Source: an uncultured virus (IMG/VR IMGVR_UViG_3300033074_002116) (lineage: Duplodnaviria; Heunggongvirae; Uroviricota; Caudoviricetes). From it: a DNA stretch of 64,000 bases. Where the stretch lies: the IMG/VR virus record IMGVR_UViG_3300033074_002116. One strand, given 5' to 3'. Under the pieces are notes generated by a model that saw only the letters and a list, made by a program, of their open reading frames with translations, had not been told where the DNA came from and made no database searches. Positions 1 to 64,000 of the stretch are shown here, piece after piece (the first letter of the stretch is position 1; each line of letters opens with the position of its first letter). The translations under genes were made by a program, and so were the position numbers.

Positions 1-44
1 ATGTATCTGGTTTATACCGTTAGTGGGATTCTGAGTTTTACGGT

Positions 45-374
45 TTAAGTGTCTTCCAGTGCCTCGATCTTCTCCCGATACTCTTTCTCGATCCCCGCTT
101 TCAGGTCCGTGAACAGCTTCCTCTCCATATCTTCCGAGAGGCGATATTCTTTTATTGGCCTACCTTTGGTCTGTTCGGTAACGGGTTTCTGCCGGGATTC
201 TACATAAGCGGCAAGATCGCTCAGCGCCTTTGATACTTCGGGCTGACGGCACCAAGTGTCATGCTCGATCTGGAGAGATGTATGCCAGTCGTGGTCCTTT
301 GCCAGGTATCCAACAACCTTTGCATGCGCGGGACGCTTTCCCGCGGCTTTTAATGCCTTTTCAATATTTGGCAT
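45..374 (-). CDS. Winged-helix transcriptional regulator (archaeal TrmB/ArsR-like)
   Basis: IEHDTWCRQPEVSKALSDL recognition helix and TKGRPIKEYRL wing; divergent from the recombinase operon. Confidence 0.7.
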   Translation of the reverse strand: MPNIEKALKAAGKRPAHAKVVGYLAKDHDWHTSLQIEHDTWCRQPEVSKALSDLAAYVESRQKPVTEQTKGRPIKEYRLSEDMERKLFTDLKAGIEKEYREKIEALEDT

Positions 375-509
375 AGGATATAGTATTAAGCGGTATTGTA
401 TTTATTGTTTGCTAATTGGGGTTATTGTTTTGGATTTAGAGTTTTAATAAGTTTAATCTGGAAAACATTTTAAGTTTGGTAATTATCCTAAATTATACTT
501 ATCCAACAA

Positions 510-631
510 AAACGAACCCCCTATGTAGGCGGTTCGTTTACTGTCGTAAAAAAATTGCAAAATACCAAAACGAACCAAATAGAAAGGCTTAATACGAACT
601 AGATACAATTATAGTTTGTATGGACGAACCA
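510..631. promoter_or_regulatory. Two dyad sites ACGAAC-N14-GTTYGT plus extra half-sites, overlapping a TATA-like box
   Basis: AAACGAACC 510-518 / GGTTCGTTT 531-539; ATACGAACTA 592-601 / TAGTTTGTAT 612-621; half-sites at 570 and 624; CTTAATA at 588-594. Confidence 0.6.
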
Positions 632-757
632 GAATTGGGAAATCCGAAGTGCCCGTTGTGTAATAGGCCCCCAACTTGGGATCAATGGAAAGAAGTTTGG
701 GTTTGTCGCACCCATGGGGCTTTTAGTGGGGCATATCAATTAAAATACGGAGTATAA
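620..757 (+). CDS. Small Zn-ribbon protein (45 aa, not in ORF track)
   Basis: MDEPELGNPKCPLCNRPPTWDQWKEVWVCRTHG...; CxxC and CxxH; stop lies just before the recombinase ATG. Confidence 0.6.
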   Translation: MDEPELGNPKCPLCNRPPTWDQWKEVWVCRTHGAFSGAYQLKYGV

Positions 758-758
758 A

Positions 759-1409
759 ATGAGCGATGTAATCATTAAACAGAATACCAGGATATTTACG
801 CCTTCTGAATATGAAAGCCTCCGTGGGGCCATGGATGCTCCCCACTACCCTTTGATCTGCGATTGCCTGCTTCTTTCCGGTATGCGACCCATTGAATTCA
901 GTCGGTTCCAGCTTGACTGGTACAAAGCATCACGAAGGATAATAAAACTCCCCAAGGGGGCTTGCCTTAAGACCCGCTGTGAGTACAAAGAGCGTACAAT
1001 TAATCTTAGTATGCCGGGTTGTGACGTTTTTGATCGCCTGATCTCTACAAAGTTTAAGCGAAAAGGAGAAGAGGTTTATGCCTTTGAGATAATGCCAAAA
1101 AAGGTATCCTTCGGGGATACGTTGGGCCGTTATGCCGTTTCTGCCGGATTGCCTGAAGGCACCATAGAGTTACCGGGTGGTTTAAAATATACCGGTCCTG
1201 ATGCCGGGGTTACTCCGAAAGCATTCCGCAAAACTCTGGTGTCCTGGCTTGTTGCTTGTTACCCTGAAAAGTTGGCATATATAGCTGCAAGCATGGGTCA
1301 CACTCCTGAAACGATTGTAAAGAATTACCTCGGGCTTGGCTTTACCGATGCGGAAATTGAAGTTATGAAAGTAAAGTATCTTCCAAACTGGGGTGGTGGA
1401 GAAATATGA
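759..1409 (+). CDS. int: Tyrosine recombinase/integrase (catalytic domain only)
   Basis: SGMRPIE (Arg-I), TPKAFRKT (K-x-x-R in place of H-x-x-R), SMGHT and KNYL (catalytic Tyr). Confidence 0.85.
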   Translation: MSDVIIKQNTRIFTPSEYESLRGAMDAPHYPLICDCLLLSGMRPIEFSRFQLDWYKASRRIIKLPKGACLKTRCEYKERTINLSMPGCDVFDRLISTKFKRKGEEVYAFEIMPKKVSFGDTLGRYAVSAGLPEGTIELPGGLKYTGPDAGVTPKAFRKTLVSWLVACYPEKLAYIAASMGHTPETIVKNYLGLGFTDAEIEVMKVKYLPNWGGGEI

Positions 1410-1882
1410 TGGGCGGTATTACTGGAGATCAGATTCCGAAGAAGATTGTGGACACCGATTTTTGTTATATCTACCTCATGAGGATAGGTGCACCGCTTGC
1501 CGTTATCCACAAATTCGGAAGGACACGCAATCTTAAAAGCAGAATTCAATCTCTTTCCGGGGAGTGGGGCTTAGAAGTCTCATTAATCGCATATGGGATA
1601 ACTCGACATGGCGACTCTGTGGAAATGAAAATCCAGAAAGATTTTGAGGGTTTCTTATTCGGAGATCGCGGTATGCCTTATATCCCCCATCTCGGAGCCG
1701 AACATCTCTGGCTGGATACCCGCGGCTGTTACAAGGTCATAGATGCCATTGAAGGATATTGTGGTTATGCCTGGACTTGCGATAGACGAGATATTGATGC
1801 TATGCAGAGGTGCAAGTACTCCGTGCATTCCGAGTGCCCGATTATAAACAACCGGAGGAAAAATGACTCAAATTCGCCATAA
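1406..1882 (+). CDS. GIY-YIG superfamily protein (T5orf172-like)
   Basis: YIYLM...HKFGRTRNLKSRIQSL...VEMKIQ pattern. Confidence 0.7.
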   Translation: MMGGITGDQIPKKIVDTDFCYIYLMRIGAPLAVIHKFGRTRNLKSRIQSLSGEWGLEVSLIAYGITRHGDSVEMKIQKDFEGFLFGDRGMPYIPHLGAEHLWLDTRGCYKVIDAIEGYCGYAWTCDRRDIDAMQRCKYSVHSECPIINNRRKNDSNSP

Positions 1883-1942
1883 ACCGTATGATGCTATATA
1901 CAAAATGGGCTGCGAAAACAGAAATTTCGGGAGTGGTTCATA

Positions 1943-2380
1943 ATGGTCCAGCTCTGGCCCGGCATCCCGCCCGAAGTCCTCTGCGACATGTACCTGAACT
2001 CCTGCCTCAATGAGGGATTGAACCTGTTGATCCGGCACCATATGGCTAAGGGGCACCGGATTGATGGGTGGATTGGATATGCGGATATTCCAGTCGATAA
2101 GTCCTTGATTATAAATAGGATTTCAGAACTTCGCGAGGAAATGGAGAAACGAGGCAAAACCTGGAGTTATGCGGTTCTTCCTTCAGATAAAGTGGTTGTC
2201 GAGATTTATAAAAGGCATTTTGACTTTCTTGAAGATGCTGCAAGATCCGGATATAATATGAACATTGGCGGTAATCCCGCCAAGCTTGCCGCTAAATGTC
2301 TTGCCTGCCGGTACCGTGAGACACGATGCAAAGGAAAAGAAACGTGTGTGGAACGATTGAAAGCGAGGGAGATGATCTGA
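1943..2380 (+). CDS. Pyrimidine-dimer DNA glycosylase (T4 endonuclease V)-like protein
   Basis: MVQLWPGIPPEVLCDMYL N-terminus, RISELREEMEKRG motif, C-terminal KCLACR. Confidence 0.55.
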   Translation: MVQLWPGIPPEVLCDMYLNSCLNEGLNLLIRHHMAKGHRIDGWIGYADIPVDKSLIINRISELREEMEKRGKTWSYAVLPSDKVVVEIYKRHFDFLEDAARSGYNMNIGGNPAKLAAKCLACRYRETRCKGKETCVERLKAREMI

Positions 2381-2382
2381 AA

Positions 2383-4555
2383 ATGACGATTATTAAGGGC
2401 GATTCTGCAAAAACCACAAACGCCGAACGCGTACTCTCTTTATGTGGGATCGTAGGATCCGTTGCAGCAATGTTGTTTTGCTCATGGGTAGTTGGTGGAT
2501 CTAGTGTCTCAAGGTTGGGAGTTGCCTCCACAAAAATGTCTACAGACCCGTATGCGACCGGACTTGTTGAAAGTGTAATGCTTTTTATTGCGCTTCTTGT
2601 TTGGCATATATGGGTAGACTTTAGGGAGTGATCTGTAATGTCAAAACCGTTATCCTCCGAATTTTATTCTTTGGTTGCCGCACTTTTTACTATTGTTGCT
2701 GTTGTTTTTTTCTGTTTGGCTTGTCTCTCCTATTTTACATCAGATGAAGTCATTACCCGTGAAAACCAATGCACCAATTTTATGCAAAACATTTCGGGCA
2801 ATCAATCGATTTCAACCGTTGCATCGACAACATGTGCGTTTGGAGCGATATTTCCCCAAGAACAATACCCGCCGCGTCTGCCCAATCCGCAGATCAACGT
2901 CACGGTAAAAACGATCCATTTCCTCTGGCTTGGAGATTGTAAGGTTATGGCTTCGACCGGAGAGGTTTATCATTCCGCGGAGGATCAGATTTGCATGGCG
3001 CAGCCCGGGGAGAACCTGGCGGTATACCAGTACCGGACGCGGGATAATACGGTAACGGATTTGATTCAGATGGGGGCGTGATTGAAAATGAAAGGAAGTA
3101 TTTCCATTTTGATTATGGTGGGAATTTTGCTCCTTATTTTGATTTGGGCAATGTGTGGATTCCCCGCGAGTTTGCCCGAGGATAAAACAATAACTGTATC
3201 TTCTGCCAGTATGGCCCGTATGTCAGAATGGCAGGGACCAATGAGCCATGACGATTGTGTTTTAACTGATATTAACGGCGGATCCTACCATCTAATGCAA
3301 GATATAACATCGGAATATTGGTGCGTATCTGGGTGGAACCGGACTGAAGAGATCCATGCTGGTCAAAAATATCATATATCTTTACAGCGATCGCTGTTTA
3401 GCGAGATGAAGAATATAATATCTATCCAAAGAATTGAAGGGGTTTGATCAGAATGTCAAAAATTGATTGGGATTGGACGTTCGGCTCACTTGTCCAAATT
3501 CTTGCGTTCATATGCTGGGCAATCGACATATATTATGGATTCGCTACCTTGCAGCCCGTATTTGCGGTACAGGCGGTCGTCTGCTGCATTTGGTTTATCT
3601 TCGCTCCGTGGTGTGTATCAGAATACCTGCGATTCCTTACCGGGGAATGGCGAACGGTGCCGTCCATTTATAGGTATATTTTGTTTGATCGACATATCGG
3701 GGAAGCGGCGAGAACGGAACGTTTGGAGATTTAAAAATGGTGAATGATTGCGGAGTGTTTAACATTTTAAGTGCTGCGGCGTCTTTGCAGGCATTCGTTC
3801 TTGGATGCACCATTGTTGCTGCATTGTTAGGATTTTTTAAAGGGACAACATATGGACAAATTATTGAGGGCACGATTTTGCTTTTGATCGTATGCGTTAG
3901 TTTCTTTTATTATGATGCTCGGTATGAGGAATGTATCAAAGCCGAATGCGTTTTTAAAAGGGAGCTAGGCGATTGAATATGGCTACTTACAACCAAAAAA
4001 CCCACGAGCAATGTAAAAAGCGGGCCGAAACCGATCTGGCCTGCGTATTGGTACTTGCGGATTTCGAGCGTAGAAAATATGCGTTTCTTAACGGTTCGCT
4101 GAAATTTGTGGAGGGGGATTAAAAAAATGAAAAAATCGTTTAAGTTTGTATTCGCCGTGATCGTGATTTTAATGTTATTCAGTACGGCAAGCGCAGAATG
4201 TTTCTTTTTAGATCCGTTTTGCATTTCAGATAAAATATCCAAGAAAATGGTAGATTCTCACTATAGCGCTATTCAAGAATTAAATTCCGATCCCACATTA
4301 GTTGCGGCTTGTCACATGGAGTTCTGGAAGAATCAATCTAATGTGACTTGGTATGATGGCAGTGGAATACATTATGGCACCAAAGAGGGTGCGGGAACAC
4401 TCAATTATGTGTGTTATCGCCGCGATAACACTACACAAGTTGAATCGGTTGGGGTTTATGATTCATATTCTGCCGCATTTGAAACCGTGTTTTTCTATTA
4501 TCACGGCTATTTTAATGGAAATAATGGATGGGTATATGATGTAGGTGGTGCGTGA
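2383..4555 (+). other. Cluster of six small membrane/secreted protein genes (2383-2631, 2638-3081, 3088-3447, 3453-3734, 3737-3976, 4127-4555)
   Basis: Each has 1-2 hydrophobic helices or a signal peptide; co-directional and mostly tightly coupled. Confidence 0.65.
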
Positions 4556-4559
4556 ACCG

Positions 4560-6044
4560 ATGACCCACCATACCTTCCGAAAAGAGTACTGGGATCAGAC
4601 CATTGCGTTTGATTGCCCTTTGACTAAGAAGCGGCATACAATTGAGGATTGTTTCCAGAAGTGCCAGGAGAACAGCTATGATTACCGCAGAAATTCGGAA
4701 GGAACTGTCGCAGCCTTTCTATATTGCCTCATAGATCCGCAGGAGAGATTCCTGCATAATGGAGAAGTGAGGGGGGATTTGTAATGTCCGAAGATGTTAA
4801 ATTCGGTTTAGTAAAGGTTGTAGTTGGCGCTGCGGTTGGCGGTTGGTTGCTGTTTTTGGCACATGTTGGTGGATATCCATGACCCGAAAAGTATGTTTTA
4901 TTGGTGACGACGGGCGGGTTGCGACCTGCACCCGCGATGATGAGAACTGCGCCGTCTGCGATTCGAAATCCGATTACGGAAAAGGCTTCCCGAAAGACAA
5001 CCTGGAGCCCCGCAATGTGGTGATGGTCCCGGATTACCGGGCCCGATGCTGCGGGACGTGCGGCAACCGCAAGAAAGAAGCGTATCCGGAGCAGTATGGC
5101 GACCGAGTGTATTGCCTGCTGAGCTGGACTTTTAAGGATCGGTATGGGATTTGTAGTGGGGAGTTTAAGCTGGAGGGGGAGTGAGTTAAGATGGAAATTA
5201 TTAAAAGACGCAAAATAAGAGATGAATTTGGACTTACTGCGCGATGCCGACAAATTTATGATTGTATATCCGATAAATCGTTCGAGGATGCAGATACGAT
5301 TATATCAAGGGTAAATTCAAGTACGCAATATCTGGTAAAAGGTAAACGAAAGATTATTCGCCCATTGACGAAAAGGATCTTCTTCTCCACAGTCTATGTG
5401 ATTAAAAAGACTGGCCTTGTTGAGGTGGATGCCAGCTCTCCTTATCATCCGAGATATAAGAGAAATTTGATTATAGACAACTCGAAAGAGAGCGCCGGGT
5501 GATTTAATGGCCCTCGTAATCACAATAGGGGATTGCGCTGATACGATCCGCAAGTACTCGGCCCAGAGAATTGGCGAGAAGGCGCGTGGCTGGAATGATT
5601 ACATAGTATTCCGGCATCTGCCTTATGTAGTGGATCCCCGGGAGCGGATCGGTGTTGTCCGCCATAAGTATGAAGATGGTGCAGATGTTCTTGCGTTCAA
5701 AGTGCTGCACCTGATCACCGATGTGGAAAAGACGGTTAAGATTTCAAGGGGGAAGAAAAATGTCATCATCCAATGAACTAACCGAGAAAGATTGTGACAC
5801 GCTTATGTCGGCATTGACGAAATGTCAAATGCTCCGAGAGATCGTCAAAAATGAGAGGTGCAAATGCAAGCTTTGCATTGTAACTGAGGATCATCTGAAA
5901 GCGGCTGTACGGACCGGACATATTCTCGCGGTCCTGCCATTTGGATTCCCGGAAATGAGTACGGAAGAGGAGGGCAAGCTTATAGAAAAGCTGCACGATC
6001 TGGAACGGCTGACGTGGCTAAAAGGTAAGATAAAAGGCGAGTGA
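4560..6044 (+). other. Cluster of small hypothetical genes, including Cys-rich proteins (4560-4784, 4879-5184, 5760-6044), a wHTH-like protein (5191-5502) and 5507-5776
   Basis: Overlapping ORFs, several with SD-like G-rich motifs; CxxC motifs. Confidence 0.6.
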
Positions 6045-6427
6045 AGTTGCAAACCCAATTCCATTTCAATGATCTGGTTTTAGCCTTAAAAGAGTTTAAG
6101 CTGCCCTGCGCACCAAGCCGGGAGAGCGAGATAGAACTTAGGCTCGTGCTTTTCCTTGAATCCAGAAAATTTCCTGTTAAAGAGCAGATTAGCTTTAAAA
6201 CCGGGCGCCTTGATGTTGTTGTCGGCCCGTATATTATTGAAGTTAAAAAGCTCGCGGGAAAAGGGATTGTCGAGCAGCTTGACAGGTACTCGGGTTTATG
6301 CGAAGGGCTTATTGTGGTTTGCTGGAGGGCAAGTGACCCACTGAAACTAATCTTTGCGATGGAAAAGGTATCTGCGCGAATACCTGTTGAATTGATCGAG
6401 GTTCGCAATACGTGCAGGATTGTCTGA
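6041..6427 (+). CDS. PD-(D/E)xK endonuclease
   Basis: ESEIE...GRLDVVVG.YIIEVKK...EQLDRY motifs. Confidence 0.75.
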   Translation: MKLQTQFHFNDLVLALKEFKLPCAPSRESEIELRLVLFLESRKFPVKEQISFKTGRLDVVVGPYIIEVKKLAGKGIVEQLDRYSGLCEGLIVVCWRASDPLKLIFAMEKVSARIPVELIEVRNTCRIV

Positions 6428-6429
6428 AA

Positions 6430-9264
6430 ATGGCAGAAGATGTGTTAAGTTATGGAACGTTGGAATATGTCTACGTAGAGCCGAAGGGATACCATGGCAA
6501 TCACTGGCTGGTAAGGGGGCACCAGCCTTGCCTTATGATATCGCGGGTTATCCCAAATTCCTGGTCGAATGGTGTTGGGGAACGGTGCGTGCCGGATAAC
6601 ATTTCTGCTGCCGAACATCTCCAATGGATTATGATGCGGTATCCGCTAAAGATACTCAGCCCGGAGATCTGGTTAAAGAAAGTTGAAATTATCAACGAGA
6701 TAACAAAGAAGAAGCAAAGCCTCAGGACTCTTACCGATTCAGTAAATATCGATCCGCAATTTATTGGAACACTGTTGCCCTTCCAAAAGAAGGGGGTTGA
6801 TTTTCTTTTAAAGACCAATGGCTGCGCTCTTGTTGCTGACGAGATGGGGTTGGGCAAAGGTCATCCGATGGATACAAAACTATTGTCTCCGGGGGGCTGG
6901 GTTAATATGGCGGATGTAAAAATTGGTACACTCCTTATAGGAAGTGATGGTACCCCATATCCAGTAAAGGGAATTTTTCCACGCGGTGAGATGGATATTT
7001 ACCGCGTCAATTTCCAAGATGGTGCGTCGGTTGAATGCACAGATGATCATCTTTGGCAAGTGAATTCCCCGCTACGAAAAAATAGGGGATATAAACCAAA
7101 AGTGTTGCCACTTTGTGAGATACGAGAAAAATTAACTCACAAAAATGGAAATCGCCAACATTTCATACCTTTGGTAAAACCGGTTAAATTTTCCGAGGTT
7201 GCTGAGGCTGGAATAGATATAGATCCATATATTTTGGGGATTATCTTGGGAGATGGCGGAATAAGTACAACTACGGTTATAATTTCATCAAATGATACTC
7301 AGATTATTGAATGTTTGTCTGAATATTTTGATAAAAAAAATATGAGCGTTAAAAAAAGGATTACGGGATGTGATTACGGGATTGTTCACAAAAGTTTTCC
7401 CCGAAGGAATTGGTTGGTTCAAAATCTAAAAAATTTGGGGTTGATGGGGCTTAAATCCCAGACAAAATTTGTTCCGCGTCGTTATCTTTATACTACGCCG
7501 GAAAACAGAATTGCTCTTTTACAGGGGCTTATGGATACCGATGGATATGTTTCCAAGGATGGAATGGTAGTACAATTCACAACGGTCTCTAAACAGCTTG
7601 CAGATGACGTTAAATTTATAGTTCGATCTTTGGGGGGCGTTGTTAAGTTATCGACTGAGATTCCCTCATTTACGTATAAAGGATTGAAAAAGAATGGGCA
7701 ACGGGCATATACCCTTTCAATATCCCTTCCTGGGGGTATTACTCCATTTCGATTAAAAAGGAAAGTTGCACTTTTTCATCCGAAAACAAAATATCCCCCG
7801 ACACGATGTATAAAATCTGTTGATTATGTGGGTAAAAAACGGGCCCAATGTATTGCTGTTGATTCTCCGGATCACCTTTACGTAACGGAGGATTTTATTT
7901 TAACTCATAATACTGTGGAGGCCTTGTCCTATCTCGTAACCTGTCCCGATGGCGGGTTCCCCTGCCTTATTATCGCCCCGCTTGTTACTCTGGTCAACTG
8001 GGAGCGCGAGATAGAACGGTTCATAAAGACTTCTTCCGGCAAGCCGTTTTCCGTTACCAAAATCCGCAGCGGGAAAAAGGGTCCGCTGACCGGGCAGAGA
8101 ACATTGAGTGACACCGGTGGTAATGCACAAATTTATCTTATAAATTACGATCTTGTTTCCCGTAGGCGCGATGACCTGGCGAAAATTCCCTTTAAAACTA
8201 TTATTGCCGATGAATGCCAGCATTTGAGAAACCCGGGATCGCAAAAGACTGCTGCTGCCCGTGAGCTTGTCGATCTCCAGAGTGTGCGCCACCGGATTGG
8301 GTTAAGCGGGACGCCGTGTTACAATCACGGGATTGAGATCTGGAGTATCTGCGATTTTATTAATCCCGGAATGCTCGGCACCTTTTCCGAGTTCAGAAGT
8401 GAGTTTATTTATAGTTTTGATCCGAAAGGCAGCATTGTTGAAAGCAAGCGGGGCGCACTTTATGAGATGCTTTCCGAGAGCGTGATGATCCGCCGCAGGA
8501 AATCCGACGTTTTAACCGATCTTCCGGATAAGACCCGATATCGTCAGCAGATAGATATCGATAAAGGATATTACGAGAGCGAGATGCGGAAGAACCTTGC
8601 CAAACTCCGTGAACGGCTCGAAGCTGCGCAGGCAAGAACTGACTTTAAGGCAATCGCTGAAACATCCGCGTATACTGAGTTCAAGGGCAATGAACGCATT
8701 GCTGCCGGAGTTGCAAAGGTTCCTTACGTTGTCGAATTTGTTACCGCAATGATGGAGAACGAAGAACCACTTGTGGTGTTTTGCCATCATATTGCCGTGC
8801 ATGATGCCTTGAAGGAAAAGCTGGCTGCCTATAAACCGTCCTGCATTATCGGTGGCCAGACCGATCTGCAAAGGCAGTTTGAGATTGACCAGTTCCAGAA
8901 CGGTAAAACCAAGCTGATGATTGCAGGGCTTCGGGCCGGTAATGTTGGGATTAATCTTACAAAAGCAAATTACGTCGTCTTTGCAGAGCTTGACTGGTCC
9001 CCGGCTATTCACCGGCAGGCTGAAGACCGCCTTCACCGGATCGGGCAGAAAAATGCAGTGTTTGCTTATTACCTGGAGGGCAAGGGAACGCTTGATGAGA
9101 AGATTGTCGGGGTTTTAACGGATAAGACTTTAGAACTCGATGAAATCCTGGGGGATGCGAACCGTGAAGAGGGCGCTACGCCGGATGAGCCATTGACCGA
9201 ACGCAACCGGCAATTTGTTAAGGCTATGGAAGAGAGGTTTTCAAAACTGAAGGTTGGTGCGTGA
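6430..9264 (+). CDS. SNF2-family (SMARCAL1/HARP-like) helicase, intein-containing
   Basis: LLPFQKKG, ADEMGLGK[intein]T, DECQH, LSGTP, VVFCHH, GINLT, QAEDRLHRIGQ. Confidence 0.95.
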   Translation: MAEDVLSYGTLEYVYVEPKGYHGNHWLVRGHQPCLMISRVIPNSWSNGVGERCVPDNISAAEHLQWIMMRYPLKILSPEIWLKKVEIINEITKKKQSLRTLTDSVNIDPQFIGTLLPFQKKGVDFLLKTNGCALVADEMGLGKGHPMDTKLLSPGGWVNMADVKIGTLLIGSDGTPYPVKGIFPRGEMDIYRVNFQDGASVECTDDHLWQVNSPLRKNRGYKPKVLPLCEIREKLTHKNGNRQHFIPLVKPVKFSEVAEAGIDIDPYILGIILGDGGISTTTVIISSNDTQIIECLSEYFDKKNMSVKKRITGCDYGIVHKSFPRRNWLVQNLKNLGLMGLKSQTKFVPRRYLYTTPENRIALLQGLMDTDGYVSKDGMVVQFTTVSKQLADDVKFIVRSLGGVVKLSTEIPSFTYKGLKKNGQRAYTLSISLPGGITPFRLKRKVALFHPKTKYPPTRCIKSVDYVGKKRAQCIAVDSPDHLYVTEDFILTHNTVEALSYLVTCPDGGFPCLIIAPLVTLVNWEREIERFIKTSSGKPFSVTKIRSGKKGPLTGQRTLSDTGGNAQIYLINYDLVSRRRDDLAKIPFKTIIADECQHLRNPGSQKTAAARELVDLQSVRHRIGLSGTPCYNHGIEIWSICDFINPGMLGTFSEFRSEFIYSFDPKGSIVESKRGALYEMLSESVMIRRRKSDVLTDLPDKTRYRQQIDIDKGYYESEMRKNLAKLRERLEAAQARTDFKAIAETSAYTEFKGNERIAAGVAKVPYVVEFVTAMMENEEPLVVFCHHIAVHDALKEKLAAYKPSCIIGGQTDLQRQFEIDQFQNGKTKLMIAGLRAGNVGINLTKANYVVFAELDWSPAIHRQAEDRLHRIGQKNAVFAYYLEGKGTLDEKIVGVLTDKTLELDEILGDANREEGATPDEPLTERNRQFVKAMEERFSKLKVGA
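6859..7911 (+). mobile_element. Class 3 intein (351 aa) with LAGLIDADG homing endonuclease, inserted in Walker A
   Basis: Starts GHPMDT, block B CTDDHLW, LAGLIDADG motifs ILGIILGDGG and LLQGLMDTDG, block F AQCIAVD, ends FILTHN followed by Thr. Confidence 0.92.
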
Positions 9265-9271
9265 TTTAAAA

Positions 9272-9715
9272 ATGATGAGAAAATTGCTTTTCACCGTATT
9301 TCTGCTCTCCCTCTTATTTCCTTTGGGATCGCTCGCTTGTCCGGATGATTTTTCCCTTGCCTTGGACGGCCACATGGTACGTTTACAGATTTCTCCCCCA
9401 AACAGTACTCCGATAACAATTGTCCCGATTTGGGATCGTCAACTTGCTGAGGGGCTATTGTCGATGGGTTATATTGATGAAGTGCTAGAGTATGCGCCCC
9501 CATTCCATGCAATATTAACGAATACTTCTGATGAGGGATATGCCGATGTTGCATTGTATGGCGTGATGAAATACCGGATAACTTTTGAGAGGTTTAACAA
9601 GTCTTATCTATTGTACCCATATGAAGATATAACGTATGTCTTTTTTGTCGATAACCCTTCTTCCGGATATCTGGAGGTGAGATCTGATATGCGCTTTACC
9701 TTTGCCAAAAATTAA
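9272..9715 (+). CDS. Secreted hypothetical protein
   Basis: Sec-type signal peptide MMRKLLFTVFLLSLLFPLGSLA. Confidence 0.6.
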   Translation: MMRKLLFTVFLLSLLFPLGSLACPDDFSLALDGHMVRLQISPPNSTPITIVPIWDRQLAEGLLSMGYIDEVLEYAPPFHAILTNTSDEGYADVALYGVMKYRITFERFNKSYLLYPYEDITYVFFVDNPSSGYLEVRSDMRFTFAKN

Positions 9716-9877
9716 CGCTTTTTTCCTTAGAATGGAGATAGAAGTACGCTTAGCCGTGCAAAGAGTTGAATATAATAGCGAGAGGCTTCCAGTTGGATTT
9801 TATCGCGATCTCCGCGGGATGGGTATTTGTGTGCATGGCCGCGGCATTAAATTCTGATGCAAGTAACTTTTAGTAAC

Positions 9878-9897
9878 TTATTTATACTTATAATACG
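9878..9897 (+). promoter_or_regulatory. TATA-box promoter of the tRNA/ncRNA array
   Basis: TTATTTATACTTATAATAC just upstream of the GC-rich structured region starting near 9909. Confidence 0.6.
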
Positions 9898-10024
9898 CAT
9901 TATTATTTGGCGAGGAAAGCCCCTCTGATCAAGGATTGCAAGTACTGCCCGTAGCCGAATCAACGAGAAGGGTCGGTGAGGTCACCCGTGTACCGAAAGT
10001 TGCCCGAAAAACACGGGGCTGAAC

Positions 10025-10095
10025 GCAACCTCGGACTGGCGAAGTCCTGCCCCATTGATCGTGGAAGGCACCGGGTTCAACTCCCGGAGGTTGCA
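10025..10095 (+). tRNA. tRNA-like element with atypical D and anticodon arms (nominal GAT anticodon)
   Basis: Acceptor GCAACCT/AGGTTGC+A; T-arm CCGGG-TTCAACT-CCCGG; D hairpin GGACT/AGTCC; bulged arm TGCC-CCA-TTGATCG-TGG-AA-GGCA. Confidence 0.6.
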
Positions 10096-10097
10096 TC

Positions 10098-10269
10098 TCC
10101 TGTGGGAGAAATCTGCCGTCAGTGGCGCGGCGTGGGTCTTAGGTTGTATAAACCGAACGATCTAAACGCTGATACAGGCGAAATGGACGATCATTCAAGG
10201 CCAGTTACGATCATCGAAATTCATGGAGCGCGACTCGTTCTTAACGTTCCCAAGATGCCCACCACAGGA
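10098..10269 (+). ncRNA. Putative structured RNA between tRNA-like elements
   Basis: Closing helix TCCTGTGG 10098-10105 / CCACAGGA 10262-10269; inner GAACGA/TCGTTC pairing. Confidence 0.45.
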
Positions 10270-10276
10270 AATCAGA

Positions 10277-10365
10277 GCAACCATAGAGTAGCGGTATATC
10301 TCGCCGGCACCTAGAGCCGGGCCGGGTCGCTCCCGGTGTCGTTGGTTCAAATCCAACTGGTTGCA
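10277..10365 (+). tRNA. Type II (long variable arm) tRNA, Leu-like, with CUA (amber) anticodon
   Basis: Acceptor GCAACCA/TGGTTGC+A; D stem GAG/CTC with GG in loop; anticodon arm CCGGC-ACCTAGA-GCCGG; variable arm CCGGG-TCGCT-CCCGG; T-arm GTTGG-TTCAAAT-CCAAC. Confidence 0.8.
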
Positions 10366-10366
10366 T

Positions 10367-10452
10367 CCCCAAGTACCGAAAAAAGGGAACGGGGCACCCG
10401 GATCGCTGTATGCGGTTGGAGTTGGCACCGGGTCCATTCGGAGCCGCATACA
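10367..10452 (+). ncRNA. Structured spacer RNA with a loop E/sarcin-ricin-like hairpin and a possible pseudoknot
   Basis: CCCC-A-AGTA-CC-GAAAAAA-GG-GAA-C-GGGG; 11-bp stem 10407-10417/10442-10452; ACCCGG 10396-10401 complements loop CCGGGT 10428-10433. Confidence 0.45.
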
Positions 10453-10474
10453 AAAAATGTATTAAACAGATACC

Positions 10475-10546
10475 GTTGCGGTGGGCTAGAGGCAATGCTT
10501 GCTCGCTTGGGACGAGCAGACGCAGGTTCGATCCCTGCCCGTGACA
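10475..10546 (+). tRNA. tRNA-Pro(UGG)
   Basis: Acceptor GTTGCGG/CCGTGAC+A; anticodon arm GCTCG-CTTGGGA-CGAGC; T-arm GCAGG-TTCGATC-CCTGC. Confidence 0.85.
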
Positions 10547-10550
10547 TTTA

Positions 10551-10623
10551 AGCCCCGTAGTGTAGTGGTCAATCATGCAGGAATTTGGATCCTGCGACAT
10601 CAGTTCGAATCTGATCGGGGCTG
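10551..10623 (+). tRNA. tRNA-Gln(UUG), archaeal type (A1-U72)
   Basis: Acceptor AGCCCCG/CGGGGCT; anticodon arm CAGGA-ATTTGGA-TCCTG; T-arm ATCAG-TTCGAAT-CTGAT. Confidence 0.92.
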
Positions 10624-10629
10624 TTTGCT

Positions 10630-10776
10630 ATGACCGTTGAAAAGATCAGTATAAATTCCGACCTGAAAAAAGAGCTTGATACCTATGGCCCTGGAAGCTA
10701 TAGTGTAAAGCTTTCCAAGGTACTGGGTATTGCTAAGGGTAAAATGGTGCAATGCCCATTGTTGAAGAGAGAGTGA
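10630..10776 (+). CDS. Small ribbon-helix-helix-like protein (48 aa, not in ORF track)
   Basis: MTVEKISINSDLKKELDTYGPGSYSVKLSKVLG. Confidence 0.5.
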   Translation: MTVEKISINSDLKKELDTYGPGSYSVKLSKVLGIAKGKMVQCPLLKRE

Positions 10777-10782
10777 TGCGGA

Positions 10783-11977
10783 ATGATTAACAAAATCAAA
10801 TTGCTTTTGAAAAGACTTTGCTGGAGCGGACGATCAAAACCGCTTGAAATTAACAGGTGCGGCCCCTTTATAAAAGAAGAAGACTGTAAGAAGATAAATG
10901 AGACCACTGAGGAATATTTTACTTACACCATTATTTGTATAATTTTGGCCTATGCTGCATTCTTTGTTCCAGCATTAATTTTGGGGGATAACGTAATTCA
11001 TTTTCCCGGAATCGTTATTATGTGTTCCTCTCCCATAATAGGGGTGTTTGGTGCAATGTGGGGTTCTGCATGGACAAGATCCCGGGAGATTATTAATTTG
11101 TTAAATGGGCAAGCGGGTAAAAAGAAGTGATTAAATGGATGGGGTTATAGAATTGGGCCGGATAGTTCGTTGTAAAAAATGCCATAAGTTACTTGATGAG
11201 ATTAAATTTATTCCCTCCCAGATAAAAATGCACAAAAAAGGACTTAATGGCGTATGCAGAGAATGCCAGAGGAAAGGTTCTCAAACAAAATGGGCTGATG
11301 TCCGAAAGATAGAGACGACTGTGATGGAACGGAGAAACGGTAAAAATTATAATGCTAGGTCCGTATGTAGTTATTTAAAAGCACATCACAAGAATTTGGA
11401 AAATGATCCCAATCGTTTGACTACGCAATTTATGCAAGATCTTATTGGGAAGACAACTTGTAAAAATTTTAATGGTGAATGAAATGATCCAAATCTGGTT
11501 CCTTTCCCCCAACGGAATGCTTGAAGCGGTATTCTGCGGTAGGAGATATGAGATCGTTGCAGAAGGTGTTGATGCCCGTACATCGTTGTGGTGGTTTAGG
11601 TTCTGGAATTCTCTGGAGGGTTAACATATGGTTTTCTCATATAACGAAAATGGCCGTTTTGCCAGCGATATCTCGCGGTGTATTATCTGCGGGAGACCAA
11701 CGCGATCTGATGGTAACGATAGCTGGATTCAATTATACGGTATCCGCGTATGCGGTCCCGAACACCTGAAAATGTTTGAGGAAAAATATTATCGCTCGCT
11801 ACATACACCGGATTGGTACAAGGGGGTTGGCGTACCGTGAATTATAATAACTTAGAGCGTGATCGGGTTTTCCGAATTAAAAATTGTATTGTAGTCGAAC
11901 GAGAGCTCAGAAAAACTGCGTATGTGGGTTATTCAATTGGCGAGGTAAAAGATATTGAGAAATTGAGAATTGATTAA
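10783..11977 (+). other. Small hypothetical genes: 2-TM protein 10783-11130, Zn-finger protein 11135-11482, 11628-11840 (CxxC), 11837-11977
   Basis: ORF coupling, CxxC motifs, hydrophobic helices. Confidence 0.55.
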
Positions 11978-11984
11978 AAACCCA

Positions 11985-12219
11985 ATTCGGCGATGATCCG
12001 GCCAAAAATCCGTGGCCGGTGAGGTAGACTCGATTCCGTACCTTGACGGGGCTGCCAGGGCCTGACCGCTTTGCCGAATGGCGGCTGGTCCGAACGGTTT
12101 TACCACGATCTCATACCTCCGTGCAGATGCAGCACACACACGAGATTGCCGGGCTACCGTTGCCCTCGCGGGTCAAACCGCCTAATGCGAACGGGTAGAA
12201 GGGGCGGGGCCCGGCAATT
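11985..12219 (+). ncRNA. Putative structured non-coding RNA(s) in a GC-rich intergenic region
   Basis: Four-way junction closed by ATTCGGCGA 11985-11993 / TTGCCGAAT 12071-12079; second domain closed by an 11-bp stem 12144-12154/12209-12219. Confidence 0.5.
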
Positions 12220-12289
12220 ACCGCCTTTTGCATAATCGCGCAACGCATAAACCGATATTTTTAATACTGACCACGCATAACACTATTTC

Positions 12290-13050
12290 ATGTCAAGAGC
12301 GAAAGTAAGCAGTATGCTTCCGTACTATGTGAGGATCAAATCCTGGATTGCCGATCATAAATGCCCTTATTGCGGCACGGATAAAATCACCGTTGAAGAT
12401 GCCAGAAAAAAGGGGCGGAAACATTGCATTTGTAATGAATGCCATGCTGAGAATTACGTGAGCCCGGAGTTGCTGGAGTAAGCGGTTATGGCAGACCCAT
12501 ATGATGTTTACAATGCGCTGATTGATCTCATGTGCTCACGTTGCAGGAAAGATATTTTTCGGGAATGCACGGAACAGGATGAGGATCGCCGGTGTAAAAC
12601 CAAGATTTTGTGTATGAAGAGGATCCTTGTGCCAAACGATGAGAATTATCCGACGGAGTTGCCACATGATTGTGATTGATTATTACACTGCCGTAAGCCT
12701 TTTTCTTCTAACTATCGGCAGTGTAATAATTATCATTGGGGTTAAACAAAAATTACATATCCTGGTGGCTTTCGGGATGATACCAATATTTACCGTTGTG
12801 CTATATTGGGCGTCCCTTTTTGATGCGTGGATTTTGGAGTTGGTTTAAATTGTTATCTAAAACTCCCCATAGCCAAGACGGTAAACCCCTGTGCCCGCTC
12901 TGCGGATCTTCATCAGTAAATGAGATCTTCCCTGAAGGCGATGCACGGCACCGGCACGTATGCCTTAATCCCAAGTGTCCGGAGATATCTAGTAACAAAC
13001 AAAGGAGAGCGGCAGGGTTGCCGGTGCTGTATCCGGATGTGGAAAAATGA
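12290..13050 (+). other. Operon of small Zn-ribbon (12290-12481, 12488-12679, 12850-13050) and 2-TM (12666-12848) genes
   Basis: CPYC...CNEC and CPLC...CLNPKC motifs; upstream TATA-like TTTTTAATAC near 12258. Confidence 0.6.
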
Positions 13051-13715
13051 TCTCCTGCCACATTTCTGATAACAACTTTCCCGAGCTGAACCTTTCCACG
13101 GACTTAAAATCTATTCCAGTTTCAGATACCGGTGAGATCTACAAAATCCTACAGAAATATGCCCGGCAAACGGTTGAGTACCTATTCCTTATTACCCTAG
13201 ATTCCGAATCCAGGATAATTGCGGCACGGATCGTTTGTATTGGCGGTGAAAATGAGGGTACGGTCAGCCTGCATGAGATTACGCGGATTGCTGTGGCGGA
13301 TCGGGCTTTTGGTGTTGTCGTTGCACATAATCATCCAAGCGACGATCTAATGCCTTCTATTGCCGATGAAAAATTTGTCGGCGATTTGCGTGAACGCCTT
13401 GATGCGCTGGAGATTGAGTTTACCGATTCTATTATCATGAATGGTGAAAAGTTCCAGTCGATGTTTTCCCCGCGCAAGATTAAGGAGCGCCGAGTTTCTT
13501 TGGTGAAAGACTGGGTTATGCGACCTTTGTCTTTGCTTGCTGGAATTTTTAAGGGGTGCGGGGTTCTGACGCTTGCGCTGGCGGTTTTAATCATATACAC
13601 CCGTCAATTGATATCATCTGAAAATATGGTGATTCTAATGATTTTGATGTACCCTGCTGGATGGATTTTGGAATGCGTTGTTTCCGGGTTAGATATAATG
13701 TTGGAAAACCGTTAA
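13047..13715 (+). CDS. RadC-like JAB/MPN domain protein with two C-terminal transmembrane helices
   Basis: VEYLFLITLD, VAHNHPSDDLMPSIAD (HxH...S..D), FTDSII; hydrophobic C-terminal helices. Confidence 0.85.
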   Translation: MISCHISDNNFPELNLSTDLKSIPVSDTGEIYKILQKYARQTVEYLFLITLDSESRIIAARIVCIGGENEGTVSLHEITRIAVADRAFGVVVAHNHPSDDLMPSIADEKFVGDLRERLDALEIEFTDSIIMNGEKFQSMFSPRKIKERRVSLVKDWVMRPLSLLAGIFKGCGVLTLALAVLIIYTRQLISSENMVILMILMYPAGWILECVVSGLDIMLENR

Positions 13716-13984
13716 TGCGGCAGCCTCATATCTGGCAACCCATCAATCATAGGATTGTACTCTCTCTGCGGCGGTTTCTTTTTAATTGGTTTTATCCCTT
13801 CTTTCTTTTCCCGTGTTTCGAGCATCTTTTCAAAAACGGGTTCCAGTTTATAATAATCGGGGTGCTCTTTCAGGTGATCGCGGGCAATCTTTCTTCCGGC
13901 CCGTTCGCTTACGTGATGCTCCTTTTGCTCAATCCTGCCGCCACGATCAACTTCCTGGCGGCTTACGCGATAGGTCTTTGGCAT
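13712..13984 (-). CDS. DUF5661-like viral protein
   Basis: GGRIEQKEH...KIARDHLKEHPDYY motif. Confidence 0.65.
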   Translation of the reverse strand: MPKTYRVSRQEVDRGGRIEQKEHHVSERAGRKIARDHLKEHPDYYKLEPVFEKMLETREKKEGIKPIKKKPPQREYNPMIDGLPDMRLPH

Positions 13985-14163
13985 TATCCGCACCTTTTAT
14001 GGCAAATCGCGCTTGATATCCTTTTATTTTCTGGATCTTCCCCGGGGAACTTTGCCCGAACTGCGGGATAACAATGCGCAAGGCAGCGTTCGACTTCCGG
14101 TCCTTTTGTCGTCTTCGGGATGTTGAATCCCATGCGATGCTTGTATCCGGGTAATTCTGGCAT
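13984..14163 (-). CDS. Small basic ChaB-like protein (59 aa, not in ORF track)
   Basis: EVERCLAHCYPAVRAKFPGEDPENKRISSAICHKRCG; TAATG-coupled on both sides. Confidence 0.45.
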   Translation of the reverse strand: MPELPGYKHRMGFNIPKTTKGPEVERCLAHCYPAVRAKFPGEDPENKRISSAICHKRCG

Positions 14164-14387
14164 TATCTTCCACCCAATTGTTCTTCCCGTCTCAGTATTC
14201 TTTGGCGCTTGTTAACCCAGGATGCAGCATTGGAGGATTCTTCAAGATCAAAATTGCCTTCGATGGTTTCCCCTCTTCGGATTAAGCGTAGACCTGAGAC
14301 CTTAAGATTACTGCGATCTCTTTCTGCGTCGCGGATCCACTGTTTCTCTTTCCCCGCATTAACCCTGTGCTGCCTGCCCGGATCCAT
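14163..14387 (-). CDS. Small basic hypothetical protein
   Basis: Arg-rich ORF coupled to the downstream gene. Confidence 0.55.
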   Translation of the reverse strand: MDPGRQHRVNAGKEKQWIRDAERDRSNLKVSGLRLIRRGETIEGNFDLEESSNAASWVNKRQRILRREEQLGGR

Positions 14388-14448
14388 TGGTTATCAGAAG
14401 AGTAGTGGGAACGTAGGAAATGATATACTTTTGCAGGGGATTATTTAT

Positions 14449-14787
14449 ATGTCCCAAGGGCAATGTAATTTTATGACAGAACGGGATAATGAAATTGTAG
14501 GACTTTTGATCACTCTTTTTGCATGGATTGCGTGGAATGGTGGATATCTTAATGAAGGTATTTTGTCGGGATTCTCGAAGGGTGAATCATTTATCTTTTT
14601 GGCAGTTGTTGGATTTATACTTGTATGGAGCGTGGTCCATGCCGCGTGCTTTTTATTAGACCTTTTTGCCGGCATTGCCTACTGGTGTTGGAAAACTTTG
14701 GTGATAGATAGAGTCGAGACATTGAAATTTTTGAACTTTTGTAAAAGGAAAGCTAATGCCATTATTTCGGCGGCAATATCTGGATAA
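14449..14787 (+). CDS. Membrane protein
   Basis: Two to three hydrophobic helices. Confidence 0.55.
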   Translation: MSQGQCNFMTERDNEIVGLLITLFAWIAWNGGYLNEGILSGFSKGESFIFLAVVGFILVWSVVHAACFLLDLFAGIAYWCWKTLVIDRVETLKFLNFCKRKANAIISAAISG

Positions 14788-14814
14788 AATATTAAATCGC
14801 CTTTTTTATCTTTC

Positions 14815-15111
14815 TTATCGGTTCGATCCCCGGCCCCCAAAATTGCTGTTCCCCTTAATGATAAGGATAACAATGGCGATAAGAATTCCCGCTACAAAGA
14901 CCACCATTACTGCCATTCCCGCGGCACCCCCTGCCCCGGCCACAATGGCGGAATTGTTTGTCATCTGGTTATGGGTATTATTTGATTCGGGGGTGAGGGT
15001 GTTGCCCATGGTATCCACTACCGGATGAGAGTTGGCGCTTGACATGGCGATCAGCCCAAAAGCTGCCGCGAAGATCATTATTACCCCGATAAGAATTACC
15101 CCAACATTCAT
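14815..15111 (-). CDS. Hydrophobic hairpin protein, possible minor capsid (VP3-like) paralog
   Basis: Two hydrophobic helices separated by an Asn/Thr loop with NNT and NNS sequons; basic C-terminal tail. Confidence 0.5.
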   Translation of the reverse strand: MNVGVILIGVIMIFAAAFGLIAMSSANSHPVVDTMGNTLTPESNNTHNQMTNNSAIVAGAGGAAGMAVMVVFVAGILIAIVILIIKGNSNFGGRGSNR

Positions 15112-15619
15112 GGCTTTCTCCCCGGGCAGTTTTTCAGGATTCCCCGCGGGTTGTAAATTATTTCGAAATCACCTTTTTTATCGATAACGTTGTCGCAGCG
15201 ATGTGTTGGGGGGCAGAAGCGCGCCTCGTTAAAGGGTTGGTTGTGTGGGCAGACGAGACAGCACATTACCTCTTTGCCGTCGATGATTACCGGAACTTTG
15301 TTGCCGAACAACCAAGCCATGAGCCGGGCCCACAATGAGAGTAAGAGACCCATTATTCACCTTTTCCCCACGGCAAGATCGTTAAACCGTTGTAATGCTT
15401 CAAACCGTAACCGCTCTGCTTCTTTGTCCTTCTTTGTTTTGATAAAGGAGAATTTCTGTTTTATGTCAAACAGGGCGATCTCCGCAAATACTTTAAGAAA
15501 TGGCCGTTTCCTAATATAAATTTTAGTCTGGGCCAACGGCGGGTTTTGCTTTTCTTTTTGTAGCTGTGGCTTTCCTGTCGAAGGCTCGTTCCGCTTTACC
15601 ACTATCGGTTTTTGTGCCA

Positions 15620-16120
15620 TCAGAGGACCACCGCCAGAATAAATGCTGCTGATATCGGAAGAATCAGGGGAAACCCGCGGTCAACGTATCCGAACATCTT
15701 AATTATACTATCCTTTCTGCCTAAATAGACATTTCGGATAAAGTTGGCCAGTAAAGCCCAGACCATTACTCCGATCAGATATAACATAACGGTGACAGCC
15801 ATGCCGCCCTGATTCGGGTGAAACGGGTTCTGCACGCAGAATACCGATATGATCCAGAGGAACAGCATATCGTCCCCCTGGATATATCCGAACCGCATGA
15901 GGGCGTAATAAATAATGCAGGGAAGGATTGAGACTGCCGCGGCTTCCCATGTGTACATCCCTGTGATGTAAAAGTAAATGAATAGGGGGAGGTTTGCTGC
16001 CGCGAGAATGATCTGGTCCAGTATTGGTACCTGTCTGGATTTGAGATCGTGATAGCAGAATACCGGGATGGCGCAAAGGATTGTGGCAATGGGCCAGTAA
16101 AGGCCGTATTGTTCGATCAC
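15620..16120 (-). CDS. Prepilin peptidase (A24 family, PibD/FlaK-like aspartic peptidase)
   Basis: First Asp motif YHDLKSRQVP, GxGD-like motif GYIQGDDMLFL, C-terminal GFPLILPISAAFIL; multi-pass membrane; GTG start overlaps the upstream TGA. Confidence 0.75.
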   Translation of the reverse strand: MIEQYGLYWPIATILCAIPVFCYHDLKSRQVPILDQIILAAANLPLFIYFYITGMYTWEAAAVSILPCIIYYALMRFGYIQGDDMLFLWIISVFCVQNPFHPNQGGMAVTVMLYLIGVMVWALLANFIRNVYLGRKDSIIKMFGYVDRGFPLILPISAAFILAVVL

Positions 16121-17706
16121 TGTACCTTCCTCGTTCTCTTCGCCACTGAGATTAGCCACTTAACTAACCGATACGCCCCATACAACCCGACAAGACATAG
16201 CCCCCACATCAGATACATGATCTCGTGTTCGTTTTGCACAACTTCCTGCTGCGCCTTGACTTGCTCGTTTGATGGTGTGACTGAGACATATTGTACCGGT
16301 CCGGGCACCTGAACTGTTACGGTCTTGGTTATAACCTGCGGGGTGACAAATGGCGATGCGCCCACGTATTCGATGTACTGCGGAGGGATATAGTGCGCCG
16401 GCGGTTCTTTGTAAACGTAGAACGGAACCGTCATCGTTGCGCCTTGCGGGGAGGACACCGTGATGTAATGGTTGCCCGGGAACATGTTGCCATAATCTAC
16501 CGGTATGAGCGAGTTAAACTGCCGCCACATTCCGGGATCTGCGGTGTTTACATTCTCTGCGACAGATTTCCAGGTCTTATTCATCTTGTAGAAATACGAA
16601 CCCTGATCGATGGTAATAGTTAATGGGGTACCATTCGCTACATTAGTATACCCTCGAACGTTATACCACGTCTGATTGTCCGGATTCTGTAACGCGTCGA
16701 TGCGCATGATCTGGATTTCCGGTTCTGCATACTGCACATTCAGGGTTGTTATTGAATCGTCTATGGATTTTTTTACCATTTCCTTTAAGGCAGATTCTAC
16801 ATTCTGGGGGTTCAATCCATAGATGTTTTTAACTTCGCCATTGCGGAATGGTGATACCAGGGCAGGGTACCGGGTTGTCGTAAATTTTTCCGGTTGGTAC
16901 CCCGGATCATAGTACTCTTCGTAAATGCTGTTATTCCCGGGCGATACTTCGATCAAGTGATAGTTCCCGGTTTCCAGAGACCATTTCGGAGTTTCCAGGA
17001 CTATTGCGGATTTTGCACCCTGATCTAATATCTGTTGTTCGTTTGCATATCCAAACAACCACCAGTGCACCCCTCCCGACACTGCCTGAATTGCCAGCGT
17101 ATCCCCACGGGCAATTAAGATATCCGCTGCTTTCTTCTGGGGCAGATAGGATTCCCGTTGAGGTACCGTCGTTTTAATTTCTTGAATCGCCACTTGTTCA
17201 TGACTTTTATTTTCCGGCACCGGACAGGTCATATTGACTTTAAACATCCTGAGATTGCCTGCCCCCTCTGTTTCCCCATTGTCGTACCGCTGGTACCAAT
17301 AGCCGGTCCGATTTCCGAAGACGAATGGATCAATGTAGAAGTTCTTTAGTTTTGATGCAGTATTGGGCATATCGATTTCGTATTTTGGTGTGGCGTTTTC
17401 GGGAGAGTACGCATCGAAATAGGTTCCGTAATATGAAAGATGCGGCACCCCCCATCCCAATGAGGAGATATCTACGGTGCTATTTAGTGGAACGCAATCG
17501 CCGTTTTCAATATGCAAAGGGGCGCCATATGTCGGGAGCGGGGTTCCATTCTGGGCTTGTGTCGGGGGAATAGAATAACCCGAATAAGTCTGGTTTCCAA
17601 TAAATGTTGAGTTTATAGGTATATCGGATGAAAGGTTGATTTCTTCTGCGCAAACACTGCCGATGCAAATTGCTGAGAGAATTAAAAATAATAAAACTTT
17701 ATACAT
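16117..17706 (-). CDS. Surface glycoprotein resembling Methanomicrobiales S-layer (DUF3821-type) proteins, with C-terminal TM anchor
   Basis: Signal peptide, many N-x-S/T sequons, WWLFG and VRGYTNVANGTPLTITID motifs, Thr/Pro linker, TM plus basic tail. Confidence 0.5.
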   Translation of the reverse strand: MYKVLLFLILSAICIGSVCAEEINLSSDIPINSTFIGNQTYSGYSIPPTQAQNGTPLPTYGAPLHIENGDCVPLNSTVDISSLGWGVPHLSYYGTYFDAYSPENATPKYEIDMPNTASKLKNFYIDPFVFGNRTGYWYQRYDNGETEGAGNLRMFKVNMTCPVPENKSHEQVAIQEIKTTVPQRESYLPQKKAADILIARGDTLAIQAVSGGVHWWLFGYANEQQILDQGAKSAIVLETPKWSLETGNYHLIEVSPGNNSIYEEYYDPGYQPEKFTTTRYPALVSPFRNGEVKNIYGLNPQNVESALKEMVKKSIDDSITTLNVQYAEPEIQIMRIDALQNPDNQTWYNVRGYTNVANGTPLTITIDQGSYFYKMNKTWKSVAENVNTADPGMWRQFNSLIPVDYGNMFPGNHYITVSSPQGATMTVPFYVYKEPPAHYIPPQYIEYVGASPFVTPQVITKTVTVQVPGPVQYVSVTPSNEQVKAQQEVVQNEHEIMYLMWGLCLVGLYGAYRLVKWLISVAKRTRKVQ

Positions 17707-18821
17707 TTGGGATCACTCCTGCACGGACACCCGCAAAAATTAATTCTTCTGCGAAGATGAGCAAGGCTACTAGTCCGCATAAAAATATCAAGAGTTCCCA
17801 GTTATATTCCTTTGATGCGGTTTCGGTCATTTGTTTTCTCCCTTTATTCTTTTTAGATTTGGTTTCTTTATGGCTGTGATCCACACACACCCCATTGCAA
17901 GTGCAATAGTTAGGGCAATATAAAATCCCATTGGATCTAACCCGGCAATGCTATAGATATGGAGGCAAAATGCACATCCGATAATTACGCCAATTACTGA
18001 GATTGCCAAATTTAAAATGCTCATATTGTGCCCTTGTTTTTGTTCACTTTTCCCCGGTGTAAGAAATAGATAAACTGCCCCGATGCAGAAATGCCCATGG
18101 CTGTCCCGATGTAGATCTGTGTATAGTTCCATCCCATGTCACATATTATTTCAAATAATGCAGCGGTGACAAGGCATATGCCAAAAAGTACCCCCAGATA
18201 AAATATTACAAAACTAACACTTTCTGTTTTCACTCAATGCACCTTCTTACATTCACTGCAAATCTTTCCACACGAACCACATTTTGCCGGTTCTAAAAAA
18301 AGGCGGAGTTAATGATATGCTGCACGTCGGATTCTCACAACAATCGCCATTTTTAATTTGTTTAAGCATATCAATAATACTGGCTTCCATTACGTCGTAC
18401 ATGCTTCCTCCATAAATTGGTAATTTCCTTTATCGTCAATCCTTTCGATGTTTAACCGGTTTGCGTATAATTTTATGGCCCTCCCTGCTGCATGGCTGCT
18501 TTTGAGATTGCAGGTTTTGGCAATTGTATCGGATTTAAATTTCTTCACGCCATTTGCTTTTAGACGGACAAGCTCTGTTAATACTGAATTGGATCTTGAT
18601 CTTGTTTGTTTTCTTTTTATGAGCGCCATGATTTTAATTCACCCCGTTGCTTTAGATCCGCAGATGATTGCGCCGGTGGCTAGTGCGACTATACATAAAA
18701 TTCCTATAAGCTTACCATTATCTGTAAGGCATTTCGATAATATTGGAATTACCCCCACAAGCAAAAGCGTGCATACAAGTTGGATTAAAGATAATTTGTA
18801 CCACATTGATCTACTAATCAT
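17699..18821 (-). other. Cluster of tiny TM proteins (17699-17830, 17827-18024, 18021-18233, 18639-18821) and a wHTH-like protein (18390-18629)
   Basis: Overlapping ORFs with hydrophobic helices; FKSDTIAKTCNLKSSHAAGRAIK HTH-like segment. Confidence 0.55.
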
Positions 18822-19312
18822 CGATACCTCCTGAGGTAACTATTGTCCGGCAAAGCACTGGAAAATATCGTGCCGTTCTCATACATGGTCCCGTTTGTTA
18901 CCATATCACTTTCTGCAAGGGCTATATGATATACTTGTGAGTCTTCGTTATCTTCAATATGCGACCATGCGAACTGCTTCTTTGTTGATACCATTGAAAG
19001 CCCCACTGATAGCGACCCCGTGCCTCCTTCGAAGAAGATTACCGTTCCCGAATAAGGTGCGTTCTCTAGGGTCCACGTCCCGATTATCGGATCGTTAACC
19101 TGTTGGATCTGTGTTGGGGGCTGAACTGTTGCGGGCGAGATGATTTTCCCTGAATTCGTGGGTGAAACGAATGTTGTTTCCGGTGATTGCATTGTTGTTA
19201 TTGCAGCGAGGGTGTTTTCTTTTGACTGATGTACTGATTGTGTTGCGCACCCTGCCAAGAGTGTGACGGCGATAACTACAAATGCCAAAAGGATCGGTAA
19301 GATTTTACGCAT
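18818..19312 (-). CDS. Lipoprotein
   Basis: Lipobox LLAG|C, Thr/Pro linker, DPIIGTW beta domain. Confidence 0.7.
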   Translation of the reverse strand: MRKILPILLAFVVIAVTLLAGCATQSVHQSKENTLAAITTMQSPETTFVSPTNSGKIISPATVQPPTQIQQVNDPIIGTWTLENAPYSGTVIFFEGGTGSLSVGLSMVSTKKQFAWSHIEDNEDSQVYHIALAESDMVTNGTMYENGTIFSSALPDNSYLRRYR

Positions 19313-19937
19313 GCCCCATATCCTCTTTTAATTCTTTCAAAAGACCGTACACGAATTCTAAAATCTCCTGCGCGCATTTCTGCCGCTGCATTGGCTCGTT
19401 TATGCCGTAAGATTTTAAGAGTTCGATAAGTTTGTACAGGAGATAATTCTGGAATTTTTTTAATCCTTTCTTTTGGTTGGCAAGATTAATTTTTGTTGCG
19501 ATTGCACCAATAAGTTTACCCGTTTCTCGTATTATCTCTCCCTGCATGTTCTGATCGGTGATTCCGTACTTGGTCAAGATTGGTTGCATTCCCTTAACTA
19601 CAACTTCGGGTAAATCGGTCATTCTTCCCTCTCCTTCAAATGTTCTTTAATTGCAATAACCCATTCAGGTAACTCTTTTCTTTCAATGTAATTCCTGCAC
19701 CATCGCGGTACGCACACCGCAGCAATGACCCACCCCGCGGCAACAAAGACGATAATGAAGATAATTAAGATCCCAAGCCATATTGGAATCGGGGTGCTAG
19801 TGCACATCCTTGTTGCATCGAGTGGGCATGGATAGTGAGAGGCCAGGTAGAATTCGTAGGCACAGAATTGGCCCAGGATGAGGCCAACTACAATGCACAA
19901 TACTGAAATTATGCAGAAATCTTTTGGGCGGGTTATG

Positions 19938-20078
19938 TTAAGTTTCATGGATCTTTCCCCTCCCATCGTTATCGATCCATTTCTGTACCACAGCTTTCAT
20001 GCTGGTCTTTTCAAGAATGGCAATGCGACCCAGTTGATCGTGATGGTCCTGATCAAGCGGAACCGTCTTATTGGACAT
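19938..20078 (-). CDS. RHH DNA-binding protein (46 aa, not in ORF track)
   Basis: MSNKTVPLDQDHHDQLGRIAILEKTSMKAVVQKWID; first gene after a TATA box near 20105. Confidence 0.6.
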   Translation of the reverse strand: MSNKTVPLDQDHHDQLGRIAILEKTSMKAVVQKWIDNDGRGKIHET

Positions 20079-20452
20079 TAAAGATATACTAATGCACTAA
20101 TGTAATAAATAGATTGTGCAAAAAAGGGTTTACTCTTTCTTCTTCTCTTTCTCTGGTTCCTTCTTTGAGGGTTGCTGAGCCTGAGTCTGCCCCGTGTTCA
20201 GCTCGAACTGCTGGCGGAATATTTTACCGTAGGTGAATACTTTTGCCCAATGGGGATCCCGCTGGGCCAGTGTTGCCATGTGGTCCAGCGATTCGGCAAA
20301 GAATTCATTGCCGTAAATCCGCATCTCGTCTGCCTGGAACTGTGCTACCTGTGCATTGTGCACGGCTTCGGCAATCTTCTTATCCATCTCTTCTTTCGTA
20401 AACGATGTCTGTTCATCAGAAGTTTCTGTCATGTTTCTTTTCCTCGGTTTCA

Positions 20453-20971
20453 TTAGTATGAGTCGTCCGTTTCGTTGTTTCCCGTTTCGGGTTCTGCCAT
20501 AGATCGCATTGCTTTCCAGCTTAAGTACAATCCGATTGTGTTCAGGAGTGTTAAAATAAGTAATGGGAGAAGGCAGGAGTATGCGATCCAGTCAAAGTGG
20601 TAAATAGTGTGGATCTCCATGAGCGCAATGGTCTGGTTGGTTGCAATTGAGGTTGCGCCATAGGAGGTAACCTGATCAACGCTGAACGCTGTTGTGAATG
20701 CGAATCCCGCCGGGAACCATGCCATTACTGAAACGATCCCGCGCTCGCCGTAATCAAACCCTTTGTGGAATGAGATGATAATAAGAGCGATTGCAAGAGC
20801 GATTGCACCGACCCAAAGATAGTAAGGAGTTGCTGGCTGGTTGTTGAGGAGCCAGGTCTGGTTGACAATCGCTGTGTATCCTGCTGGCACGGTCTGCGTC
20901 ATTTCAGCGGATACTGAGCTGGCAAGAGCGAGGATTAAAATAATGAGCAGGAAAGCCCGCGGGATTCGCAT
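20453..20971 (-). CDS. Membrane protein (signal peptide plus 3 TM), putative virion module
   Basis: Hydrophobicity pattern; NQT sequons. Confidence 0.65.
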   Translation of the reverse strand: MRIPRAFLLIILILALASSVSAEMTQTVPAGYTAIVNQTWLLNNQPATPYYLWVGAIALAIALIIISFHKGFDYGERGIVSVMAWFPAGFAFTTAFSVDQVTSYGATSIATNQTIALMEIHTIYHFDWIAYSCLLPLLILTLLNTIGLYLSWKAMRSMAEPETGNNETDDSY

Positions 20972-21028
20972 GATTAGAATGTGTGTAATTGATTTATTTA
21001 AAATATTGGCAAGGCTCTTAAAGGGCGC

Positions 21029-21586
21029 GTGATCACTCCTGAGTGGAGAGAGAAATTACGGCAGGCGAGACTTGGGAAAAAAGCGAGCCCCGAAACCAGG
21101 TTAAAAATGAGTGAGGCACATTCTGGCGAAAAAAATAGTTTTTTTGGTAGGGGACACTCTGAAGAGACCAAAAAAGCCATTAGTGATTTTAGGATACAAA
21201 ATGGAATTGCTGCGGGTAAAAACAATCCGATGTATATCAATGGTAATAGTTTTTTACCATATTGCGAGAAATTTAATCCTGAATTTAAGAGGAGGGTCCG
21301 GGCATTTTTTAAAAATGTTTGCCAAAGATGCGGACATGTTCATCAAGAGGGCGAACCGAATATGACCGTTCACCATGTAAATTATAGAAAAGACTCTTGC
21401 TGTAATAAATACGTGATACCATTATTTATTACGGTATGCACCCCTACGACAAAAGGGCAACCTTGCCATTCTATAACTTCACACGATCGAGATTATTGGG
21501 AGATCTGTTTCACTCAATTAATTAACAACAAGTACCGTGGGAAATGTTACTTTACGAAAGAAGAGTATTACAAAACTGATAATTAG
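21029..21586 (+). CDS. NUMOD3-HNH homing endonuclease
   Basis: SPETRLKMSEAHSGEKNSFFGRGHSEETKKAIS (NUMOD3 repeats); CQRCG...VHHVNY...CH. Confidence 0.85.
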   Translation: MITPEWREKLRQARLGKKASPETRLKMSEAHSGEKNSFFGRGHSEETKKAISDFRIQNGIAAGKNNPMYINGNSFLPYCEKFNPEFKRRVRAFFKNVCQRCGHVHQEGEPNMTVHHVNYRKDSCCNKYVIPLFITVCTPTTKGQPCHSITSHDRDYWEICFTQLINNKYRGKCYFTKEEYYKTDN

Positions 21587-21590
21587 GACA

Positions 21591-21613
21591 CTTTTGGGGG
21601 TTTTCCCCAAAAG
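21591..21613. terminator. Hairpin between the convergent HNH and MCP-like genes
   Basis: CTTTTGGGG-GTTTT-CCCCAAAAG, 9-bp stem. Confidence 0.5.
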
Positions 21614-21639
21614 GAAACGCTGCCCAAATTGAGGCGCAT

Positions 21640-21969
21640 TTAGCGCCTGCCCTGCGTAACGCCCCCCAATCCGATGAGCATATACATGATGCCCGCGAAC
21701 CCTGCAACAATCAGGCCGACGCCTCCGATGGTGAAAGCGGTCGAGATATTGCTGAGCAGGTTAGAGAGCGTGGTGTTGAGCGTAGAGTTGGTGATCGAGC
21801 TTGCAACAGCAACGTAGAGTGCGTTGATGAGCACAAGGCCGATGATAAGGAAGGCTGCACCGACCACGATGGCCATGATGGAACCAACGAGGATAGCGGT
21901 AAATGCACCCTTAGAGATGCCGAGCCATTCCCGTACACCTTCTGCTTTCTTGGAAATCTCTGCAATCAT
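21640..21969 (-). CDS. Putative major capsid protein, spindle-shaped-virus type (SSV1 VP1/His1-like two-helix hairpin)
   Basis: Charged 21-aa leader ending SKG, two long hydrophobic helices joined by a loop with NST/NTT/NIS sequons, basic tail QGRR; own TATA (TTTAATA near 22011-22017), GGGGTGA SD, strongly biased codons (ATC, CTC, AAC, GCA). Confidence 0.7.
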   Translation of the reverse strand: MIAEISKKAEGVREWLGISKGAFTAILVGSIMAIVVGAAFLIIGLVLINALYVAVASSITNSTLNTTLSNLLSNISTAFTIGGVGLIVAGFAGIMYMLIGLGGVTQGRR

Positions 21970-22069
21970 AAACAGTTTCACCCCCTGATCACTATATGAA
22001 ATTTAGAAAGTATTAAATAGTTGTTCAACTCTATTCAATATTAATCATTATTAATGAGAGTGTTTAACT

Positions 22070-22306
22070 ATGTGGGCATATCTGAAAACAATTGGCATGT
22101 ACGTGATCGCGGTAGGACTTCTCATTTTCATTGCGGCAATGGCGGCAATTTTTGGGTTTGGTGCGGTGAGTGTGGTTGTGTCTTGGGCCAGTACCGTAGG
22201 GATCTACTTTATCGCAGCTGGTGCCCTTCTCTTCCTTCTCGGATGCGCTGCTGAATCCAAGAAAGAGAAAGAGGAAAACGATCTCCTTAAAAAGGGCAAT
22301 AACTAA
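22070..22306 (+). CDS. 2-TM membrane protein
   Basis: Two hydrophobic helices and a charged tail. Confidence 0.6.
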   Translation: MWAYLKTIGMYVIAVGLLIFIAAMAAIFGFGAVSVVVSWASTVGIYFIAAGALLFLLGCAAESKKEKEENDLLKKGNN

Positions 22307-22331
22307 ATTTCTTTTTTAAGGAGCGTTCCTG

Positions 22332-22481
22332 ATGGACGAAGAAGAGAATACTGAAAAGGTTTACACCGTGCGGAAATTAGGCAACGGTGAAAGGTTCCTC
22401 GTAGTTCCAAGAGATATCAAAGGACAGTATCGCAGGTTTATTGAAGATGAAGGAAAGAAGATTACTTTTGTAAAGGTTTGA
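22332..22481 (+). CDS. AbrB/MazE-like small DNA-binding protein (49 aa, not in ORF track)
   Basis: VYTVRKLGNGERFLVVPRDIK...EGKKITFVKV. Confidence 0.55.
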   Translation: MDEEENTEKVYTVRKLGNGERFLVVPRDIKGQYRRFIEDEGKKITFVKV

Positions 22482-22483
22482 TC

Positions 22484-23537
22484 TCACTTGTGTATGTGGA
22501 TATGAATCTCTTTTGAATCTCCGCTTTTCTTTTTCTCATTATTCTTTTGGTGCGGCTGCTTCTTTTTTTCCTGTATCCCAAATGAGTCGTCGAATGGGTT
22601 GCTTCCCCCGCCAAAGCTGGGCAGGAATTCCATATCCATATTCTTATATCGCTTTGCTGCTGCGTCTTTTGCGCCGGGTTTATCATATCCATACAGCTTG
22701 TCGCGCACATCCACAATCTTGCCTAAAATACCCCGGGCTTTCCCTAATCCTGACTCCAGGTTATCAGTAAACTCCCCGGCCCCGCTCTTGGTTACGGGAT
22801 GCTGCTCGTCAAAATACTCTGCTTCTTCTTCGTAGTCTTTCAGGACTTCTTTGGGTAATGGCTGTGGCATAAAAATAAGAGAGTTAGAAGAGATCGATTA
22901 GCGAGTCGGGAACGCACATGGGATCGTCAATGGCACAGGTTCCTGCGCGCCGGGATCCGCGCTCTTTCTTTCCTTTCTTCGCAGAAGGAGCACGACGGCC
23001 AACCGGCACAGGATTTAACCAGCTTCCCCCGCCAAAGCCGAAGAAGTTAATGTCGCCCACAGGAGATGATGCTGATTTACCGGTGTTTCTTGATAATCGT
23101 TTCCCCCGGGATGCCTGGTCGAGCCGTTCGCCACGGTCATGTACCGGGTAACCGTAAAGATCGTCGCGGAATGCCACGACATCGTTTAAGAGTCCGCGGC
23201 CTTTTCTTTCTACCCGTTCCCCGCGGGTTTCTTTGTGGATGCTGGAAGTGTTTGCCCTGCGTGGGGTGCGCCAGTCTGAAGAGTCCTGCCCGAAGATATC
23301 GGAATCGTGATAGGGTTTGCGATCATCTACTTCGGTAAAGTCTACATCGATGGTGCGGTCGTTGGCATAACTCTTGCGGGATTCTGCGTGCTCTGTCGAG
23401 ACCGCATTGTCGTTTGAGGACGTGACACTGGTACCGGGCCCAAGCTGTTTCTGTCTCCTGTGAAATTTTCCGCCTTCGATTTCAGATATGTCGGAATCTT
23501 CTACCATGGGTTTACCTTCTGGCATTCCTTGCTGCAA
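22484..23537 (-). other. Two paralogous low-complexity charged proteins (22484-22870, 22884-23537)
   Basis: Shared RG[IL]L..[IV]V..RD.LYGY and FGGGS..NP-like motifs. Confidence 0.65.
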
Positions 23538-23715
23538 TAACCCTGCGTTTCAGTTTGAGAGTTACCGGATATCCGCGGACGTGTGTGTCGATATTTGCTT
23601 CGGCAATTTCGTCAAGCAATCCTTCAGGTAATTTCTGATCGCAGGGGTACCCAAGCTGTCGGTGAAGCGCGCACGGGTGGCGGCTGAATGCTTCCTGCTC
23701 CCAGCGATCTACCAT
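23512..23715 (-). CDS. Small basic viral protein
   Basis: HPCALHRQLGYPCDQKLP...LKRRVIAAR resembles a small basic phage protein pattern (PGALH..LG.P...K.P). Confidence 0.55.
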   Translation of the reverse strand: MVDRWEQEAFSRHPCALHRQLGYPCDQKLPEGLLDEIAEANIDTHVRGYPVTLKLKRRVIAARNARR

Positions 23716-23723
23716 AGTGCACC

Positions 23724-23879
23724 TCAGACCCGCGGCTTCCTAAGCGGGTGAGTGAATCCGCATTCCTCTACATGGGAGAGGTGATCATTGAAGTGTTCTG
23801 AATGCGGGCGGGGCATTCCGTGCATGTTGTCGTCTGCCATTTCGGTCAGGCTTCGGGATTCATCAAAGATCTTCTTCAT
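23724..23879 (-). CDS. Microprotein family member 3 (51 aa)
   Basis: MKKIFDESRSLTEMADDNMHGMPRPHSEHFNDHLSHVEECGFTHPLRKPRV. Confidence 0.65.
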   Translation of the reverse strand: MKKIFDESRSLTEMADDNMHGMPRPHSEHFNDHLSHVEECGFTHPLRKPRV

Positions 23880-23892
23880 AACGTGCCTCCGT

Positions 23893-24054
23893 TCAGGGGA
23901 ATTTCATTGTGCGATGCGGGTGCTGGAACCCGTGAGTCTGCACATGCTCTTCGAGCCCGGATGCAAATGGGTGTTCCGGCACGGTATCCATGGTATGGGC
24001 CTGCTGTTCGCTCATTTCAATTGCACAACCCATAATTGATTTGTCCTTTACCAT
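23893..24054 (-). CDS. Microprotein family member 2 (53 aa)
   Basis: MVKDKSIMGCAIEMSEQQAHTMDTVPEHPFASGLEEHVQTHGFQHPHRTMKFP. Confidence 0.65.
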   Translation of the reverse strand: MVKDKSIMGCAIEMSEQQAHTMDTVPEHPFASGLEEHVQTHGFQHPHRTMKFP

Positions 24055-24055
24055 A

Positions 24056-24211
24056 TCAGTCCCTCTGGTGTTTGCTATGGCACGGGCTTTTAAACCCGAG
24101 ATCATGTACGCGTTCCTTTGCAGCATTGAAAGTCTGACCAGGACATTCTGGCGTGCGGCTTCCAAGATGATCTGCAACCTCTGCAACGCTTCTGTGTGGC
24201 GATTCTTTCAT
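24056..24211 (-). CDS. Microprotein family member 1 (51 aa)
   Basis: MKESPHRSVAEVADHLGSRTPECPGQTFNAAKERVHDLGFKSPCHSKHQRD; follows TTTATTAT near 24236-24243. Confidence 0.65.
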   Translation of the reverse strand: MKESPHRSVAEVADHLGSRTPECPGQTFNAAKERVHDLGFKSPCHSKHQRD

Positions 24212-24610
24212 AACCGAATATAAGCGTGTTGAGGATAATAAAGGTTTTGCAGAATTTTTGATTAGATAATACTCTGGCGTTCAAGGAGTTTTAATCCGCG
24301 TCGAATCTGGTTGTTTGTTTGTAGTTCCAGATCCCGTTTTCTCTGGCAGCCCCAGCATCGTGAGAGTTCGCAATGCTTCGCTACGAAGGAACAGTGTTGT
24401 TTCATTGCACGGATTTCAAGAATGCGGGACTGATCGTTTTGCATCTCAAAAAAAGGGTTCTCTCTTTTCCACATAGCATTCCCGGTAAATTTTTTCTTTT
24501 TCGGGGCATTGCGCCTTACGAGATCAAATACTTCTCGTTCGGTATGTCCTGTGATGCCATCCGGGTTTTCTTGGGATTTCATGATCTTGGTAAATCCCAT
24601 TTCTTTTCCC

Positions 24611-25696
24611 TCACTTTGCCGGGGCAGACATAAACGCAAAGATTACGCGCACGACAAAGATGATTGCCGCAAATCCCAGGCCACCACCAATAATTAACGG
24701 GATGTATTTGTTGATCAGGTTCTTTGAATTCTCTTCGTCGTCTTTTGCCTGCTGTCTCCGGGCACCTGCCTGTTCGTTGTCTTCGATAGTTACCGGGAAT
24801 GCCGAGTCTATCCTAATCCAGGGGATTGTGACTGTTGGTTCTATATGGGGAAGCATTTTGTCTTTGGTTTCTTGGGTAATGCTTTTCCCATCCAATAACA
24901 TTCTCTGAAATTTCATATAAGATTCTACGCGGTCATTGGGATTGGTTTCGTTCCACATTTCCCGGAATCTTTCTATCTCTTTGTGCTGGATTGAGCTGCG
25001 GATCGTCCAGCGCCCCGCATCAAGGATCTGGTCGGTATCGGTCCCACCAACTGTTGTTGAAGAAGTCTGATCCCAATCTGCTTCTCCCTCCAACTTTTTG
25101 GCGATCTCCACGTCCATGTTGCGGTGCCCGAACTTGTAAAGGATGGCATGCATCCAGTCCAGTTCAGACGGATCGAGATACGCAAGGGGATAATAGAACA
25201 AGAATTTCTGGAGCCCTTTTAATATGGCTTCGTAATTTATCGGGAGAGCGCAAAGGATGCCACCGATAATTAATCCGACTAAGAATCCCCATAACCCGAA
25301 GATCAGTATTCCGATTGTCATTAAGATAATCAGGATAATGAACGAGATTCCTTTTGAGAGGAGATTCTTTGGCAGGCCCCAGTCGAAGTCTTCCAGGAGG
25401 TAGGTGCACTTTGAGTAATCGCAGATTACTTTTGCCTGTGCTTCACTCCATAATTCCATGACCAGGTTTATATTGAAGATAAACGCTGCTTTGCTCTGCG
25501 CCTTGAACGCAAAGAATAATCCCCAGAGCGGTTTGTATTTCTCCCATACGCCGTACCGGAAAGCCAGCCATGTGCATATGGCGAAGAATGTTATGAATAT
25601 CCAGAACCACCCGTAAATGGGGATCCCAAAGAAGGGATCTACGATATCGAATAGTCCGCCGAAAAATAATACTTGTCCTGCCATGTTATTTACCAA
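24611..25696 (-). CDS. Multi-pass membrane protein of the morphogenesis module
   Basis: N-terminal, internal and C-terminal TM segments. Confidence 0.75.
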   Translation of the reverse strand: MVNNMAGQVLFFGGLFDIVDPFFGIPIYGWFWIFITFFAICTWLAFRYGVWEKYKPLWGLFFAFKAQSKAAFIFNINLVMELWSEAQAKVICDYSKCTYLLEDFDWGLPKNLLSKGISFIILIILMTIGILIFGLWGFLVGLIIGGILCALPINYEAILKGLQKFLFYYPLAYLDPSELDWMHAILYKFGHRNMDVEIAKKLEGEADWDQTSSTTVGGTDTDQILDAGRWTIRSSIQHKEIERFREMWNETNPNDRVESYMKFQRMLLDGKSITQETKDKMLPHIEPTVTIPWIRIDSAFPVTIEDNEQAGARRQQAKDDEENSKNLINKYIPLIIGGGLGFAAIIFVVRVIFAFMSAPAK

Positions 25697-26603
25697 ATCC
25701 TATCGGTGCGTACATTGCTGCAAAGATCACAATTCCTACAAACACTACGGTAATTCCCAGTGGCAGGACTTTTCCCCAGATACCTTCATCTTTGAGGCGT
25801 TCTCTTAACCTGCGGGATTTCCTGAGGAATATGCCTCCCTGTAAATCCCCGTCTCTCCCTTTGGGAAAATATTTCCTGAATTTTGTATGGTTGAAGAATG
25901 AATACGATGGGATGGGCAGGCCATTGGGGTATAATTGCTCCAATACTTTTCTTCCGTAACTCCGGTAATCGCTGAATGAGGAGATTGGTTTTACTACAAG
26001 GGAGTTAAACTGGTGTTCTCTTTTGTACTTCTCTAGTTCTTCCTGATTGTTGTTGAAGATCTCGCAAGCTTCGCAGAGAGCTATTTCCGATACCGGATCC
26101 CGGGTGGTGTCGAAATCGTCAGATACCATCACGGCATTCTGGCCGCCAAGGGTAATTGTCGCAAAGATAGAACGGTGCACCCATTTGGTAATTTTTACAT
26201 TGGCGGGGAAGTGGACCATGGACCCCCAGTACTTCAGGCATTCGATGGTAAGCTTTTTTGTTTTCCCGAATATCCACGTCTGGAGATCTTCCTGCGTTCC
26301 TTTGTCTGCGGCGGTAACATATCCTTTTACTGCGTTCATTCTGCGCAGTTTGAATATCCATGAGAGCAGGACATACAGAAACATCAGGACAAACCCTGCG
26401 GAAATAAATAACCATAGGGGTAGGCCAATTGTTCCGTTTGCTAAAGTAATTGGGGACCAGTCCAATACGTTCAGGTGCATTGCGCTTTCCGATACGGTTG
26501 CCTGGACACCCCCGATATTTACCTGCGCTAATGTTGGCGTGACGTTTGGCAGCGGCACTTGGTCTGCTATAAGCACCGTTGGATCGGCAATAAACGGTAT
26601 CAT
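25686..26603 (-). CDS. Membrane protein (N- and C-terminal TM) of the morphogenesis module
   Basis: TM-soluble domain-TM layout, similar to its neighbour. Confidence 0.75.
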   Translation of the reverse strand: MIPFIADPTVLIADQVPLPNVTPTLAQVNIGGVQATVSESAMHLNVLDWSPITLANGTIGLPLWLFISAGFVLMFLYVLLSWIFKLRRMNAVKGYVTAADKGTQEDLQTWIFGKTKKLTIECLKYWGSMVHFPANVKITKWVHRSIFATITLGGQNAVMVSDDFDTTRDPVSEIALCEACEIFNNNQEELEKYKREHQFNSLVVKPISSFSDYRSYGRKVLEQLYPNGLPIPSYSFFNHTKFRKYFPKGRDGDLQGGIFLRKSRRLRERLKDEGIWGKVLPLGITVVFVGIVIFAAMYAPIGFGK

Positions 26604-27504
26604 CGCTTCCCCCAGTTTAACGGATTTAAGAAAGAGAAGGTGCTTGGCGCACTCTGCTGTTGCTGCGGCATTTTGACGACCTGCTCATTCTGGTGGCGCG
26701 TGGTGATGATTGCCGATACCGGAGTAAGGCCATCCATCCGGAATTGTCCGCCTGCGGGCATGATTGCACGGAGCCGGAAGATCATATCACACACGTCTGC
26801 GAGTGCCACGTTCTCCATGCCTTCGCTGTGCGATTCTGCCAGAATGTCTGAGAAGTCCCGGGTAAGTTCGTGATACATTGAGATATCGTAGTTGGGGATC
26901 TTGGGAATCAAGTTCATGAAGTACCCTATCAGCACCAGATAATCTCCGATCTTGTCCGGCTCTGTCGGCAGCTGTCCCTCGAACAGCATGGTCATCATCT
27001 TAGCATCGAACCCGGTACCGGACTTCCTACCTCCACCCGCATCGGCAAACCCGCTCTGGTATGCCTGGTCTATTGCGGTCGATGCAATAATGTCCTTGCT
27101 TTTCATGTCGTTCGGAGAGATAGTGCCTATGTCGCCTGCGCTCATTTCTTACCTCCGGGAATTACAAAAGAATCTGATTTCATTATGGCCCAGTCATCGT
27201 TGTAAATCAAGACCCCAACTTTGTCTATAATCTTTTCACAATCCTGAACGGCTACAGCCCACCCAATTATCTCTTCTCCTTTTTCGTCGAGATTGGAGGT
27301 GTATTTTGTCCATGCTTCATTTGCATCCCTCAGGCATTCTGCAATAAGATCGTCATAAGTCTGATTCTTCAGGAGCTTTGATGAAATAATAAGATTACTT
27401 ATGAGCTTTCTTGTATTCGGGACCATTACACTCGGGTCATTGCTCCTTGAAAGAACATACAATGCCCAGTTATCTCCTTTTAACTGATCGGGTAATTTAT
27501 CCAT
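26600..27504 (-). other. Two helical hypothetical proteins (26600-27145, 27142-27504)
   Basis: Translationally coupled to the ATPase operon. Confidence 0.7.
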
Positions 27505-28628
27505 TATTCCTCTCCATTTTCAATTACACTTAAAAGCCGGTAAATCTGTTCGGATGTGCACCCGGTCTTTCTCTGGAGAAGCCGTATATTGGCTTCCCCT
27601 TTATTTTCTTCAATTGCCTTTTTCATTATCGGGATCATTTTTTCTTTTAGATCGTCCCATTTCTTCTCTCTCTTTCCTCTTGGATCCGCCATGTCTTCTT
27701 CCATGTCTGCGGTTTCATCAATAATCCTCCGCGCTGCTTCATCCCGCATTACATCGTATTTATCTGCATATCCTTTGTAGGGCTCAAATATATCCGGATG
27801 AAATGCACACCAGAGATCGAATTTCCTGTCGAAAAACGAGAGCCGCTTTTCATAGAATTTTTTCTTATTAAACCGTAACTTTACATCGGATGAGTTTATC
27901 TTTACCAGGTTAAATCCATTGGCGTGGAATGGCTTGTAGATACCAATTTTAAAATCCGTGAGTTCCCTGACGCCGAGATCGACCTGGCTGGCCATGGGGG
28001 AGTTGAGGCATACTACCCAACGCATCGTCCGGCAGACCGATAGGATCTTGTTGAAGTTTTTATTTTTCTGGAGCGCGAAATCCCTGTTGCCTATCGCTAC
28101 CTGACTGTCATCAATAATAAGGAACTGTCGTTTCTTTGCGCGCTGGAGAATTCTTGATATGGCTTTTGTATCCTCAAGAAGGGCGCAGTTATCCAGAGTG
28201 AAATAATCTAATGGGCTGCCCCCGTTAAAGGCTGCCATATCGATTGCGTACCGTATGGCAAGCGAGATCGAGGTGTATGATTTCCCATCCCCTTTGTCTC
28301 CCTCGACAGTAAAAGATACATCGAGCTTATCCATACCACTTGTTCTTCCCACGAGGAATTCGCTAAATGGAGATGGTGGGATCGGCAGGCACTCGTTAAA
28401 TATTATTGTGCATAATTCTGCCATTCGCTTTACTGCTGAAGGATTCTTTGCCCCGAGATCGACATAACCTTTGGTATAAATATCCATGAGGTTTATGTCT
28501 TTTATTGCCGAGTGTTTTTTAAGAAATTCCGGGTCGGAACATACCGTTATTTTATCGATATCGTCCTGCCCTATTTTCAGAATGCTTTTGCTATTGTAGA
28601 TGGTGCGCGAGCCAAAAGGATCGATCAT
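27504..28628 (-). CDS. P-loop ATPase, putative assembly/extrusion ATPase, with C-terminal HTH
   Basis: Walker A GDKGDGKS, Walker B FLIIDDS, VDLGVREL; C-terminal IRLLQRKTGCTSEQIYRLL. Confidence 0.85.
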   Translation of the reverse strand: MIDPFGSRTIYNSKSILKIGQDDIDKITVCSDPEFLKKHSAIKDINLMDIYTKGYVDLGAKNPSAVKRMAELCTIIFNECLPIPPSPFSEFLVGRTSGMDKLDVSFTVEGDKGDGKSYTSISLAIRYAIDMAAFNGGSPLDYFTLDNCALLEDTKAISRILQRAKKRQFLIIDDSQVAIGNRDFALQKNKNFNKILSVCRTMRWVVCLNSPMASQVDLGVRELTDFKIGIYKPFHANGFNLVKINSSDVKLRFNKKKFYEKRLSFFDRKFDLWCAFHPDIFEPYKGYADKYDVMRDEAARRIIDETADMEEDMADPRGKREKKWDDLKEKMIPIMKKAIEENKGEANIRLLQRKTGCTSEQIYRLLSVIENGEE

Positions 28629-28987
28629 TAACAGAACCCGCCATAACTTTTCTCGGTGAACTCGCAGGCTTCTGCTACGTATGCGAAGAATTCTCCCGAT
28701 ACGAGAATTGCTGCGCTTGCTTTGGGATCCCCGCCCTGCCCCTTTAGTTCCTCTTTTTTCTTAAGGTATTCTTCGTAAAATTTATTCCTTTTTTCTGTAT
28801 CCGTGCAGGTTGAAAGAAGCGATGCTATTGCAGTATCTACGTTTACGTCCTCGGGTTTCATCATCGCATCGAGGAAAGTATCCCAACGATGGAAAAGAAA
28901 AAACATAAACATCTTGTTGGGACTTGCACTCATCAGGTCCGCTGTTGGAGTGATGCTTTTATTTGGTGAAAAAGAAGAGGCTGCCAT
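28628..28987 (-). CDS. Helical hypothetical protein, first gene of the ATPase operon
   Basis: TAATG coupling to the ATPase; upstream TATA-like TTAAATA near 29014-29020. Confidence 0.7.
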   Translation of the reverse strand: MAASSFSPNKSITPTADLMSASPNKMFMFFLFHRWDTFLDAMMKPEDVNVDTAIASLLSTCTDTEKRNKFYEEYLKKKEELKGQGGDPKASAAILVSGEFFAYVAEACEFTEKSYGGFC

Positions 28988-29348
28988 ATACTATATAATA
29001 AAATCACACACGGTATTTAACAGTTGTGTGTGTTTTTGCAAAAATTATTTGATCAAAGGAATTTATCCCTTGCTGTCCTTACGGGCATTACTCCACAGGA
29101 TCTTTTTTTATCCGATGATTTGTGGACGTTGGATCCTTCAAGGACTTCTATGTACCCGCTCTCTATGGGCTCGTTATACCTCCGGTCCGATCTCTCGTGG
29201 TAATTATGGGAATTCCTCGCGTTTGAGGAACTATTTATCCCATGTAGTTTATCGATAAGGATATCATCATATCGGTCAAGGTCCAGAAGATCGAAGACTT
29301 CGTTGAACCCGACACATCGGAAATAGAATGGTTGTTTTTTCATAATTG

Positions 29349-32300
29349 TCAGAAGAATATGTTTGTCTTGGTTCTTTTTAGTTTCGGCGCTTTTCTCTGC
29401 ACGGGGGGCTTATAGGTCCGCGGTGTTTTTGACTCCTCGTGGGGCCCATATGATTCTACCGGGTAGTATTTTCTTTCCCCTGCTGGTGAAGTGAATGGAT
29501 TACTGCCCCTCGCTATGCCAAATGCAGAGATATCAAGACCGACAGGGAAATATTCAAGATACTTCCTGAGGGGTTTTCTACGGGGGAAATCTGATGGCTG
29601 AGATAGCGGGGATGATGGGAACCATAATGGCGTAGTAATTGTGGGTATTGGAGTTACCGGGTAAATTGGTGTAGGTGTATATGGCGGGGTAATTTGCGTT
29701 GTGGGGGACATTATGGTATATGGTGGCGATATGCCCGGTGTGTATGTAGGTGTAATTGGATTATATATAATATCAGAATAAATAGTTGATTCGGAAGGTG
29801 AGATTACTGATGATGCCAAACTCTGTTCGGAAGTTGATACTGTGGATTCCGTGGCAGGTAGCGTATAGGGTATACTATAAGACGGTGTGGATTGGTCCGA
29901 GGTTTCACCAGAGAGAACTGATGATCCGCCGATGGAAACATACGAATATGCCTTTGATTCTTTGGCGAATGTTTTATCCGTTCCACCATAACCCAACACC
30001 CTATTCATTGTATAGACGTCAGATGCAGGGGTAATGGTTGATAATGCCACAGTTTCCCCACTACCTATAATGGTATATACATTTATCTCTGGCTCACCAT
30101 AATATGATTCTCCGGCGGTTCTTGTTTGCAATGAGGGGGTTGCTTCTATTGGTTCAAACCCGATTAATTGTTGTTCTATAATCGGAACCCTAGTACCTAG
30201 GAAATGTGATTCTCCAAATCCCCCCAATTTTGTATAATATTGTCTGCCGGTAACTTCGAATATCCCCCCCGTGGGAATGTTTGCTTCATATTCTCCTTTT
30301 ATTAAAGGAACGAATCCCTGGCCCCCGGGGACATTGGTTAAACGTTCCTGCATATATTCATTTATTAAAGTGTAATCGGTGATTTTGCCTTCTGCATTCC
30401 GGGATAATTGGGATTTAATATACTCCGGTATTGTCTCCAATGCAGAGACTTCTGTGGAATAGATCGTGGGTAATTTTATAGGGGAACTTATACCGATGGA
30501 TTTTGGGATCATCCCCCCAACTTTTGCAAAATAACTCTCTGCAATCGGGGCCATCGAAATTGCATCAAGTTCTGAAGATCCTGTACCCGTCATTTGGTAT
30601 GCTTCACCCACTTTAATCCCACTTGCCAGTGATGGAGATTCGTGTGCCGTAAATCCTATCGTAACGGGTGAAGTTTGACTTGGGAGTCGTGCAATCGGGA
30701 TACCTCCCCCCCCGTGGAGATAGGGCACTTCGCCCCCGCCATACATTTCTTTTGGTGCCGGAATTAATTTACCTTCTTCGAATGATTGTATTAAATTCTC
30801 TGCTGTTGCAGATGCCGGCTTTATGGGGTACATTTCATTAACATCATATCCTATAGATTCTATTGGGACATAGGTTTGCCCGGTTGTACGGACAATGTTA
30901 ACCCCTTTGGTGACTGCCCCTGATGCGACGGTGCCCAAAGCAAACATTCCCGCAACAGACCCAATAAGATATGCGGGATTCGTAACGGCAAGATCGTATG
31001 CCCCTTTTATCTGCATTGCTAATCCTGATGTAGCTAATGCCGGTAATTCACCTGCATTCCTTAGTATGGTTTCCCCTCCGATTAATGCAGATTCGCCAAT
31101 AGTTGTTATTTGCGTTGGCACATTTGCTATGCCCGATATAAATCCCCCTACAACACCCCACCCAGAAACCGCCGATGAAACGGGGGTTTCAATTATTGCC
31201 GTGTATTCTTTTCCCAGATCACTAATTGCAGTTCCTATTCCGTAGGTTGCAAGGGCGCTTTGATCTACATTTCCTATTAATTCGCTTGCTGCCGCATTAT
31301 ATTTTGTTTCGGCGGATTTTACTGGGGCTATTGCTGTATCAATACTTGCTTTCTGTGCCGTAAGCGTAGATAATTGTCTTGAAAGGTCCGCTTGTTCAAG
31401 AGTTAATTTGTTATAACCTTCGATTGTTGGTTGGGTATTATATGTTGCAAGTTCAGCGTTATACGCATTTAATCGGGTATTGTATTCATTCAGGTCAGTA
31501 GTATATTTTAAAATATTTCCCGATTGCGCGGAATATGTTGATGCGGCCAGACTTTCATAATCGCTTTTTAATTCAAATACTCCGCCACCTTTGTATATGC
31601 TACTTAACACCGGTGTGCTTGTGATAAAAGATTGTACTTCTGCGGTTTTTCCACTAGCACCGTATTCTGCACCGAGGGAATATATATTGCTTAATACAGG
31701 AAGGTTTTGTATTGTGGAGGATATCCCTTCAAATAACGTTGTCGGGGTTGTGGCTTTCTGTTCGGTTGTTCCTAAGATATTATCCGCCGTTCCAAGTAAC
31801 GTGTATGTTAATCCGCCGCTTTCCTGCGTTGCTCCGGATTTTTGTATTGTTGTGGGGCCAATCGCGGCAACCTGTGTTGATGGTGTGAATGTTTCTTCCA
31901 CTCCCGCGGGCAACTGAACGGCTGTAACATTCCCGCCTTTTCCTATCGCCATAACTGCTGATGTGTTCGGTGAGATCGTCCATGGCAGGCTAAATAAATT
32001 CATATCTGCTTTTGAAAGATTTGGTCCGGTGGGGGAGACGTAATTTGCCAGATTGAACTGATTGGCATAAGTGCTTAACTGTGCCCCGGTTGATTCGACC
32101 GTTGCACCAGTTAACTTAGTTACGTATCCCCCATAGACTTCTGCACCGAGACGGCTGTATGCCGATTCGTTTGCAAGGATATCTGATGCTTCTGTTGCAT
32201 TCGCCGATGGTGCAAGGACTTTTCCGGCGCTTTCCTGAGTGTATACCAGGGAGGTTTCCGGACGGCCAAGGGTAAACATCCCCGACTGAAGCGAGCCAAT

Positions 32301-33023
32301 GCCCCCTCCCCCTATGAGTTTATAATAATAACCTCCTTCCGATAACCGGTATATACCAATTTCCCCGGATATTGGATTGATGATGTCTTTTGTATTCAGA
32401 AGCTCGGTTTGGGCATAACTCCCATATGGAACGTATGTTGTAACGGTGCTGCCCGGCGATACACCCGCGGGTATTGTCAGGGCATTGCCCTGCGCCAGAT
32501 CAGCTTTTTCTGAAATTAAAACCGTTGACATTCCGGATACAGCTTTAAGTGAGCCGATATATCCTTCCTGAAATGCGATCCTTGCTGTGTCTGCTGTTAC
32601 CGTTCCGCCCTGTCTTGCAGTATATGCGGCAATTCCTGCCGCGGAGCTCATATCATATACTGGTGTTGGTTCCGATGTTGACTGACGAGAAATCCCGCTT
32701 GAAGAGTACATCCCGAAAGTTAACGCATTTCCGTGCTGCTGCTGATATTGTGCGCTCAGGTCTTGAAAGTTTTGGGAGGGGTTATTAAGGTAGTAGGTGC
32801 GACTCATTTCATAGTTTGCCGATCCGGGGGATGCGTTCTGGCTTGGCTGCACCTGCCCCAACGGATCGACACCATACATTGACATATAATTCTGGCGGGT
32901 CGTATCGTAATCGATGACTTTTCCGCCGCTGCCCGGCTGGACAAATACGGCAACGCCTGCCGGGATGTTCCACGGTGTGCCCACCGATCCGGTAAAAGTG
33001 TCCCCCTGAACAGTGATTGCCAT
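29349..33023 (-). CDS. 1224-aa Thr/Ser/Gly-rich protein with a coiled coil and central hydrophobic helices, putative virion protein
   Basis: YTTDLNEYNTRLNAYNAELATYN coiled coil; WGVVGGFISGIA and YLIGSVAGMFALG segments; Pro/Thr-rich then basic C-terminus. Confidence 0.7.
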   Translation of the reverse strand: MAITVQGDTFTGSVGTPWNIPAGVAVFVQPGSGGKVIDYDTTRQNYMSMYGVDPLGQVQPSQNASPGSANYEMSRTYYLNNPSQNFQDLSAQYQQQHGNALTFGMYSSSGISRQSTSEPTPVYDMSSAAGIAAYTARQGGTVTADTARIAFQEGYIGSLKAVSGMSTVLISEKADLAQGNALTIPAGVSPGSTVTTYVPYGSYAQTELLNTKDIINPISGEIGIYRLSEGGYYYKLIGGGGIGSLQSGMFTLGRPETSLVYTQESAGKVLAPSANATEASDILANESAYSRLGAEVYGGYVTKLTGATVESTGAQLSTYANQFNLANYVSPTGPNLSKADMNLFSLPWTISPNTSAVMAIGKGGNVTAVQLPAGVEETFTPSTQVAAIGPTTIQKSGATQESGGLTYTLLGTADNILGTTEQKATTPTTLFEGISSTIQNLPVLSNIYSLGAEYGASGKTAEVQSFITSTPVLSSIYKGGGVFELKSDYESLAASTYSAQSGNILKYTTDLNEYNTRLNAYNAELATYNTQPTIEGYNKLTLEQADLSRQLSTLTAQKASIDTAIAPVKSAETKYNAAASELIGNVDQSALATYGIGTAISDLGKEYTAIIETPVSSAVSGWGVVGGFISGIANVPTQITTIGESALIGGETILRNAGELPALATSGLAMQIKGAYDLAVTNPAYLIGSVAGMFALGTVASGAVTKGVNIVRTTGQTYVPIESIGYDVNEMYPIKPASATAENLIQSFEEGKLIPAPKEMYGGGEVPYLHGGGGIPIARLPSQTSPVTIGFTAHESPSLASGIKVGEAYQMTGTGSSELDAISMAPIAESYFAKVGGMIPKSIGISSPIKLPTIYSTEVSALETIPEYIKSQLSRNAEGKITDYTLINEYMQERLTNVPGGQGFVPLIKGEYEANIPTGGIFEVTGRQYYTKLGGFGESHFLGTRVPIIEQQLIGFEPIEATPSLQTRTAGESYYGEPEINVYTIIGSGETVALSTITPASDVYTMNRVLGYGGTDKTFAKESKAYSYVSIGGSSVLSGETSDQSTPSYSIPYTLPATESTVSTSEQSLASSVISPSESTIYSDIIYNPITPTYTPGISPPYTIMSPTTQITPPYTPTPIYPVTPIPTITTPLWFPSSPLSQPSDFPRRKPLRKYLEYFPVGLDISAFGIARGSNPFTSPAGERKYYPVESYGPHEESKTPRTYKPPVQRKAPKLKRTKTNIFF

Positions 33024-33135
33024 TTAAAAAAGAGTTGCGGTGTAAGAAGAAAAAGGTTTGGGGCGAGATGGCTTTGCACGTAAAGTGGGTATTTGACCTG
33101 ACATTGCGTGCAGACGCCGGGTAAGATCGGATTTT

Positions 33136-33929
33136 TTATGAGGTTTGTTTTTTTACAACAGTTAAAAATTTGAATGACGGAAAAAGGGATTTCCCCATAA
33201 TCTCCCACCACCCATATGCCCCAATACCACCAAACCCTAGAACAAAGATCAACGTTATTACTAATAGCGGTACAGCGATATTGCTGAAATTTAATCCGCA
33301 TATAATTAATAATGTAAATGGAATGCCAAACGCAGATCCTATAATCACAAATATAGCGAATGAGATTATTAAAAAAGAGGGGATTGTATTAAGTTCGGGG
33401 TTCATTTTTAAGTGTCCCCTTATTTCTTTCTGTATTCCCGATTTTCCCAACGATTGCTATAATACTGTCCGTTGTGATAATATCGAACATAATTATCTGG
33501 ATATGCCGGCCTTCCAATTACATATACGCCGTTAATCTCCTCCTCCCCCCATATGGTTCCATAGACTGTCGCCGTATATGTATAGCGCGGGGCGATCGTT
33601 TGCCATTCAGCATATGTCGATGTGTCCAGAACGCGCCCATCGGTTGTCTGGATCTGGTATCTCCCGTTGGTCAGTGTCGTTGAGAGAACAGTAAATTGCG
33701 TTACGTGTGGCGTGAATGCTGTTGAAACTACCGGTGTTGGAGTCGGGGTTGGGACGGGGGTTGGTGTCGCAGTCGGTACGTTTGCGATGCCTTCCTGCAC
33801 GCCGCTTGAATGGCCGTTTGACCATGCGACTGCTACTGCGCCAATTACTGCAAGGATAAATATCCCGATCAGGATTGCGAGCCCGATGTATTTTTCTGTT
33901 GGAGTGATTCCATTAATCTGGATCTGCAT
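33136..33929 (-). other. Two membrane proteins (33136-33405, 2-TM; 33420-33929, TM plus PT linker)
   Basis: Hydrophobic helices; PTATPTPVPTPTPTP linker. Confidence 0.65.
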
Positions 33930-34056
33930 GGTTGCCCCCATGTGGTTTAAATTCTTTCACAACCCTTCCGACAACCTCATCATAGGTTTCCCGGGGGTGA
34001 ATCTTGATAGAGTCGAGTTCCGATTTTGTTTCCACGCTCACGCTAATGTTGGGCAT
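33913..34056 (-). CDS. Archaeal RHH/antitoxin-like DNA-binding protein (47 aa, not in ORF track)
   Basis: MPNISVSVETKSELDSIKIHPRETYDEVVGRVV. Confidence 0.7.
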   Translation of the reverse strand: MPNISVSVETKSELDSIKIHPRETYDEVVGRVVKEFKPHGGNHADPD

Positions 34057-34103
34057 AACAACTTATTGTATTGTATTGGTAATAAATGTATTGAGAGAGG
34101 AAT

Positions 34104-34775
34104 TCACTTGTGAATGAACGACAGCAATATCCCAGCAATCCCGGCTGAGAACAGTACCGCCCCCAAGCTCTGCATGTACGTCGGCATGCCCATGTATAAC
34201 CCGCTTGTGTTGGATATCAGCAATGGTCCGACTATGATAAAAATAATCCCGATAAGCCGGATAGACTTGGTGTTCCTCCATATACCGATTGTTATGAACC
34301 CTATAATCATTGCAAAGACAAGAGTAACCGGAATGTTTGCCGTATATGCGGTTATCAATGCGGCGGGCATTAGCGCGAGGTTCCAGTGCGACGTTATAAT
34401 TGCGTTCAGCGGCGCGTCATAGTTGTTGGTCGGGACCGGAGTTATTGCTGCCATTGTCCACGATACCTGATTTCCGCATCCGGTGCTGTCGCAGGGCACA
34501 CCATAATAGGTCTGGCCCCCCAGGAGGGGTGCACCCCAGACTGTGACCTGCCCGTAGCTTGCAGACCAGTTATCTGAATACCAGACGTACGTTCCCGACA
34601 CTTCGGAATACTTTACGAACACCGGTCCGGACGCACCAGAAATCGGAATCGTTACGTTATTGCTCGTTATTGAGGTTGGCGTTCCAGCGGTCGGGACTGC
34701 ATAAGACCCCGGCATCCCCAACCCTATGACGATCATGACAAAGAGGATAAAATGGGCCACCCTATACATATTCAT
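34104..34775 (-). CDS. Membrane protein with an extracellular beta domain and 3 C-terminal TM
   Basis: Signal peptide, beta-rich domain, hydrophobic C-terminus. Confidence 0.7.
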   Translation of the reverse strand: MNMYRVAHFILFVMIVIGLGMPGSYAVPTAGTPTSITSNNVTIPISGASGPVFVKYSEVSGTYVWYSDNWSASYGQVTVWGAPLLGGQTYYGVPCDSTGCGNQVSWTMAAITPVPTNNYDAPLNAIITSHWNLALMPAALITAYTANIPVTLVFAMIIGFITIGIWRNTKSIRLIGIIFIIVGPLLISNTSGLYMGMPTYMQSLGAVLFSAGIAGILLSFIHK

Positions 34776-35037
34776 CGTATACGGTCCTCCTCCCCACCAC
34801 TGCAATAAAAGCAATAACCAGAATGATTTCAAAGATAAGAAGCAGGCTGAACACAAACCCGAATATCCATGTGAACGGCCCGATGGGGATAACCTGGTTT
34901 GCCCCGGTGACTACGTTTTCCATGGCGTGTACAAATGGTCCGAGGAAAGCGTTACAAACGAAATATAATATGATAATGATCACGGTGTTTATAACCAGTG
35001 CCAATCCCGCGAGGAATACTTCAACTGTACTCGCCAT
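34762..35037 (-). CDS. Two-helix hydrophobic hairpin protein (MCP-like architecture)
   Basis: Two TM helices and a charged tail GRRTVYDEYV. Confidence 0.6.
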   Translation of the reverse strand: MASTVEVFLAGLALVINTVIIIILYFVCNAFLGPFVHAMENVVTGANQVIPIGPFTWIFGFVFSLLLIFEIILVIAFIAVVGRRTVYDEYV

Positions 35038-35039
35038 GA

Positions 35040-35297
35040 TCAGACCACCTGGTTTGTAGCCTGGTGTTCGTTAATGACGTAGTTGACCCATACCCCAATA
35101 AAGATCAATACCATAATCCCCGTCCATGCGGTCTGCATAATATTCATTCCATTAACTGCGTCCTGAAAACTTGGCAGCACTGTTATCGATACATTAAATG
35201 CGCGGGTGATTACTTCCACCACTTTGCCCAAAATTACCCATATAACCGCAAACGCCACGGTGTTCCACATTGCCCCGAATAAGGATCCAAAACTCAT
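35040..35297 (-). CDS. Two-helix hydrophobic hairpin protein (MCP-like architecture)
   Basis: Starts MSFGSLFGAMW via an ATGA overlap; NVS sequon in the loop. Confidence 0.6.
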   Translation of the reverse strand: MSFGSLFGAMWNTVAFAVIWVILGKVVEVITRAFNVSITVLPSFQDAVNGMNIMQTAWTGIMVLIFIGVWVNYVINEHQATNQVV

Positions 35298-36106
35298 ATC
35301 GCACCTTCCGAGGGAAACATTTTCAGGTAAGCGTTTGTCAGGAACAACACATCCACTGCCCAGAACGTTACCGATATTGCACCCCATACTGCAATGTACG
35401 CCGGCGTATCCGTTACCCCCGGCCATATACCCTGAATTACATTGGTGATCACGGCGGCAGAATTTATCACGCTGATAAATGCATTCCCAAGGAAATTGAG
35501 CATTCCAATGAATGCGGTGGTGAGCCCATAAAGAACGCTCGCGACATCCCCGAGAGCCCCGGCGTTCTGTACTGTTGACGATGATGTCTGGAACTGGATA
35601 TTGGAGTACTGTGTGCATGTCGCAGATGGCGGGCAATAACTCTGGTTATAGATCGGCGCGCTGGTAACGTCCGTGCTGAATATCCCTAGAGCAGGGGTTA
35701 GTCCCAAACAGACCTGGAACAAGATAATAAACATCATTATATTAATGTACTTCGATCCCGGTCCTGCAATGCCGTTGATTTGTTTGTTCTGCTCGTTTGC
35801 ATAAATTATTACCCCGAACAGACCGGCTATGATCAGGCAGGCAAGGGCATTTAACTGGTTGGAGAATGACAGCCACCCGAACATGTATTCCATTCCGGCG
35901 AATATTGGGATGAATACGCAATATGCGGCCTCTCCCCTTGATCCTGTTGTGGCCGCCACCAGCAAAAGCAGGATTACTGCTACATAATTATAATACATCT
36001 GCGCTGTGGTGATGTCCATGAAATTCTCAAATCCCAAAGGTACGAGGATTCCTGTTGGCCCGCTCAATATTGCCGATCCGACAATGGCCAGAGACGACGT
36101 AATCAA
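35294..36106 (-). CDS. Multi-pass membrane protein, possible adhesin anchor
   Basis: At least five hydrophobic helices; GTGA-coupled to the adhesin gene. Confidence 0.7.
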   Translation of the reverse strand: MITSSLAIVGSAILSGPTGILVPLGFENFMDITTAQMYYNYVAVILLLLVAATTGSRGEAAYCVFIPIFAGMEYMFGWLSFSNQLNALACLIIAGLFGVIIYANEQNKQINGIAGPGSKYINIMMFIILFQVCLGLTPALGIFSTDVTSAPIYNQSYCPPSATCTQYSNIQFQTSSSTVQNAGALGDVASVLYGLTTAFIGMLNFLGNAFISVINSAAVITNVIQGIWPGVTDTPAYIAVWGAISVTFWAVDVLFLTNAYLKMFPSEGAI

Positions 36107-39100
36107 CCACTCCGCACCGGGTACATCCCGTAATTAATTGTCATTCCCCTTACATTAGGTATGGTGTAATTAAACTCTATTAAAGATGTTCCCGGATTAC
36201 CGTAATCGTGAGACCAGAATACCGTGCCGTTGTCTTTGCAGGTCAGGTTCATGAAGAGATCTGTTGTCAGACCGAGAGGATCCTGATACTGATAATTTGC
36301 CGTTACATAAGATTTGTTTGGTTCGGAGAGCCAGACATATGATTTTGCCAGTTGGGTTGCCGTGGTGTTGTACCCCAACGACTGGGAGCTTGTTGGGCAA
36401 TATAGAATGTAATCATTATCTTCCGGAGCTAATGATTTCTGGCAACTTACCCCTGCCGTGCTGTTTACCATTGAGAGGGAATATGTTAACGAGGGAAACA
36501 TTGTAAATACCTGCGCGCCATCCGTTGCTGTGATTCCTTGCATAGCCATGCCGCTATTCATCATGGTTTCAGCCACGCTTGCCGATACCCCGAATGCCTG
36601 TTCAAGGAATGTGGCGTTGTTCCCCGGTAATGTTGAATTTACATACGATGCTGTAATAGTAATGCCTTTAAGGGGATTTGCCCATAGATCGAGAACCCTT
36701 AAACGGACCTGGTGCTGGGTGTAGATAATGTTGGTGTTTTGTGATTGCGTTGTCGCCGCCGTCATCTGCACCGTTTCCACCCGATCCGCAGTCATAATAT
36801 AGGAGACGGTTTTGCTTTGGTACCCATCTGAATACAAGTACAATACCACAGTCGAGTACCCGAATGTACCGGTATAGGTTCCGGTCGGGGTATTAACTGA
36901 GGTGCCATCCGCTGCATTAACCACCCTCACAATTGGGATCGGAAGATTCGTTGAAGAATCAACGAAGTTCAGTGTTAACGTATACAGCGGATCCATTACA
37001 AGATCCTGTTGTGTGTATCCAGAGAATCCGGATTTAACCCAGATATAATTTATCTTCGATGTAGTGTTGGATCCAATCCCGTTTGTAACGGTGAGATTAA
37101 CGGTATAATTCCCGGCAGAGGAATACGCGTGAACCGGGTTTTGCAATGTGGATCCGAATGTATCGCCAAAATCCCAGGACCATGAAGTTGGAATACCGGT
37201 TGATGTATCATTGAACTGCACCGATGATCCAACGGATACCGTAGTTGGTGTGCCGGTAAAATTCGCTACCGGGGAAGCAGGAACAGCGGTGGTGACATTG
37301 ATATAATTGGTTCTTGTCAGCGTATTGGTAACGCTGGCATTTTCTGACATATACGCGGTTTCAGATACTGTGTATAATCCAATAGATGAATAAGTATAAG
37401 TCGGGTTTTTTACACTCGACGTATTTCCGTCTCCAAACGACCACGAATATGCGCTCGGATACCCGAAAGAATTGTCCGTGAATGTAACCGGGAATCCCCC
37501 TGCTACCAACGTCGGAGATCCGGTGAAGTTCGCAGTTATTGGTCCCCACGTTCCGATAATCGCGCTATAATTAACGCTAGAGCCGAACGTGTAATATGTC
37601 CCGTCTGTTTCATACTGGCTTGATCCAAACGAGAAATTATCCAGCGATCCGGGCGAGATGTATTTGGTGTAGGTTATGTCGAAATCCAGAATAGCTGTGC
37701 TCGACGTTGGAATCGGTATTCCACCGGATTTGTTCACTACAAAGTTTGCGAATCCCCCCGTGGAATTAATTGATGATGAAATCAAGGATAGGCCAGCGGT
37801 CTGCGAAGTATTTACACGGAGATTGCTTACTCCGACATGCGCGGTATTCCACGTTAAATTTCCACGGACGCTGGTCGTGTTCGTGATATTCTGTATTACA
37901 ACCGTTTCGGTATATGGCGTCTGATTGTTGATCTGCGTACTGGATGTAAGCGATTTATATTTTATAACTGAACCCGGAGACGATCCCCATTTCCCTGCAA
38001 CGGCGTAACCGGACGAAAGCGTGTTAAACGGCCAATAGGTGAGATTGGTTGAGTCGTAATATTTACTTGCGTTCGTAAACGATGCCAGAACGCTATACCC
38101 GGGAGCTGCATAAGATACGTAGGATACATTGAGATCTAAGATTGCGGCCCCGTTTGGATAGGGAATAGCAATCCCGGCTGCCCGACTTACACTGAAGTTG
38201 ATCCAGTTTGCATTAATGTCATATGAATCTAATACTAATCCTGATGGAATTGATGATGTGTTTATCCTGAGATTGTTTACTGCAAATACGGTTTGGTTAA
38301 ATGAGATATTGCCAATTACATTTGTGGTGTTTGTTATATTTCTCACTACTACTGTGGCGGTATAAGGCGTTCCATTGTTAATTGAAAGGGATTCGCCGGC
38401 TTTGAATTTTATCCATGAATATGGGTTTGGATCTGCTCCGGATGTAACATTGATCCACTGCGATGCAGACGTGTTGCTTCCCGCTGCGTTCGTGGCCGTG
38501 AGATTCACCGACCAGTTTCCCACTCCAAATGTGTGCGTGGCGTTCTGCACTGTACTGGTGTTTCCGTCACCGAAATCCCAGTGCCACAGGGTTGGATCTA
38601 ATGATGTTGTGTCGTTAAACTGCACTGATAGGGGAGCGGTGCCCGAGGTGGCGTTAGCCGTAAACGCGGCCGTTCCTGTAGCGAGGTGCGCCCATACATA
38701 TTCTCCGATCAGTCGCTGCCCTTCCGTGTTTGGATGGACAACATCACGCATCAGGCTCTCGTTGATTTCGTCGGGGATTCCGTTGCCCGGGATACTATCC
38801 ACGGCATCAAATGCCTTGATGTACGACCGATTGCGGGCATCAAGACACGCTTCAATTGCATATATTTTGGCCCATTGCTCGGAATACGTGGAGTTCCAGA
38901 ATCTTGTCGTGTTGAACACTGTATTGATGAGGATGTAGGGGATACTTCCGGCCGCCGATTGGGAGTCTGCAATTCCTATGAGGTTTTCACACGTTCCCTC
39001 ACCGGTCGTATAATTCCAGTCGTTCGCTCCGAATAACGTGAAACTTTTCCGTGGGACCCCGTATAATGGATGTGTTGCCACATTTGCAAGGCCCCAGATT

Positions 39101-39804
39101 GAAGTCTTTCCTGATCCGTCGGTATTTCGGTACACGCTTGCATTCGGGTCGTGCGTCGCAACCATTTGTAGGATATAGGTGTCCGACGCTGCTGTGAAAC
39201 TATCTCCGTATGCCCAGTCAGCAAATATCGGGTCTGTATATGCAGTAGCGACGCCCCCCGATTCAAGTTGGACCCCATCAACGTAGAAATCGGCAGTTTC
39301 GTTAGCGGCAGTCCGGATTTGGATTTTTGCGCCTCCGGCAGAAGTACCAAACGTTTTATTGATGGAGTATCGGGTGAATGTGCTCGTCAGAGTAATGGTG
39401 CTGGATGCAACGTTGTTGATGTACGTTCCGTTCGAGGCGTATTCGTAGAGATATATTTTGACTGTTCCGTTGCCCTTGAGGTACGTTGAAGCCGTGTATT
39501 GCTGACCGGGAGTTATGTTGGTGGCGGGATCTGTATATATTCCCTCTCCTATGATTAGGTGGGGTGTGGTGGCGCCGATTGAGTAATTTCCCTGCCATGC
39601 TGTAGAGTTGGTGGCCGTGAGTGTCACGCCGGAACTTGCCAAAAATCCGTCCGTTATGGCGAACTCTCCACCATCGGCAGAATTGAGCCACAATATATTT
39701 TCTGCCCCCGCCATTCCCACCAGCATCCCAAAAATCAGGATACCGATCAATGCCAGTTGCCACTTCCGGATCCCGGCTTTCCCTTCGCTTGTTTTACCTT
39801 TCAT
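36103..39804 (-). CDS. 1233-aa secreted adhesin: CBM-like domain, SGNH/GDSL hydrolase, three PKD domains, two cohesin-like repeats
   Basis: FYVDGVQLE (CBM-like); AYGDSFT, FGANDW, DVVHPN (SGNH); WHWDFGDG, YSWSFGDG, WSWDFGD (PKD); repeated INN.TPYT.TVV..NITNTT.V.GN. Confidence 0.85.
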   Translation of the reverse strand: MKGKTSEGKAGIRKWQLALIGILIFGMLVGMAGAENILWLNSADGGEFAITDGFLASSGVTLTATNSTAWQGNYSIGATTPHLIIGEGIYTDPATNITPGQQYTASTYLKGNGTVKIYLYEYASNGTYINNVASSTITLTSTFTRYSINKTFGTSAGGAKIQIRTAANETADFYVDGVQLESGGVATAYTDPIFADWAYGDSFTAASDTYILQMVATHDPNASVYRNTDGSGKTSIWGLANVATHPLYGVPRKSFTLFGANDWNYTTGEGTCENLIGIADSQSAAGSIPYILINTVFNTTRFWNSTYSEQWAKIYAIEACLDARNRSYIKAFDAVDSIPGNGIPDEINESLMRDVVHPNTEGQRLIGEYVWAHLATGTAAFTANATSGTAPLSVQFNDTTSLDPTLWHWDFGDGNTSTVQNATHTFGVGNWSVNLTATNAAGSNTSASQWINVTSGADPNPYSWIKFKAGESLSINNGTPYTATVVVRNITNTTNVIGNISFNQTVFAVNNLRINTSSIPSGLVLDSYDINANWINFSVSRAAGIAIPYPNGAAILDLNVSYVSYAAPGYSVLASFTNASKYYDSTNLTYWPFNTLSSGYAVAGKWGSSPGSVIKYKSLTSSTQINNQTPYTETVVIQNITNTTSVRGNLTWNTAHVGVSNLRVNTSQTAGLSLISSSINSTGGFANFVVNKSGGIPIPTSSTAILDFDITYTKYISPGSLDNFSFGSSQYETDGTYYTFGSSVNYSAIIGTWGPITANFTGSPTLVAGGFPVTFTDNSFGYPSAYSWSFGDGNTSSVKNPTYTYSSIGLYTVSETAYMSENASVTNTLTRTNYINVTTAVPASPVANFTGTPTTVSVGSSVQFNDTSTGIPTSWSWDFGDTFGSTLQNPVHAYSSAGNYTVNLTVTNGIGSNTTSKINYIWVKSGFSGYTQQDLVMDPLYTLTLNFVDSSTNLPIPIVRVVNAADGTSVNTPTGTYTGTFGYSTVVLYLYSDGYQSKTVSYIMTADRVETVQMTAATTQSQNTNIIYTQHQVRLRVLDLWANPLKGITITASYVNSTLPGNNATFLEQAFGVSASVAETMMNSGMAMQGITATDGAQVFTMFPSLTYSLSMVNSTAGVSCQKSLAPEDNDYILYCPTSSQSLGYNTTATQLAKSYVWLSEPNKSYVTANYQYQDPLGLTTDLFMNLTCKDNGTVFWSHDYGNPGTSLIEFNYTIPNVRGMTINYGMYPVRSG

Positions 39805-41429
39805 TTCCTTATTTCACTCCTTTTTCCGTGATGGAATGCAACCGGGATCACTGCGTCTGTCACGTAATATGTGCTGCCATTGCTAACATAGAATGCCATA
39901 TTCCCGTCGGTCGCATTCCGGAAAAATACCTCAGTGCCGTCGGTTACGTTCCGGACAGTATATGCCGGGTTGTAGGTAATATTTACCTCGACCAATGCAG
40001 GATAGCCGTTGGTATGTGCTGTGAAATTGAGCAACGCGTTCGGGTCTGTATTTTCGATAAATGCAGCATCGTTCGTATTTGTTGACATTTTCCACCAGTC
40101 TATAAAAGGCACAAATATTGTGTTTTTTGCGGAATACCCAGTAACAAACGAATTGTATTTCGAAGGGTCTATAGATGCCGCAATAGCAGGGGAAACGTCG
40201 GTTTGGTGGGTGAACGAACGGTAAATAATACCAGATGGCTGAACGGTGCTCCACCACCCATCCCACGTTGCATTTTCAAGGTTCCCTATATTGGGGAGAG
40301 ATTTTACCCCGGTATATCCGTTTCTTGATATCATGCCATATTTGGTATATGCATAATTTGAATTTTCCCAGCTCTCATTATCTTGGAGAGAGCAAAACGA
40401 TGTAGGGGTCTGATTAAATATGGATATAATTGCCGTTGTATTTGAATCAATTGCTTTTTCTGCCTCTGATGTGTTGAGTTTGCCCAGATCAACCGTTTCG
40501 TGCTCTCCCAATTCCCATCCCTGCGAAAGGAGAGTTTTTGTGTATGATACAACATCTGGATCATTTAGATAGTTAGGATCTGCCCATATTGTGGCTCTTC
40601 CATTATTTGCAGAGATTAATAAAGATCCATTATGCCAAGTCGATAACGGATTCTGTGGACCATCAACCCCGGTGGCAAGAGATAGGGGATCCCCGATAGA
40701 AGTAATGTTCCCATTTTTGATTATGCTTTGATTTATCGAATGTATTACTAAGGTTTCGTTCGTCTCTGCTGCTGTAGGCACCCCCTGAAATGTAATCGTG
40801 TTTGTCGAAGGGATCTCATACGGGAGCGTAGTTACGACCCCCGGTTGGTTAAGTGTCGAGGTCATATTATACGATCCTACAGTCACAGTATAACTTTGAT
40901 TATACCCATCAAAATCCAATTGTAGAGTTACCGGGGATGGATAATTAGCAGTTGTGATAAATGATTGCCGACCATTTGTACCATTCGGCCTCTGATAATA
41001 TTGATAAACTATTACAGCATTGCTTGAAGATCTCTGGAATATAACGTACATATTTCCACTGACAATGTTAACGTAAGAATTCCAATTTGTTCTATTTATA
41101 TCCAGTGTGATATAATAACTTGTTTTCACGGCAGGAGATAATCCCCCAACTATGAGCATTCCCTTACTATTCGTAATATTCCAGTTTCCGGTAACCCCGG
41201 TGCCGGGAGAAAATCCCCATGAAGCGTTTACGGTATATGGACTGACTGCGTTTGCCATGGCTATATCTGATGGTGTACTACTCATTGATGTATAATTATT
41301 GGAGTAAAGTATAATGTTCGATGCACTAGAGACACCCATCAAAGCCGCCATCATCACAAGGCCAATTATTCCCAGCTGCCACTTCTGGACCTCTCGTTTT
41401 ACCGTGCTTGTTTCATCATTGTTTTTCAT
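39801..41429 (-). CDS. Secreted glycoprotein with a NodB/polysaccharide-deacetylase-like domain
   Basis: GVDGP, ATIW, GWELGEHET.DLGKL..EAEKAI...TPTSF; signal peptide. Confidence 0.65.
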   Translation of the reverse strand: MKNNDETSTVKREVQKWQLGIIGLVMMAALMGVSSASNIILYSNNYTSMSSTPSDIAMANAVSPYTVNASWGFSPGTGVTGNWNITNSKGMLIVGGLSPAVKTSYYITLDINRTNWNSYVNIVSGNMYVIFQRSSSNAVIVYQYYQRPNGTNGRQSFITTANYPSPVTLQLDFDGYNQSYTVTVGSYNMTSTLNQPGVVTTLPYEIPSTNTITFQGVPTAAETNETLVIHSINQSIIKNGNITSIGDPLSLATGVDGPQNPLSTWHNGSLLISANNGRATIWADPNYLNDPDVVSYTKTLLSQGWELGEHETVDLGKLNTSEAEKAIDSNTTAIISIFNQTPTSFCSLQDNESWENSNYAYTKYGMISRNGYTGVKSLPNIGNLENATWDGWWSTVQPSGIIYRSFTHQTDVSPAIAASIDPSKYNSFVTGYSAKNTIFVPFIDWWKMSTNTNDAAFIENTDPNALLNFTAHTNGYPALVEVNITYNPAYTVRNVTDGTEVFFRNATDGNMAFYVSNGSTYYVTDAVIPVAFHHGKRSEIRK

Positions 41430-41452
41430 TTCCTTAAAATTACAAAACCACT

Positions 41453-43192
41453 TCACGTTCCCACCGCCGTTACTTTATGCACGATCGAATTATTAAACCC
41501 GGACTTACTACTCCACACATCATACACCATACCATTGACCAAGTTGTTTACAACACACCATCCAGCAATGTTGGTAGTACAGGTATATTCAGTACCATTT
41601 TTAACGTGACGGGTTGCATTCGTTATTGGATTACCATATTGCCCATCTGCTACAACTCCCCCTATTGCAACACCGGTATAGGTGTGCGTAGTTGGAGAGA
41701 GCGAGATATTCAAAGGGAGATTCCCTGCAGATAGCGGTTTAAATGTTCTTGTGTTATTTGAATATCCGCTTTTTGTTGTAAGCAATGAAATATCTGTACC
41801 GGTTAACCAATATTGGGTGGTGTTCCCCCATCCGGTAGATGCAGAAGTATATGCGATGCTTGTTGATCCCTGCGTCGCGGTCACTGTTGCTCCGGAAAGA
41901 ACCGTTGCGTTTTCCTGGTTCATTACATAACCGGAAAGATAGACATATGCAGACACCTCTGTTGCCGAGTGTGCCATAATATAATTAGTGGTTGAGGATA
42001 TGGGCATTGCATTGAGTTCCGCGTAATAAACCCCGGGGGACACTCCATTAAGTGGCATCAAAATTGAACCACTCTGGGAAGAGACTGATTGTGTTCCCAC
42101 AACAGTACCATAAATATCTACAACCTTTATATTGTACGTGTAGGAAAGTGTATTGTAATAAGCTGTTGGAATTGAATACGAGATATTTGCTGTTTCACCG
42201 TTACCATACGTTCCTTTCTCCCACGACACTATAGAACCGAGCGCGGCGGTTACACTGAAGTAATCCGACGATCGGACACTGCCGGTTGTGGCATCTCTAA
42301 GATATATTGTGTATATTCCATATTCCAACGGAGAGTTGTCAATATATGATGAATTAAACTGAACCGGAATAATCCCACATGCGGAATTATAATGTGCAAA
42401 ATTTATATAAGTATCGCTGGTTTGTTTTCCCGAGGGACTAACTATTACAACATGATATCGGGTATTTGGTGGATTTGTAATATCCCATCCATCTGCATAA
42501 GGACCGATGCTGAATTGGAGATTTAAGTACGAATTGTTGACAATTTGATCGGCTGCATTATATTCTCTGGTTATTGTAGATAGAAGATCCCGATTAATTA
42601 CAAAGGTATGTGGTGGGGCCGATATGAGTGCGGTGTCCGTATACAAATTGTCTGAAGAGAGATCATCAATATAACTAAATGTGGGGCTATACCCATATCT
42701 CGAAACACCGAAAGCAAACATATATGCCGGATAAGTTGAAACTCCCGTGATTGTAGTGGATAAAACTCCATCTAAATATACATACTCGTTTGATCCCGAA
42801 ATAACAACTTCGTATCTATGCTCTATATAACTAGCCCCTATACGATTATTAGTCAAAAGGTTGCCGGATGCATCAAACGTTCGGAGATCTATTATCGGAC
42901 CCCCGCTTGGATTACTGGAGCGCATTGTGGCGGCAACATATGATAACGGAGTGCCCACCACCGGAGATAAAAGATTAGCAGAATCTCCATTGGAGTTAAC
43001 GTTTGCTCCATATGTATCGGAATATGCCGAATTTATATTGTAATTAAATCCCGGACCAAAGGTGCATGTTTGATAACCATCCCCAATGCAGGTGTATGCC
43101 CTTTCACCATTATTCATATTATCTGACCATGCCATGGACCCGGCTATGCACCCCATCATGAGACAGACCATTACAAAAAGGCGCCACTTCAT
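41453..43192 (-). CDS. Secreted beta-rich glycoprotein with carboxypeptidase-regulatory-like domains
   Basis: Signal peptide; LSGYVMN...LSGATV; GGVVADG.GNPI.NAT; TKSGY/SKSGF. Confidence 0.7.
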   Translation of the reverse strand: MKWRLFVMVCLMMGCIAGSMAWSDNMNNGERAYTCIGDGYQTCTFGPGFNYNINSAYSDTYGANVNSNGDSANLLSPVVGTPLSYVAATMRSSNPSGGPIIDLRTFDASGNLLTNNRIGASYIEHRYEVVISGSNEYVYLDGVLSTTITGVSTYPAYMFAFGVSRYGYSPTFSYIDDLSSDNLYTDTALISAPPHTFVINRDLLSTITREYNAADQIVNNSYLNLQFSIGPYADGWDITNPPNTRYHVVIVSPSGKQTSDTYINFAHYNSACGIIPVQFNSSYIDNSPLEYGIYTIYLRDATTGSVRSSDYFSVTAALGSIVSWEKGTYGNGETANISYSIPTAYYNTLSYTYNIKVVDIYGTVVGTQSVSSQSGSILMPLNGVSPGVYYAELNAMPISSTTNYIMAHSATEVSAYVYLSGYVMNQENATVLSGATVTATQGSTSIAYTSASTGWGNTTQYWLTGTDISLLTTKSGYSNNTRTFKPLSAGNLPLNISLSPTTHTYTGVAIGGVVADGQYGNPITNATRHVKNGTEYTCTTNIAGWCVVNNLVNGMVYDVWSSKSGFNNSIVHKVTAVGT

Positions 43193-43311
43193 AATCGCAG
43201 CCTCCGCCTAATGAATTTATCAAAAGACTCGTTTGGTTTCTTTTGCTTTTGAACTTCTCTAACGGTTTTTTTGGTTAATCTCTGGCTGGTGTAATCAGAT
43301 TTTCCACTCAT
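43189..43311 (-). CDS. RHH/antitoxin-like protein (40 aa, not in ORF track) heading the adhesin operon
   Basis: MSGKSDYTSQRLTKKTVREVQKQKKPNESFDKFIRRRL; ATGA overlap; TTTATAAATA upstream. Confidence 0.65.
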   Translation of the reverse strand: MSGKSDYTSQRLTKKTVREVQKQKKPNESFDKFIRRRLRL

Positions 43312-43464
43312 AGAGAGAATATGATGTATGCAAACTATTTATAAATGTATGCGCTAGGAAAAAGGGGGGGTATAATGGGTTTAGATGTGCTGTAAAATGA
43401 CATCGTGTCCTTTTTTTTAATGGATTTCTTGGGTTTGAACCAAAAGTTGAAACAACTATAATTT

Positions 43465-44358
43465 TTATAATCCCTCTACGTAACTATCCCCAAAATCGGT
43501 TTTTAGAAGTTCCTGATATGATTTGTAATCAAGAATTTTTATTATTTCATTACACCGTTTTAGAAACGTTTGGTAGCTTCGAGAGTCGGGTTTGATGCTA
43601 ACGGACCAATCTCCTGTTTGTTTGTCTTGTTTTAGATAATTTTTAAGCCCCTTCTTCTGTAAATCCAACAGTATGCCCGTTGCTTTTGTTTCAAATTTCT
43701 TTTTATCATCGATGAATTTCCATAAAGAGTGGCAGCGTTCCAATAATTGCGTTGTTTTAAATGGCTTGTTATTGTAACCAAATCTCTGCAACTGGTTTAG
43801 AATTTCTTTTGTAAACATTTCGATATCATTCTCATCGAATGGGTACAGGAACGTAGGTGGTTCGGTAAGATATGTATCAATTGGAAAAATCTCTTCCAAA
43901 TTTTTTTTAATAAATGTCCCGTTTGTCTTCCATATTGATTTTATTTTGAAGTTTGGCAACCTTTCAACGTGAAGACAGATCATCCCATATTTAATAATTA
44001 ATTCGTTTGTGGCCAAATTCTCAAATGACGAATACGCCGCATCAATTTTAAATTGGTCTTTGTGTATAATGGGGATTTTACCGCTTTCAATAAGTGCTGA
44101 CGGATTCTTGCGCATTCTGTCGTATTTTTGCATTTGAATTTCTTTAAGATAATTACCCGAAGATTTGCATTCAAACAGTATTGAGTGGTTAGTTTTATTA
44201 TTGGTAATAAGAATGTCTGGGCGGGATACCGGAATTTTTAACTCAATTTTTGAAATCTTATAATCTTTTTGAGTAAATGGATTAGGCCAATGAGGCACAT
44301 TATGGCACAATCCGATTACAATATTCATCAATCGTGTATGGTCACCTAATTTTGCCAC
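43465..44358 (-). CDS. PD-(D/E)xK nuclease-domain protein
   Basis: SRPDILIT...SILFECKS motif; AT-rich gene. Confidence 0.65.
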   Translation of the reverse strand: MAKLGDHTRLMNIVIGLCHNVPHWPNPFTQKDYKISKIELKIPVSRPDILITNNKTNHSILFECKSSGNYLKEIQMQKYDRMRKNPSALIESGKIPIIHKDQFKIDAAYSSFENLATNELIIKYGMICLHVERLPNFKIKSIWKTNGTFIKKNLEEIFPIDTYLTEPPTFLYPFDENDIEMFTKEILNQLQRFGYNNKPFKTTQLLERCHSLWKFIDDKKKFETKATGILLDLQKKGLKNYLKQDKQTGDWSVSIKPDSRSYQTFLKRCNEIIKILDYKSYQELLKTDFGDSYVEGL

Positions 44359-45484
44359 TGTTCAACCCTTCTAATGATGCATTCGCATCATAGTATCTTT
44401 GCAGGTTGCATAAAAACCTCATGATTGTGTTTCCACAAGCATCATGGGGCAAATAAATCCTAATCCAATTTGGTGTAACCTCTAATCTAAAATCATCCCC
44501 ATTGTGGAGATCTAAACACGAAAGAAGGTATGTTCCGGATTCCAATTTGGTATCAAACCCAGAAATTCGGAATGGTTCCCGCGCTGTAAAAATTGTCTGG
44601 ATAAACAACTCCATATCCTCAATTTCTTTCTTAAAATCTATGCACAGGGGCGCACCTTTGATCGTAAAACCGCCCCCGGATTCTGGATAAGATATGTTAT
44701 ATTCGTTTTCAATTATGGCCAAATCTCTTTCATATTTATCCCGGATATCGGAAACAGTACTAATGTGCTCATAAATCGATGTTCCCTTAACGGTAAATTT
44801 CCCTTGGTAATAAACATCCTCCAATAATAAGTTTGGTTTTAGACTTTCATCCGGTCGGTATATCTTTTTGAATCCTACACTTGATAATGCGAATAAATTT
44901 GATAATCTTGGATCTGTGGTAAATAAATCATATAATATATCTGAAGGAATACCATTAGCTCTTAGCGAGAAACTATCTCCAAAATCCGTGGTTGGGAAAA
45001 CATCCCCGTGGCGATACTGAACACCTATACTTTTTGTATAGTCGGCATGCTGCGTTTTTATATTCTGAAGAGAATTTCGATCTAACCAAAGATTATCTAA
45101 CCGACTCATCAACGGCTGTATCAATTTATTTAATATCCAATCAGTGTCCTTTGCAGAACTAATTGTATGAAATGACCAAAATCTTGCATTTGTTGAGTCT
45201 ATGTAAAAATTTACTTCAGTTTCAGCCTTTTTATAATCTAAAATATACGCGGTTTTGTCAATTTTATTCCAATTTATGCTTGCCCCGCCATTTAATGATT
45301 GCAAAAAAGTCATTATATTTTTATGATTGCTTTCAATAATGTATGTTTTTAATAAATTCTTCCCATATTCATATTCGCCTTCGGATTTAATTTTTTCATA
45401 TGTTTTCGACATGTGGTCTTCTAGAAACGAGCAAACTTCCCCTTTGTTTTTTAGTTTATTTGGAATTTTTATGGTGCTGCTCAT
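44342..45484 (-). CDS. 380-aa hypothetical protein, partner of the nuclease
   Basis: Long AT-rich ORF overlapping both neighbours; motifs LKTYIIE, RFWSFHT, GKFTVKG, DLHNGD, CGNT.MR. Confidence 0.75.
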   Translation of the reverse strand: MSSTIKIPNKLKNKGEVCSFLEDHMSKTYEKIKSEGEYEYGKNLLKTYIIESNHKNIMTFLQSLNGGASINWNKIDKTAYILDYKKAETEVNFYIDSTNARFWSFHTISSAKDTDWILNKLIQPLMSRLDNLWLDRNSLQNIKTQHADYTKSIGVQYRHGDVFPTTDFGDSFSLRANGIPSDILYDLFTTDPRLSNLFALSSVGFKKIYRPDESLKPNLLLEDVYYQGKFTVKGTSIYEHISTVSDIRDKYERDLAIIENEYNISYPESGGGFTIKGAPLCIDFKKEIEDMELFIQTIFTAREPFRISGFDTKLESGTYLLSCLDLHNGDDFRLEVTPNWIRIYLPHDACGNTIMRFLCNLQRYYDANASLEGLNSGKIR

Positions 45485-45662
45485 ATGAAGACCTCCTCAA
45501 TTCAATAACATTTTTTCTTACAGAGTCTTTCACAAATTCTTGGATTGAAACAAAACCCATCCATTTCTCGCTATCCACGATACGAATAATCTCTTCAACC
45601 ATCTCTTTGGGCATGCCTATCTTAACATATTCGGTTTTATCTTTGTCGGGATATGAAACCAT
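45456..45662 (-). CDS. CopG/RHH transcriptional regulator
   Basis: YVKIGMPKEMVEEI...GFVSIQEFVKDSVRK. Confidence 0.75.
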   Translation of the reverse strand: MVSYPDKDKTEYVKIGMPKEMVEEIIRIVDSEKWMGFVSIQEFVKDSVRKNVIELRRSSYEQHHKNSK

Positions 45663-45893
45663 ACATTCACCATATATAGTGAATATGTAGTATCTCTAAA
45701 ACTAAGAATCTTTCGGCGCGGGAGTTTTTGGCGAAACGTGATCTTGTGGATGGGAAAACGGGTTAAGGTGCTTCTTTTAGATCCGGTTGGGGAGAACAAA
45801 GAATGGAAAAGATTTTGTCGTCGAAAGAAGTAGCGGAAGAAGAATAAAAACAAAATCGATATATTAATGGTATAATAAATATCTCAGTCCGAT

Positions 45894-46331
45894 ATGAACA
45901 GTTCTGAGGGCAATATTGATGGGGGCAAAGAATTTGGTTTGGGATTGGGGGAAGGGGTTGCCCTTATTACAATAGAATTTTTAATTTTTGTTTTTGAAAA
46001 AGTAAACGAATCGATGCCTACAATAATAGCTAGCATGCCTAAATCCGAGGCATCAAATCAAATATTTTTCAATTTTTCGACATTAATTGGAGTTTTTATT
46101 TTAGTTACAATAATTCAAAGCCTTTTGATCGGCGCCCTTAAATCAATACCCTTTGTTTTTGGGTATTTGTTTGGAGTCGGAATTTTTTTGTTTGCTTTCA
46201 TATTTTATGTATTAAATTTGATTCCATCCGTCGTCTACGGGATGGCGGTTTCGTTTTTGATTGTAATTGCGTGCTTGATCTTCCGGTTACACCTTAAAAA
46301 ACCAAAATACAATGATCCGTGGAACGATTAA
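45894..46331 (+). CDS. Four-TM membrane protein
   Basis: Hydrophobic helices; AT-rich; own TATA upstream. Confidence 0.7.
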   Translation: MNSSEGNIDGGKEFGLGLGEGVALITIEFLIFVFEKVNESMPTIIASMPKSEASNQIFFNFSTLIGVFILVTIIQSLLIGALKSIPFVFGYLFGVGIFLFAFIFYVLNLIPSVVYGMAVSFLIVIACLIFRLHLKKPKYNDPWND

Positions 46332-46541
46332 CCCAATCAAAACACTTGTTGAAATTATCACCAAATTATCTTTCTTCGATAGAGGGATCGCATAATTTAC
46401 AACAGTAATAAAAAATGCACCAAACATCAGTGCAATTGCCAGATTAACTAAAAACAATAATAAAATAAGCGCCGTCCCAACAATCGCCATTATCATTACT
46501 CTGTCTTTTGAAAAAGGACACGATGTCATTTTACACCACAT

Positions 46542-46934
46542 TTAGAGGGTCGTTTGTGAAATTACTCGCATACTTTCATCATCGAAATATCCTGTTACGA
46601 CGACACGGTTGTTTCCCGGTGATTTTGCCACCACCGATGTTACTGATCCGACTGCAACGGGGGTTCCGTTTATCCAGGTGTTTGATCCACCATCAACGCT
46701 TGCTGCAATACCAAGCAACGAACCGGCGTCCTGTCCCCCAATATATGTTATGGAGATGGCGCTAGTATTAACACGAGTTTCTGTTACAGCAACAACTTTG
46801 GTTGTTTGGATCTGCCCCGACATGCCAAATACGAAGGCGGCGATGACTGCGGTAAGTATGACCGTAATCGCAACCATGAGGATTGCGCCAATTACCGGGG
46901 ATACAGCTTCGGTTTTATTTATGCGGTTAATCAT
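46542..46934 (-). CDS. Archaeal type IV pilin (DUF1628/Pilin_N)
   Basis: Class III signal-peptide N-terminus KTEAVSPVIGAILMVAITVILTAVIAAFVFGM; ITYIGGQDA motif typical of Methanomicrobiales pilins. Confidence 0.9.
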   Translation of the reverse strand: MINRINKTEAVSPVIGAILMVAITVILTAVIAAFVFGMSGQIQTTKVVAVTETRVNTSAISITYIGGQDAGSLLGIAASVDGGSNTWINGTPVAVGSVTSVVAKSPGNNRVVVTGYFDDESMRVISQTTL

Positions 46935-47568
46935 TTTTCTTCTCCTTTTCTTTGGCGGTACGTTCGTCGTAACCGCAGGCACGGCAGACAAGCATGCCTC
47001 CGACAAGGCGGTAAACCTGACCAGATCCGCACTCAGGGCATCGGGGTTTTTCTGCCATATATTATGTGTGTGTGCGTGTGCATAAATAACTTTCTGTTTT
47101 AATTTACAAAATAGATAAAAAAAGATTAGGTGGGATTGTCAATGGCGATTCCCATGCGCTGTTTGAAGATATTTATCCTTTCATGGATTTCTTTAGCTTC
47201 TTTTAAGCGGCAATCAATCTGGTTGATCATGCGCTGCCGGATATCCTCTTTATCTAAAGTGGCCTCACAAGAGAGGTTGTTTTTTGTGCAGGTGTCGCAA
47301 GTTGGGCATTTATATGGTGCATGTTTGGTCTGTTCCATGATTTCACCTATAATATAATATGCGTTCAAAGTATATTAATTATATACATTTCAAATTGTTG
47401 TTGTCTCTTTCTTCTGCCATCCCCGTCGCTGTACTATTGTTTTTCTGGTGTAGTGCTTTCTGAAATACGATTCCCGTCATTCCCTTTTGAAAAAGAATAG
47501 GCCGGTTTTGTTATCCGAGATTTTGTTGGGACGAATGTTTCGGCTTCTTCCGCAGCCACAGGAACAAA

Positions 47569-48339
47569 TTACTTCGGGCATAATTTGATTGGCTCTCCCA
47601 TTTGAGTTATCTGCAACAACTCCTGCACCGAATCCTTCCATCGGATCTTTGGATTGTCCCGGTTCGCTTCCCAGATCTTCCGCATGTTCTCCTTTGCATT
47701 GATCTCCAGCATCCAATCATACCATGGCATTTCGTTTTCGGCAAAGTCAGACCGGTGCATATGGTTCATGGTGCCGATCCAGATCGTTTCCGTTACCCAT
47801 GGTTGGATGAGCGTAATGAGCGGTTCGGGATCCTTGTCGAGCAATGGTTCCATGGAGACTGATGTTTTGTATCCATGATCGAAGGCATAGGTTAGTGCGC
47901 GGAACCGCTCCTTGATTCCCGGGGCGCCGGGCTCCCAGAACTTCAGAACGTAGTCGTCAATGGAACCTATGGTGAACCGGAACTCGATCTGGTGTTTGTA
48001 CATATTGCATTTCTCACAGATCCATTCTATTGCTGCGAATTCCGGTTTGGATACGATTAGGACGTCGTTGCCTTTCGCTAAAAGTTGAAGCAGGAATTGC
48101 CCCCACCAATCCAAGTGTCGGATATGGGGGTCGTGGGTTGTGGGGAACATTATGCGGTCCTCTTTGTATTTGACCGGTTGCTGGGAGCGGGCATTAGGTT
48201 TCATCTCGTGCCAGTTCTCTTTGGTCCGGCGACCGAAGCGGATGGCGTTCTTTTTCGCGTAGCAGTATGTGCAGTCGTTCTCGCAGCCTTCGATGCAGTT
48301 CTCATTGTTGGGGGCCCATTCTTTGGTTCCGAGAGCCAT
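47569..48339 (-). CDS. Radical-SAM-like phage protein (Gp37Gp68/DUF5131- or SplB-like)
   Basis: NCIEGCENDCTYCYA (CxxxCxxC), LIVSKP, WEPGAP..ER..AL, SVSMEPLL. Confidence 0.75.
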   Translation of the reverse strand: MALGTKEWAPNNENCIEGCENDCTYCYAKKNAIRFGRRTKENWHEMKPNARSQQPVKYKEDRIMFPTTHDPHIRHLDWWGQFLLQLLAKGNDVLIVSKPEFAAIEWICEKCNMYKHQIEFRFTIGSIDDYVLKFWEPGAPGIKERFRALTYAFDHGYKTSVSMEPLLDKDPEPLITLIQPWVTETIWIGTMNHMHRSDFAENEMPWYDWMLEINAKENMRKIWEANRDNPKIRWKDSVQELLQITQMGEPIKLCPK

Positions 48340-48520
48340 GGACAATCTCCGGAATACTCCATCATTTTTTTAAGCGCCGAGCATGTTTCAAAATGGCATT
48401 TTTCTCCATCGAGTTTACAGTTTCCCACTTCGTAGTCGAACTCAAATAGCGGCTGTTGATCATCACCGCGGCTTTTAGTATTCATCGGGCAATACCGTTT
48501 TGCGTCTTCTGCGGTTGGCG

Positions 48521-51500
48521 TCATTCCCCTCCACCACTTACCTCATCCACTTGCATCCACGGAAATAAAACAGAGTTGTCCCTATGCTCTTTGGCATAAT
48601 CTGCTGTATAAGGTACGGCAATGGTTCCACCCATCTTGCAGACAATGACGTGAAGATCGTAACCTTCGCCATCGTTACACATTGTTTCGATATGGCCCTG
48701 CTCTTTATTATCCAAGACCATTTTATTTAGAAGATCCCGGAGTTGCAAGAGTCCCGCTTTGTCGCAGACAATATATGCTTCTTCGTGGAATGCATAATTG
48801 GACCATAGGTGAATTGTGGTTGGTTTTTCTTTTTCGGTCATGATTCTTCCTCGTTAACTGGTACAAATTTTCCTTTTTCTGCCTTATACAAAACCCCCTT
48901 AAATTTTGGACATTGGATTGTGAACATGCATGATGCCAGTTTTTTGTCTGGGTCCGGGATACGCGGCGTGCATTTTTTTCCCGTAAATTTACAATTGCGG
49001 GGGCTTGATCCATCTCCGTGAATGCATGCCATCGAATCGCGCAACATCTCACTTAACGGGTGATATTTATTATTGTACTCCTCAAATTTCTCCGGCGTTT
49101 CTTTGAAATTTTTAAACCGGGAATCTGGGATCTTGCATTTCATCCCGGGTGTTACATGGTTGTCATCTGCATTAATCCAAGGACACGTCGCATATCCGAA
49201 CATGATATGAACGTACCTACACGTTCCGCATCTCCTTTCTGTCATGATTTTTCTCCCCATTCTTTAAGAATCCCAATCTTTAATATCTCCTTTACAAGAT
49301 CGTAAACTTCCTTGATCTCTTTCTCATTTTTACAGGGGCGATACCGGATACTCAACGTTGTCTTTTGACTGAGTTTGTCAAAGGCAATATTGCGGATCCT
49401 TTGTTTCTTTGTGAGGAAATACCCCTGAAGGGTTATACCGGCACACACCTGATCAAATCTCTTTTGGCGTTCTTCTTCTGATGGCGTGTTGATATCCGGG
49501 GCAGGAATTGTTCCGGAGATTGCAGGAAGTCCTTCTTTGTTCCCGAAGATCTCAATTGTTCCGTCATCGTAATATTTTGCGAATGGGAATTCTTTCATGC
49601 GGGGTGCTCCTTTTCAATTTACACAATCGCGGTTTAATATTTGCGCAAGAATTTTTGTGTTTCTTTCGGCATCTTCTTCACTCAAAGGAAGGTTATCTTT
49701 TATTGCTTCGCGCAATTCTCCTTCAGATATAGGATAGTATCGCACCGCCGGGTCAAGTCCGGTCAGAGGTTGATTTTCTTTCTGGAGATCCTGAATCATT
49801 TTCCCATGAGCACGATTGATCTGATCGTGAGCTTTGGATGCAATTTCCAAGGCATCAAGCCGTATATCAAAGTCAATTTGTTTCTTTGCGTAGGCATCGA
49901 TCCTACGCCCCCGGACTTCGATATCGTAGTGAAGTGCACCGGCAACGGTATTTTCTTTGCATGTCTGTTGCTGCATCTCCGGTACTGTTGGCTCTTTCTT
50001 TACTGGGGTGCAATCACATGGACACATAATCGAGAACGATTTTTCGCAGTTTTTTGTATGGGTGTGTGGCTCGTGGTGAGGGCAATTTAAACAGTCCAAA
50101 CCTCCTTTAAAGTTTGGACAGATCCACAGTTCCGGTTCTTTCTGAACAGTCTCCGGCTCATCCTTTGGTGGCTCTTTCTGCCCGGGTTTCTTTCCAAGCG
50201 GACACCTTCCGGAACTAATAAGCTTCAGGCAATATTTCAATTCTCCACAAAAAGACATGTACCATTTATGGCAGGTTCCTTCGGTCATTAGTTCTTCGCA
50301 GAATGTTTTATTTTCCTCGTCGTTTTTTGCCCAGTTGTAAAAACATCCGGAGCAATCACGTTTGCAGGATTCTGGGCACCGATTCTCTTTTGCCTTCTCC
50401 AGATCGTTTACCTTCTGTAGAAGACGGTTGTTTTCTTTTGAGAGCTTTGCAAATGTAATGCTATGATCCTGAAGGAGTTTGTTGCGTTTATTTATCTCAT
50501 CTTTAAGATGATCAATCTCGGTGCTTGCCTTACGCAGACGATCCCGCGGGCCATTAAGGTAATGAGGTTCTGCCGCGAGCTCGCAACATTTATGGATAAG
50601 CCGATCAATTTCCTGATCTTTATCTTCACAAGTCTTTTTGAGCTGGGCAATCTCTGCATCCTTCTCGGCGGGGGCCTCCCCACCGACACGAATATCAAAC
50701 TCCCCGCGCTCGATCTGCTTTTTCAGATCGTTATAACACAGGATTTTATCCCACACCTTCAGTATTGCCGCCTTATCCAGATAGTCTGCCGTGCCGATTG
50801 TCATGCCGGGATCTTTGGGTTCTGCCGGTTTGGTTATGCGATTCCCCCAAATTACGGCGGGTTGTTCACGATCATTTGAGACGTAACACTCTTTGATCGC
50901 TCCAACACTGCACGCTATTTCAAACCAGCAATTATGACCGACACATCGCTTTTTGCTGTCTTTTTCCGTCAAGCCGCGGAATTCCTCACGGTCTTTTTGA
51001 ATGTCCGACAGAGAGCCCCACTTGGAATTCGAGAGCATAGTAAACCCCTTGTTGAGTTTGCTCGGATCTGTCGGTCCGGTTGTCAAGGATTCCTTTATTA
51101 CTACCGGTTCCTGCCATTCTTCTAGCGGGCAATCGGGACGGATTTTATTGCTCGCGCAAATGAGTTTGTTGGATAATGGGCAAAAACCAAAAGTGATCCC
51201 AGGTTTAATTGAGCATTCCCCACATGATTCAACCTTCAATACCTTTCCATCTTTAAGTCTGATCTGCTTCGTCATGATTTGATCACTCCTTTTCCTTTAC
51301 GATTCCATTAGCTACCCATTCACATGCAAGTTCCTGCGCTTCTTTAAGCGGGAAATTTGCGCCGAGCCATTTTTCCCCCAGGGGGCCGAGCTCCTCACCA
51401 TAACTACGCAGGCTGCAACCCCAAAGATCTTCTTTTGGTTTGGCGTTTGCGTTGTGGTAAATTTCGGCATAGCGGTCGTTTTCTGGAACGTTTTTTATAG

Positions 51501-51717
51501 AGTGCCTGGTGCTACCTCCCCAAAACTGCTCTTTACATAAAGGAACCCCTTTATAAAATATCCATATACTTGAAATATCATCTATTGTTTCACTAATAGA
51601 TTCGATTTGCTTATCCAGCTTTTTTAAGGCACGTCTGATGGAAATTCTTTTCTTTGTTAATTCAGAACGCTGCTTTTTTAATTCGCCGAGTTTTTGGATG
51701 TCCTTTTCAGAGTACAT
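48521..51717 (-). other. Hypothetical genes 48521-48841, 48838-49260, 49242-49598, 49614-51275 (Cys-rich, coiled coil), 51283-51717
   Basis: Co-directional coupled ORFs, many Cys clusters. Confidence 0.6.
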
Positions 51718-52453
51718 TGTTTTTTACACCAACCTTTCCTTTCCAATTTTTTTTCTGTTTATATCCCCGCTTGCATTGTGCTGCTGCTTTGGCCGAGGAA
51801 TGCTCGCAAGCCCCACCCAGCCGACATCGCTGACCGGATATCCGGAATGTGCAGGGATGCTTGATCTGTTCGGTACGTTTTCTCTGGACCCGGTTTTTGT
51901 TGAACTGCCGGATGCCCTCTTTGAATGCCACTACGTTGGCGTCATGCTTTTCTTTTTCTTCCGGGTGCTTTTCGTTATAGCAGGTCCGGCACATATCTGA
52001 TCCGCATACCATGTACCTTTCGCCACAGACCGGGCAGAGCTCCAGATTGTGATGGTGTGCATAATGGCAGGCTGGGCAATCTACTTTGCACCCGCACGAA
52101 TCCAGATCCGGATACTCCCCGTTTTTGTAGGAGTCGGGATCCGGATGATGGGGCAATACGCCGTCTTTGATTACGATTCCTTCGGGGTGTTTTAAAGAGG
52201 GTTTGAGATGATCTTCGCAGGGACGCTTCCGATCATACCAGTATGTTCCGAGGAATGCGAGGTTTCCGGCTTCTCCGACTTGTAGCCCTTCTTCCTCCGT
52301 TATCCCTTTTATCATTAATGGCAAGGTGATGCCGAGGAATGCTGCCCGGTTACGTGTCCATTCTTCGGAATTGTGAATGGTATGGAGCTTTGCCCGGCGC
52401 GTTATTGTGCGGCGTTCTTCCGGGCAGGATCCGATTCGGGTTTGGGCAAGCAT
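51707..52453 (-). CDS. HNH-like/Zn-finger protein
   Basis: SEEWTRNRAAFL...LPHHP...CPACHYAHH, CPVC...CRTC. Confidence 0.55.
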   Translation of the reverse strand: MLAQTRIGSCPEERRTITRRAKLHTIHNSEEWTRNRAAFLGITLPLMIKGITEEEGLQVGEAGNLAFLGTYWYDRKRPCEDHLKPSLKHPEGIVIKDGVLPHHPDPDSYKNGEYPDLDSCGCKVDCPACHYAHHHNLELCPVCGERYMVCGSDMCRTCYNEKHPEEKEKHDANVVAFKEGIRQFNKNRVQRKRTEQIKHPCTFRISGQRCRLGGACEHSSAKAAAQCKRGYKQKKNWKGKVGVKNNVL

Positions 52454-52473
52454 TGTTATCCCTGTTTAAATTT

Positions 52474-55056
52474 TCATGTCTTTGACAGCGCAGGCACAAC
52501 CCAGATTTTGTATTCCGGATTTGCCATTATTTTTGCAACTTTCTTGTGGTCATCAAAGTCTTTAGGATCCCGATTTAACACCCAATCAAGATGCGTATAC
52601 TGCGTAACCTTCCCCCAGTACTGGGCATAGATTCCCGTTACGAATTTGTCGAGATTCCCAATATAACCCAATGTGTCTTTGATCGAATCGGAGGTTTTTT
52701 GTTTGCCTTTGCTATCGATAAACGTAAGACGTCCAGATGCCAGGAATTTTGATGCTTGATCTTTTGTCTTAATTTGAGAGAGGGTGGTTATGGTGTTTAA
52801 CAATTGTTCTGATTTGTAATCACTCGCTTCATCATTTCGAATGACCCTGCGGACAAACTGATAGCCTTTGTTATTTGTTTTTTTATCCACCAACATTGCC
52901 CGAGATAGTTTTGCCATTGCCGGGAATTCATGGCAATAATGACCTGCATGTTTATCAAAGTCGTCATAGGTGAAGAAAAACCAAAGGGCTTCTTCTTTGA
53001 CGAGTTTCTTAAAGATCTTCCTTCCTTTTTTATATGCAGAGTCTTCATCCTTGGCGAAGACGATTACTCCGGTTAGATCACGACCCATGGTTTAGTTCTC
53101 CCCTTTTGCTTCTCTTTCTTTAAGCCAATCGCTCTGGCTTCCGAATACTGCTACAACTTTTTCCGGATCGGTCTCCGTTCTCGGCAACTCACCGAGATAT
53201 TGCAGCTCTACAAATTCGGATAGGTTTTTTACTACGAAGGGTTCCGGGTGAGACAGTGCCAGCAATGAGCCCTCTTCTCCCGGGTGCTCTTTATATTTTA
53301 TGATACGGTGCCAGCACCAGTTCGGGTTTTTGGTTTTTCGGGCCATGGTTATGCTCCATTCTCTTTAAGGTACTTTTCTACCATTTCGCGTACTGCTGGC
53401 GCTTTGCTTTTCGGAACCTCAAACGTCACAAATTCGTAGTCTATTCCTGTTTTCCATTTTATAAATTCGTCAACGAACTCAAGGAAATCATTATTGTTTT
53501 CCGGATCGTTACCCTGATAGCAGATAGTGAGGCAATCCCGTTCAACGGTTATCTCTTCTGTTGGAGTGAAATGCCCCGGGCCCTCCCAGAATGCATCATC
53601 AACAAACTCTTCGTCGCCTTCAAAATACCAATCGTCTGAAAGCGATTGGGCAAATGCCCACAACTCCTGAAGCGTTAAGGTTATCTTGGCTTGCTTTCTT
53701 GGCATGGTTATCCCTCCGGAATTTCAATCCAGGCAATATCTTCAATCTGGCTGCAATTGATTTCCTTTGAATGTAGATCGTTCATTACACATTTGTCGCA
53801 AGCATCCGGGGCGTCGCCGCATTCGGTTGTTAATGTATTAATTTCCAATGCGGCTTTCTTCATGATCCAGAGCCGGTCGATTATCATCTGGCGTTTGTTA
53901 CTCATTCCTTGTCAACTCCTTTTTACGCTTTTGTCAAGGGGGCTTCCGCCCCCTGACGGAGACCCCCCGTTTTTTGTTGGTGTGCCTCTTTTATTGCTAA
54001 CCACATATTGTACATTAATGTTCTGGGGTAATCACCATTATCTTGCGCATCTTTAACAAATTCTGGGTCGCAAATGATATCGTCAAAATGCTTGAACCTT
54101 GTATAAATTGCTTCAATGGGATCAACCTCCGGGGGTGTGGGGGTCGGCGACCCCCGCGACTCTGAACCATTCATAATAATTCCCCATTCCTTTCCCGCGC
54201 TTTTTGGATAAATTCCCGGATATCATGATATCCCTCAATTATCCCTTTTCGAAATGCTGATGGATTTTCCCTATCGCTCTCGGACATTCTCGCAATCCGC
54301 TTATCAAGTTCGATTACGACATCCACCAATTTCGTCATATTTAAATCACCTTCTCATAAGCCTCTTTAACAAGGCTAAGAATAATCTCAGTATCTGTCTC
54401 TCCTAAGGGATGGCCGGGAACTTGCCGGAGATTATCGAGCATTGCGCTTACTTCTTTGGTTCGGGCTATTAGGATGGCTTCGGGAACGTTATTTTTAAAC
54501 GCGGCTGCAAGTCGTTCGTTGAGGGGTTCGGAAGCTTTGCGAAATTCGGAGATATTGTCAAGGGGGCAAGCCCCCTGACGGAGACCCCCGGACTGTACTG
54601 CTAAAAGGGGGACAACGGTTTTCCCCTCCAAGAATTTTGAAGCATCGGTTTCTGCTTCTTTGGCAAGGTCCATTACAAGATCGTGGAAGGATTTTGGGAC
54701 TCGGAGATTTTCCCGGGGTTCGTTGGATTTTCGTGCGGCCATTATAATTACCCCCCATTGTTATCTACAACAATCGCACCGGCTTCGCCTTCAGTGAGGA
54801 GTTCATCGCAAGTGGCATATCCTTCAGACTTCCAAGAATCATTGCGATCTGACTCCACTGCGATAAGTCGAGCTTCCCTCGCGGTTTCGGCACGAACCAC
54901 AAGATTTTGATTCATTATATATCCGGTGAAATCAGCCTTTGCTTTTATTAACCAAAGTTTCATACATAATACATGTTCGCCATATATTAAATATCTTTCT
55001 ATCAGAATCGGTGAGGGCGTTTTGACTTTTCGCTTTTGCCATTTTGAGATGTACAT
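52474..55056 (-). other. Cluster of hypothetical genes (52474-53088, 53092-53346, 53349-53705, 53708-53905, 53923-54174, 54171-54338, 54341-54742 with RHH-like N-terminus)
   Basis: Tightly coupled ORFs; ENLRVPKSFHDLVMDLA RHH-like. Confidence 0.6.
53931..54589. repeat. Two direct copies of a ~35-bp palindromic element (53931-53967, 54555-54589)
   Basis: TTGTCAAGGGGGC-(TTCC|AA)-GCCCCCTGACGGAGACCCCC. Confidence 0.8.
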
Positions 55057-55392
55057 CTTAAAATTTTATCAAGGCAAAAGAAACCCGTATAGACATTGTT
55101 GGGGCAAACGCGGGCCGCATGGACATCCTAACACCCCGTATGAATTGATTGGACAATCAACAGGAAACAAAGGTTTACCGGATTTTACAAATTGCTTATT
55201 TACCTCGGATAGTGAGTTTTACGATCTGTTGTCCCGCCCCTCTTTTTGACCCGCCAACACCGCGAACTTCCAAGACGCTATCACCTGTTATGGAAATGTT
55301 AGACATTCTGACGTAGGGTTTGGTGAATACCTGCCTGAACATATTTAAGCGTTACTGAAATTTCCAAGCATGGGTGATTGCCAATCTCTTTC

Positions 55393-55513
55393 TTATTTTG
55401 CGGGGGCTCGTTTCCACTGGAGATTCCTTGTCAGGGGTTGTTTTCCGGTTCCATTGGAAACAAAGGAGGCGGGGTTGTCCGCAATAATAATTCCCGCCGA
55501 TCCCGCAAAATAA
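55393..55513. ncRNA. Putative three-way-junction RNA or cis element
   Basis: TTATTTTGCGGG/CCCGCAAAATAA 12-bp closing stem; inner GTTTCCAcTGGA/TCCAtTGGAAAC and GGCGGG/CCCGCC stems. Confidence 0.45.
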
Positions 55514-55897
55514 CCGTAACATTTATCTTGATTTAAGTTACATATTTGTGTGTATGACCTTTGAGTCCTTTGACTGGGCAGGCGTGCGGAAAACTCTCGC
55601 AGTAGCCCGGGCTGTTGTCCGGAAACGATGCTCCTGCGAGAAAGACCGTCTCCTGCGCAGGCACCTGGACGGCAAGGTCAAGATGCTTTCAGGAGGTGTT
55701 GTGCCGTGCAGTGCGTTGATGAGTTCCAGACCCGTATCGCAGAAACCCGACCGGGATCCGGAGAGTTCCGAATTATCGGGACGTTCCGTTTCGAGGGACT
55801 CACGCAGGAAGAGGCTGAGCGCCGCCTGAAGCGGTTCAGAGAATATTTATCTTTATTTTTGAATGGTTTTGAAAAGAGATTGAAGAGGGTTTAAATC

Positions 55898-58383
55898 ATG
55901 ACTGAAACTAAAAATGAATATCGTTGTGAGACCTGCCAGAATAATAATTGCGACTTAAGTAATGCATCTTTTGAAAAAGCGAAGAAAGAGAATATCTTAT
56001 ATATTGGTCGGATTATGGTAATGAGGTGCACTACAGAAATCCATGGTTGTTTCTCACATTCGGCAATTGCAAAACAGAACCCGCCATACCAAGCTCTTGT
56101 CGATCACATCCGCTGGACCCAAAACCTCTGGCGGCATGGCATTGAGATCATGCGGAAAAACAATCTGGTGATTGCTTCCGATACCCCTATGGAGAAACTG
56201 GCTTTTACTTTTTATATGGATCTTTGCGAGATTGATTCCCGGGCACTGCATCTTTTCTGTGAGGGGCCGGGAGATGAGAACTATAAGGATCAGACCGTGA
56301 TTCAGGCGTGGGAGATTGTTCCTTATCCGCGACCATATGAAGAGGCGATAAAACAGGCGGCTCGCGAAGAGCTTTTGGATATCCTCGATCTTGAATGCGA
56401 AGAAATCAAATCGAGAATCGAATCTTCAGCAATGGGTCAACCCTTATCAGAAGAATCGCGTGGAAGAATAGTTGGATTGCTTGATGCTCGTGTCAAAATA
56501 AAATCTCTACGATCTACAGTTACAAGACAAGAAAGAGAGAGGCAGGGATAATTATCAGAGTCGATGATTTTATGAAATGTATTGCGCTATCTTCCGATGG
56601 GTTTTGCGCTCGTATTGATGGATGCCGCAAATGCCAAGAAGTGCGGGAAAAACAAGAATGCCCAGAAGGATTCGCCCATATTGCCGGATCGACCGAAATG
56701 GATATTGAAATTCTTCCCGGTCCAAAAGTACAATGCCCCGTAAATGGTTGGCAACTTATAACCCATTGTGAGAGTGATCGCATTTATCGTTACGGAAATC
56801 AACCGTGCCCGTTTTATCAAGGACGCAAAGAGCTCATTGATCTTAAGGGAGAATATTTTAAAGTTATTCATTGCCTTGCTGAAAAGTTACGAAAAGATAT
56901 CCAAAAATAAAAGGAGCGATAACATGACCGATGATCAACCAAACTATCTCTGCAACGATGACGATCTCAATTCCCTTACGGATTATTTTAATGCGGCTCT
57001 TGCCGGTGAAGAATCGAAAAGCCGGTTGCGGCAAATGTGGGAGCAGGAGATTGGGATTATTAAGGTGACACATCCTGCTTTAAAGTGGCCATGGCAAAAC
57101 GAATCGTTCTTTAAAGGAAGAGGATCGCTTTCAACGTATGGTGACCGGGATCTTGGAGAGGGTATATCGTATCCCCAATGCCGGTTTGCCGGTAAATATC
57201 ATAAAGATGAAAATGATTGCAACTGCTGCCATCCCAATACCGGGGATGTGTTCTTTTGCGCCACTCACCATATTGCAGGACAACCACGATGCCCCGGAGA
57301 ATTGGCCAACAATAACAACCCGGTCCCGAATTCCAAAGAGCTGATCCTGCTTGCGGAAACTGACTGGCATAACCGCGAAGAGCGAAAACACCGGTATGAG
57401 ATGATCCCATGGACTATGGGTTGGATGGCCGGATTTCTTTCTGAGCGGAAATCATATTGGCCGAAAGTGCATGAAGCGGCGGTGCGAAAGGATGAACGGG
57501 AAAAGGTGCTTAGTATAATTAATGAGGAGAACAATGCCCGTCTTAAAGGATTGGAAATACTGTTTGCAACCCCCGCGGATAAACGTGCTGAACTGGCGCA
57601 AGATGTTTATTTGAAAGAAGCATATTTTGAACTTACTCTTGTTAAACACCTTGTTGAATCGCTTCATACCACAACCCCCACTCAGGAGCCCCCCCATGGG
57701 CCGTAAACCCGCGCCGCGAACACTGGTGAGCCTGCGGCAGGGAACGATGCAAGTCCTGGAGAAGTACTATGGTGCGGATCCCAACGATAAGATCCTTACG
57801 ATGAATGGGATTATCGAGGGCATGGAGCGGGCTGCTTCGGTTGCGGGGAAAGTGCCAGGATCGCATGTAGGGGCGGAGCCCCTTCCGTCTTCTGGAAAGA
57901 AATCCTAAAAGGCAAACGGTAGCGCAAATATTTTATATTATTCTAACTAATTCTATTTTATGCCAAACGTAATGGATGAGATTAAAACGTTCTTAAACGA
58001 GACGTTAAAAGATAATGAGCGTGTGGACTTCCACGATCATGACTGGTCCGGATATATAGTGTCATTTCATTCGTTGTCGAAACATCAGTTATATGAACAG
58101 TCGTATTATATGGCGTATTGCACTCAAAAATATTTAACGATAGATGAAGTGATCAATGTTGTTAAAAGGTATCTTGAAGATTTCCGCGAAAATGTTGTGG
58201 GGGATTAAAATGCCAACACAAAAAAATGGTAAAGTATATTGTGATTGTGGATCGCTCATGAGATACCGCAGGCGCACAAATGATTATGCCTGTACCCAAT
58301 GCCCGAAGACCGTCCCGCTGGCGGAGCTTACCCCATTGGAGCCGGTGAAAAAATCTTCGTCGGAGGAACATGTCGCCAGTTGA
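55898..58383 (+). other. Hypothetical genes 55898-56551, 56572-56910, 56924-57706, 57696-57908, 57960-58208, 58210-58383 (Zn ribbon)
   Basis: Co-directional ORFs with Cys clusters. Confidence 0.6.
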
Positions 58384-59260
58384 AGGGGTGGTAGATCCAA
58401 CCACCCCTTTGGCGTTGACCGTCAAAGAGACTCCTTTCCAAGGGTTTGCAATACGGCTTGCAACAATTGATGGGAAAATGCTAATGCCATTGGTAGACAT
58501 TGCAAATGCATTATCGATGGATAGAAGCAATCTCAACAAACTTCTGAAACGTAATTTAAAATTATTTGAAGGAGAGAACCGGTTAATTAAGTTCACCACT
58601 CCCGGTGGGGCACAAGATTTGATGTGTGTCACTGAAAAAGGTGCCATAGGGCTCCTTTATAAAGTTGATGCTGCCAGATCCAAAGTTCCCGAAATTGAAA
58701 AAAGAATTATTGATTTCCAAAAATGGGCAACCGAAACTATACAGAAAGAAATGCAGATCCAATCAAAGCCCCCGGTTCAGGAAACGGTTCGTCCGGCTAG
58801 TGGAACTGTGAGCGAAGTTATGGGCCGGTATATGGAGGGGGCCCGGGCAGCTTCCCGCGAGATGGGCGTTCCCCTGGATCTTGCCATGGCTAAGGCTTTG
58901 TTTCTTGCCGGCCGCGATCTGCATATGGACCTTACCGGATTTGCCCGGCTCCTGCCCGCTTCACCGACCGGTAATGATCGGCTTGCAATTGCCCCTCCTA
59001 TCAGTACCTTCCGGCACGATGGATACCTGAGTGCTGAGGAGATCGCAATGCGGCTTGGCGGTGAGCTCCGCGGGAAGAATGTAAACAAGTACCTGAAGAA
59101 CCATGGCTTCGTCTATAAGAACGAAGAGAAGCGATGGTGCATGACGGATCTTGGGGCACAGTATGGGCGGGTGTTCCCTTATGCTGCCGGGTCCGGCCAT
59201 GTGGGTTATTATATTTGCTGGAGGCCGGAAGTTATGAGGGCAAGCGGGATGTTAAGGTAA
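58370..59260 (+). CDS. Bro-N domain antirepressor-like protein
   Basis: DIANAL...FTTPGGAQDLMCVTEKG...FQKW; C-terminal LSAEEIA..VNKYLKNHG..WCMTDLG. Confidence 0.8.
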   Translation: MSPVEGVVDPTTPLALTVKETPFQGFAIRLATIDGKMLMPLVDIANALSMDRSNLNKLLKRNLKLFEGENRLIKFTTPGGAQDLMCVTEKGAIGLLYKVDAARSKVPEIEKRIIDFQKWATETIQKEMQIQSKPPVQETVRPASGTVSEVMGRYMEGARAASREMGVPLDLAMAKALFLAGRDLHMDLTGFARLLPASPTGNDRLAIAPPISTFRHDGYLSAEEIAMRLGGELRGKNVNKYLKNHGFVYKNEEKRWCMTDLGAQYGRVFPYAAGSGHVGYYICWRPEVMRASGMLR

Positions 59261-59596
59261 TTTCTCTTTTTGTCAACGCCGGTGTTTGATGTAACATCAA
59301 GAATGTTTTGAAGCGGCTTGGACAAAAAGTCCCCAGACTGGGACATACTTCAAGGCAGCCGGGGACAAATAATCATTCTCTCGCCCCCTTCCACTTCCTC
59401 CACAACCTCTTCTCAAATGGCTCGCACTTCATCTGCATGACTGCGCACCCGTACAGATCCGCGCAATCCCGGCACCGCGGGTTCTCCTGCAAGAACTTCG
59501 TATAGCTGGCGTTGGCTTGCAACTCCGGCCATATGGGCCAGTCCTGGCTTTCGCGTTCCAGAACAATGCGTTTCTTGTAGAGCGGGAGATTCTTTT

Positions 59597-60625
59597 TCAT
59601 CGACTATTTTCCCGTCTTTCAAGTGCCTCAATCTTTGCCATGAGATTATTCTGTGTTTCAAGCATCTGCCCAATCAGCCCCATCAGCTTAACAACAGTCT
59701 GCTGCGCAGTGGTCCCGCCATTTACCATAGCTTCGACTTTCTGGATGTTTGCCTGAAGAGGATCTAGGGCTTCGCGGATAATCGCAGGCATCCGGTCGGC
59801 AATCCCTACAAAAGAATCCAGCGGCCGGATGCTTTCAATACTGTTTATGGCTCCGCGGGTGTTTTCCACCTCTGCAAGATCGGGCCGCACTTTCTCCCCG
59901 GACTTATCAATAGACCATCCTTCCGCAGTAACCCCTTTCTTTGCAGCTTCCCCTTCTGCCTGCACAAAGAAACTGATATGTTCCTTATAGATCGGCCTGC
60001 CCGTTGACTCCAGCCGGATCCTGCACCCGAACCTTCCCTGCACTTCTACGAACTGGTCCTTTACCGCGATGCAATACTGGTATGCCCGGAAGATAGCGTC
60101 ATCGACTGTGAATCCCCCGACCCTCTGGATCTTGTTGAGCTTGTCCATCTGGATCATGAGGGTCTTTCCCCAGACCGTAACAGTGAAATCGGGATCACCA
60201 TTTTTGCCGAAGAAGGTATAAGTGAGCCGTAAACCCCCTCGCGGTTTATACGATCCCTGGAGCGATGAGATCCGCGGGTCGTGGGAGTACTCGCCTGACC
60301 GCTGGAGGATCTTAAAGACCATGCCGATCCGGTGGACGCGGAAGGGAGAGAGCTTCGGGGCGTTTTCTTCGGAGAGTTGCTTTTCAGCTTCTTCGCTGAG
60401 ATCATAGAGGATGTTGTATTTCAGTCCCTTCTTTTTGCTGATCAGTCCTTTCTCTTCGAGCCTTGTGATTATGGCAGCAACCGATGACCGCGGGAACCCG
60501 GTGGCGTGGGTAATGCGGGATGCTGGCAGGGAATCGCGGATGAGGAGAAGGATCCGGCGCTCGCGCTCGGTAAGATCGCGGGCAGCCTGCCGTTGCCAGT
60601 ATTCCTGAAGGTTGTGCTGCGGCAT
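59597..60625 (-). CDS. wHTH (MarR-like) fused to an unknown domain, possible replication initiator
   Basis: LTERERRIL...FPRSSVAAIITRLEEKGLI; FRVHRI and WSIDKS motifs; coiled-coil tail. Confidence 0.55.
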   Translation of the reverse strand: MPQHNLQEYWQRQAARDLTERERRILLLIRDSLPASRITHATGFPRSSVAAIITRLEEKGLISKKKGLKYNILYDLSEEAEKQLSEENAPKLSPFRVHRIGMVFKILQRSGEYSHDPRISSLQGSYKPRGGLRLTYTFFGKNGDPDFTVTVWGKTLMIQMDKLNKIQRVGGFTVDDAIFRAYQYCIAVKDQFVEVQGRFGCRIRLESTGRPIYKEHISFFVQAEGEAAKKGVTAEGWSIDKSGEKVRPDLAEVENTRGAINSIESIRPLDSFVGIADRMPAIIREALDPLQANIQKVEAMVNGGTTAQQTVVKLMGLIGQMLETQNNLMAKIEALERRENSR

Positions 60626-60954
60626 GGTTGAGGGAGCGGGAAGAGAGGGGTTTAGGGAAACGAGGAATTAAAAGTTGTGATTTGATTTTTGAGGTTATGT
60701 ATCAGTTTTGTCTTTCTTCTCTTCCGGAAACAACCGCCTCAATACATGCACATAGCACAATGGCGGAATGTCTTTCACTATCCTTTCCTTTGCCCGGAAC
60801 GCACACTCCTTTTCTTCCCGGCAGCAGAATTGTGAATGGTGCGTTTCCCCACAGGCAATCTCCGCGGCAAAGAGGGCGGATTCCATCTGGGCGTGATAGC
60901 GTTCCATGCGTTTGCTGAAGGGCATGAGGTGGCGGGCGGATTGGGATTTGTCGG

Positions 60955-61407
60955 TCATGGATCCCACCGTAAAATCTGCGCAGGCGCGCCTTCTGCCGGG
61001 ATCTTCCCATTCTTCCCGATCAGCACATTACGTAAGGCTTCTCCGGTTGGAGGATTGATGCAATCCAGTTCTGCAAGCCAATTTAGACTTTCCCATGGTG
61101 ACGAACAAGGATTTTGGAAAACTCCCGGTTGCCACTCGTCATAAAACGTGATCCCGTATACCCTAATGATGCAATAGATTGCAGTCGCAATCTCCATATA
61201 CCCAGTAATATATTCCGGATGTGACCAATATGGCCGACCGGTCCAGCGGTAAAACCGGACCCGGTCGCCTACCTGTTTACGGATGATCTCACCGGGGTGC
61301 TTCTTGGACTTTGAGATCGTGCAGAATCTGATCGTCTGGGTACATTCTCCCTTTCGGACCGGCTCAATCTTCGGCGGATATGTGAGTGGCAAATTCCAAG
61401 ATCTCAT
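60955..61407 (-). CDS. ASCH/PUA-like domain protein
   Basis: KIEPVRKGECTQTIR...VGDRVRFY.W.GRP. Confidence 0.7.
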   Translation of the reverse strand: MRSWNLPLTYPPKIEPVRKGECTQTIRFCTISKSKKHPGEIIRKQVGDRVRFYRWTGRPYWSHPEYITGYMEIATAIYCIIRVYGITFYDEWQPGVFQNPCSSPWESLNWLAELDCINPPTGEALRNVLIGKNGKIPAEGAPAQILRWDP

Positions 61408-62447
61408 GCTTTCTTCCCCTTGCCCCAGGTTATTTTTGATTGTTTCAAAACATACCTGTTCATCTGAGCGAAGGTCACAAGACCTTTACCCTTGCAGGTA
61501 GGGCAATCGAGGATGTATTTGCAAGGGCGGTCGCAACAGTCTTTCCCTTCCATACAATGATCTCCATCATATTCCGGATGAGAGCAAAGCGTTTCAAGGC
61601 CGCCGCATTGGGGGCAGATCTCGTCTTTCGGAACTGGGTTAGTCATCCGTGATACCCCACAATAAGAACATCTCCCTCTTTGTTAAGCTGATACTCTTCA
61701 ACGTTGCAACATCCGAAGTATGGCATCATCAGCCAGAGAATGTAATCGTTTTTATAGACCGCGGGCCTTATGGCAAACCAATCCACATCATCTGTGGTGA
61801 TCTGTTCTTTTTCCAGGAAGTCTTTGATCCATTGCGGTAAGTGCCGGTAGTCCCAGACGCAGATTGTTGATTTTGGATCGATGATTGTTTTGGTCATAAG
61901 ACTTGCACCTCAATCTCTTTCCCGTCTTTGAACATCTTCTTCGCTCTCAGGATTTTGAATACTCTTTTGGCTACTTCTTCTGCGGTTTGGTCCTGATTGC
62001 ATGGCGTTGCGTTGTAAGCGTATTTTCCGGATGCGCCCGATCCAAGATCTATTTTTGTCCAGATATAGTCCGGCAGAAGAACACCGCTAAGGCGCTTGAA
62101 GTCTGGTTCATTTTCCAAGCATACTGCCCAATAGCCGGTCTTTTCTCCGGATTTACATTGCTCGACAAACTCTTCGATATCAAAGGATTCCGGGAGTTCG
62201 AATTCGTAGGCACTGAGATCGTCACCCATCATTTCGTTTTCCTTCTTGGCAGATCCGTCTTTTTCAATTCCTCAGTACAATACTTAATGATCTCGTCGCA
62301 GAGCCAGCCGGTATCGTCTATTCTCAATTGCGCCTGATCGAACTTGTCCGCAGCATTCCAGGATTCGAGCCCGCCCCACAATGCAGAAAGGTGTTCCTTT
62401 GCATCACGGGCAAGGATCTTTAGTTCGACAAGTTCCGATGCCCGCAA
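61404..62447 (-). other. Small hypothetical genes 61404-61646 (CxxCxGxG), 61643-61897, 61894-62232, 62229-62447
   Basis: ATGA-coupled ORFs. Confidence 0.6.
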
Positions 62448-63070
62448 TGAGCGGTTCGGAATTGCTGCCGGGTTTTCCGCGTTCTCGGTGAGGTCTTGTT
62501 GGGTTTCGGGAATCGTACCTCATTCCCCCATGCAGACCAACCCTCGTGGGGATTCCGGGCAAAGAATTCGACACGCTTATTGAGATTATTACGGGCAAGT
62601 ACCGGTTCTATTTTCTCCCAGTACTCTTTGGGCTTTTCGGAATGTATCCCGGGCTTAGCAATAATAAGGTTGTCTGCGCTTTCCCGGAATGCCGGGACTT
62701 TCCCGCGGGTGCAGAAAAGGCATTCTTCCACAGAGCCGCGCCACCAGTTGCCAAGGCCGGGTTTACCTCCCTTATCTTTGATCCAGTAGAGGGAAGTTTT
62801 ATATTTAAATCCCCATTTTTCGATCAGGTGGCTTTCAATGATATCTGTTTTTAGCGGGGTTGTGATCCAAAGGAAAAGAACGGCGTTCTTTGCCGCGATG
62901 TCTTTGACCGGGAGAGCGCTTAGTTCGTCCAGCGACATTGTAGGATATTTTTGGCAGGCACCGGATTTCATTGAGCCGCCGGTGCGTTTGCTGCGATATT
63001 CCCAAGGGGGATCTACTGAGAGGGCTTGATAGTTTCCATGCAGGAGATCGGTGAAGGAGCGAGTGATCAT
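62420..63070 (-). CDS. MT-A70 family N6-adenine methyltransferase
   Basis: VDPPW, YPTM, LFLWIT, WGFKYKT...WIK, HSEKP, EFFAR...W..WGNE. Confidence 0.92.
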   Translation of the reverse strand: MITRSFTDLLHGNYQALSVDPPWEYRSKRTGGSMKSGACQKYPTMSLDELSALPVKDIAAKNAVLFLWITTPLKTDIIESHLIEKWGFKYKTSLYWIKDKGGKPGLGNWWRGSVEECLFCTRGKVPAFRESADNLIIAKPGIHSEKPKEYWEKIEPVLARNNLNKRVEFFARNPHEGWSAWGNEVRFPKPNKTSPRTRKTRQQFRTAHCGHRNLSN

Positions 63071-63771
63071 ATTACAATATCCACCTTCCACACTCTTTTC
63101 GGTTTCAAAGCTTTCTTTACGGTGTTGCATTCTTTCCGTTCACGGTGATCCTTTTTACAAGTGCGGCTGAATGTGCAAGTCTTTTCGCAGACAAAGATTT
63201 CTATTGCGATCTCCTGGTATCTGCGCCAAAGGGTGTCCCTTTTTATTTTTGAGAGTTTAATTAAAGACCCATCCAAATCATATTTTATGGCGGCTTCGAA
63301 TTTGGAACGCCTTAAATTAAATCCTACCGTTTCAATGAGATGATGATATATTGGAATGTTGTTGTAGATCTCTATCTTGGTCGCAGTTCCGGATATGGCC
63401 CGCTTCCCAAGAGGAGAGGTGCAGTATTTGTCCTCCCCAATCTTCGTTATTAATCCAGATTCCAATGTATCTTCAAAGATGCGGTTCCCTTTTAACTCAT
63501 CGAGATTTAGGATCCTTGCTGCCCGATTTTGGGTAATGGGTTCGTGGATGTCTTGAATGGTAAACATATATCCGCAATCGCGGCAAACCCTCCTAGGTCT
63601 TTTAATTCCCTTGTATTCCCAATACCCTTTCTTCCAGAGATCGGCGCTCCCGCATCTTGGGCAGTTCGTGCCGGTGACACCAGAACAAAGAACTTCAATA
63701 TCGTGAACGCATTCTTTAAGCGGGGTCGCCGGAATTCCGTATTTGGTTAGTTCGCTCCTAGCCTCTGACAT
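63067..63771 (-). CDS. Zn-ribbon (InsA-like) domain hypothetical protein
   Basis: CPRCGS..LWKKG...RRVCRDCGYMF. Confidence 0.6.
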   Translation of the reverse strand: MSEARSELTKYGIPATPLKECVHDIEVLCSGVTGTNCPRCGSADLWKKGYWEYKGIKRPRRVCRDCGYMFTIQDIHEPITQNRAARILNLDELKGNRIFEDTLESGLITKIGEDKYCTSPLGKRAISGTATKIEIYNNIPIYHHLIETVGFNLRRSKFEAAIKYDLDGSLIKLSKIKRDTLWRRYQEIAIEIFVCEKTCTFSRTCKKDHRERKECNTVKKALKPKRVWKVDIVI

Positions 63772-63996
63772 TCAAACCTCCGAATAAATATTATCGAACA
63801 GGAACGATGACTGGGAATTACGGGAATGGACTGGTATTAATCTTCCCAACGAATGCCCGAGTATTGAGGCTTTCCCTTTGCGGCCCTTTACTTCTCGCAG
63901 GTATTCCGGATATCTCTGGTCAAATTCGTCCAGTATATCCGATGTCCGGATATATCTTCGCTGCGTTTTGAGAAAGGTGATCAGATCGGATCTCAT
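63772..63996 (-). CDS. Small HTH-like hypothetical protein
   Basis: IRTSDILDEF...ILGHSLGRL. Confidence 0.45.
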   Translation of the reverse strand: MRSDLITFLKTQRRYIRTSDILDEFDQRYPEYLREVKGRKGKASILGHSLGRLIPVHSRNSQSSFLFDNIYSEV

Positions 63997-64000
63997 GGTA

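Follow-up and report, generated by a model that had tools for sequence, protein, structure and literature searches.

Two spacers of a tRNA array in an archaeal-virus-like genome, named A and B, are non-coding elements under strong purifying selection. The array lies on the + strand of the window, by which the whole 64,000-nt stretch of DNA analysed is meant, and is built of non-coding segments interleaved with tRNAs, all of them 3′ of one TATA-like box. The order is spacer A, the tRNA-like unit U1, spacer B, a tRNA with the anticodon CUA, spacer 3, tRNA-Pro and tRNA-Gln. The spacers measure 116, 181 and 109 nt, in agreement with the original prediction, in which tRNA or tRNA-like units alternated with spacers of about 110, 180 and 110 nt after one TATA box; ARAGORN and Rfam confirmed the tRNAs, and the fold confirmed U1. 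The signals above chance are the conservation in relatives and one covarying hairpin, and the helices alone are at chance level. On balance, the array appears somewhat likely to be a tRNA-punctuated polycistronic RNA cassette, from which host RNase P and RNase Z would release A and B as small RNAs. It has the features of a virus-encoded tRNA-linked ncRNA, in that an ncRNA gene adjoins a tRNA or tRNA-like unit, within a putative single transcription unit and in the context of a virus or mobile element.

The block has one full relative, the metagenome locus L001 (found in 1 of 87 loci), and partial relatives in contigs from four studies (X2, X5, X8 and X15). In all, 19 sequencing runs from 8 studies contain 0.2-0.37 of the words of the locus, and some runs leave parts of the stretch uncovered. 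Searches of IMG/VR returned no relatives of the array by way of the flanking proteins, and 0, 0, 1 and 3 matches, all of them chance, by way of four DNA patterns. A blastn search of 9800-10700 against 50,697 phage records gave nothing, two genomes with relatives of the neighbouring SNF2 gene contain no copy of the array, and among 401 Thermoproteota genomes there are 12 with chance matches of 22-39 nt only. The nearest cellular relatives of the SNF2 protein belong to Bathyarchaeia (60%) and Nitrososphaeria (about 52-56%), and one protein of the window resembles the MJECL33 family of methanogen elements.

Promoter, tRNAs and the tRNA-like unit

A conserved block at 9820..9908 (+), whose sequence suggests an archaeal promoter, precedes the array. 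It contains the palindrome GCCGCGGC, the tandem 10-mers AGTAACTTTT/AGTAACTTAT at 9862-9881 and TATA-like strings at 9881-9895. Downstream of this one box, the three tRNAs and the tRNA-like fold of U1 share a single orientation. One transcript is plausible, because the + strand has no run of four or more T between 9872 and 10804.

At the distal end of the array, tRNA-Pro (UGG; 10475..10546, +) and tRNA-Gln (UUG; 10551..10623, +), the latter with A1-U72 as its first pair, are both called by ARAGORN and score 49.9 and 59.1 bits with the Rfam tRNA model (RF00005), whose cut-off is 29 bits. The best match of tRNA-Gln among the 401 Thermoproteota genomes is at most 82% identical, which does not name the host. 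Six nucleotides after tRNA-Gln begins a conserved gene of 48 codons (10630..10776, +), of which 42 of 48 residues are identical in L001, at a DNA identity of 84.7%. There is no T run and no TATA-like string between the array and this gene, which is probably, to judge from the sequence, the first mRNA of the array's transcript.

The tRNA-like unit U1 (10025..10095, +) was recognised by its fold, a cloverleaf of -34.7 kcal/mol with a z-score of -3.76, equalled by none of 200 shuffles. Its parts are a 7-bp acceptor stem, one base, a 5-bp D stem whose 5-nt loop includes GG, an elongated anticodon-type arm (8 pairs, AA bulge), a variable region of one base, a 5-bp T stem with a 7-nt T loop, and the discriminator A. 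ARAGORN makes no call here, and RF00005 has no row at E<=10 with either the locus or U1 alone as query. The T arm by itself matches tRNA-like models, the match to the mascRNA model being weak (13.8 bits and E 1.3, with a cut-off of 42.5 bits). A true tRNA is rejected on two grounds, namely that U1 falls below the tRNA callers and that it has no 5-bp anticodon stem with a 7-nt loop; in the modelled fold, U1 is a unit that would work like a tRNA body without being a tRNA. Five of its 71 positions (7%) differ in L001, three outside helices and two turning a pair into G-U; all pairing is left intact, the seventh acceptor pair going from U-A to U-G. A covariance model of U1 detected no second copy, neither in the window nor in 14 related loci. 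As a side observation, the compact architecture of U1 is that of pyrrolysine tRNA, but U1 has no CUA.

The unit that does carry CUA, the anticodon that reads UAG, is a class II tRNA at 10277..10365 (+), supported by ARAGORN, Rfam (47.7 bits) and its fold. In pyrrolysine tRNAs, CUA goes along with a variable loop of very few bases, a small D loop and an anticodon stem that is longer than usual. ARAGORN assigned the label 'Pyl' on account of the anticodon only, and the variable region of 20 nt contradicts it. In archaeal class II leucine tRNA, identity resides in A73 together with a long variable arm, and the anticodon is not an element of it (PMC9976931). By these rules, applied to its sequence, the tRNA is leucine-type: it has A73 and a 5-bp variable-arm stem, two features that persist in L001, where a different anticodon arm has taken the place of this one. 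The counterpart in L001 has a UUA-like loop of six bases (GCUUAA) and compensated stems, and position 33 is C rather than U both there and here (loop ACCUAGA). Its seventh acceptor pair has changed from A-U to G-C, and three of the five T-stem pairs have changed on both sides. With U1, the tRNA has in common the T arm, the acceptor 3′ strand and the trailer (21 of 27 nt). Since the changes in U1 and in the CUA tRNA keep the pairing, each would be an independently folded acceptor/T module. Rfam rows named 'Plastid-ycf2' correspond to the reverse strands of these two units (24-30 bits, with a cut-off of 65.7) and were taken as artefacts.

Among the 72 predicted genes, TAG serves as stop codon once, TGA 44 times and TAA 27 times. 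Recoding of TAG was rejected for the 64-kb window, as reading through TAG lengthens no long frame; a lone frame with three TAGs (21002-21988) runs antisense to a membrane-protein gene. A functional amber suppressor in a recoded genome was likewise rejected, there being no in-frame TAG in conserved genes and no U33. With TAG read as sense, the long frame that crosses the array would stay open between 9877 and 10551.

Conservation and folding of the spacers

Spacer A (9909..10024, +; 57% G+C) differs from L001 at 1 of 116 positions (0.9%), spacer B (10096..10276, +) at 10 of 181 (5.5%), including a 1-base indel at 10121, and the promoter block at 3 of 89. As a neutral reference, the 4-fold degenerate sites of the adjacent SNF2 (helicase) gene differ at 48 of 193 (24.9%), and the non-coding sequence just upstream of the promoter block (9673-9819) differs at 33 of 147. 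The divergence of A and B is 5 to 25 times below that of adjacent neutral sites, and finding no more than 14 differences over 457 sites would have a probability of 6e-38 if the neutral rate applied. Among the contigs, X2 matches 9819-10184 with 16 changes and 1 gap, X5 9819-10102 with 10 changes, X15 9945-10281 with 13 changes and X8 9866-10058 with 3 changes. The only long frame, 9976-10314, is broken by 1-base deletions in relatives, at 10121 in L001, X2 and X5 and at 10242 in X8, for which reason A and B are not coding and a coding function was rejected. The low divergence relative to neutral sites, the indel and the covarying hairpin of B together identify the two spacers as selected non-coding elements.

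This low divergence also bears on the idea that the spacers are decaying tRNA genes, functionless remnants of duplication and turnover in a tRNA island. The array has traits that fit such an origin, among them the 21 of 27 nt common to U1 and the CUA tRNA, a copy of a U1 T-arm segment in the loop of spacer 3, a terminal helix of A that equals the acceptor stem of tRNA-Gln, and the gain and loss of units in relatives. For A and B it is nonetheless distinctly improbable, as neutral decay would be expected to leave a divergence of about 25%, against the observed 0.9 to 5.5%, and no tRNA model matches over A or B at E<=10.

Spacer B is predicted to be a multi-helix RNA closed by TCCTGTGG (10098-10105) and CCACAGGA (10262-10269), a helix that had been named in advance and that forms part of the inverted repeat I1. 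On the RNAalifold structure, the differences from L001 break 0 pairs, and on a fold of the window sequence alone they comprise two compensatory changes, two one-sided changes that keep the pair and one broken pair. The compensation is found in a hairpin inside B (10142..10154, +), which reads GGTT-GTATA-AACC here and AGCT-GTATA-AGCT in L001, X2 and X5, the pairs 10142/10154 and 10144/10152 being changed on both sides. With the fold taken from the window alone, nine transitions placed at random 100,000 times gave two or more compensatory pairs in 298 cases (P ~0.003). A variant in X15, 10151 A>G, gives U-G, a pair possible in the + strand RNA only, and the G-U intermediates in B in general are compatible with the + strand only. 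Of the 17 variant events listed for B, four substitutions make up the two compensatory pairs and six keep a pair as G-U or A-U; the unpaired columns have seven variant events (five substitutions and two 1-base deletions). Unless compensated, 10101 T>C, which lies in the 8-bp closing helix, and 10137 T>C would each disrupt a predicted pair. The retention of pairing in 6 of 8 one-sided changes is not significant, as about half of transitions would keep a pair by chance. X15 also has a more diverged copy of 10151-10223, and a covariance model of B, run on the window and on 14 related loci, detected no additional copy. The X8 contigs hint at arrays without B, in which 10101 is joined to 10275 and the intervening letters are not known; if this is so, B would be dispensable.

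The conservation could instead be historical or act at the level of DNA, with 9820-10302 being a cassette that recombination exchanged recently, or else a region bound by proteins (regulatory, origin or attachment site). It starts sharply near 9820, upstream of any transcript, and stops equally sharply at 10302, inside the CUA tRNA. The array content varies among relatives as in a recombination hot spot, an integrase is encoded in the window (759-1409), the X8 contigs have the 3′ half of U1 in other contexts as well, and the near-invariance of A would fit a DNA role or a recombination block. Such an explanation is unlikely, however, given that a hairpin with two compensatory pairs, and G-U intermediates that can form on one strand only, point to RNA. 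In addition, all five changes in U1 spare its helices, at least three sequence variants of the block share the low divergence, and the integrase is 8.5 kb away.

In spacer A, the helix AGCCCC 9918-9923/GGGGCT 10015-10020, also foreseen by the original prediction, is present at the ends of the element. Together with the G that follows, it is equal to the first six acceptor pairs of tRNA-Gln plus the discriminator. The positions of A that vary in the contigs from the four studies are 9934 and 9983 only, and no covariation can be obtained from A because it is almost invariant. No Rfam family matched A at E<=10. At the presumed transcript start lies a 15-codon frame (TTG 9907 to TAG 9952), and A is too invariant to judge whether it is coding. 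C/D box sRNAs, about 50-70 nt long, carry the C box RUGAUGA close to the 5′ end and the D box CUGA close to the 3′ end, both enclosed by a short terminal stem. This identity was rejected for A and B, which measure 116 and 181 nt and have no C box/D box arrangement; in A, CUGAUCA follows the 5′ strand, and CUGA shares bases with the 3′ strand of the terminal helix rather than being enclosed by it. The snoRNA rows of Rfam at the locus are sub-threshold only and on the wrong strand.

A also bears a weak resemblance to the catalytic core of RNase P RNA. It has GAGGAAA followed by AGCCCC and, further on, AAAAACAC and then GGGGCT, the complement; in 19 archaeal RNase P RNAs the corresponding strings are GAGGAAAC-TCC..CC, and AAAACAGAA with the complementary strand after it. 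A descriptor of this core, designed after the match in A was seen, has a single match in the window, at 9912; other loci, 1.69 Mb in all, gave two matches, and of 300 shuffled windows 13 had one or more. From this resemblance, A might be a miniaturised relative or mimic of the core, with the GAGGAAA junction, a core helix of 6 bp and the A-rich second junction retained, situated 4 nt upstream of a tRNA-like unit, where it would recruit host RNase P proteins for the viral tRNA array or cut its own tRNA-like unit in cis; it would then be the smallest known RNase P-type RNA and the first from a virus. This is highly improbable, both covariance models and nhmmer profiles having been negative. The RNase P families of Rfam have no match at E<=10 on 9700-10800 or 9895-10030, and A is absent from the 6, 36 and 30 hits of nhmmer with, respectively, a profile of the 19 archaeal RNAs, its 5′ core alone and its 3′ core alone. 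The one-base bulge of the core helix is missing from A, and the descriptor fits 19 of the 19 real RNAs with this bulge and 0 of 19 without it. A also has no ACAGAA string, lacks the GAA of the second RNase P junction and is devoid of everything 5′ of the core, all helices included.

Spacer 3 (10366..10474, +) is the weaker case and looks, from its sequence, to be partly tRNA debris; for this spacer only, tRNA decay is plausible. Its 11-bp stem at 10407-10452 consists of a perfect 9-bp stem (10407-10415/10444-10452) that RNAfold extends to 11 bp, and the loop of this long hairpin holds GGCACCGGGTCCA, a copy of a U1 T-arm segment at 12 of 13 nt. L001 lacks spacer 3; X5 and X8 contain near-identical copies of it, in which the change 10413 C>T leaves a G-U pair. 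Its 5′ end, CCCAAGTACCGAAA, is a copy of a motif of A. The recurrence of GTACCGAAA at 9990 and 10373, which had been noticed in the sequence before, was borne out; the motif shared by A and spacer 3 extends to 12 of 14 nt, and a third copy is located at 39125 on the minus strand. These 3 matches in the window compare with an expectation of 0.44, a count of 3 being attained by 1 of 100 shuffles.

Thermodynamic folding of the spacers is no better than that of shuffles, the z-scores being +0.77 for A, -1.41 for spacer 3 and -1.35 for full-length B, whose reverse strand scores -1.38. An Rfam scan, which had been proposed as a check, matched the three tRNAs and left the spacers without any family; at the gathering cut-offs and at E<=10, the window, the locus, U1, A, L001 and 11900-12300 yielded only these tRNAs and sub-threshold rows. 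The original prediction of undescribed ncRNAs in the spacers holds in so far as A and B are conserved and a hairpin of B covaries. It is weakened by the folding at shuffle level and by its own named helices, which show no covariation in relatives. Spacer 3 has no informative relative. As to antisense targets in the window, the matches of the spacers are at most 12 nt long (15 nt with one mismatch), all with chance E-values. A clustering of GATC (9 sites in about 700 nt) was dropped, as the enrichment is window-wide, with 433 sites against 304 expected.

Proposed processing of the array

From sequence we infer that there is one transcript, that RNase P and RNase Z cut it and that A and B are stable, as well as any function of the two. 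In what would be an uncultivated virus or provirus of an archaeon, a single archaeal-type promoter would drive a polycistronic RNA. Intact acceptor and T arms are the features that RNase P and RNase Z recognise, and the tRNA and tRNA-like units that flank the spacers possess them. The host RNase P would cut at the 5′ end of every such unit, and RNase Z after the discriminator base. A would be released from the primary 5′ end down to 10024, and B as a separate small RNA, 10096-10276, whose ends may be held by the terminal helix; the downstream mRNA would be freed with a 6-nt leader. U1 would be kept as a processing handle and not as a decoder, with A and B as the selected products.

There is a lesser but appreciable chance that the spacers are cis-acting parts of the precursor, a structured leader and intergenic segments. 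They would then govern how efficiently or in which order the tRNAs mature, or regulate the mRNA downstream, and would be broken down once processing is complete. The array directly precedes the conserved small gene with no promoter-like string or T run between them, the promoter block is conserved along with the spacers, and the thermodynamic signal for independent folding is weak. On the other side, 1 change in 116 nt and 10 in 181 amount to a constraint far above that usual for leaders and trailers of tRNA precursors, and B has its own closing helix and an internal covarying hairpin. U1, moreover, stays intact without a decoding-type anticodon arm, which is sensible if its neighbour must be released.

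For A and B as released RNAs, our best guess is a role in binding or mimicking components of the host's tRNA and translation machinery. A presents the acceptor stem of tRNA-Gln, and the cassette travels with a tRNA that reads a stop codon.

Comparison with known systems

The punctuation of transcripts by tRNAs is already known from mitochondria, phage T4, the herpesvirus TMERs and MALAT1, and, to our knowledge, the ncRNAs of archaeal viruses are almost unexplored. A and B are RNA-sized, belong to no Rfam family and are more constrained than the adjacent protein genes. If they are released, tRNA punctuation as a means of small-RNA production would extend to archaeal viruses, and, with the predicted ends, they would constitute two new RNA families to study. 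Their companions in the array are a tRNA look-alike without a decoding role and a class II tRNA that switches its stop-codon anticodon among close relatives.

The RNAC and RNAD of T4 mature together with tRNAs. T4 transcribes these two small RNAs from its tRNA region, and their role is given as unknown (PMC3014915). The likeness to the array is that virus-encoded small RNAs sit in a tRNA cluster and are made from the tRNA region (PMC3014915). In contrast, T4 is a bacterial phage with bacterial promoter and processing, the blastn search of 9800-10700 against 50,697 phage records showed no sequence likeness, and here a dedicated tRNA-like element separates A and B.

The TMERs (tRNA-miRNA-encoded RNAs) of murine gammaherpesvirus 68 (MHV68) are viral tRNA-like elements fused to ncRNA modules and cut by tRNase Z. 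Their tRNA-like part serves expression and processing and does no decoding. TMERs belong to a eukaryotic virus, have an internal RNA polymerase III promoter within the tRNA-like part and yield pre-miRNA hairpins of about 60 nt, whereas the array has an upstream TATA-type promoter, predicted products of 116 and 181 nt, and an archaeal setting without a miRNA pathway.

An archaeal precedent is found in Nanoarchaeum equitans, where RNase Z cleavage at the 3′ end of the tRNA in tRNA-sRNA precursors makes the 5′ end of the adjoining small RNA (PMC3491384), just as the cut after U1 would do for B. The genes of N. equitans are cellular and encode C/D box guides, and A and B are two to three times longer than these. 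In the MALAT1-mascRNA pair, a non-decoding tRNA-like structure marks the RNase P cut that forms the 3′ end of the upstream ncRNA (PMC8457004), which is the part that U1 would play for A; MALAT1 is a mammalian nuclear lncRNA, and mascRNA has no homology to U1.

With regard to the CUA tRNA, the presence of a stop-reading tRNA in a genome that avoids TAG suggests that the virus interferes with, or adapts to, stop-codon reading by its archaeal host. A literature search, within the text accessible in its sources, retrieved no description of a virus with such an effect or adaptation in archaea. The suppressor tRNAs of stop-codon-recoded phages, among them the crAss-like phages, are a comparable case, in which a viral tRNA reads a stop codon and the genome avoids that stop (PMC7886860). 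Their stop codon is in frame in late genes, whereas the 64 kb analysed here have no credible in-frame TAG. The array tRNA differs further in being of the class II, leucine-type archaeal kind with C33, and its anticodon alternates between CUA and a UUA-like form among close relatives.

Organization of the tRNA array and its viral setting

The order and units of the array, described in the original prediction as tRNAs that punctuate GC-rich spacers, are borne out by the sequence, and ARAGORN and the Rfam tRNA model agree on three of the units. TATA-like strings (9881-9895) are followed by spacer A (9909-10024), the tRNA-like unit U1 (10025-10095), spacer B (10096-10276), a tRNA with the anticodon CUA (10277-10365; 47.7 bits), spacer 3 (10366-10474), tRNA-Pro UGG (10475-10546; 49.9 bits) and tRNA-Gln UUG (10551-10623; 59.1 bits), and every named helix is found, as is the GTACCGAAA repeat. 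A conserved 48-codon gene (10630-10776), whose product shares 42 of 48 residues with that of the metagenome relative L001, begins 6 nt 3' of tRNA-Gln. Because of this proximity, and because the + strand of 9872-10804 contains no T-run of four or more, it is plausible that array and gene lie on a single transcript. RNase Z cleavage after tRNA-Gln would give the gene a nearly leaderless mRNA. The promoter block (9820-9908), which adjoins near-neutral sequence, carries tandem 10-mers, AGTAACTTTT/AGTAACTTAT, immediately 5' of the TATA-like box as well as the GCCGCGGC palindrome, and these elements, together with its conservation, suggest a regulated promoter.

The window (G+C 45%) has the appearance of a virus or provirus of archaea. 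Several of its proteins bear archaeal marks (PKD, DUF3821, TrmB/DUF7343 and an MJECL33-like protein), and its genes include integrase-like, RadC, DNA methyltransferase and anti-repressor-like ones, as well as many without a family. The SNF2 helicase gene (6412-9264) is split by an intein-like LAGLIDADG homing-endonuclease insert (6858-7918), and exactly this stretch is missing from the relatives L001, L002 and L008. Metagenome relatives of the helicase are 77-98% identical; among cellular organisms, its closest relatives come from one Bathyarchaeia genome (60%) and from Nitrososphaeria (about 52-56%). The viral tRNA-Gln reaches a top identity of only 82% across 401 Thermoproteota genomes, which points to no particular host. 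The helicase is preceded by a protein of 128 residues (6041-6427) that belongs to no known family; the pair recurs in every related locus, two Bathyarchaeia genomes (39-43% identity) among them, and is therefore a conserved two-gene module.

A profile search with the helicase yields 80 of 95 confirmed metagenome loci and 7 genome loci. By blastn, the tRNA array locus is present in one of these 87, L001, whose helicase is 98% identical, and tRNAs are detected in one of ten loci scanned. The locus is not found in IMG/VR, a phage collection or the 401 Thermoproteota genomes; a word index of public runs places parts of it in 19 more runs, which belong to 8 studies of landfill, groundwater, aquatic, wastewater and freshwater sources. 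All four runs aligned to the locus, from four studies, contain pieces of the block 9819-10302. L001, the one full relative, lacks spacer 3 and tRNA-Pro, and an insertion of about 850 nt that holds two frames lies 5' of its small gene. Contigs of run X8 join a U1-like 3' half (window 10063-10101) to 10275, with B missing and the intervening letters not known, or to 10630, with a shorter side of just 29 nt. The tRNA island looks modular, with an array content that differs among relatives.

Conservation and folding of the spacers

Between the window and L001, differences are found at 48 of 193 four-fold degenerate sites of the adjacent helicase (24.9%), at 33 of 147 positions of the non-coding stretch 9673-9819 (22.4%) and at 32 of 89 in the tRNA 3' of B. 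The promoter block differs at 3 of 89 positions and U1 at 5 of 71; A (1 of 116) and B (10 of 181) are conserved, as the original prediction required of its spacers. Contigs from the four studies agree with this picture, and the block is present as at least three variants. The only long frame is broken by one-base deletions in B, at 10121 (L001 and runs X2 and X5) and at 10242 (X8), so the block is non-coding, and its reading as coding sequence was rejected. Low divergence in L001 and the four studies, combined with the broken frame, argues that A and B are selected non-coding sequence. Recent exchange of the A and B block is the alternative to selection, and the substitution pattern speaks against it.

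The predicted spacer helices are present, but by themselves they do not exceed chance, the fold z-scores being +0.77 for A, -1.35 for B (-1.38 for its reverse strand) and -1.41 for spacer 3. Covariation, which had been proposed as a check, is found in the B hairpin 10142-10154, which reads GGTT-GTATA-AACC in the window and AGCT-GTATA-AGCT in L001, X2 and X5, giving two compensatory pairs. When nine transitions are placed randomly on the B fold, predicted from the window sequence alone, at least two compensatory pairs arise in 298 of 100,000 trials. The variant in run X15 has U-G at 10145/10151, which can pair on the + strand only. The remaining displayed changes in B (six one-sided yet pair-keeping, seven unpaired) and the variants 10101 and 10137, which would break a predicted pair unless compensated at undisplayed sites, are suggestive, not significant. 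A is nearly invariant and offers no variation on which to test pairing, and spacer 3 is a weaker case, being absent from L001 and having a hairpin loop that copies part of the U1 T arm.

U1, which is missed by both ARAGORN and the Rfam tRNA model, has a cloverleaf as its predicted fold (z -3.76), in which the acceptor stem and the T arm are standard, the D loop contains GG, the anticodon-type arm is long and bulged, and the variable region is a single base. All five changes relative to L001 leave its helices intact, the seventh acceptor pair being U-A in the window and U-G in L001. In the CUA tRNA, the seventh pair changes from A-U to G-C, and three of five T-stem pairs are changed on both sides. 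Since the two neighbours change pairs separately, each unit folds independently.

Identity and possible release of A and B

Host RNase P and RNase Z would cut a single transcript at the tRNAs and at U1, which would serve as a processing handle. The cuts would free two small RNAs, A and B, and the mRNA that follows would keep a short leader. We slightly favour the view that A and B are released as functional RNAs; that they target host tRNA or the translation apparatus is a guess. T4 RNAC/RNAD (PMC3014915), N. equitans tRNA-sRNA precursors (PMC3491384), MHV68 TMERs and MALAT1-mascRNA are precedents for the proposed mechanism.

An Rfam scan matches the three tRNAs and assigns no family to A or B. 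C/D box RNAs were rejected, as the box arrangement does not match, and antisense targets of the spacers within the window give no match longer than chance. The terminal helix of A and the next base (AGCCCC ... GGGGCT G) match tRNA-Gln of the array in acceptor pairs one to six and in the discriminator. In its order of GAGGAAA, helix strand, later A-rich string and complementary strand, A resembles the RNase P RNA core, and a descriptor of this core has a single match in the window, at 9912, with at least one match in 13 of 300 shuffled windows. Of 24 archaeal RNase P RNA loci collected, 19 could be oriented; all 19 match with a bulge allowed and none without it, and this bulge is missing from A. 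Neither nhmmer profiles of archaeal RNase P RNAs nor Rfam models find A, and its kinship to the RNase P RNA core, the boldest reading, is very improbable.

A second G+C-rich (60%) stretch, 11937-12235, has no credible gene, ends in a T-run, and may be a non-coding RNA paralogous to A. It shares with A three collinear exact 9-mers, TTGGCGAGG, CGGTGAGGT and ACGGGGCTG (chain score 27; background maximum 19 in 1045 windows). Ordinary local alignment of the two lacks significance, since 90 of 693 windows reach an equally high score, and the stretch has no Rfam match and a fold z of -1.24.

The CUA tRNA and the use of TAG

The tRNA at 10277-10365 combines a D stem of 3 bp with a variable-arm stem of 5 bp; it carries A73, and its loop, ACCUAGA, has an unusual C at position 33. 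Under archaeal identity rules, in which A73 and a long variable arm count for leucine and the anticodon does not (PMC9976931), it is read as a putative leucine-type amber suppressor scaffold. Its L001 counterpart (L001 2832-2921), for which ARAGORN names no anticodon and Rfam gives 35.5 bits, shares the class II scaffold. The acceptor stem is retained, as are the D and variable arms, and the anticodon arm is swapped for CCCC/GGGG with the six-base loop GCUUAA (UUA-like, ochre-type). Loose ends in X5 and X8 show this form too. A single virus lineage therefore switches this anticodon between readers of two stop codons.

Among 72 predicted genes, one ends in TAG, 44 in TGA and 27 in TAA. Of all stop-type trinucleotides across the window, 16% are TAG, and a binomial calculation from these numbers gives about 5e-5. 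Recoding of TAG was rejected: no credible in-frame TAG occurs within the window, and TAG is thus avoided. Such avoidance fits either active suppression by the CUA tRNA or a UAG-reading host. The sole TAG-terminated gene (21029-21586) is NUMOD3 homing-endonuclease-like and possibly a recent arrival.

Follow-up and report, generated by a model that had tools for sequence, protein, structure and literature searches.

What does a tRNA gene with an amber (CUA) anticodon do in a mobile element whose own genes hardly ever end in TAG? We asked this of a 64-kb stretch (the window) of a 78,547-base metagenomic contig with a GC content of 45%. The initial annotation had described the gene as a Leu-like tRNA in a viral genome that nearly avoids TAG stops, and had proposed that it acts as an amber suppressor on host genes or as a decoy. 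The reading that we favor, with a probability of about 0.5, is that the gene would encode a functional amber suppressor, perhaps one kept weak on purpose and probably carrying leucine, and that the element has cleared TAG from the stops of its own genes.

The gene is the first in a cluster of three tRNA genes:

10277..10365, plus strand: class II tRNA gene with anticodon CUA at 10311-10313 (ARAGORN, Rfam RF00005, minimum free energy cloverleaf, conservation in the related contig L002)
10475..10546, plus strand: tRNA-Pro(UGG), second in the cluster (ARAGORN; RF00005, 49.9 bits)
10551..10623, plus strand: tRNA-Gln(UUG), third in the cluster (ARAGORN; RF00005, 59.1 bits)

ARAGORN placed a tRNA at 10277-10365 (+) with the anticodon cta and labelled it 'Pyl' because of the CUA anticodon alone, as any CUA anticodon is given that name. 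The gene is 89 nt long and CCA is not encoded. It scored 47.7 bits against RF00005, for which the gathering score is 29, with an E-value of 3.4e-9 in a 501-base search using relaxed filters and of 4.4e-7 when lax filters were applied to the entire window; a whole-window Rfam search with default filters overlooks it, and relaxed filters were needed. The lax-filter search of the whole window returned no Rfam family or tRNA beyond the three-tRNA cluster. Using RNAfold, the minimum free energy structure was the class II cloverleaf (-38.4 kcal/mol, z = -3.26) and only 1 of 200 shuffles folded as well. As read from the sequence, the acceptor stem GCAACCA/UGGUUGC is made of 7 Watson-Crick pairs and is followed by the discriminator A73 at 10365. 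The invariants U8, A14, G15, G18G19, A21, G26, G53, U54U55C56, A58 and C61 are all present, G15 is matched by C48, and the T arm reads GUUGG UUCAAAU CCAAC. The 20-nt variable region forms a stem of 5-6 bp with the loop UCGCU, which makes the tRNA class II. The anticodon stem CCGGC/GCCGG (5 bp) closes a 7-nt loop, ACCUAGA, made up of A32 (10309), C33 (10310), C34, U35, A36, G37 and A38, so that CUA occupies positions 34-36 as in the structure of an amber suppressor. By score, cloverleaf and invariants the gene thus belongs to the RF00005 tRNAs with one exception, C33 in place of U33, and A32 and C33 are its sole departures from the elongator tRNA consensus. The cloverleaf, the CUA, A32, C33 and G37, the long variable arm and A73 had all been given in the initial annotation, and that description was exact.

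C33 and the atypical A32 may cause the CUA tRNA to decode poorly. U33 is near-invariant in elongator tRNAs and shapes the anticodon loop, and the non-U33 exceptions cited in the excerpted sources are the C33 of eukaryotic initiators and the G33 of the Candida tRNA-Ser(CAG) that reassigns CUG (PMC5041475, PMC11122139). An intron or another register was rejected as an account of the unusual loop, as the cloverleaf is continuous and no alternative stem yields a 7-nt loop. The Rfam alignment, which paired the anticodon stem with the variable arm, was likewise set aside as an artefact of the repeated CCGG. The anticodon loop also contains one of the few CTAG sites of the window; the tetranucleotide is rare both in the 64-kb window (62, both strands summed) and in 220 kb of a Methanoregula sample (106).

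Stop codons were counted in greedy, mechanical, non-overlapping ORF sets of the window defined by minimum length:

ORFs of at least 80 aa: 85 in total; TGA 45, TAA 38, TAG 2
ORFs of at least 100 aa: 71 in total; TGA 39, TAA 31, TAG 1
ORFs of at least 200 aa: 25 in total; TGA 15, TAA 10, TAG 0

Looser sets contained 6 TAG stops in 107 ORFs (at least 60 aa) and 7 in 116 (at least 50 aa), and three of the latter seven, at 5778-5996, 12801-13061 and 63529-63750, are antisense to better-supported genes. Two TAG-terminated genes are credible, and a third at 45617-45853 (minus strand) is possible:

21029..21586, plus strand: free-standing NUMOD3 homing endonuclease gene with a TAG stop (Pfam NUMOD3, 2.8e-15; PHROG; TIGR01453)
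34762..35037, minus strand: 91-aa ORF with a TAG stop in a minus-strand block (ORF list)

The homing endonuclease gene is oriented opposite to its neighbors and is therefore plausibly a recent arrival. The 91-aa ORF had no match in family scans, and read-through of its stop would add 35 residues, to 34657 (TAG-as-sense ORF 34657-35037). The near-absence of TAG stops claimed for this genome was therefore confirmed, together with the two exceptions that had been named.

It is at stop positions specifically that TAG is depleted. Off frame, the genes of the window contain 1,944 stop triplets, of which 310 (16%) are TAG; given this proportion, 2 TAG stops in 85 ORFs has a binomial p of 9e-5. The observed/expected ratio of the TAG trinucleotide is also no lower in the window (0.62) than in the Methanoregula sample (0.53). 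On these two measures, general avoidance of TAG or CTAG was rejected as the sole cause of the TAG paucity. Gene overlaps had been suggested to favor TGA and TAA; stops overlapping the next start codon numbered only 17 of 107, too few to explain the paucity, and this suggestion was dropped.

No long gene of the 64-kb window was fused or extended when TAG was read as sense, and TAG broke up none of them, which places the window in the standard code. Total ORF length increased from 67.8 kb under the standard code to 82.7 kb with TAG as sense, the smallest gain of the three stops (124.7 kb with TGA and 131.7 kb with TAA as sense). Query coverage against homologues was 92-100% for a 380-aa protein of the window and 73-99% for a 361-aa protein, and no window gene shows a need for TAG read-through. 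Recoding of TAG within the window was rejected on the lack of meaningful gene fusion or extension, and the window does not have the gene structure of an alternatively coded virus.

The gene content of the element was as follows:

759-1409: integrase-like protein (family scans)
6412-9264, plus strand: SNF2-family helicase, 950 aa (family scans)
24611-25696, minus strand: conserved protein of 361 aa; 44 homologues in metagenomes, at 35-96% identity
46542-47006: protein with an archaeal type IV pilin N-terminus (family scans)
elsewhere in the window: RadC-like protein, MT-A70 methyltransferase, Ant-like protein and TrmB-type regulator (family scans)
elsewhere in the window: DUF3821 protein and 1233-aa PKD-repeat protein (family scans)

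The majority of ORFs in the window belong to no family. Pfam, PHROGs and NCBIfam scans over about 105 window ORFs returned no capsid, portal or terminase, and no translation factor, synthetase or release factor was found in the window by family scans. A 374-aa protein (27504-28628) resembles Zot/AAA-type ATPase clusters of Uroviricota in the ESM Atlas, and two ESM Atlas look-ups gave no capsid lead. The 361-aa gene adjoins this ATPase-like gene; its AlphaFold model is confident (pLDDT 80) and mostly helical and had no Foldseek match in PDB or BFVD, while the single-sequence model of a 305-aa protein (pLDDT 48) was too poor for use. The SNF2 helicase is interrupted at residues ~360-435 by an intein-like LAGLIDADG/Hom_end domain; the gene is missing from L002, and its matches in a phage collection were distant bacterial phages only. 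The description of the element as viral is plausible and was kept in the form of virus-like mobile element, given that the window carries no capsid, portal or terminase gene.

The host is likely a Methanoregula-like member of the Methanomicrobiales, because both the DNA matches and a hairpin element point to this order and the closest named relatives of the 380-aa protein (44342-45484) are in Methanoregula MAGs, at 54-55% identity. Matches to window positions 24001-44000 were found in 123 of 301 Methanomicrobiales genomes, PKD repeats at ~70-85% nucleotide identity included, compared with 48 of 284 Methanosarcinales genomes, where almost all were PKD repeats and the best E-value was weaker. 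The hairpin element (33054-33120, intergenic, 50-67 nt) is an inverted repeat like TGCACGTAAAG...CTTTACGTGCA and is 85-90% identical to Methanomicrobiales copies, two of them in the Methanoregula MAG G002 and others in five more genomes of the order. The 284 Methanosarcinales genomes yielded no copy, and the host copies matched no Rfam family. One of the G002 copies lies ~100 bases from a tRNA-Ser gene. Short matches of 29-42 nt at 88-97% to window positions 43377-43430 also occur in several Methanomicrobiales genomes. The 380-aa gene is part of a minus-strand cassette (43465-45700) of 35-38% GC with two to three genes (297 aa; 380 aa, PF25924; a small ORF), which is common to the Methanoregula MAGs at 54-60% protein identity and is found more distantly in many archaea and bacteria. 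The cassette is the only gene content that the window has in common with those MAGs, and it looks like a horizontally moving module. The GC content of the element (45%) is lower than that of the sampled genomes of the host order (53-65%), which counts against this placement.

Stop codon use in the likely host order was taken from ORFs of at least 100 aa in four of its genomes:

G002: 36 TAG stops in 202 ORFs
G296: 21 TAG stops in 195 ORFs
G298: 19 TAG stops in 158 ORFs
G048: 4 TAG stops in 31 ORFs

Pooled, TAG ended 80 of 586 ORFs of these genomes (11-18% per genome), as opposed to 1 of the 71 ORFs of the window (Fisher p 9e-4). The excerpted text of PMC9348620 gives a usual TAG share of ~20% in bacteria and similarly low use in archaea. 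An equally low TAG usage in the host had been named as evidence against the suppressor reading; so far as the host assignment holds, this was not so, with 11-18% against 1-2%. It is quite unlikely that the depletion instead mirrors the real host, as it would if that host treated TAG as ambiguous or as sense, for example as a Pyl-decoding archaeon, with the element inheriting the avoidance and the tRNA serving or competing there. A share of 1-2% TAG stops is indeed the pattern of constitutive Pyl decoders (1.6% in 'Ca. M. alvus' in the excerpted text of PMC4153887), and the host lineage was deduced indirectly, from sequence likeness. Against a TAG-decoding host, the hairpin element, the 123 of 301 and 48 of 284 genome matches and the relatives of the 380-aa protein all point to the Methanomicrobiales and to Methanoregula, where TAG is in ordinary use. 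The CUA tRNA, with its long variable arm and A73, is also without the tRNA-Pyl shape, and in-frame TAG was seen in no long gene of the window.

Which amino acid the tRNA would carry was judged from its body. To our knowledge, the only class II tRNAs in Archaea are those for Leu and Ser. The CUA tRNA has the A73 of archaeal tRNA-Leu and not the G73 of archaeal tRNA-Ser. Its 20-nt variable arm also departs from tRNA-Pyl, and family scans found no Pyl-related family among the window's proteins. In H. volcanii, according to excerpts of PMC9976931, Leu identity lies in A73 together with the extended variable arm, 'especially' the loop bases A47c G47d and, at the arm's base, U47h, and the G73 of tRNA-Ser is an antideterminant against LeuRS (PMC9976931, Giegé and Eriani). 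The variable loop UCGCU of the CUA tRNA has no AG, although this set is that of H. volcanii and may not be that of a Methanomicrobiales LeuRS; the U after the variable stem (UGUC) is present. The four tRNA-Leu genes of the Methanoregula MAG G002 have A73, G37 and anticodon loops of the CUCAAGA form, and their variable loops read G-Y-A-G (GCAG or GUAG) followed by U. A rough MAFFT alignment gave the CUA tRNA only ~50% identity to Methanoregula tRNA-Leu genes and 34-46% to the tRNA-Ser genes. The earlier label of Leu-like was therefore sustained by the discriminator and the class II shape and weakened by the missing A47c G47d and the modest identity to the Methanoregula tRNA-Leu genes. Leucine is our best guess for the charging of the CUA tRNA, with a likelihood of a little over half. 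LeuRS would be the likeliest synthetase because class II in Archaea means Leu or Ser and SerRS needs G73.

The two other tRNAs of the cluster match the codon usage of the element. CCA, read by tRNA-Pro(UGG), makes up 27% of Pro codons in the window as compared to 12% in host samples, and CAA, read by tRNA-Gln(UUG), makes up 39% of Gln codons as compared to 19%. As these codons are about twice as common in the element as in the hosts, the cluster looks like a working translation module. The Leu codons UUA (20% against 4%) and UUG (17% against 7%) are also used far more by the element than in host samples. Given this usage, a Leu(UAA/CAA) tRNA, as the ancestral gene, would have been worth carrying. 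As had been pointed out, the CUA anticodon is one substitution away from Leu-CAA, and this holds for the anticodon itself. The single change of CAA to CUA at position 35 would give the suppressor a natural origin. It feeds equally the alternative that the gene is a relic, a former tRNA-Leu for UUA/UUG disabled by changes at 32, 33 and 35 and now neutral, with the TAG paucity of other cause. A Leu(UAA/CAA) tRNA is the cargo expected from the codon usage, and between the loop ACCUAGA and CUCAAGA, the loop of the host Leu(CAA) tRNA, there are indeed three differences, U33 among them. We consider this unlikely, as every structural invariant of the tRNA is intact and the stop-specific depletion of TAG is left unaccounted for, and the comparison with a relative from another metagenome also speaks against it.

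A search for relatives, in which a 20-mer of the CUA tRNA's D arm was the query against JGI metagenomes, returned five loci, L001-L005. L001, L003, L004 and L005 were rejected as chance 20-mer matches without a tRNA; L005, the only one of these four scanned against Rfam, had no match by E-value. On L005, a 45-kb metagenomic contig, the D-arm 20-mer (within 4990-5100) is followed ~80 bases on by the acceptor 3' strand GGTTGCA. The segment neither folds nor scores as a tRNA and is either a decayed relative or a coincidence. L002, a 3,085-base contig from another metagenome, carries all three tRNAs of the cluster and was the only full-length relative of the CUA tRNA recovered. The CUA tRNA was identical at 87 of 89 positions, one change being at an unpaired position on the 3' side of the variable region and the other, A57 to G, in the T loop, and the anticodon arm was identical at 17 of 17, ACCUAGA included. 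The tRNA-Pro was identical at 71 of 72 positions and the tRNA-Gln at 47 of 73, with ARAGORN calling tRNA-Gln(UUG) in L002 as well. The 100 bases upstream of the CUA tRNA were essentially unalignable and the spacer contains large indels. The remaining stretches common to L002 and the contig of the window were 79-94% identical, and 4 kb that separate common stretches in the window are missing from L002, which is thus a mosaic relative. At 12% divergence, the probability of two or fewer changes in 89 bases is 0.001. Because 87 of 89 bases were kept while the flanks became unalignable and other stretches fell to 79-94%, the comparison indicates that the CUA tRNA as a whole is under purifying selection, whereas a neutral relic would be expected to diverge as the spacers have. 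Taken alone, the loop with its seven bases is too small a sample to demonstrate that the anticodon as such is selected.

Beyond L002, the region is variable. Window positions 9300-11300 were at least partly present in 20 of 22 sequencing runs from landfill, groundwater, wastewater, aquatic, freshwater and estuary samples, mostly at 9-17% of sampled words, and Logan contigs from four of the runs (X2, X5, X6 and X9) were compared with the cluster region. The wastewater run X9 contained near-identical pieces, of 163 and 202 bases without a difference, none of them over the CUA tRNA. Contigs of X5 and X6 cover the bin 10305-10371, and a 311-base X5 contig spans the entire CUA tRNA with 9 differences in 175 aligned bases. 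The dominant X5 contig (depth 111) matches the window to 10302, continues into a different anticodon arm and then rejoins the variable arm. The stem changes in this arm are compensatory, and four base pairs closing a loop of 6 bases can be made out; no fold with a normal 5-bp stem and 7-nt loop was found in it. In contigs of X6 and X2, the 3' end of a tRNA agrees with the CUA tRNA in its acceptor strand but not in its T stem and is followed after 6-7 bases by tRNA-Gln with no tRNA-Pro between, and one X6 contig joins 10094 to 10630 via four other letters and is without all three tRNAs. The contigs indicate that the tRNA cluster is a variable module and a hot spot of gain, loss and exchange. 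Two assemblies, those of the window and of L002, contain the CUA form for certain, and X5 and X6 probably have it as well. Variability of the anticodon among relatives had been named as evidence against a suppressor, and here the outcome was divided: the anticodon is the same in L002, the arm differs in an X5 contig and the cluster is missing from an X6 contig. The existence of relatives with another anticodon arm or without the cluster also speaks for a relic. No relative of the window was found in IMG/VR with five DNA patterns and three proteins, or in the phage collection, where DNA and two proteins served as queries. A pattern search of GTDB genomes with the body of the CUA tRNA and a free anticodon loop had no match, and BLAST against two Methanoregula MAGs found no close homologue of it.

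Taking the gene as a suppressor, the following course can be proposed. The element would produce the CUA tRNA alongside tRNA-Pro(UGG) and tRNA-Gln(UUG), the transcript would be processed as an ordinary tRNA, and an anticodon-blind host synthetase, most likely LeuRS, would charge it. The charged tRNA would then compete with aRF1 at UAG, leading to read-through of UAG-terminated messages. Host genes ending in TAG, about one in six to nine, would gain C-terminal extensions, and the element, whose own genes end in TGA or TAA, would be protected. A32 and C33 probably reduce decoding, which would make the suppressor weak and tolerable. The gain to the element might be damage to, or re-shaping of, the 11-18% of host proteins ending at UAG, or read-through of one or two genes of the element itself. 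It might also be a stage toward recoding, as Borges et al. propose for phages in the excerpted text of their preprint (bioRxiv 10.1101/2021.08.26.457843).

A role without decoding, in which the tRNA acts as a decoy or sponge for, for example, a host anticodon nuclease, a modification enzyme or aRF1, is distinctly improbable. The conserved non-U33 loop does suggest selection for something other than efficient decoding. Such a role would not predict the purging of the element's own TAG stops, no candidate nuclease or partner was identified, and the full set of invariants kept in the acceptor stem, T loop and D loop fits charging and use on the ribosome. Together, suppression of amber stops accounts for most of the facts, and each of the rivals explains fewer of the observations.

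In phages of bacteria, a suppressor tRNA together with stop depletion has been proposed as the first step to a code change. Archaea have one release factor for all three stops. If the tRNA works, the same route to a code change would be available in Archaea, and a leucine-type class II body could be recruited for it, its synthetase being anticodon-blind. The non-U33 loop would be a natural dimmer for a toxic suppressor, and methanogen genetics would gain a natural and possibly orthogonal amber suppressor. In the full-text literature, from which the methanogen-virus compendium was not covered, we found no report of an amber suppressor in an archaeal virus or mobile element. The words 'virus' and 'viral' do not occur in a preprint on an archaeal code that reads all TAG as Pyl.

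Several known systems resemble the one described here in part. The tRNA-Pyl of methanogens (pylT) has the same CUA anticodon, likewise in an archaeal setting; its D loop is compact and its variable loop very short. Its identity elements include G73, or A73 in some cases (excerpts of PMC9976931), while the CUA tRNA instead has its 20-nt variable arm. Alternatively coded phages (crAss-like and Lak, where TAG is Gln, NCBI table 15) encode a CUA tRNA on the element as here, and their genomes contain many in-frame TAG codons, mainly in late genes, whereas the window has none in any long gene. TAG is read as Leu in the organellar codes of NCBI tables 16 and 22, which are mitochondrial and have genuine in-frame TAG. 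The reading would be the same if the CUA tRNA is leucylated, although the window contains no in-frame TAG evidence. That this group of methanogen elements is part-way to, or already using, TAG-to-leucine reading, with the C33-attenuated class II suppressor as the enabling step, seems doubtful to us. If it were true, in-frame TAG read as Leu would be expected in the other 14.5 kb of the contig or in relatives, and the group would then be the first case of an archaeal mobile element with alternative coding and, organelles aside, of a stop codon reassigned to Leu.

In Candida, G33 tunes the efficiency or identity of tRNA-Ser(CAG). That tRNA, one of a very small number of elongators with a non-U33 loop, is a suggestive parallel, since it is, like the one proposed here, a class II tRNA that changes the meaning of a codon; as described in excerpts of PMC5041475, it is eukaryotic and nuclear, has G33 and reassigns a sense codon, whereas here the base is C33 and the codon a stop. 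The closest known case is that of the phages of Borges et al. (bioRxiv 10.1101/2021.08.26.457843), in which, according to excerpts of the preprint, standard-code phages close to recoded phages show stop depletion (4 of 146 stops TGA), one of them with an acquired suppressor tRNA. The element combines the same traits, a standard code, one nearly purged stop and a matching suppressor tRNA, with its status as a virus being plausible only, and in both cases charging is presumed to be by a host synthetase. The hosts of those phages are gut bacteria and here the host is likely a methanogenic archaeon. Depletion was ascribed there to low GC and TAA dominance, while here the GC is 45% and TGA is the commonest stop, and their reassignments (TAG to Gln, TGA to Trp) use class I tRNAs as compared to a class II Leu-like body with C33. 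Recoded relatives are known for those phages and none for this element. Element-encoded suppressor tRNAs, and stop depletion in standard-code relatives of recoded phages, are thus already known in bacteria from the excerpted text; what appears to be new here, judged from sequence, is the archaeal host, the class II Leu-like body and C33.

Follow-up and report, generated by a model that had tools for sequence, protein, structure and literature searches.

The gene set of SSV1, a spindle-shaped virus of the Fuselloviridae, includes the B251 ATPase, the hairpin capsid proteins VP1 and VP3, the end-filament protein VP4 and an integrase. The VP1 precursor reads ..TKG/EATNIG.. at its cut site; the mature N-terminus is that Glu, and the protease responsible is given as not known in the published account (PMC5748691). 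Large spindle-type viruses have been described from ANME-1 archaea, including the Tepeuviridae member PBV144 (72.6 kb) and the Itzamnaviridae, with genomes described as split into a structural and an enzymatic arm (PMC9894754), and the Eurekaviridae (Methanosarcina spindle-shaped virus 1) and Huangdiviridae are presented as predicted spindle viruses of methanogens and sediment archaea (PMC12451623, PMC10848311). Little is known about the viruses of methanogens and other sediment archaea, and those without tails slip through standard virus detection.

The window analysed here comprises 64,000 bp of a 78,547-bp contig from an uncultured virus, and all of its 109 proteins were screened. Positions 14815-43192 form the minus-strand gene block that a preliminary description had put at about 29 kb, and an ORF listing places only two plus-strand genes inside it (Table 1). 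That description had also spoken of many transmembrane (TM) proteins, in agreement with a Kyte-Doolittle scan that found at least one hydrophobic segment in 27 of the 40 block proteins. On balance, we regard this block as the structural arm, serving morphogenesis, of a large dsDNA archaeal virus without a tail, from an undescribed yet widespread lineage of the spindle-shaped assemblage, for which a methane-cycling archaeon is the most likely host. An intein, a homing endonuclease, tRNAs, an antirepressor and a methylase are virus-typical accessories of the window, and a homologue of the recombinase on a related locus (L033), 60% identical, matches Phage_integrase at 1.8e-7. TAG stops are avoided (4 of the 109 window genes) and an amber-suppressor tRNA is present; if these hint at any host, it is one in which TAG is ambiguous. 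The sole PHROG rows labelled 'terminase' map to residues 116-516 of an SNF2 helicase, the portion bearing its LAGLIDADG intein.

Table 1. Features of the block and of the same element, in order of position.
Feature	Position	Strand	Basis or remark
Tyrosine recombinase, 216 aa, same element	759..1409	+	phrog_1 4.7e-8
Two-TM protein (98 aa) and Cys-rich protein (81 aa)	14815..15353	-	Kept in L020 beside peptidase
Probable class III signal (prepilin) peptidase, family A24, 179 aa	15620..16159	-	Pfam match of homologue; Asp motifs
Secreted sequon-rich protein, DUF3821 domain, C-terminal anchor, 529 aa	16117..17706	-	Homologue in L020 next to peptidase
Membrane protein with signal peptide, beside hairpin gene, 172 aa	20453..20971	-	L002 (60%), L033 (36%)
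NUMOD3 homing endonuclease	21029-21586	+	Pfam 2.8e-15; adjoins hairpin gene
Terminator-like GGGG/CCCC stem-loop, then T-rich run	21591..21614	-	26-49 nt past hairpin stop; sequence only
Two-helix hairpin protein with leader, candidate major capsid protein, 109 aa	21640..21969	-	Conservation, AF2 model, sequons
Divergent intergenic region with TATA-like boxes	21982..22069	.	Sequence read
Plus-strand gene	22070-22306	+	ORF listing
Conserved protein with basic C-terminus, 67 aa	23512..23715	-	4/46 loci
Core multi-pass membrane protein, 361 aa	24611..25696	-	12/46 loci; TM scan
Core membrane protein, domain of about 195 aa with a TM helix on either side, 305 aa	25686..26603	-	18/46 loci; TM scan
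Core protein, 181 aa	26600..27145	-	tblastn matches, 12/46 loci
Core protein, 120 aa	27142..27504	-	tblastn matches, 22/46 loci
P-loop ATPase, SSV1 B251/His1 ORF16 family, C-terminal helical (HTH-like) tail, 374 aa	27504..28628	-	phrog_5484, hhalign
Core protein directly upstream of ATPase, 119 aa	28628..28987	-	30/46 loci; TATA-like box right before ATG
Protein with one central TM helix, 1224 aa	29349..33023	-	ORF listing, TM scan
Four membrane proteins, 250, 91, 198 and 270 aa	34104..36106	-	Syntenic with L035
Three large secreted proteins, 1233, 551 and 579 aa, candidate host-attachment proteins	36103..43192	-	Pfam, NCBIfam, sequons
Archaeal type IV pilin-like protein, class III signal peptide (..TEA/VSPVIG..), 154 aa	46542..47006	-	Pilin_N, TIGR02537

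The kinship to spindle-shaped viruses is carried by the ATPase. Its Walker A (GDKGDGKS) and Walker B (LIIDD) motifs are both present, as the preliminary description had stated, and it matches phrog_5484 (1.7e-4), the family that contains SSV1 B251 (5.2e-101) and His1 ORF16 (2.8e-62). Relatives from other loci match the same family at 9.6e-15 (L033), 1.5e-7 (L035), 5.9e-6 (P0024) and 3.4e-5 (P0036); the L033 protein, 41% identical to that of the window, covers profile positions 25-224 of 239. Each of the five ATPases tested had phrog_5484 as its best family, and four of them matched no other. By hhalign, the ATPase alignment reached a probability of 93.9% against B251 (E 1.5e-7, 114 columns); directly compared with ORF16 it gave a weak 15%. 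A tblastn search of 50,697 phage and archaeal-virus records with the L033 ATPase matched 29 records, 28 of them Sulfolobus viruses, and all 15 of the matches listed carry the name 'Sulfolobus spindle-shaped virus' (best E 1e-4). The fold itself is generic ASCE, with Zot, B204, RAD51, AAA+ and VirB4 tied at Z 10-11.6, and the Atlas structural list includes a B251-like cluster (TM 0.50/0.70). By sequence, then, the ATPase is homologous to SSV1 B251 and His1 ORF16, and the relationship to a spindle-virus ATPase that had been proposed earlier holds. Membership among the Zot or filamentous-phage protein I proteins was considered and rejected: the window ATPase scores 16 bits with Pfam Zot, against a cut-off of 20.3, and is without a TM segment.

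The candidate major capsid protein has an N-terminal amphipathic helix, a [K]G/AFT site, a hydrophobic helix 1, a turn with the sequons NST, NTT and NIS, and a hydrophobic helix 2, and its AF2 model (pLDDT 78.5) places helices at residues 2-16, 20-56 and 62-107. Three N-x-S/T sequons were observed against 0.7 expected (at least three in 24 of 1000 shuffles), and N61 and N65 are invariant or almost so across the family alignment. The gene is real: 15 of 108 candidates proved homologous, and a profile search recovered 81 cluster representatives at E<=1e-3. Its product is the most conserved of the module in L002 (92% amino acid identity vs 52-72% for neighbours), and in runs X2 and X3 the gene keeps 97-98% nucleotide identity vs about 85-90% in adjacent pieces. 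The gene comes with a TATA-like box of its own, a Shine-Dalgarno sequence, GGGGGTGA, 9 nt ahead of the ATG at 21969, and a GC3 of 0.66 vs a median of 0.48 (rank 3-4 of 109); these signals mark it as a gene that stands alone and is equipped for strong expression. Its conservation, these signals and the sequons together suggest that the hairpin is an abundant structural protein. The hairpin with its own promoter, codon bias and sequon-bearing loop had been recognized beforehand, together with 'three similar hairpins' that were not recovered as such: the other small two-TM proteins are without sequence likeness to it (blastp E>3; next best E 0.026 with an HMM of the hairpin alignment). L033 encodes two hairpin paralogues and a 327-aa protein with a permuted hairpin at its end; the arrangement recurs in P0113 and P0127 and is what a hairpin that builds a lattice would lead one to expect.

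The resemblance of this protein to SSV1 and His1 capsid proteins, which the earlier reading as a spindle-type virus had put forward for comparison, did not appear by hhalign, Pfam or fold search. Probabilities with SSV1 VP1/VP3 and His1 VP21 were only 0.1-4.5% by hhalign, no capsid Pfam family was found in 16 hairpin family members or in 79 further representatives, and fold searches returned generic helical hairpins only (Foldseek E >=0.49; VIA Z <=9.8). Against PHROGs, none of 76 hairpin representatives matched phrog_5402 or phrog_11172 at E<=0.01, and two distant ones matched phrog_16261 ('virion structural protein') at about 1e-3. Below that threshold, 9 of the 16 family members made weak contact with phrog_5402, the SSV VP3 family (best E 0.19); of 10 further small TM proteins encoded in the window, none did so. 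Spindle capsid architecture, defined as about 70-90 aa in the mature protein with two hydrophobic helices and a short polar turn, is matched by about 88 aa after the KG site, two hydrophobic helices and a short sequon-bearing turn; this architecture is unspecific, because fold searches return many unrelated hairpins. Judged from genes alone, the locus shows the ATPase and the capsid architecture of the spindle assemblage, and no detected capsid homology.

The hairpin belongs to a syntenic core in the order 119 aa, ATPase, 120 aa, 181 aa, 305-aa membrane protein, 361-aa membrane protein, hairpin. By tblastn, the ATPase was matched in all 46 related metagenome and genome loci and the hairpin in 4 of them. 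L035, with an ATPase of only 34% identity, preserves the gene order throughout the arm, PKD adhesin through ATPase. In the 4 of 20 alignments run, the five other core proteins were not similar to any of 46 SSV1 and His1 proteins. In estuary, aquatic and wastewater runs, related sequence reaches a high summed depth.

The large adhesins mentioned in the preliminary description are also present, in the form of sequon-rich PKD proteins. The 1233-aa protein combines three PKD domains (Pfam PKD_4 2.7e-36) with an N-terminal spike-fibre-type domain (NCBIfam GTA_spike_fiber 6.3e-9, 36.6 bits vs a cut-off of 36) and 57 sequons, vs 23.7 expected (0 of 1000 shuffles). Sequons are likewise enriched in the 529-aa protein (13 vs 4.5; 0 of 1000 shuffles) and the 551-aa protein (21 vs 11.6; 3 of 1000), and not in the 579-aa and 1224-aa proteins. 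The C-terminal two-thirds of the 1224-aa protein is poorly covered in related populations and hypervariable, with X2 depth dropping from about 470-670 to 52-85 over 29408-32063.

That the element encodes its own pilin-cutting enzyme, an A24 prepilin peptidase, is probable. The Asp motifs HD38LKSRQVP and G95-x-D97 are kept, with D38 and G95-x-D97 invariant in the alignment with a homologue (L020:6676-7164, 35% identical) that matches Pfam Peptidase_A24 at 1.2e-6 (29.3 bits vs a cut-off of 26.5); the window protein itself gave no Pfam match at E<=0.01 and no PDB sequence match. The pilin-like protein matches Pfam Pilin_N at 2.4e-16 and TIGR02537 at 4.5e-11. In all 16 members of the hairpin alignment, [KR][GA] stands directly before helix 1. 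We tentatively suggest, with some doubt, that the hairpin could be the capsid protein of a widespread unclassified large spindle-type lineage, matured by a virus-encoded class III signal (prepilin) peptidase. If true, this would reveal which class of enzyme cleaves fusellovirus VP1, a long-standing puzzle in which the cut likewise follows a K-G motif, and spindle capsid proteins would enter assembly as pilin-like membrane precursors.

In the mechanism proposed for the block, the hairpin protein would insert into the host membrane, a class III signal peptidase, perhaps that of the element itself, would cut its leader of about 21 residues at [KR][GA], its turn would be N-glycosylated, and the protein would polymerise as a hydrophobic shell that encloses the genome. 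Assembly at the membrane and delivery of the genome may be organised by the two core membrane proteins and by the B251-type ATPase, whose tail would bind DNA; the PKD/spike-fibre glycoproteins and the hypervariable 1224-aa protein would form the attachment end, and release might proceed by budding or extrusion, without lysis.

The same genes could be read as those of a mobile element that is not a virus, either a large integrative plasmid or an element of pT26-2-like or ICE-like type, whose module builds a secretion, pilus or vesicle apparatus instead of a capsid and whose prepilin peptidase processes the hairpin, then a pilin-like or vesicle protein. B251-type ATPases occur on pT26-2-type plasmids, and an integrase, a type IV pilin, the probable A24 peptidase and proteins with weak TFIIB zinc-ribbon matches (Pfam) are all encoded here. 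Archaeal integrative-conjugative elements are described with prepilin peptidase, pilin, integrase and TFIIB-like zinc ribbons, and thaumarchaeal ones among them with prepilin peptidase, pilins and TFIIB (PMC6563490). The family is also without a match in the IMG/VR copy searched, so that no independent pipeline calls it viral. We nevertheless hold this reading to be unlikely: Pfam revealed no VirB4/TrbE, VirD4/TraG, FlaI/PilB or platform-protein family in the 109 window proteins or in 74 ORFs of relatives (VirB4 4ag5 is only one among many tied ASCE folds, Z 10.8), a collection of 72,556 plasmid records gave no match, the named ATPase relatives lie only in spindle-shaped viruses, and the intein, the homing endonuclease beside the hairpin gene, the tRNAs and the hypervariable adhesin are more virus-typical.

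If the element is viral, its particle might be a membrane vesicle of pleomorphic form or a filament that a Zot-like ATPase extrudes, with the hairpin as an unrelated envelope or coat protein. Such a particle would fit the weak Pfam Zot matches of 17 of 26 ATPase family members (best 3e-4), the Zot N-domain 2r2a among the fold matches (Foldseek E 4.3e-4; VIA Z 10.4, rmsd 4.2, 160 aligned), the contact of the L033 ATPase with the M13 protein I family phrog_1675 at 5.4e-5, and the lack of detectable homology between the hairpin and SSV1 or His1 capsid proteins. That contact is, however, nine orders of magnitude weaker than the L033 match to phrog_5484, the family that leads for every ATPase tested; the size, two-helix layout, glycosylation-type turn and KG-type cut site of the hairpin parallel SSV1 VP1; and Pfam and PHROGs revealed no fusion protein family of pleolipovirus type among the 109 window proteins, all of which makes another particle form quite improbable. 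A head-tailed virus, with head and tail genes too diverged or in the other 14.5 kb of the contig and the membrane block as an accessory, is very improbable indeed. The window does fall short of the full contig, the Atlas neighbours of the ATPase are mostly labelled Uroviricota, the PKD protein bears a GTA/phage 'head spike fibre' domain, and an unannotated run of soluble proteins lies at 47.5-55 kb; but few unexplained soluble proteins of at least 250 aa remain, and three libraries (Pfam, PHROGs, NCBIfam) gave no terminase, portal, HK97 or tail family for any of the 109 window proteins, nor was any head-tail hallmark found in 74 ORFs of four related loci. The ATPase relative matched only Sulfolobus viruses and one other record among the 50,697, the window ATPase and hairpin had no match in the phage collection, and we know of no counterpart in tailed viruses of a conserved 29-kb membrane arm. 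The preliminary statement that no terminase, portal or HK97 motif is visible in 64 kb is upheld, and the reading as a non-tailed archaeal virus is supported.

Set beside known systems, the proposed spindle-type virus shares with SSV1 the homologous ATPase, a small two-helix hydrophobic protein with a glycosylation-type turn and a leader ending in K-G before helix 1, large secreted proteins in the same arm, and a tyrosine recombinase. It differs in genome size (78.5 kb, about five times the 15.5 kb of SSV1), in a hairpin to which VP1/VP3 have no detectable sequence or profile similarity, in other core proteins that, where tested, have no SSV1 match (in the 4 of 20 alignments run), in an ATPase of 374 aa, extended at both the N- and C-terminus relative to the 251 aa of B251, and in the probable A24-type peptidase, pilin, tRNAs and intein that belong to the window element. 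With His1 (Halspiviridae) it shares a single hairpin capsid gene and, through ORF16, the ATPase PHROG family and a C-terminal helical or HTH tail, whereas direct hhalign to ORF16 is weak (15%), VP21 is without similarity to the hairpin, and His1 has a protein-primed polymerase and a linear genome of 14.5 kb. Eurekaviridae and Huangdiviridae were, as described, likewise identified by a hairpin capsid protein and an ATPase and have capsid sequons, but their capsid proteins are reported to be SSV1-like by HHblits, unlike the window hairpin (PMC12451623, PMC10848311).

By published description, the ANME-1 viruses resemble this element in size class, two-arm split, methane-cycling hosts and one or two hydrophobic helical capsid proteins (PMC9894754), although no family B polymerase was seen in the window. 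Because a 72.6-kb spindle-type virus is already in print among them (PMC9894754), the 'unusually large' of the preliminary description was overstated, and the element probably represents a new family-level lineage within the already known large spindle-type viruses. The family is missing from the IMG/VR copy and from the phage and plasmid collections searched, yet its genes lie on 46 related loci, and the B251-type ATPase, the five core genes and the hairpin offer a marker set for recovering such viruses. With a probable virus-encoded prepilin-type peptidase and a K-G leader on the capsid candidate, the question of which protease matures spindle capsids, posed by SSV1 VP1, becomes directly testable.

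The window covers 64,000 bases of a 78,547-bp contig, and an ORF listing confirmed the minus-strand block of about 29 kb reported in the preliminary description, placing it at 14815-43192. Only two plus-strand genes interrupt this block, encoding a NUMOD3 homing endonuclease and a 78-aa membrane protein. Its claimed richness in transmembrane proteins was also borne out, as at least one hydrophobic segment was present in 27 of the 40 block proteins examined by Kyte-Doolittle scan. N-x-S/T sequons occur at 15.0 per 1000 residues inside the block versus 4.5 outside it, and are significantly enriched in the secreted proteins of 1233, 529 and 551 aa (0, 0 and 3 of 1000 shuffles, respectively); the same shuffle test revealed no enrichment in the 579-aa and 1224-aa proteins. 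In three related populations, the C-terminal two-thirds of the 1224-aa protein (29408-32063), likely a hypervariable host-range region, has the lowest coverage within the arm. Depth was also reduced at the NUMOD3 gene in related populations (105 versus 320-650 in sequencing run X2), and 21552-21650 is left out at one joint; both observations fit a sporadically present selfish gene.

All 109 predicted window proteins were scanned against Pfam and PHROGs, and 64 against NCBIfam; the majority matched no family, and the families that were recognised (see table) indicate an archaeal mobile element. These scans detected no terminase, portal, HK97 capsid, tail, double jelly-roll or conjugation ATPase family in the window, in agreement with the original impression that terminase, portal and HK97 genes are absent from the 64 kb. 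Nor were head, tail or conjugation genes found by Pfam among 74 ORFs of four related loci (L033, L035, L020 and L012), where the recognised families were PKD adhesins, PMT_2 glycosyltransferases, HNH endonucleases and Dam methylase. The PMT_2-type (dolichyl-phosphate-mannose) glycosyltransferases lie near adhesins in the relatives (L033:72-1205 and L020:9807-11063, both minus strand), and none was recognised in the window. Three PHROG matches labelled 'terminase large subunit', together with primase and helicase-loader matches, map without exception to residues 116-516 of the SNF2 helicase, a region that holds the intein and homing-endonuclease domains and in which Pfam recognises only SNF2, Helicase_C, LAGLIDADG_3 and Hom_end. 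Because of this location in the intein-bearing part of the helicase, they were rejected as evidence of a terminase, and we infer that such matches reflect shared inteins.

Features of the window, with the number of the 46 related loci matched by tblastn (counts for distal genes are lower bounds, because most loci span only 1-8 kb)
Feature	Coordinates	Strand	Loci matched	Basis or remarks
MreA-family homologue, 109 aa (Methanosarcina transcription regulators)	45-374	-		9e-15, below curated cut-off
Tyrosine recombinase	759-1409			Family scans
SNF2 helicase split by LAGLIDADG intein	6412-9264	+		Intein at residues about 250-435
tRNA, anticodon CUA	10277-10365	+		89 nt; Rfam tRNA 47.7 bits
tRNA-Pro(UGG) and tRNA-Gln(UUG)	10475-10623	+		Directly downstream of the CUA tRNA
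179-aa four-TM protein, probable A24 peptidase	15620-16159			35%-identical L020 homologue passes Pfam Peptidase_A24 threshold (1.2e-6)
NUMOD3 homing endonuclease	21029-21586	+		Pfam 2.8e-15; convergent insertion directly after hairpin gene
Hairpin, 109-aa two-helix candidate capsid protein	21640-21969	-	4	
ATPase, 374-aa P-loop protein	27504-28628	-	46	
119-aa gene	28628-28987		30	
120-aa gene			22	
305-aa two-TM protein			18	
181-aa gene			12	
361-aa multi-TM protein			12	
67-aa gene			4	
172-aa membrane protein			2	
1233-aa protein, three PKD domains and N-terminal 'head spike fibre' domain				NF048003 36.6 bits vs cut-off 36
Low-GC insert, 3.1 kb	43382-46544			GC about 35%; flanked by 34-nt inverted repeats (94% complementary)
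Archaeal type IV pilin	46542-47006			Pilin_N 2.4e-16; TIGR02537 4.5e-11
Radical SAM protein	47569-48345	-		Weak similarity to 'radical SAM mobile pair protein B' and spore photoproduct lyase
RadC, MT-A70 methylase, P22-type antirepressor domain				Family scans
TrmB/MarR-type winged helices				Family scans

The low-GC insert contains five or six small genes, one of which encodes a 380-aa protein that aligns end to end with phrog_22469 (2.4e-58) and had zero tblastn matches in the phage collection; neither a transposase nor a defence family was recognised in the insert. A run of unannotated soluble proteins, beginning with the radical SAM gene and including a 553-aa coiled-coil protein, occupies 47.5-55 kb. 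PADLOC analysis of the low-GC island and the 47-53 kb genes returned only generic helicase and methylase matches.

Searches with the ATPase placed the window in a widespread lineage. Among 2256 candidates from a collection of 5.8 billion proteins, 36 were relatives of the ATPase, at best annotated as 'hypothetical' and encoded on contigs of up to 73 kb. A profile built from 26 of these identified 45 loci in metagenomes and a single locus in species genomes, on a 3-kb contig of a Bathyarchaeota MAG, while searches of the IMG/VR collection with the single protein and with the profile yielded no relative. Comparison of all 109 window proteins with the 46 loci by tblastn revealed a syntenic core (see table). 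In locus L035, the order of PKD adhesin, four membrane proteins, giant protein, ATPase and core genes is maintained with an ATPase that is merely 34% identical, and locus L033, taken from a 71.6-kb contig, also encodes the recombinase (60% identical). When core proteins were compared by hhalign with 46 SSV1 and His1 proteins (4 of 20 alignments), the best probability was 19.8%.

The window ATPase matches only one PHROG family, phrog_5484 (1.7e-4), which is the family of the SSV1 ATPase B251 (5.2e-101) and the His1 ATPase ORF16 (2.8e-62). Four relatives match it as well (L033, 9.6e-15; L035, 1.5e-7; P0024, 5.9e-6; P0036, 3.4e-5); the L033 match spans positions 25-224 of the 239 in the profile, and the second family of this protein, M13 protein I, is far weaker (5.4e-5). 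In hhalign, the ATPase profile aligned with B251 at a probability of 93.9% over 114 columns, from Walker A to past Walker B, and with ORF16 at 15%. The L033 ATPase matched 29 of 50,697 phage and archaeal-virus records by tblastn, 28 of them Sulfolobus viruses, and the best 15 of the 29 were all Sulfolobus spindle-shaped viruses (best match, E 1e-4, 24.9% identity, 59% of the query); the window ATPase had zero matches in the phage collection at E<=0.01. On the basis of the phrog_5484 matches and the alignment with B251, the protein is judged to be a diverged member of the ATPase family common to spindle-shaped viruses, in keeping with the spindle-virus affinity proposed initially.

Other comparisons of the ATPase were less specific. 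In its AF2 model (pLDDT 83), long helices come after a P-loop core of the ASCE type, a fold that does not discriminate families: RAD51/RadA, the Zot N-domain, STIV2 B204, AAA+, VirB4 and HerA tie as matches (Foldseek E at least 2.5e-4; VIA Z 9.3-11.6). Pfam matches of the 26 profile members were all below threshold (Zot in 17, best 3e-4; nSTAND3 in 14; AAA in 4), and a profile search of PDB sequences gave nothing useful (best E 0.024, an MntR HTH). Structural neighbours in the ESM Atlas include a B251-like cluster (TM 0.50/0.70); the nearest clusters are viral and mostly labelled Uroviricota, which was counted against the spindle-virus reading.

The traits of the hairpin are those to be expected of a coat protein that forms a lattice. 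No other protein of the module is as well conserved: it is 92% identical in locus L002 versus 66% for the ATPase and 52-72% for other core proteins, and contigs from an estuary run and an aquatic run are 97-98% identical over its gene versus roughly 85-90% elsewhere on the window. A TATA-like box of its own and a strong Shine-Dalgarno sequence precede the gene, a terminator-like stem-loop follows it, and its GC3 is 0.66 versus a median of 0.48, in keeping with its earlier portrayal as separately promoted and codon-biased. Its sequons are enriched (24 of 1000 shuffles), and its AF2 model (pLDDT 78.5) consists of an amphipathic N-terminal helix and a long helical hairpin. A first search found 15 relatives, and an exhaustive profile search with a limit of E<=1e-3 found 81 cluster representatives, of which 32 scored 1e-10 or better. 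No second copy was found in the window by the family HMM (next best E 0.026), and the three 'similar hairpins' originally noted there are alike in topology and in nothing further. On L033, the HMM detected two paralogues and a 327-aa protein whose end has both helices in swapped order. This protein (L033:1429-2409, minus strand) shares its large domain and permuted hairpin with P0113 and P0127; in all three, a helix-2-like segment precedes a helix-1-like segment behind an outer domain of 200-250 aa, an arrangement suggestive of accessory proteins with their anchor in the same lattice.

The resemblance of the hairpin to SSV1 and His1 capsid proteins suggested in the preliminary description failed all profile and fold tests. 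When alignments of 16 or 82 members were compared by hhalign with SSV1 VP1, mature VP1, VP3, a VP1/VP3 pair and His1 VP21, probabilities lay in the range 0.1-4.5%, and Pfam found no capsid family in the 16 members or in 79 further representatives. Sub-threshold PHROG matches to the SSV VP3 family, phrog_5402, were seen for 9 of 16 members (best E 0.19) and for none of 10 other small window membrane proteins; for scale, His1 VP21 matches the fusellovirus VP1 family at E 0.029 only. None of 76 distant representatives matched phrog_5402 or phrog_11172 at E<=0.01, and two reached about 1e-3 with phrog_16261 ('virion structural protein'). Foldseek against PDB and BFVD returned generic helical hairpins (E at least 0.49), with two Nitrosopumilus spindle-virus proteins at ranks 2 and 9, both non-significant. 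A VIA search gave Z of at most 9.8 and zero virus capsid chains among the best 50 matches listed, and tblastn of the phage collection gave zero matches at E<=10.

A possible clue to capsid maturation lies in the hairpin N-terminus. The motif [KR][GA] directly precedes helix 1 in all 16 aligned members, reading 'SKG|AFTAILVG' in the window and 'KKA|FTA' or similar in distant members. In form it resembles the sites cut by archaeal class III signal peptidases, a faint hint because a basic residue ahead of a membrane helix is common. The 179-aa membrane protein is probably an A24-type prepilin peptidase: two Asp motifs (D38 in 'HDLKSRQVP' and G95-x-D97) are kept in both the window and L020 proteins, and the grading stops at probable because the window protein itself has no Pfam match and, in a search of PDB with both proteins, no sequence match. 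The pilin would be a clear substrate for it in any case. The SSV1 VP1 precursor translation reads '..PKLTKG|EATNIG..', and according to PMC5748691, the mature N-terminus is the Glu of KG|E, the five residues ahead of the cut are essential and the responsible protease is unknown. A literature search of limited coverage found no proposal that such a peptidase matures the capsid protein.

The main rival to a spindle-type virus is an integrative-conjugative or plasmid-type element, and thaumarchaeal ICEs do encode a prepilin peptidase, pilins and TFIIB (PMC6563490). However, the VirB4 and VirD4 ATPases that are the signature of ICEs are absent among the scanned proteins, and the ATPase had zero matches in 72,556 plasmid records, which speaks against a plasmid. 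In a tailed virus, the head and tail genes would have to lie in the 14.5 kb of the contig beyond the window. The predicted particle could also be pleomorphic or filamentous instead of spindle-shaped.

The case for an archaeal host is good and comes from the pilin, A24-type peptidase, TrmB-type regulators, MreA-family homologue and B251-type ATPase. The MreA-like protein has 18 relatives of 54-87% identity on short metagenome contigs. TAG is the stop codon of only 4 of the 109 predicted genes, yet it makes up 16% of stop trinucleotides on both strands. Recoding of TAG was rejected, since read-through joins no credible genes and no in-frame recoding was seen. The CUA tRNA, one of three tRNAs in the window, is predicted to be an amber suppressor of the Leu/Ser type; its variable arm is long (class II) and its discriminator base is A, and its ARAGORN label of tRNA-Pyl was rejected. 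Pyrrolysine-using methanogens seldom end their genes with TAG. If this holds, TAG avoidance and the CUA tRNA would make Methanosarcinales-type hosts a better fit than the Methanomicrobiales first proposed.

Neither size nor host class is unprecedented, given what is published: Eurekaviridae and Huangdiviridae are predicted spindle-type viruses of methanogens and relatives (PMC12451623, PMC10848311), two spindle-type virus contigs come from digesters (PMC9796341), and ANME-1 spindle-type viruses with structural and enzymatic arms reach 72.6 kb (PMC9894754), so that the initial 'unusually large' is an overstatement. What is new relative to these systems is a widespread lineage that does not show up in the viral collections searched, a candidate capsid protein outside the recognised SSV1 and His1 families and, beside it, a virus-borne probable prepilin-type peptidase.

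Follow-up and report, generated by a model that had tools for sequence, protein, structure and literature searches.

How do spindle-shaped viruses, the most widespread archaea-specific virus type, trim their coat proteins? According to the available text of PMC5748691, the N-terminal residue of VP1 in SSV1 virions is E66, the five residues preceding it are essential, and the protease responsible for this essential processing was reported as unknown in 2017. Those five residues are K-L-T-K-G, and [KR][GA]↓E stands at the maturation site in six of six fusellovirus VP1 precursors, the site being experimentally known for SSV1. The window analyzed here, a stretch of 64,000 nucleotides from an uncultured virus, encodes a peptidase together with a matching cleavage site, which suggests how such trimming may be achieved. 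An earlier note on this DNA had proposed that the virus matures its capsid protein like a type IV pilin, using a dedicated peptidase, and both genes lie where that note placed them.

15620..16159, minus strand: minimal A24 (FlaK/PibD-type) aspartyl signal peptidase, 179 aa, six predicted helices
21640..21981, minus strand: candidate major capsid protein precursor, 113 aa from GTG 21981 or 109 aa from ATG 21969
21904..21969, minus strand: predicted class-III-type leader of 21 to 22 aa, from junction statistics and comparison with SSV1 K-G↓E66

The window is part of a large archaeal virus genome of at least 58 to 64 kb, and the host is probably a methanogen. About 20 genes, the peptidase and the coat-protein candidate among them, are shared with a related 58-kb virus record in IMG/VR (G001; estimated completeness, 74%). 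A scan of 185,579 species-representative genomes returned no relatives of the coat-protein candidate and therefore yielded neither a provirus nor a host assignment.

The peptidase belongs to the A24 family

The peptidase contains the motifs CYHD38LKSR and GYIQGD96D97 and the C-terminal stretch FPLILPISAAF. Its two candidate catalytic aspartates, D38 and D97, are encoded at 16046-16048 and 15869-15871, the latter lying in G-D-D. Taken alone, the window protein reached 14.3 bits against PF01478 (E = 0.056; curated cutoff, 26.5 bits) and matched no NCBIfam model and no PDB sequence. A full HMMER search retrieved 58 relatives at E ≤ 1e-3. In an alignment of 52 sequences, D38, D97, and P112 were invariant and G95 was conserved in at least 90%. 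The profile of these 52 members matched FlaK (3S0X) with an E value of 2e-7, aligning D38 with the Asp of FlaK QDFRSRE and D97 with the Asp of FlaK GGGD, and 44 of the 52 members matched PF01478 at E ≤ 0.1 (best, 6.8e-10). An AF2 model of the peptidase (pLDDT 92.5) displayed six long helices. Its top fold match was FlaK 3S0X (probability, 1.00; TM, 0.62/0.60), the only convincing match of the model, with the runner-up at an E value of 1.3. The product is a genuine A24-type enzyme with both catalytic aspartates and a putative peptidase for class III signal peptides. The A24 assignment of the earlier note was thus borne out by the invariant aspartates, the family profile, and the FlaK-like fold. 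Additional loci in viral contigs were sought with peptidase queries A1 and A6, which found none, and with query A4, which returned only an already known record.

A conserved junction follows a variable leader

In the candidate precursor, a basic leader precedes two long hydrophobic helices; the loop carries N-x-S/T sequons, and the C terminus is basic. Starting from ATG 21969, the first 21 aa, MIAEISKKAEGVREWLGISKG, form the leader; AFTAILVGSIMAIVVG follows it, with an uncharged hydrophobic run after GISKG/A. The candidate cut falls at K-G↓A (after codon 21) or at G-A↓F (after codon 22). Relatives of the protein form 167 clusters. Junction statistics were obtained from 108 pattern-parsed sequences out of 120 listed relatives. 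The residue at position -1, immediately before an invariant F-T-A, was Ala in 92 and Gly in 16, that is, Ala or Gly in 108 of 108. Lys or Arg occupied position -2 in 79 of the 108 and position -2 or -3 in 97, leaving 11 with neither; the 12 unparsed relatives among the matches listed had the same layout by eye. The leader varied in length (8 to 24 aa; most commonly 17 aa) and in content, and conservation began sharply at the junction, the entropy being 2 to 3 bits between -8 and -5 but 0 to 0.5 bits from -1 onward.

The leader and hydrophobic helix are as the earlier note described them, and a junction of this kind is conserved in the family. The exact bond, which the note had placed after Gly21, may be one residue further on: the family consensus N-K-K-A↓F-T-A suggests a cut after Ala22 in the window protein. 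Characterized archaeal sites in Table 1 of PMC4371748 have the same form (KG-QV, KA-IS, RA-LS, and DA-VS), as does the known K-G↓E66 site of SSV1 VP1, whose processing the note had invoked. Class III signal peptides are defined by a short charged leader, a small residue (Gly, Ala, or Ser) at -1, usually a charged residue at -2, and a hydrophobic stretch of about 20 residues, and the candidate has all of these. The pilin and archaellin N-terminal profiles PF07790 and TIGR02537 did not match it even at E ≤ 10. Three considerations weigh against a maturation site. Lys or Arg before a transmembrane helix is also expected from the positive-inside rule, the small -1 residue could be part of the mature helix, and 11 of the 108 parsed relatives have no Lys or Arg at either -2 or -3.

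Architecture and context suggest a capsid protein

The AF2 model of the coat-protein candidate is a hairpin of two helices (24-60 and 66-111), about 90 aa and hydrophobic. In this model, the protein has the form by which spindle-virus major capsid proteins are recognized, a hydrophobic two-helix hairpin of about 70 to 100 aa with an external loop. Among the coat-protein relatives in the matches listed, 119 of 120 carried loop sequons and 120 of 120 ended in a basic C terminus. Tandem paralogues were found in seven related loci. SSV19 VP1 has its loop outside and its termini inside, according to the available text of PMC9351363, and the candidate, as known from sequence and model, matches this layout.

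Sequence comparisons gave no homologue among known capsid proteins. PF06281 (VP1_VP3) and PF25665 (His1_capsid) did not match any of 16 coat-protein family members at E ≤ 10, nor did they match in G001, and Pfam and PHROG scans with the coat-protein family returned no capsid family. The hhalign probability for the family was 9% against SSV1 VP1, 7% against six fusellovirus VP1s, and 0.06% against His1 VP21, with SSV1 VP3 likewise within 0.06 to 9%. The VP1 alignment placed K-G↓A on K-G↓E; we rejected it as too weak for a claim of homology. A tblastn search of the phage collection gave no match to the coat protein, and a fold search of its model against the PDB gave generic helical hairpins only. 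We infer the capsid identity of 21640-21981 from architecture and context; homology to PF06281, PF25665, or VP1 was not found. As a separate observation, the Pfam-labeled Atlas clusters nearest to the coat protein are VP1_VP3 (0.85) and His1_capsid (0.84), which are leads only.

The peptidase is a core gene of the structural module

Several conserved genes accompany the pair.

16117..17706, minus strand: predicted surface/virion glycoprotein, 529 aa, DUF3821 match (PF12863, E = 4.1e-5)
20453..20971, minus strand: membrane protein of the conserved structural module, 172 aa
21029..21586, plus strand: NUMOD3-type homing endonuclease (PF07460, E = 2.8e-15; phrog_314)
27504..28628, minus strand: AAA-type ATPase with the "DnaA-like" label also given to SSV1 B251 and His1 ORF16 (phrog_5484, E = 1.7e-4)

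The glycoprotein has an N-terminal Sec-type signal and a C-terminal membrane anchor, and its gene runs 43 nt past the start of the peptidase gene. Its homologues lie directly upstream (0 to 500 nt) of the peptidase in L008, L015, L024, and L001, with the order always kept. Homologues of the 172-aa membrane protein adjoin the coat-protein gene in L008 and L001/G001. Between these two genes in the window, on the opposite strand, is the homing endonuclease, which L008 and G001 carry as well. Of the four related loci with 7 kb or more of sequence downstream of the coat-protein gene, all four have the peptidase, always on the same strand and 5.5 to 8 kb downstream. The other 32 related loci end within 4.2 kb of the coat-protein gene and are uninformative for this linkage; the count thus rests on four informative loci plus the window, with about 50 other peptidase relatives left out. 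The peptidase is a core gene of the virus structural module and not cargo. The coat-protein candidate has the only class-III-like N terminus common to the window and G001.

The ATPase product label recurs in NC_001338 and NC_007914, and the gene is conserved in G001. The window also encodes large fibre-like proteins with PKD and GTA-spike domains and an integrase-like fragment at 759-1409 (phrog_1, E = 4.7e-8). Comparison of 79 window ORFs with PHROGs and 55 with Pfam revealed no HK97, double-jelly-roll, portal, or true terminase gene. "Terminase" PHROG matches in an SNF2 helicase were rejected as evidence of capsid packaging because the matched residues (116-516) include an intein/LAGLIDADG insert.

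Proposed maturation pathway and its alternatives

The explanation that we favor, by a modest degree of belief, is that the virus-encoded A24 peptidase matures the coat protein. The precursor would enter the host membrane as a helical hairpin, with the basic leader and basic C terminus remaining cytoplasmic and the sequon-bearing loop outside. At the cytoplasmic face, the viral peptidase, with its active site formed by D38 in helix 1 and D97 in helix 4, would remove the 8- to 24-aa leader by cutting after the small residue of the N-K-[KRG]-[AG] junction. The mature hydrophobic subunit of about 88 aa, starting at or next to F-T-A-I-L-V-G-S, would then assemble into the virion.

The window also holds an alternative substrate.

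46542..46934, minus strand: accessory archaeal type IV pilin-like protein (PF07790, E = 2.4e-16; TIGR02537, E = 4.5e-11)

With a probable start at M25 and the site KTEA↓VSPVIG, this clear Pilin_N/TIGR02537 protein is a textbook substrate. In place of the coat protein, the viral enzyme might act on this pilin and further accessory proteins of the class-III-like kind, or on the pilins and archaellins of the host. The host surface would then be remodeled (adhesion, superinfection exclusion, or receptor control), and the coat leader would stay uncut or fall to a host enzyme. A small ORF at 3082-3447, which starts MKMKG and continues into a hydrophobic stretch, agrees with this explanation, as do pilin-like proteins in other viruses (three PHROG families matching at E of about 1e-18) and, in the available text of PMC6563490, the prepilin peptidases that travel with pilins on thaumarchaeal integrative-conjugative elements. 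We nevertheless consider it unlikely. Some 30 kb separate the pilin gene, which sits in a low-GC island (35 to 38% GC), from that of the peptidase, and neither a counterpart nor any Pilin_N gene was found in G001, which keeps the peptidase and is estimated to be 74% complete; Pfam and PHROG scans of the window revealed no pilus-assembly ATPase or PilC. Moreover, a viral copy acting on host pilins would seem superfluous, given that the host normally encodes an A24 peptidase itself.

Doubt can also be directed at the coat protein itself. The 113-aa product might be a small protein of the virion or host membrane, acting for example in the envelope, fusion, or egress, in which case the K-A junction would be only a positive-inside topology signal and the peptidase would act on a substrate that has escaped recognition. 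Two-helix hairpins are common, the fold search gave generic hairpins only, and no sequence or profile link to known spindle-virus capsid families was found. However, we regard this as improbable in view of the abundance of the family (167 clusters), its frequent tandem duplication, like VP1/VP3 in fuselloviruses, and its conserved loop sequons and basic termini, comparable to the SSV19 VP1 layout in the available text of PMC9351363. The Pfam and PHROG comparisons of window ORFs yielded neither an HK97 nor a double-jelly-roll gene, nor a portal or true terminase, and the nearest Atlas clusters, although leads only, are the VP1_VP3 (0.85) and His1_capsid (0.84) ones. Very improbable, finally, is a plasmid or integrative element carrying the peptidase within a secretion- or pilus-type module. 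The integrase-like fragment (phrog_1) would suit such an element, and the available text of PMC6563490 documents A24 peptidases on archaeal integrative-conjugative elements, but Pfam and PHROG scans found no VirB4, VirD4, FlaI, or PilC-type gene in the window. The relative is recorded as a virus in IMG/VR, the PKD and GTA-spike-domain proteins and the SSV1/His1-type ATPase are present, and coat-protein relatives are absent from the 185,579 species-representative genomes.

Comparison with known systems

Maturation of the coat protein by the viral A24 peptidase would resemble several known systems in part. Like SSV1 VP1, the candidate is a hydrophobic two-helix precursor whose N-terminal extension is poorly conserved apart from a patch immediately ahead of the cut, and it shares with fusellovirus VP1s a [KR][GA]↓ site followed by a hydrophobic helix and the occurrence of tandem paralogues (VP1/VP3). 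It differs at +1, where fuselloviruses have Glu and the window family has Phe or Ala, and hhalign did not demonstrate sequence homology. SSV1 encodes no recognizable protease, according to the available text of PMC5748691, whereas the window virus encodes an A24 peptidase. With FlaK, PibD, and EppA (MEROPS A24; PF01478), this enzyme shares two catalytic aspartates, one in helix 1 and one in helix 4 that follows a Gly (GxGD/GxHyD), and a predicted substrate whose hydrophobic helix comes after a short charged leader and a small -1 residue. Its modeled six-helix core resembles that of FlaK, but the family is much shorter (150 to 200 aa), and residues ~150-208 of FlaK, which lie between its helices 5 and 6, have no counterpart. 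It also differs from these three enzymes in being encoded in a viral structural module, in falling below the Pfam threshold when taken alone, and in its proposed substrate, a two-helix hairpin kept in the membrane or virion rather than a filament subunit.

The Ff pVIII procoat is likewise small and inserted in the membrane, where a membrane signal peptidase takes off its leader before the coat protein assembles. Leader removal from a small membrane-inserted coat-protein precursor is what we propose here; pVIII, however, is cut by the host type I leader peptidase at the outer face of the membrane, whereas the window virus would use its own type IV (A24) peptidase at the cytoplasmic face. HK97-type prohead proteases are virus encoded, lie in the structural module, and are dedicated to trimming the capsid-protein N terminus, as proposed for the window enzyme, but they are unrelated soluble serine proteases that act inside the procapsid and not intramembrane aspartyl proteases. 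Thaumarchaeal integrative-conjugative elements are archaeal mobile elements that carry an A24 peptidase, which, in the available text of PMC6563490, accompanies pilins, VirB4/VirD4, and the FlaI/PilT ATPases of a conjugation apparatus; these apparatus components were not seen in the window. The "hybrid pilus-maturation/virion-assembly system" of the earlier note was overstated, because no pilus-assembly ATPase or PilC was seen; the signal-peptide processing step is all that appears to have been borrowed from the pilus pathway. The observation in that note was confirmed, and its interpretation was partly supported.

Wider reading

If the peptidase does process the coat protein, it would be the first described intramembrane aspartyl signal peptidase to serve as a capsid maturation protease. 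We found no literature link between prepilin peptidases and capsid processing; subscription journals were outside the scope of the search, and a prior mention is possible. A term search of the available text of PMC9351363 and PMC9608457, both later than 2017, returned no mention of a protease or peptidase. A peptidase beside a coat protein with a matching junction provides a concrete hypothesis that is cheap to test, both here and in Sulfolobus models with PibD.

More tentatively, the coat proteins of spindle-shaped archaeal viruses might in general carry class III signal peptides and be matured by A24 prepilin-type peptidases. Fuselloviruses would then rely on host PibD and His1 VP21 on an enzyme of its host, and the methanogen-virus lineage would bring a minimal enzyme of its own. 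If true, this would name the long-unknown VP1 protease and link the assembly of virions at the archaeal membrane with pilin processing; the first helix would possibly be of pilin-like origin. The N terminus of His1 VP21 reads MVEIDDG and is followed by a hydrophobic helix.

A virus-encoded A24 peptidase

The earlier note had reported an A24 peptidase in the window and proposed that the virus uses it to mature a KG-leader capsid protein in the manner of a type IV pilin. The two genes concerned are as follows.

15620-16159 (-), peptidase, 179 aa
21640-21981 (-), candidate capsid protein precursor (the coat protein)

Searched alone, the peptidase matched PF01478 with 14.3 bits (E 0.056), under the 26.5-bit cut-off, and gave nothing in NCBIfam or, by sequence, in PDB. 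A word-index search returned three close relatives, and a HMMER profile retrieved 58 representatives at E<=1e-3, 27 of these at E<=1e-10. In a 52-sequence alignment, only D38, D97 and P112 were invariant; R42, G95, P164, I169 and A172 were kept in at least 90% of the sequences, and 44 of the 52 family members matched PF01478 at E<=0.1. The family profile matched the sequence of the FlaK crystal structure, 3S0X (E=2e-7); in this alignment D38 falls at the Asp of FlaK's QDFRSRE and D97 at that of GGGD. The C-terminal P-x-x-x-P-I-S/T helix was the second short stretch to align. Members of this family are shorter than FlaK, at about 150-200 aa, and lack a counterpart of the FlaK segment between the two aligned stretches. 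The AF2 model of the peptidase (pLDDT 92.5, pTM 0.86) had FlaK as its sole convincing PDB fold match (prob 1.00, TM 0.62). The invariant aspartates, the FlaK profile match and the FlaK fold bear out the reported A24 peptidase, and the ORF is very probably a catalytically competent minimal enzyme of this class, as predicted from alignment and model.

A candidate coat protein with a class III-type junction

The coat protein had 15 close relatives and, by profile, 167 related clusters at E<=1e-3, in none of which a Pfam domain was found. In the AF2 prediction, a leader helix precedes a long helical hairpin whose arms are H24-60 and H66-111. Among the matches listed, 119 of 120 relatives carried at least one N-x-S/T sequon, and all 120 had K/R within the last six residues. 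The predicted layout, with termini inside and loop outside, is the one described for SSV19 VP1 (PMC9351363), and the two tandem copies present in seven related loci resemble the tandem VP1/VP3 of fuselloviruses. Profile and sequence comparisons failed to demonstrate homology to the known capsid families of spindle viruses; the nearest Pfam-labelled clusters in the Atlas were VP1_VP3 (0.85) and His1_capsid (0.84), which are leads only. We consider the ORF likely to be a capsid protein. One relative, P0132, bears the automatic name "competence protein ComGC", a pilin-like protein, a label that is not evidence; the automatic names of other relatives are unrelated to it, metal-binding and ABC transporter among them. 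The opposite strand carries a NUMOD3-type homing endonuclease gene (21029-21586, +) that directly adjoins the coat-protein gene and occupies the same position in the related locus L008 and in G001, a related virus record.

In the window, the junction between leader and coat reads ...WLGISKG-AFTAILVGSIMAIVVG. We compiled junction statistics from 32 aligned members and from the 108 of 120 listed database members that could be parsed by pattern; the 12 unparsed sequences had the same layout by eye. The family consensus was N-K-K-A-F-T-A-I-L-V-G-S. In the 108 parsed members, the residue at -1, before F, was A in 92 and G in 16, and nothing else. K/R stood at -2 in 79/108 and at -2 or -3 in 97/108, leaving 11/108 with K/R at neither position. 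Leader length was 8-24 aa in almost every member, with 17 the commonest value, and leader sequence varied, whereas the protein was almost invariant from -1 onward. Class III sites such as KG-QV and KA-IS are cut after the second residue. The characterised archaeal sites in PMC4371748 (Table 1) are KG-QV, KA-IS, KG-IS, RA-LS, DA-VS and RA-VS. Judged by its sequence, the coat-protein junction has the design of these signal peptides, and the predicted natural A24 site in most relatives is K-A|F or K-G|F. For the window's own clade (S-K-G-A-F), K-G|A, the site proposed in the earlier note, and G-A|F are possible cuts. The junction motif reported in the earlier note is confirmed, and it is conserved in the family.

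Linkage of the peptidase and coat-protein genes

A family scan for the coat protein yielded 35 metagenome loci and one true relative in the viral collection. We then compared the peptidase profile with all six-frame ORFs of these loci. The peptidase was found in L001 (the coat-protein locus of G001), L008, L015 and L024; the L024 copy is truncated where the contig stops. Only in these four does the downstream sequence reach 7 kb or more from the coat-protein gene; the other 32 reach at most 4.2 kb and had no peptidase. Wherever seen, the peptidase gene lay 5.5-8 kb downstream, so its absence from the 32 short loci is uninformative. In five of five cases (the window and the four loci), the peptidase gene lay 3' of, and on the same strand as, a gene for a 529-aa glycoprotein with a signal peptide, DUF3821 and a C-anchor; these two ORFs share 43 nt in the window.

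Possible alternative substrates of the peptidase

We scanned N-termini in the window and G001 for a class III-like pattern, a hydrophobic run preceded by [KRDE][GAS]. The window gave four candidates: the coat protein, a Pilin_N protein at 46542 and the ORFs at 3082 and 18024. Two further rows turned up: at 4106 a Sec-type signal, and at 27556 an ORF that lies antisense to the ATPase gene.

46542-46934, Pilin_N (type IV pilin-like) gene, site KTEA|VSPVIG
3082-3447 (+), putative small ORF, MKMKG then hydrophobic run
18021-18233 (-), putative small ORF, MKTES then hydrophobic run

The window's pilin, with its own candidate site, raises the alternative that the peptidase is directed at the pilin rather than the coat protein. 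Among real genes in G001, the scan returned the coat protein only; this genome had neither a Pilin_N match nor a BLAST counterpart of the window pilin, and the two small ORFs were not conserved there. Since G001 keeps the peptidase without the pilin, and the pilin lies at the high-coordinate edge of a 35-38% GC island, the pilin looks accessory and the peptidase core, although G001 may be incomplete. Of the main rival readings, a pilin-directed role is in our view unlikely, and it is also improbable that the hairpin protein is not a capsid protein or is left uncleaved. The best-supported reading, to which we give somewhat better than even chances, is that the virus-encoded A24 peptidase matures the coat protein. 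A known enzyme class and a known signal type would then serve a virus for apparent coat-protein maturation.

Junctions in fusellovirus VP1 and His1 VP21

As the earlier note stated, SSV1 VP1 is processed from a precursor: the virion protein begins at Glu66, and removal of the N-terminus, or of the five residues before E66, abolished infectivity (PMC5748691). That paper reports the VP1 protease as unknown, with no SSV1 ORF resembling a protease, and the term PibD is absent from it. In the SSV1 record (L039, 12567-13001), K-L-T-K-G precedes E66 and a hydrophobic helix follows. All six aligned fusellovirus VP1 precursors (L039, L044-L047 and L049) carried [KR][GA]|E ahead of their first hydrophobic helix, two of them with leaders of only 14-16 aa. 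His1 VP21 (L040, 7341-7562) starts with MVEIDDG, then a hydrophobic helix, and its N-terminus resembles acidic haloarchaeal sites. From their sequences, the VP1 and VP21 junctions look like sites for the host prepilin peptidase, PibD; we found no prior paper that calls them so. Likewise, none of the papers that our literature searches covered connects prepilin peptidases with the processing of capsid proteins. An S. islandicus pibD mutant does not support SSV9; the virus adsorbs and its genome does not replicate (PMC7217056), so this mutant is silent on VP1 processing. No peptidase is mentioned in an ANME-1 virome preprint that reports large genomes of spindle viruses carrying two MCP genes. 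The present finding makes the old VP1 question directly testable.

Gene content and virus lineage

The gene content of the window is viral throughout.

759-1409 (+), integrase-like ORF, 216 aa (phrog_1, E=4.7e-8, partial profile coverage only)
6412-9264 (+), SNF2 helicase with LAGLIDADG intein insert at residues ~130-516
43465-44358, gene of unknown function in the low-GC island (phrog_27163, strong match)
44342-45484, gene of unknown function in the low-GC island (phrog_22469, E=2.4e-58)

Neither an attachment site nor flanking host sequence was seen within the window. Genes for RadC, an MT-A70 methyltransferase, an Ant-type antirepressor, very large PKD proteins and spike-fibre-domain proteins are also present. 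The AAA ATPase matches a PHROG family annotated "DnaA-like" (phrog_5484, E=1.7e-4), a label that SSV1 B251 and His1 ORF16 also carry in their database records. Searches of 55 window ORFs against Pfam and 79 against PHROGs returned neither a capsid protein of HK97 or double-jelly-roll type nor a portal or genuine terminase; "terminase large subunit" PHROG matches in the SNF2 helicase overlap the intein insert and are probably intein matches.

About 20 genes are common to the window and G001 (an IMG/VR record of 58 kb, CheckV 74% complete), and their synteny wraps round the ends of the G001 contig. Window and G001 thus belong to a single virus lineage whose genomes measure about 60 kb. Opposite ends of G001 match window genes 36103-39804 and 41453-43192, which suggests a circularly permuted or circular genome, near complete despite the 74% estimate. 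The low-GC island (~42000-47000; 35-38% GC versus ~45%) contributes genes without counterparts in G001, namely the two listed and the pilin.

Three tRNA genes lie at 10277-10365 (+), 10475-10546 and 10551-10623. The first, 89 nt long and near tRNA-Pro and tRNA-Gln, has the anticodon CTA, which reads the TAG stop. ARAGORN labels it Pyl; by eye, its variable arm looks long, in contrast to that of canonical tRNA-Pyl. Rfam (47.7 bits, permissive filters only) places the extra 16 nt inside the anticodon arm, which leaves an intron as the other possible explanation. TAG ends only 4 of the 72 window ORFs of at least 120 aa, and TAG read-through merges no large genes. This tRNA is possibly a virus-carried amber suppressor.
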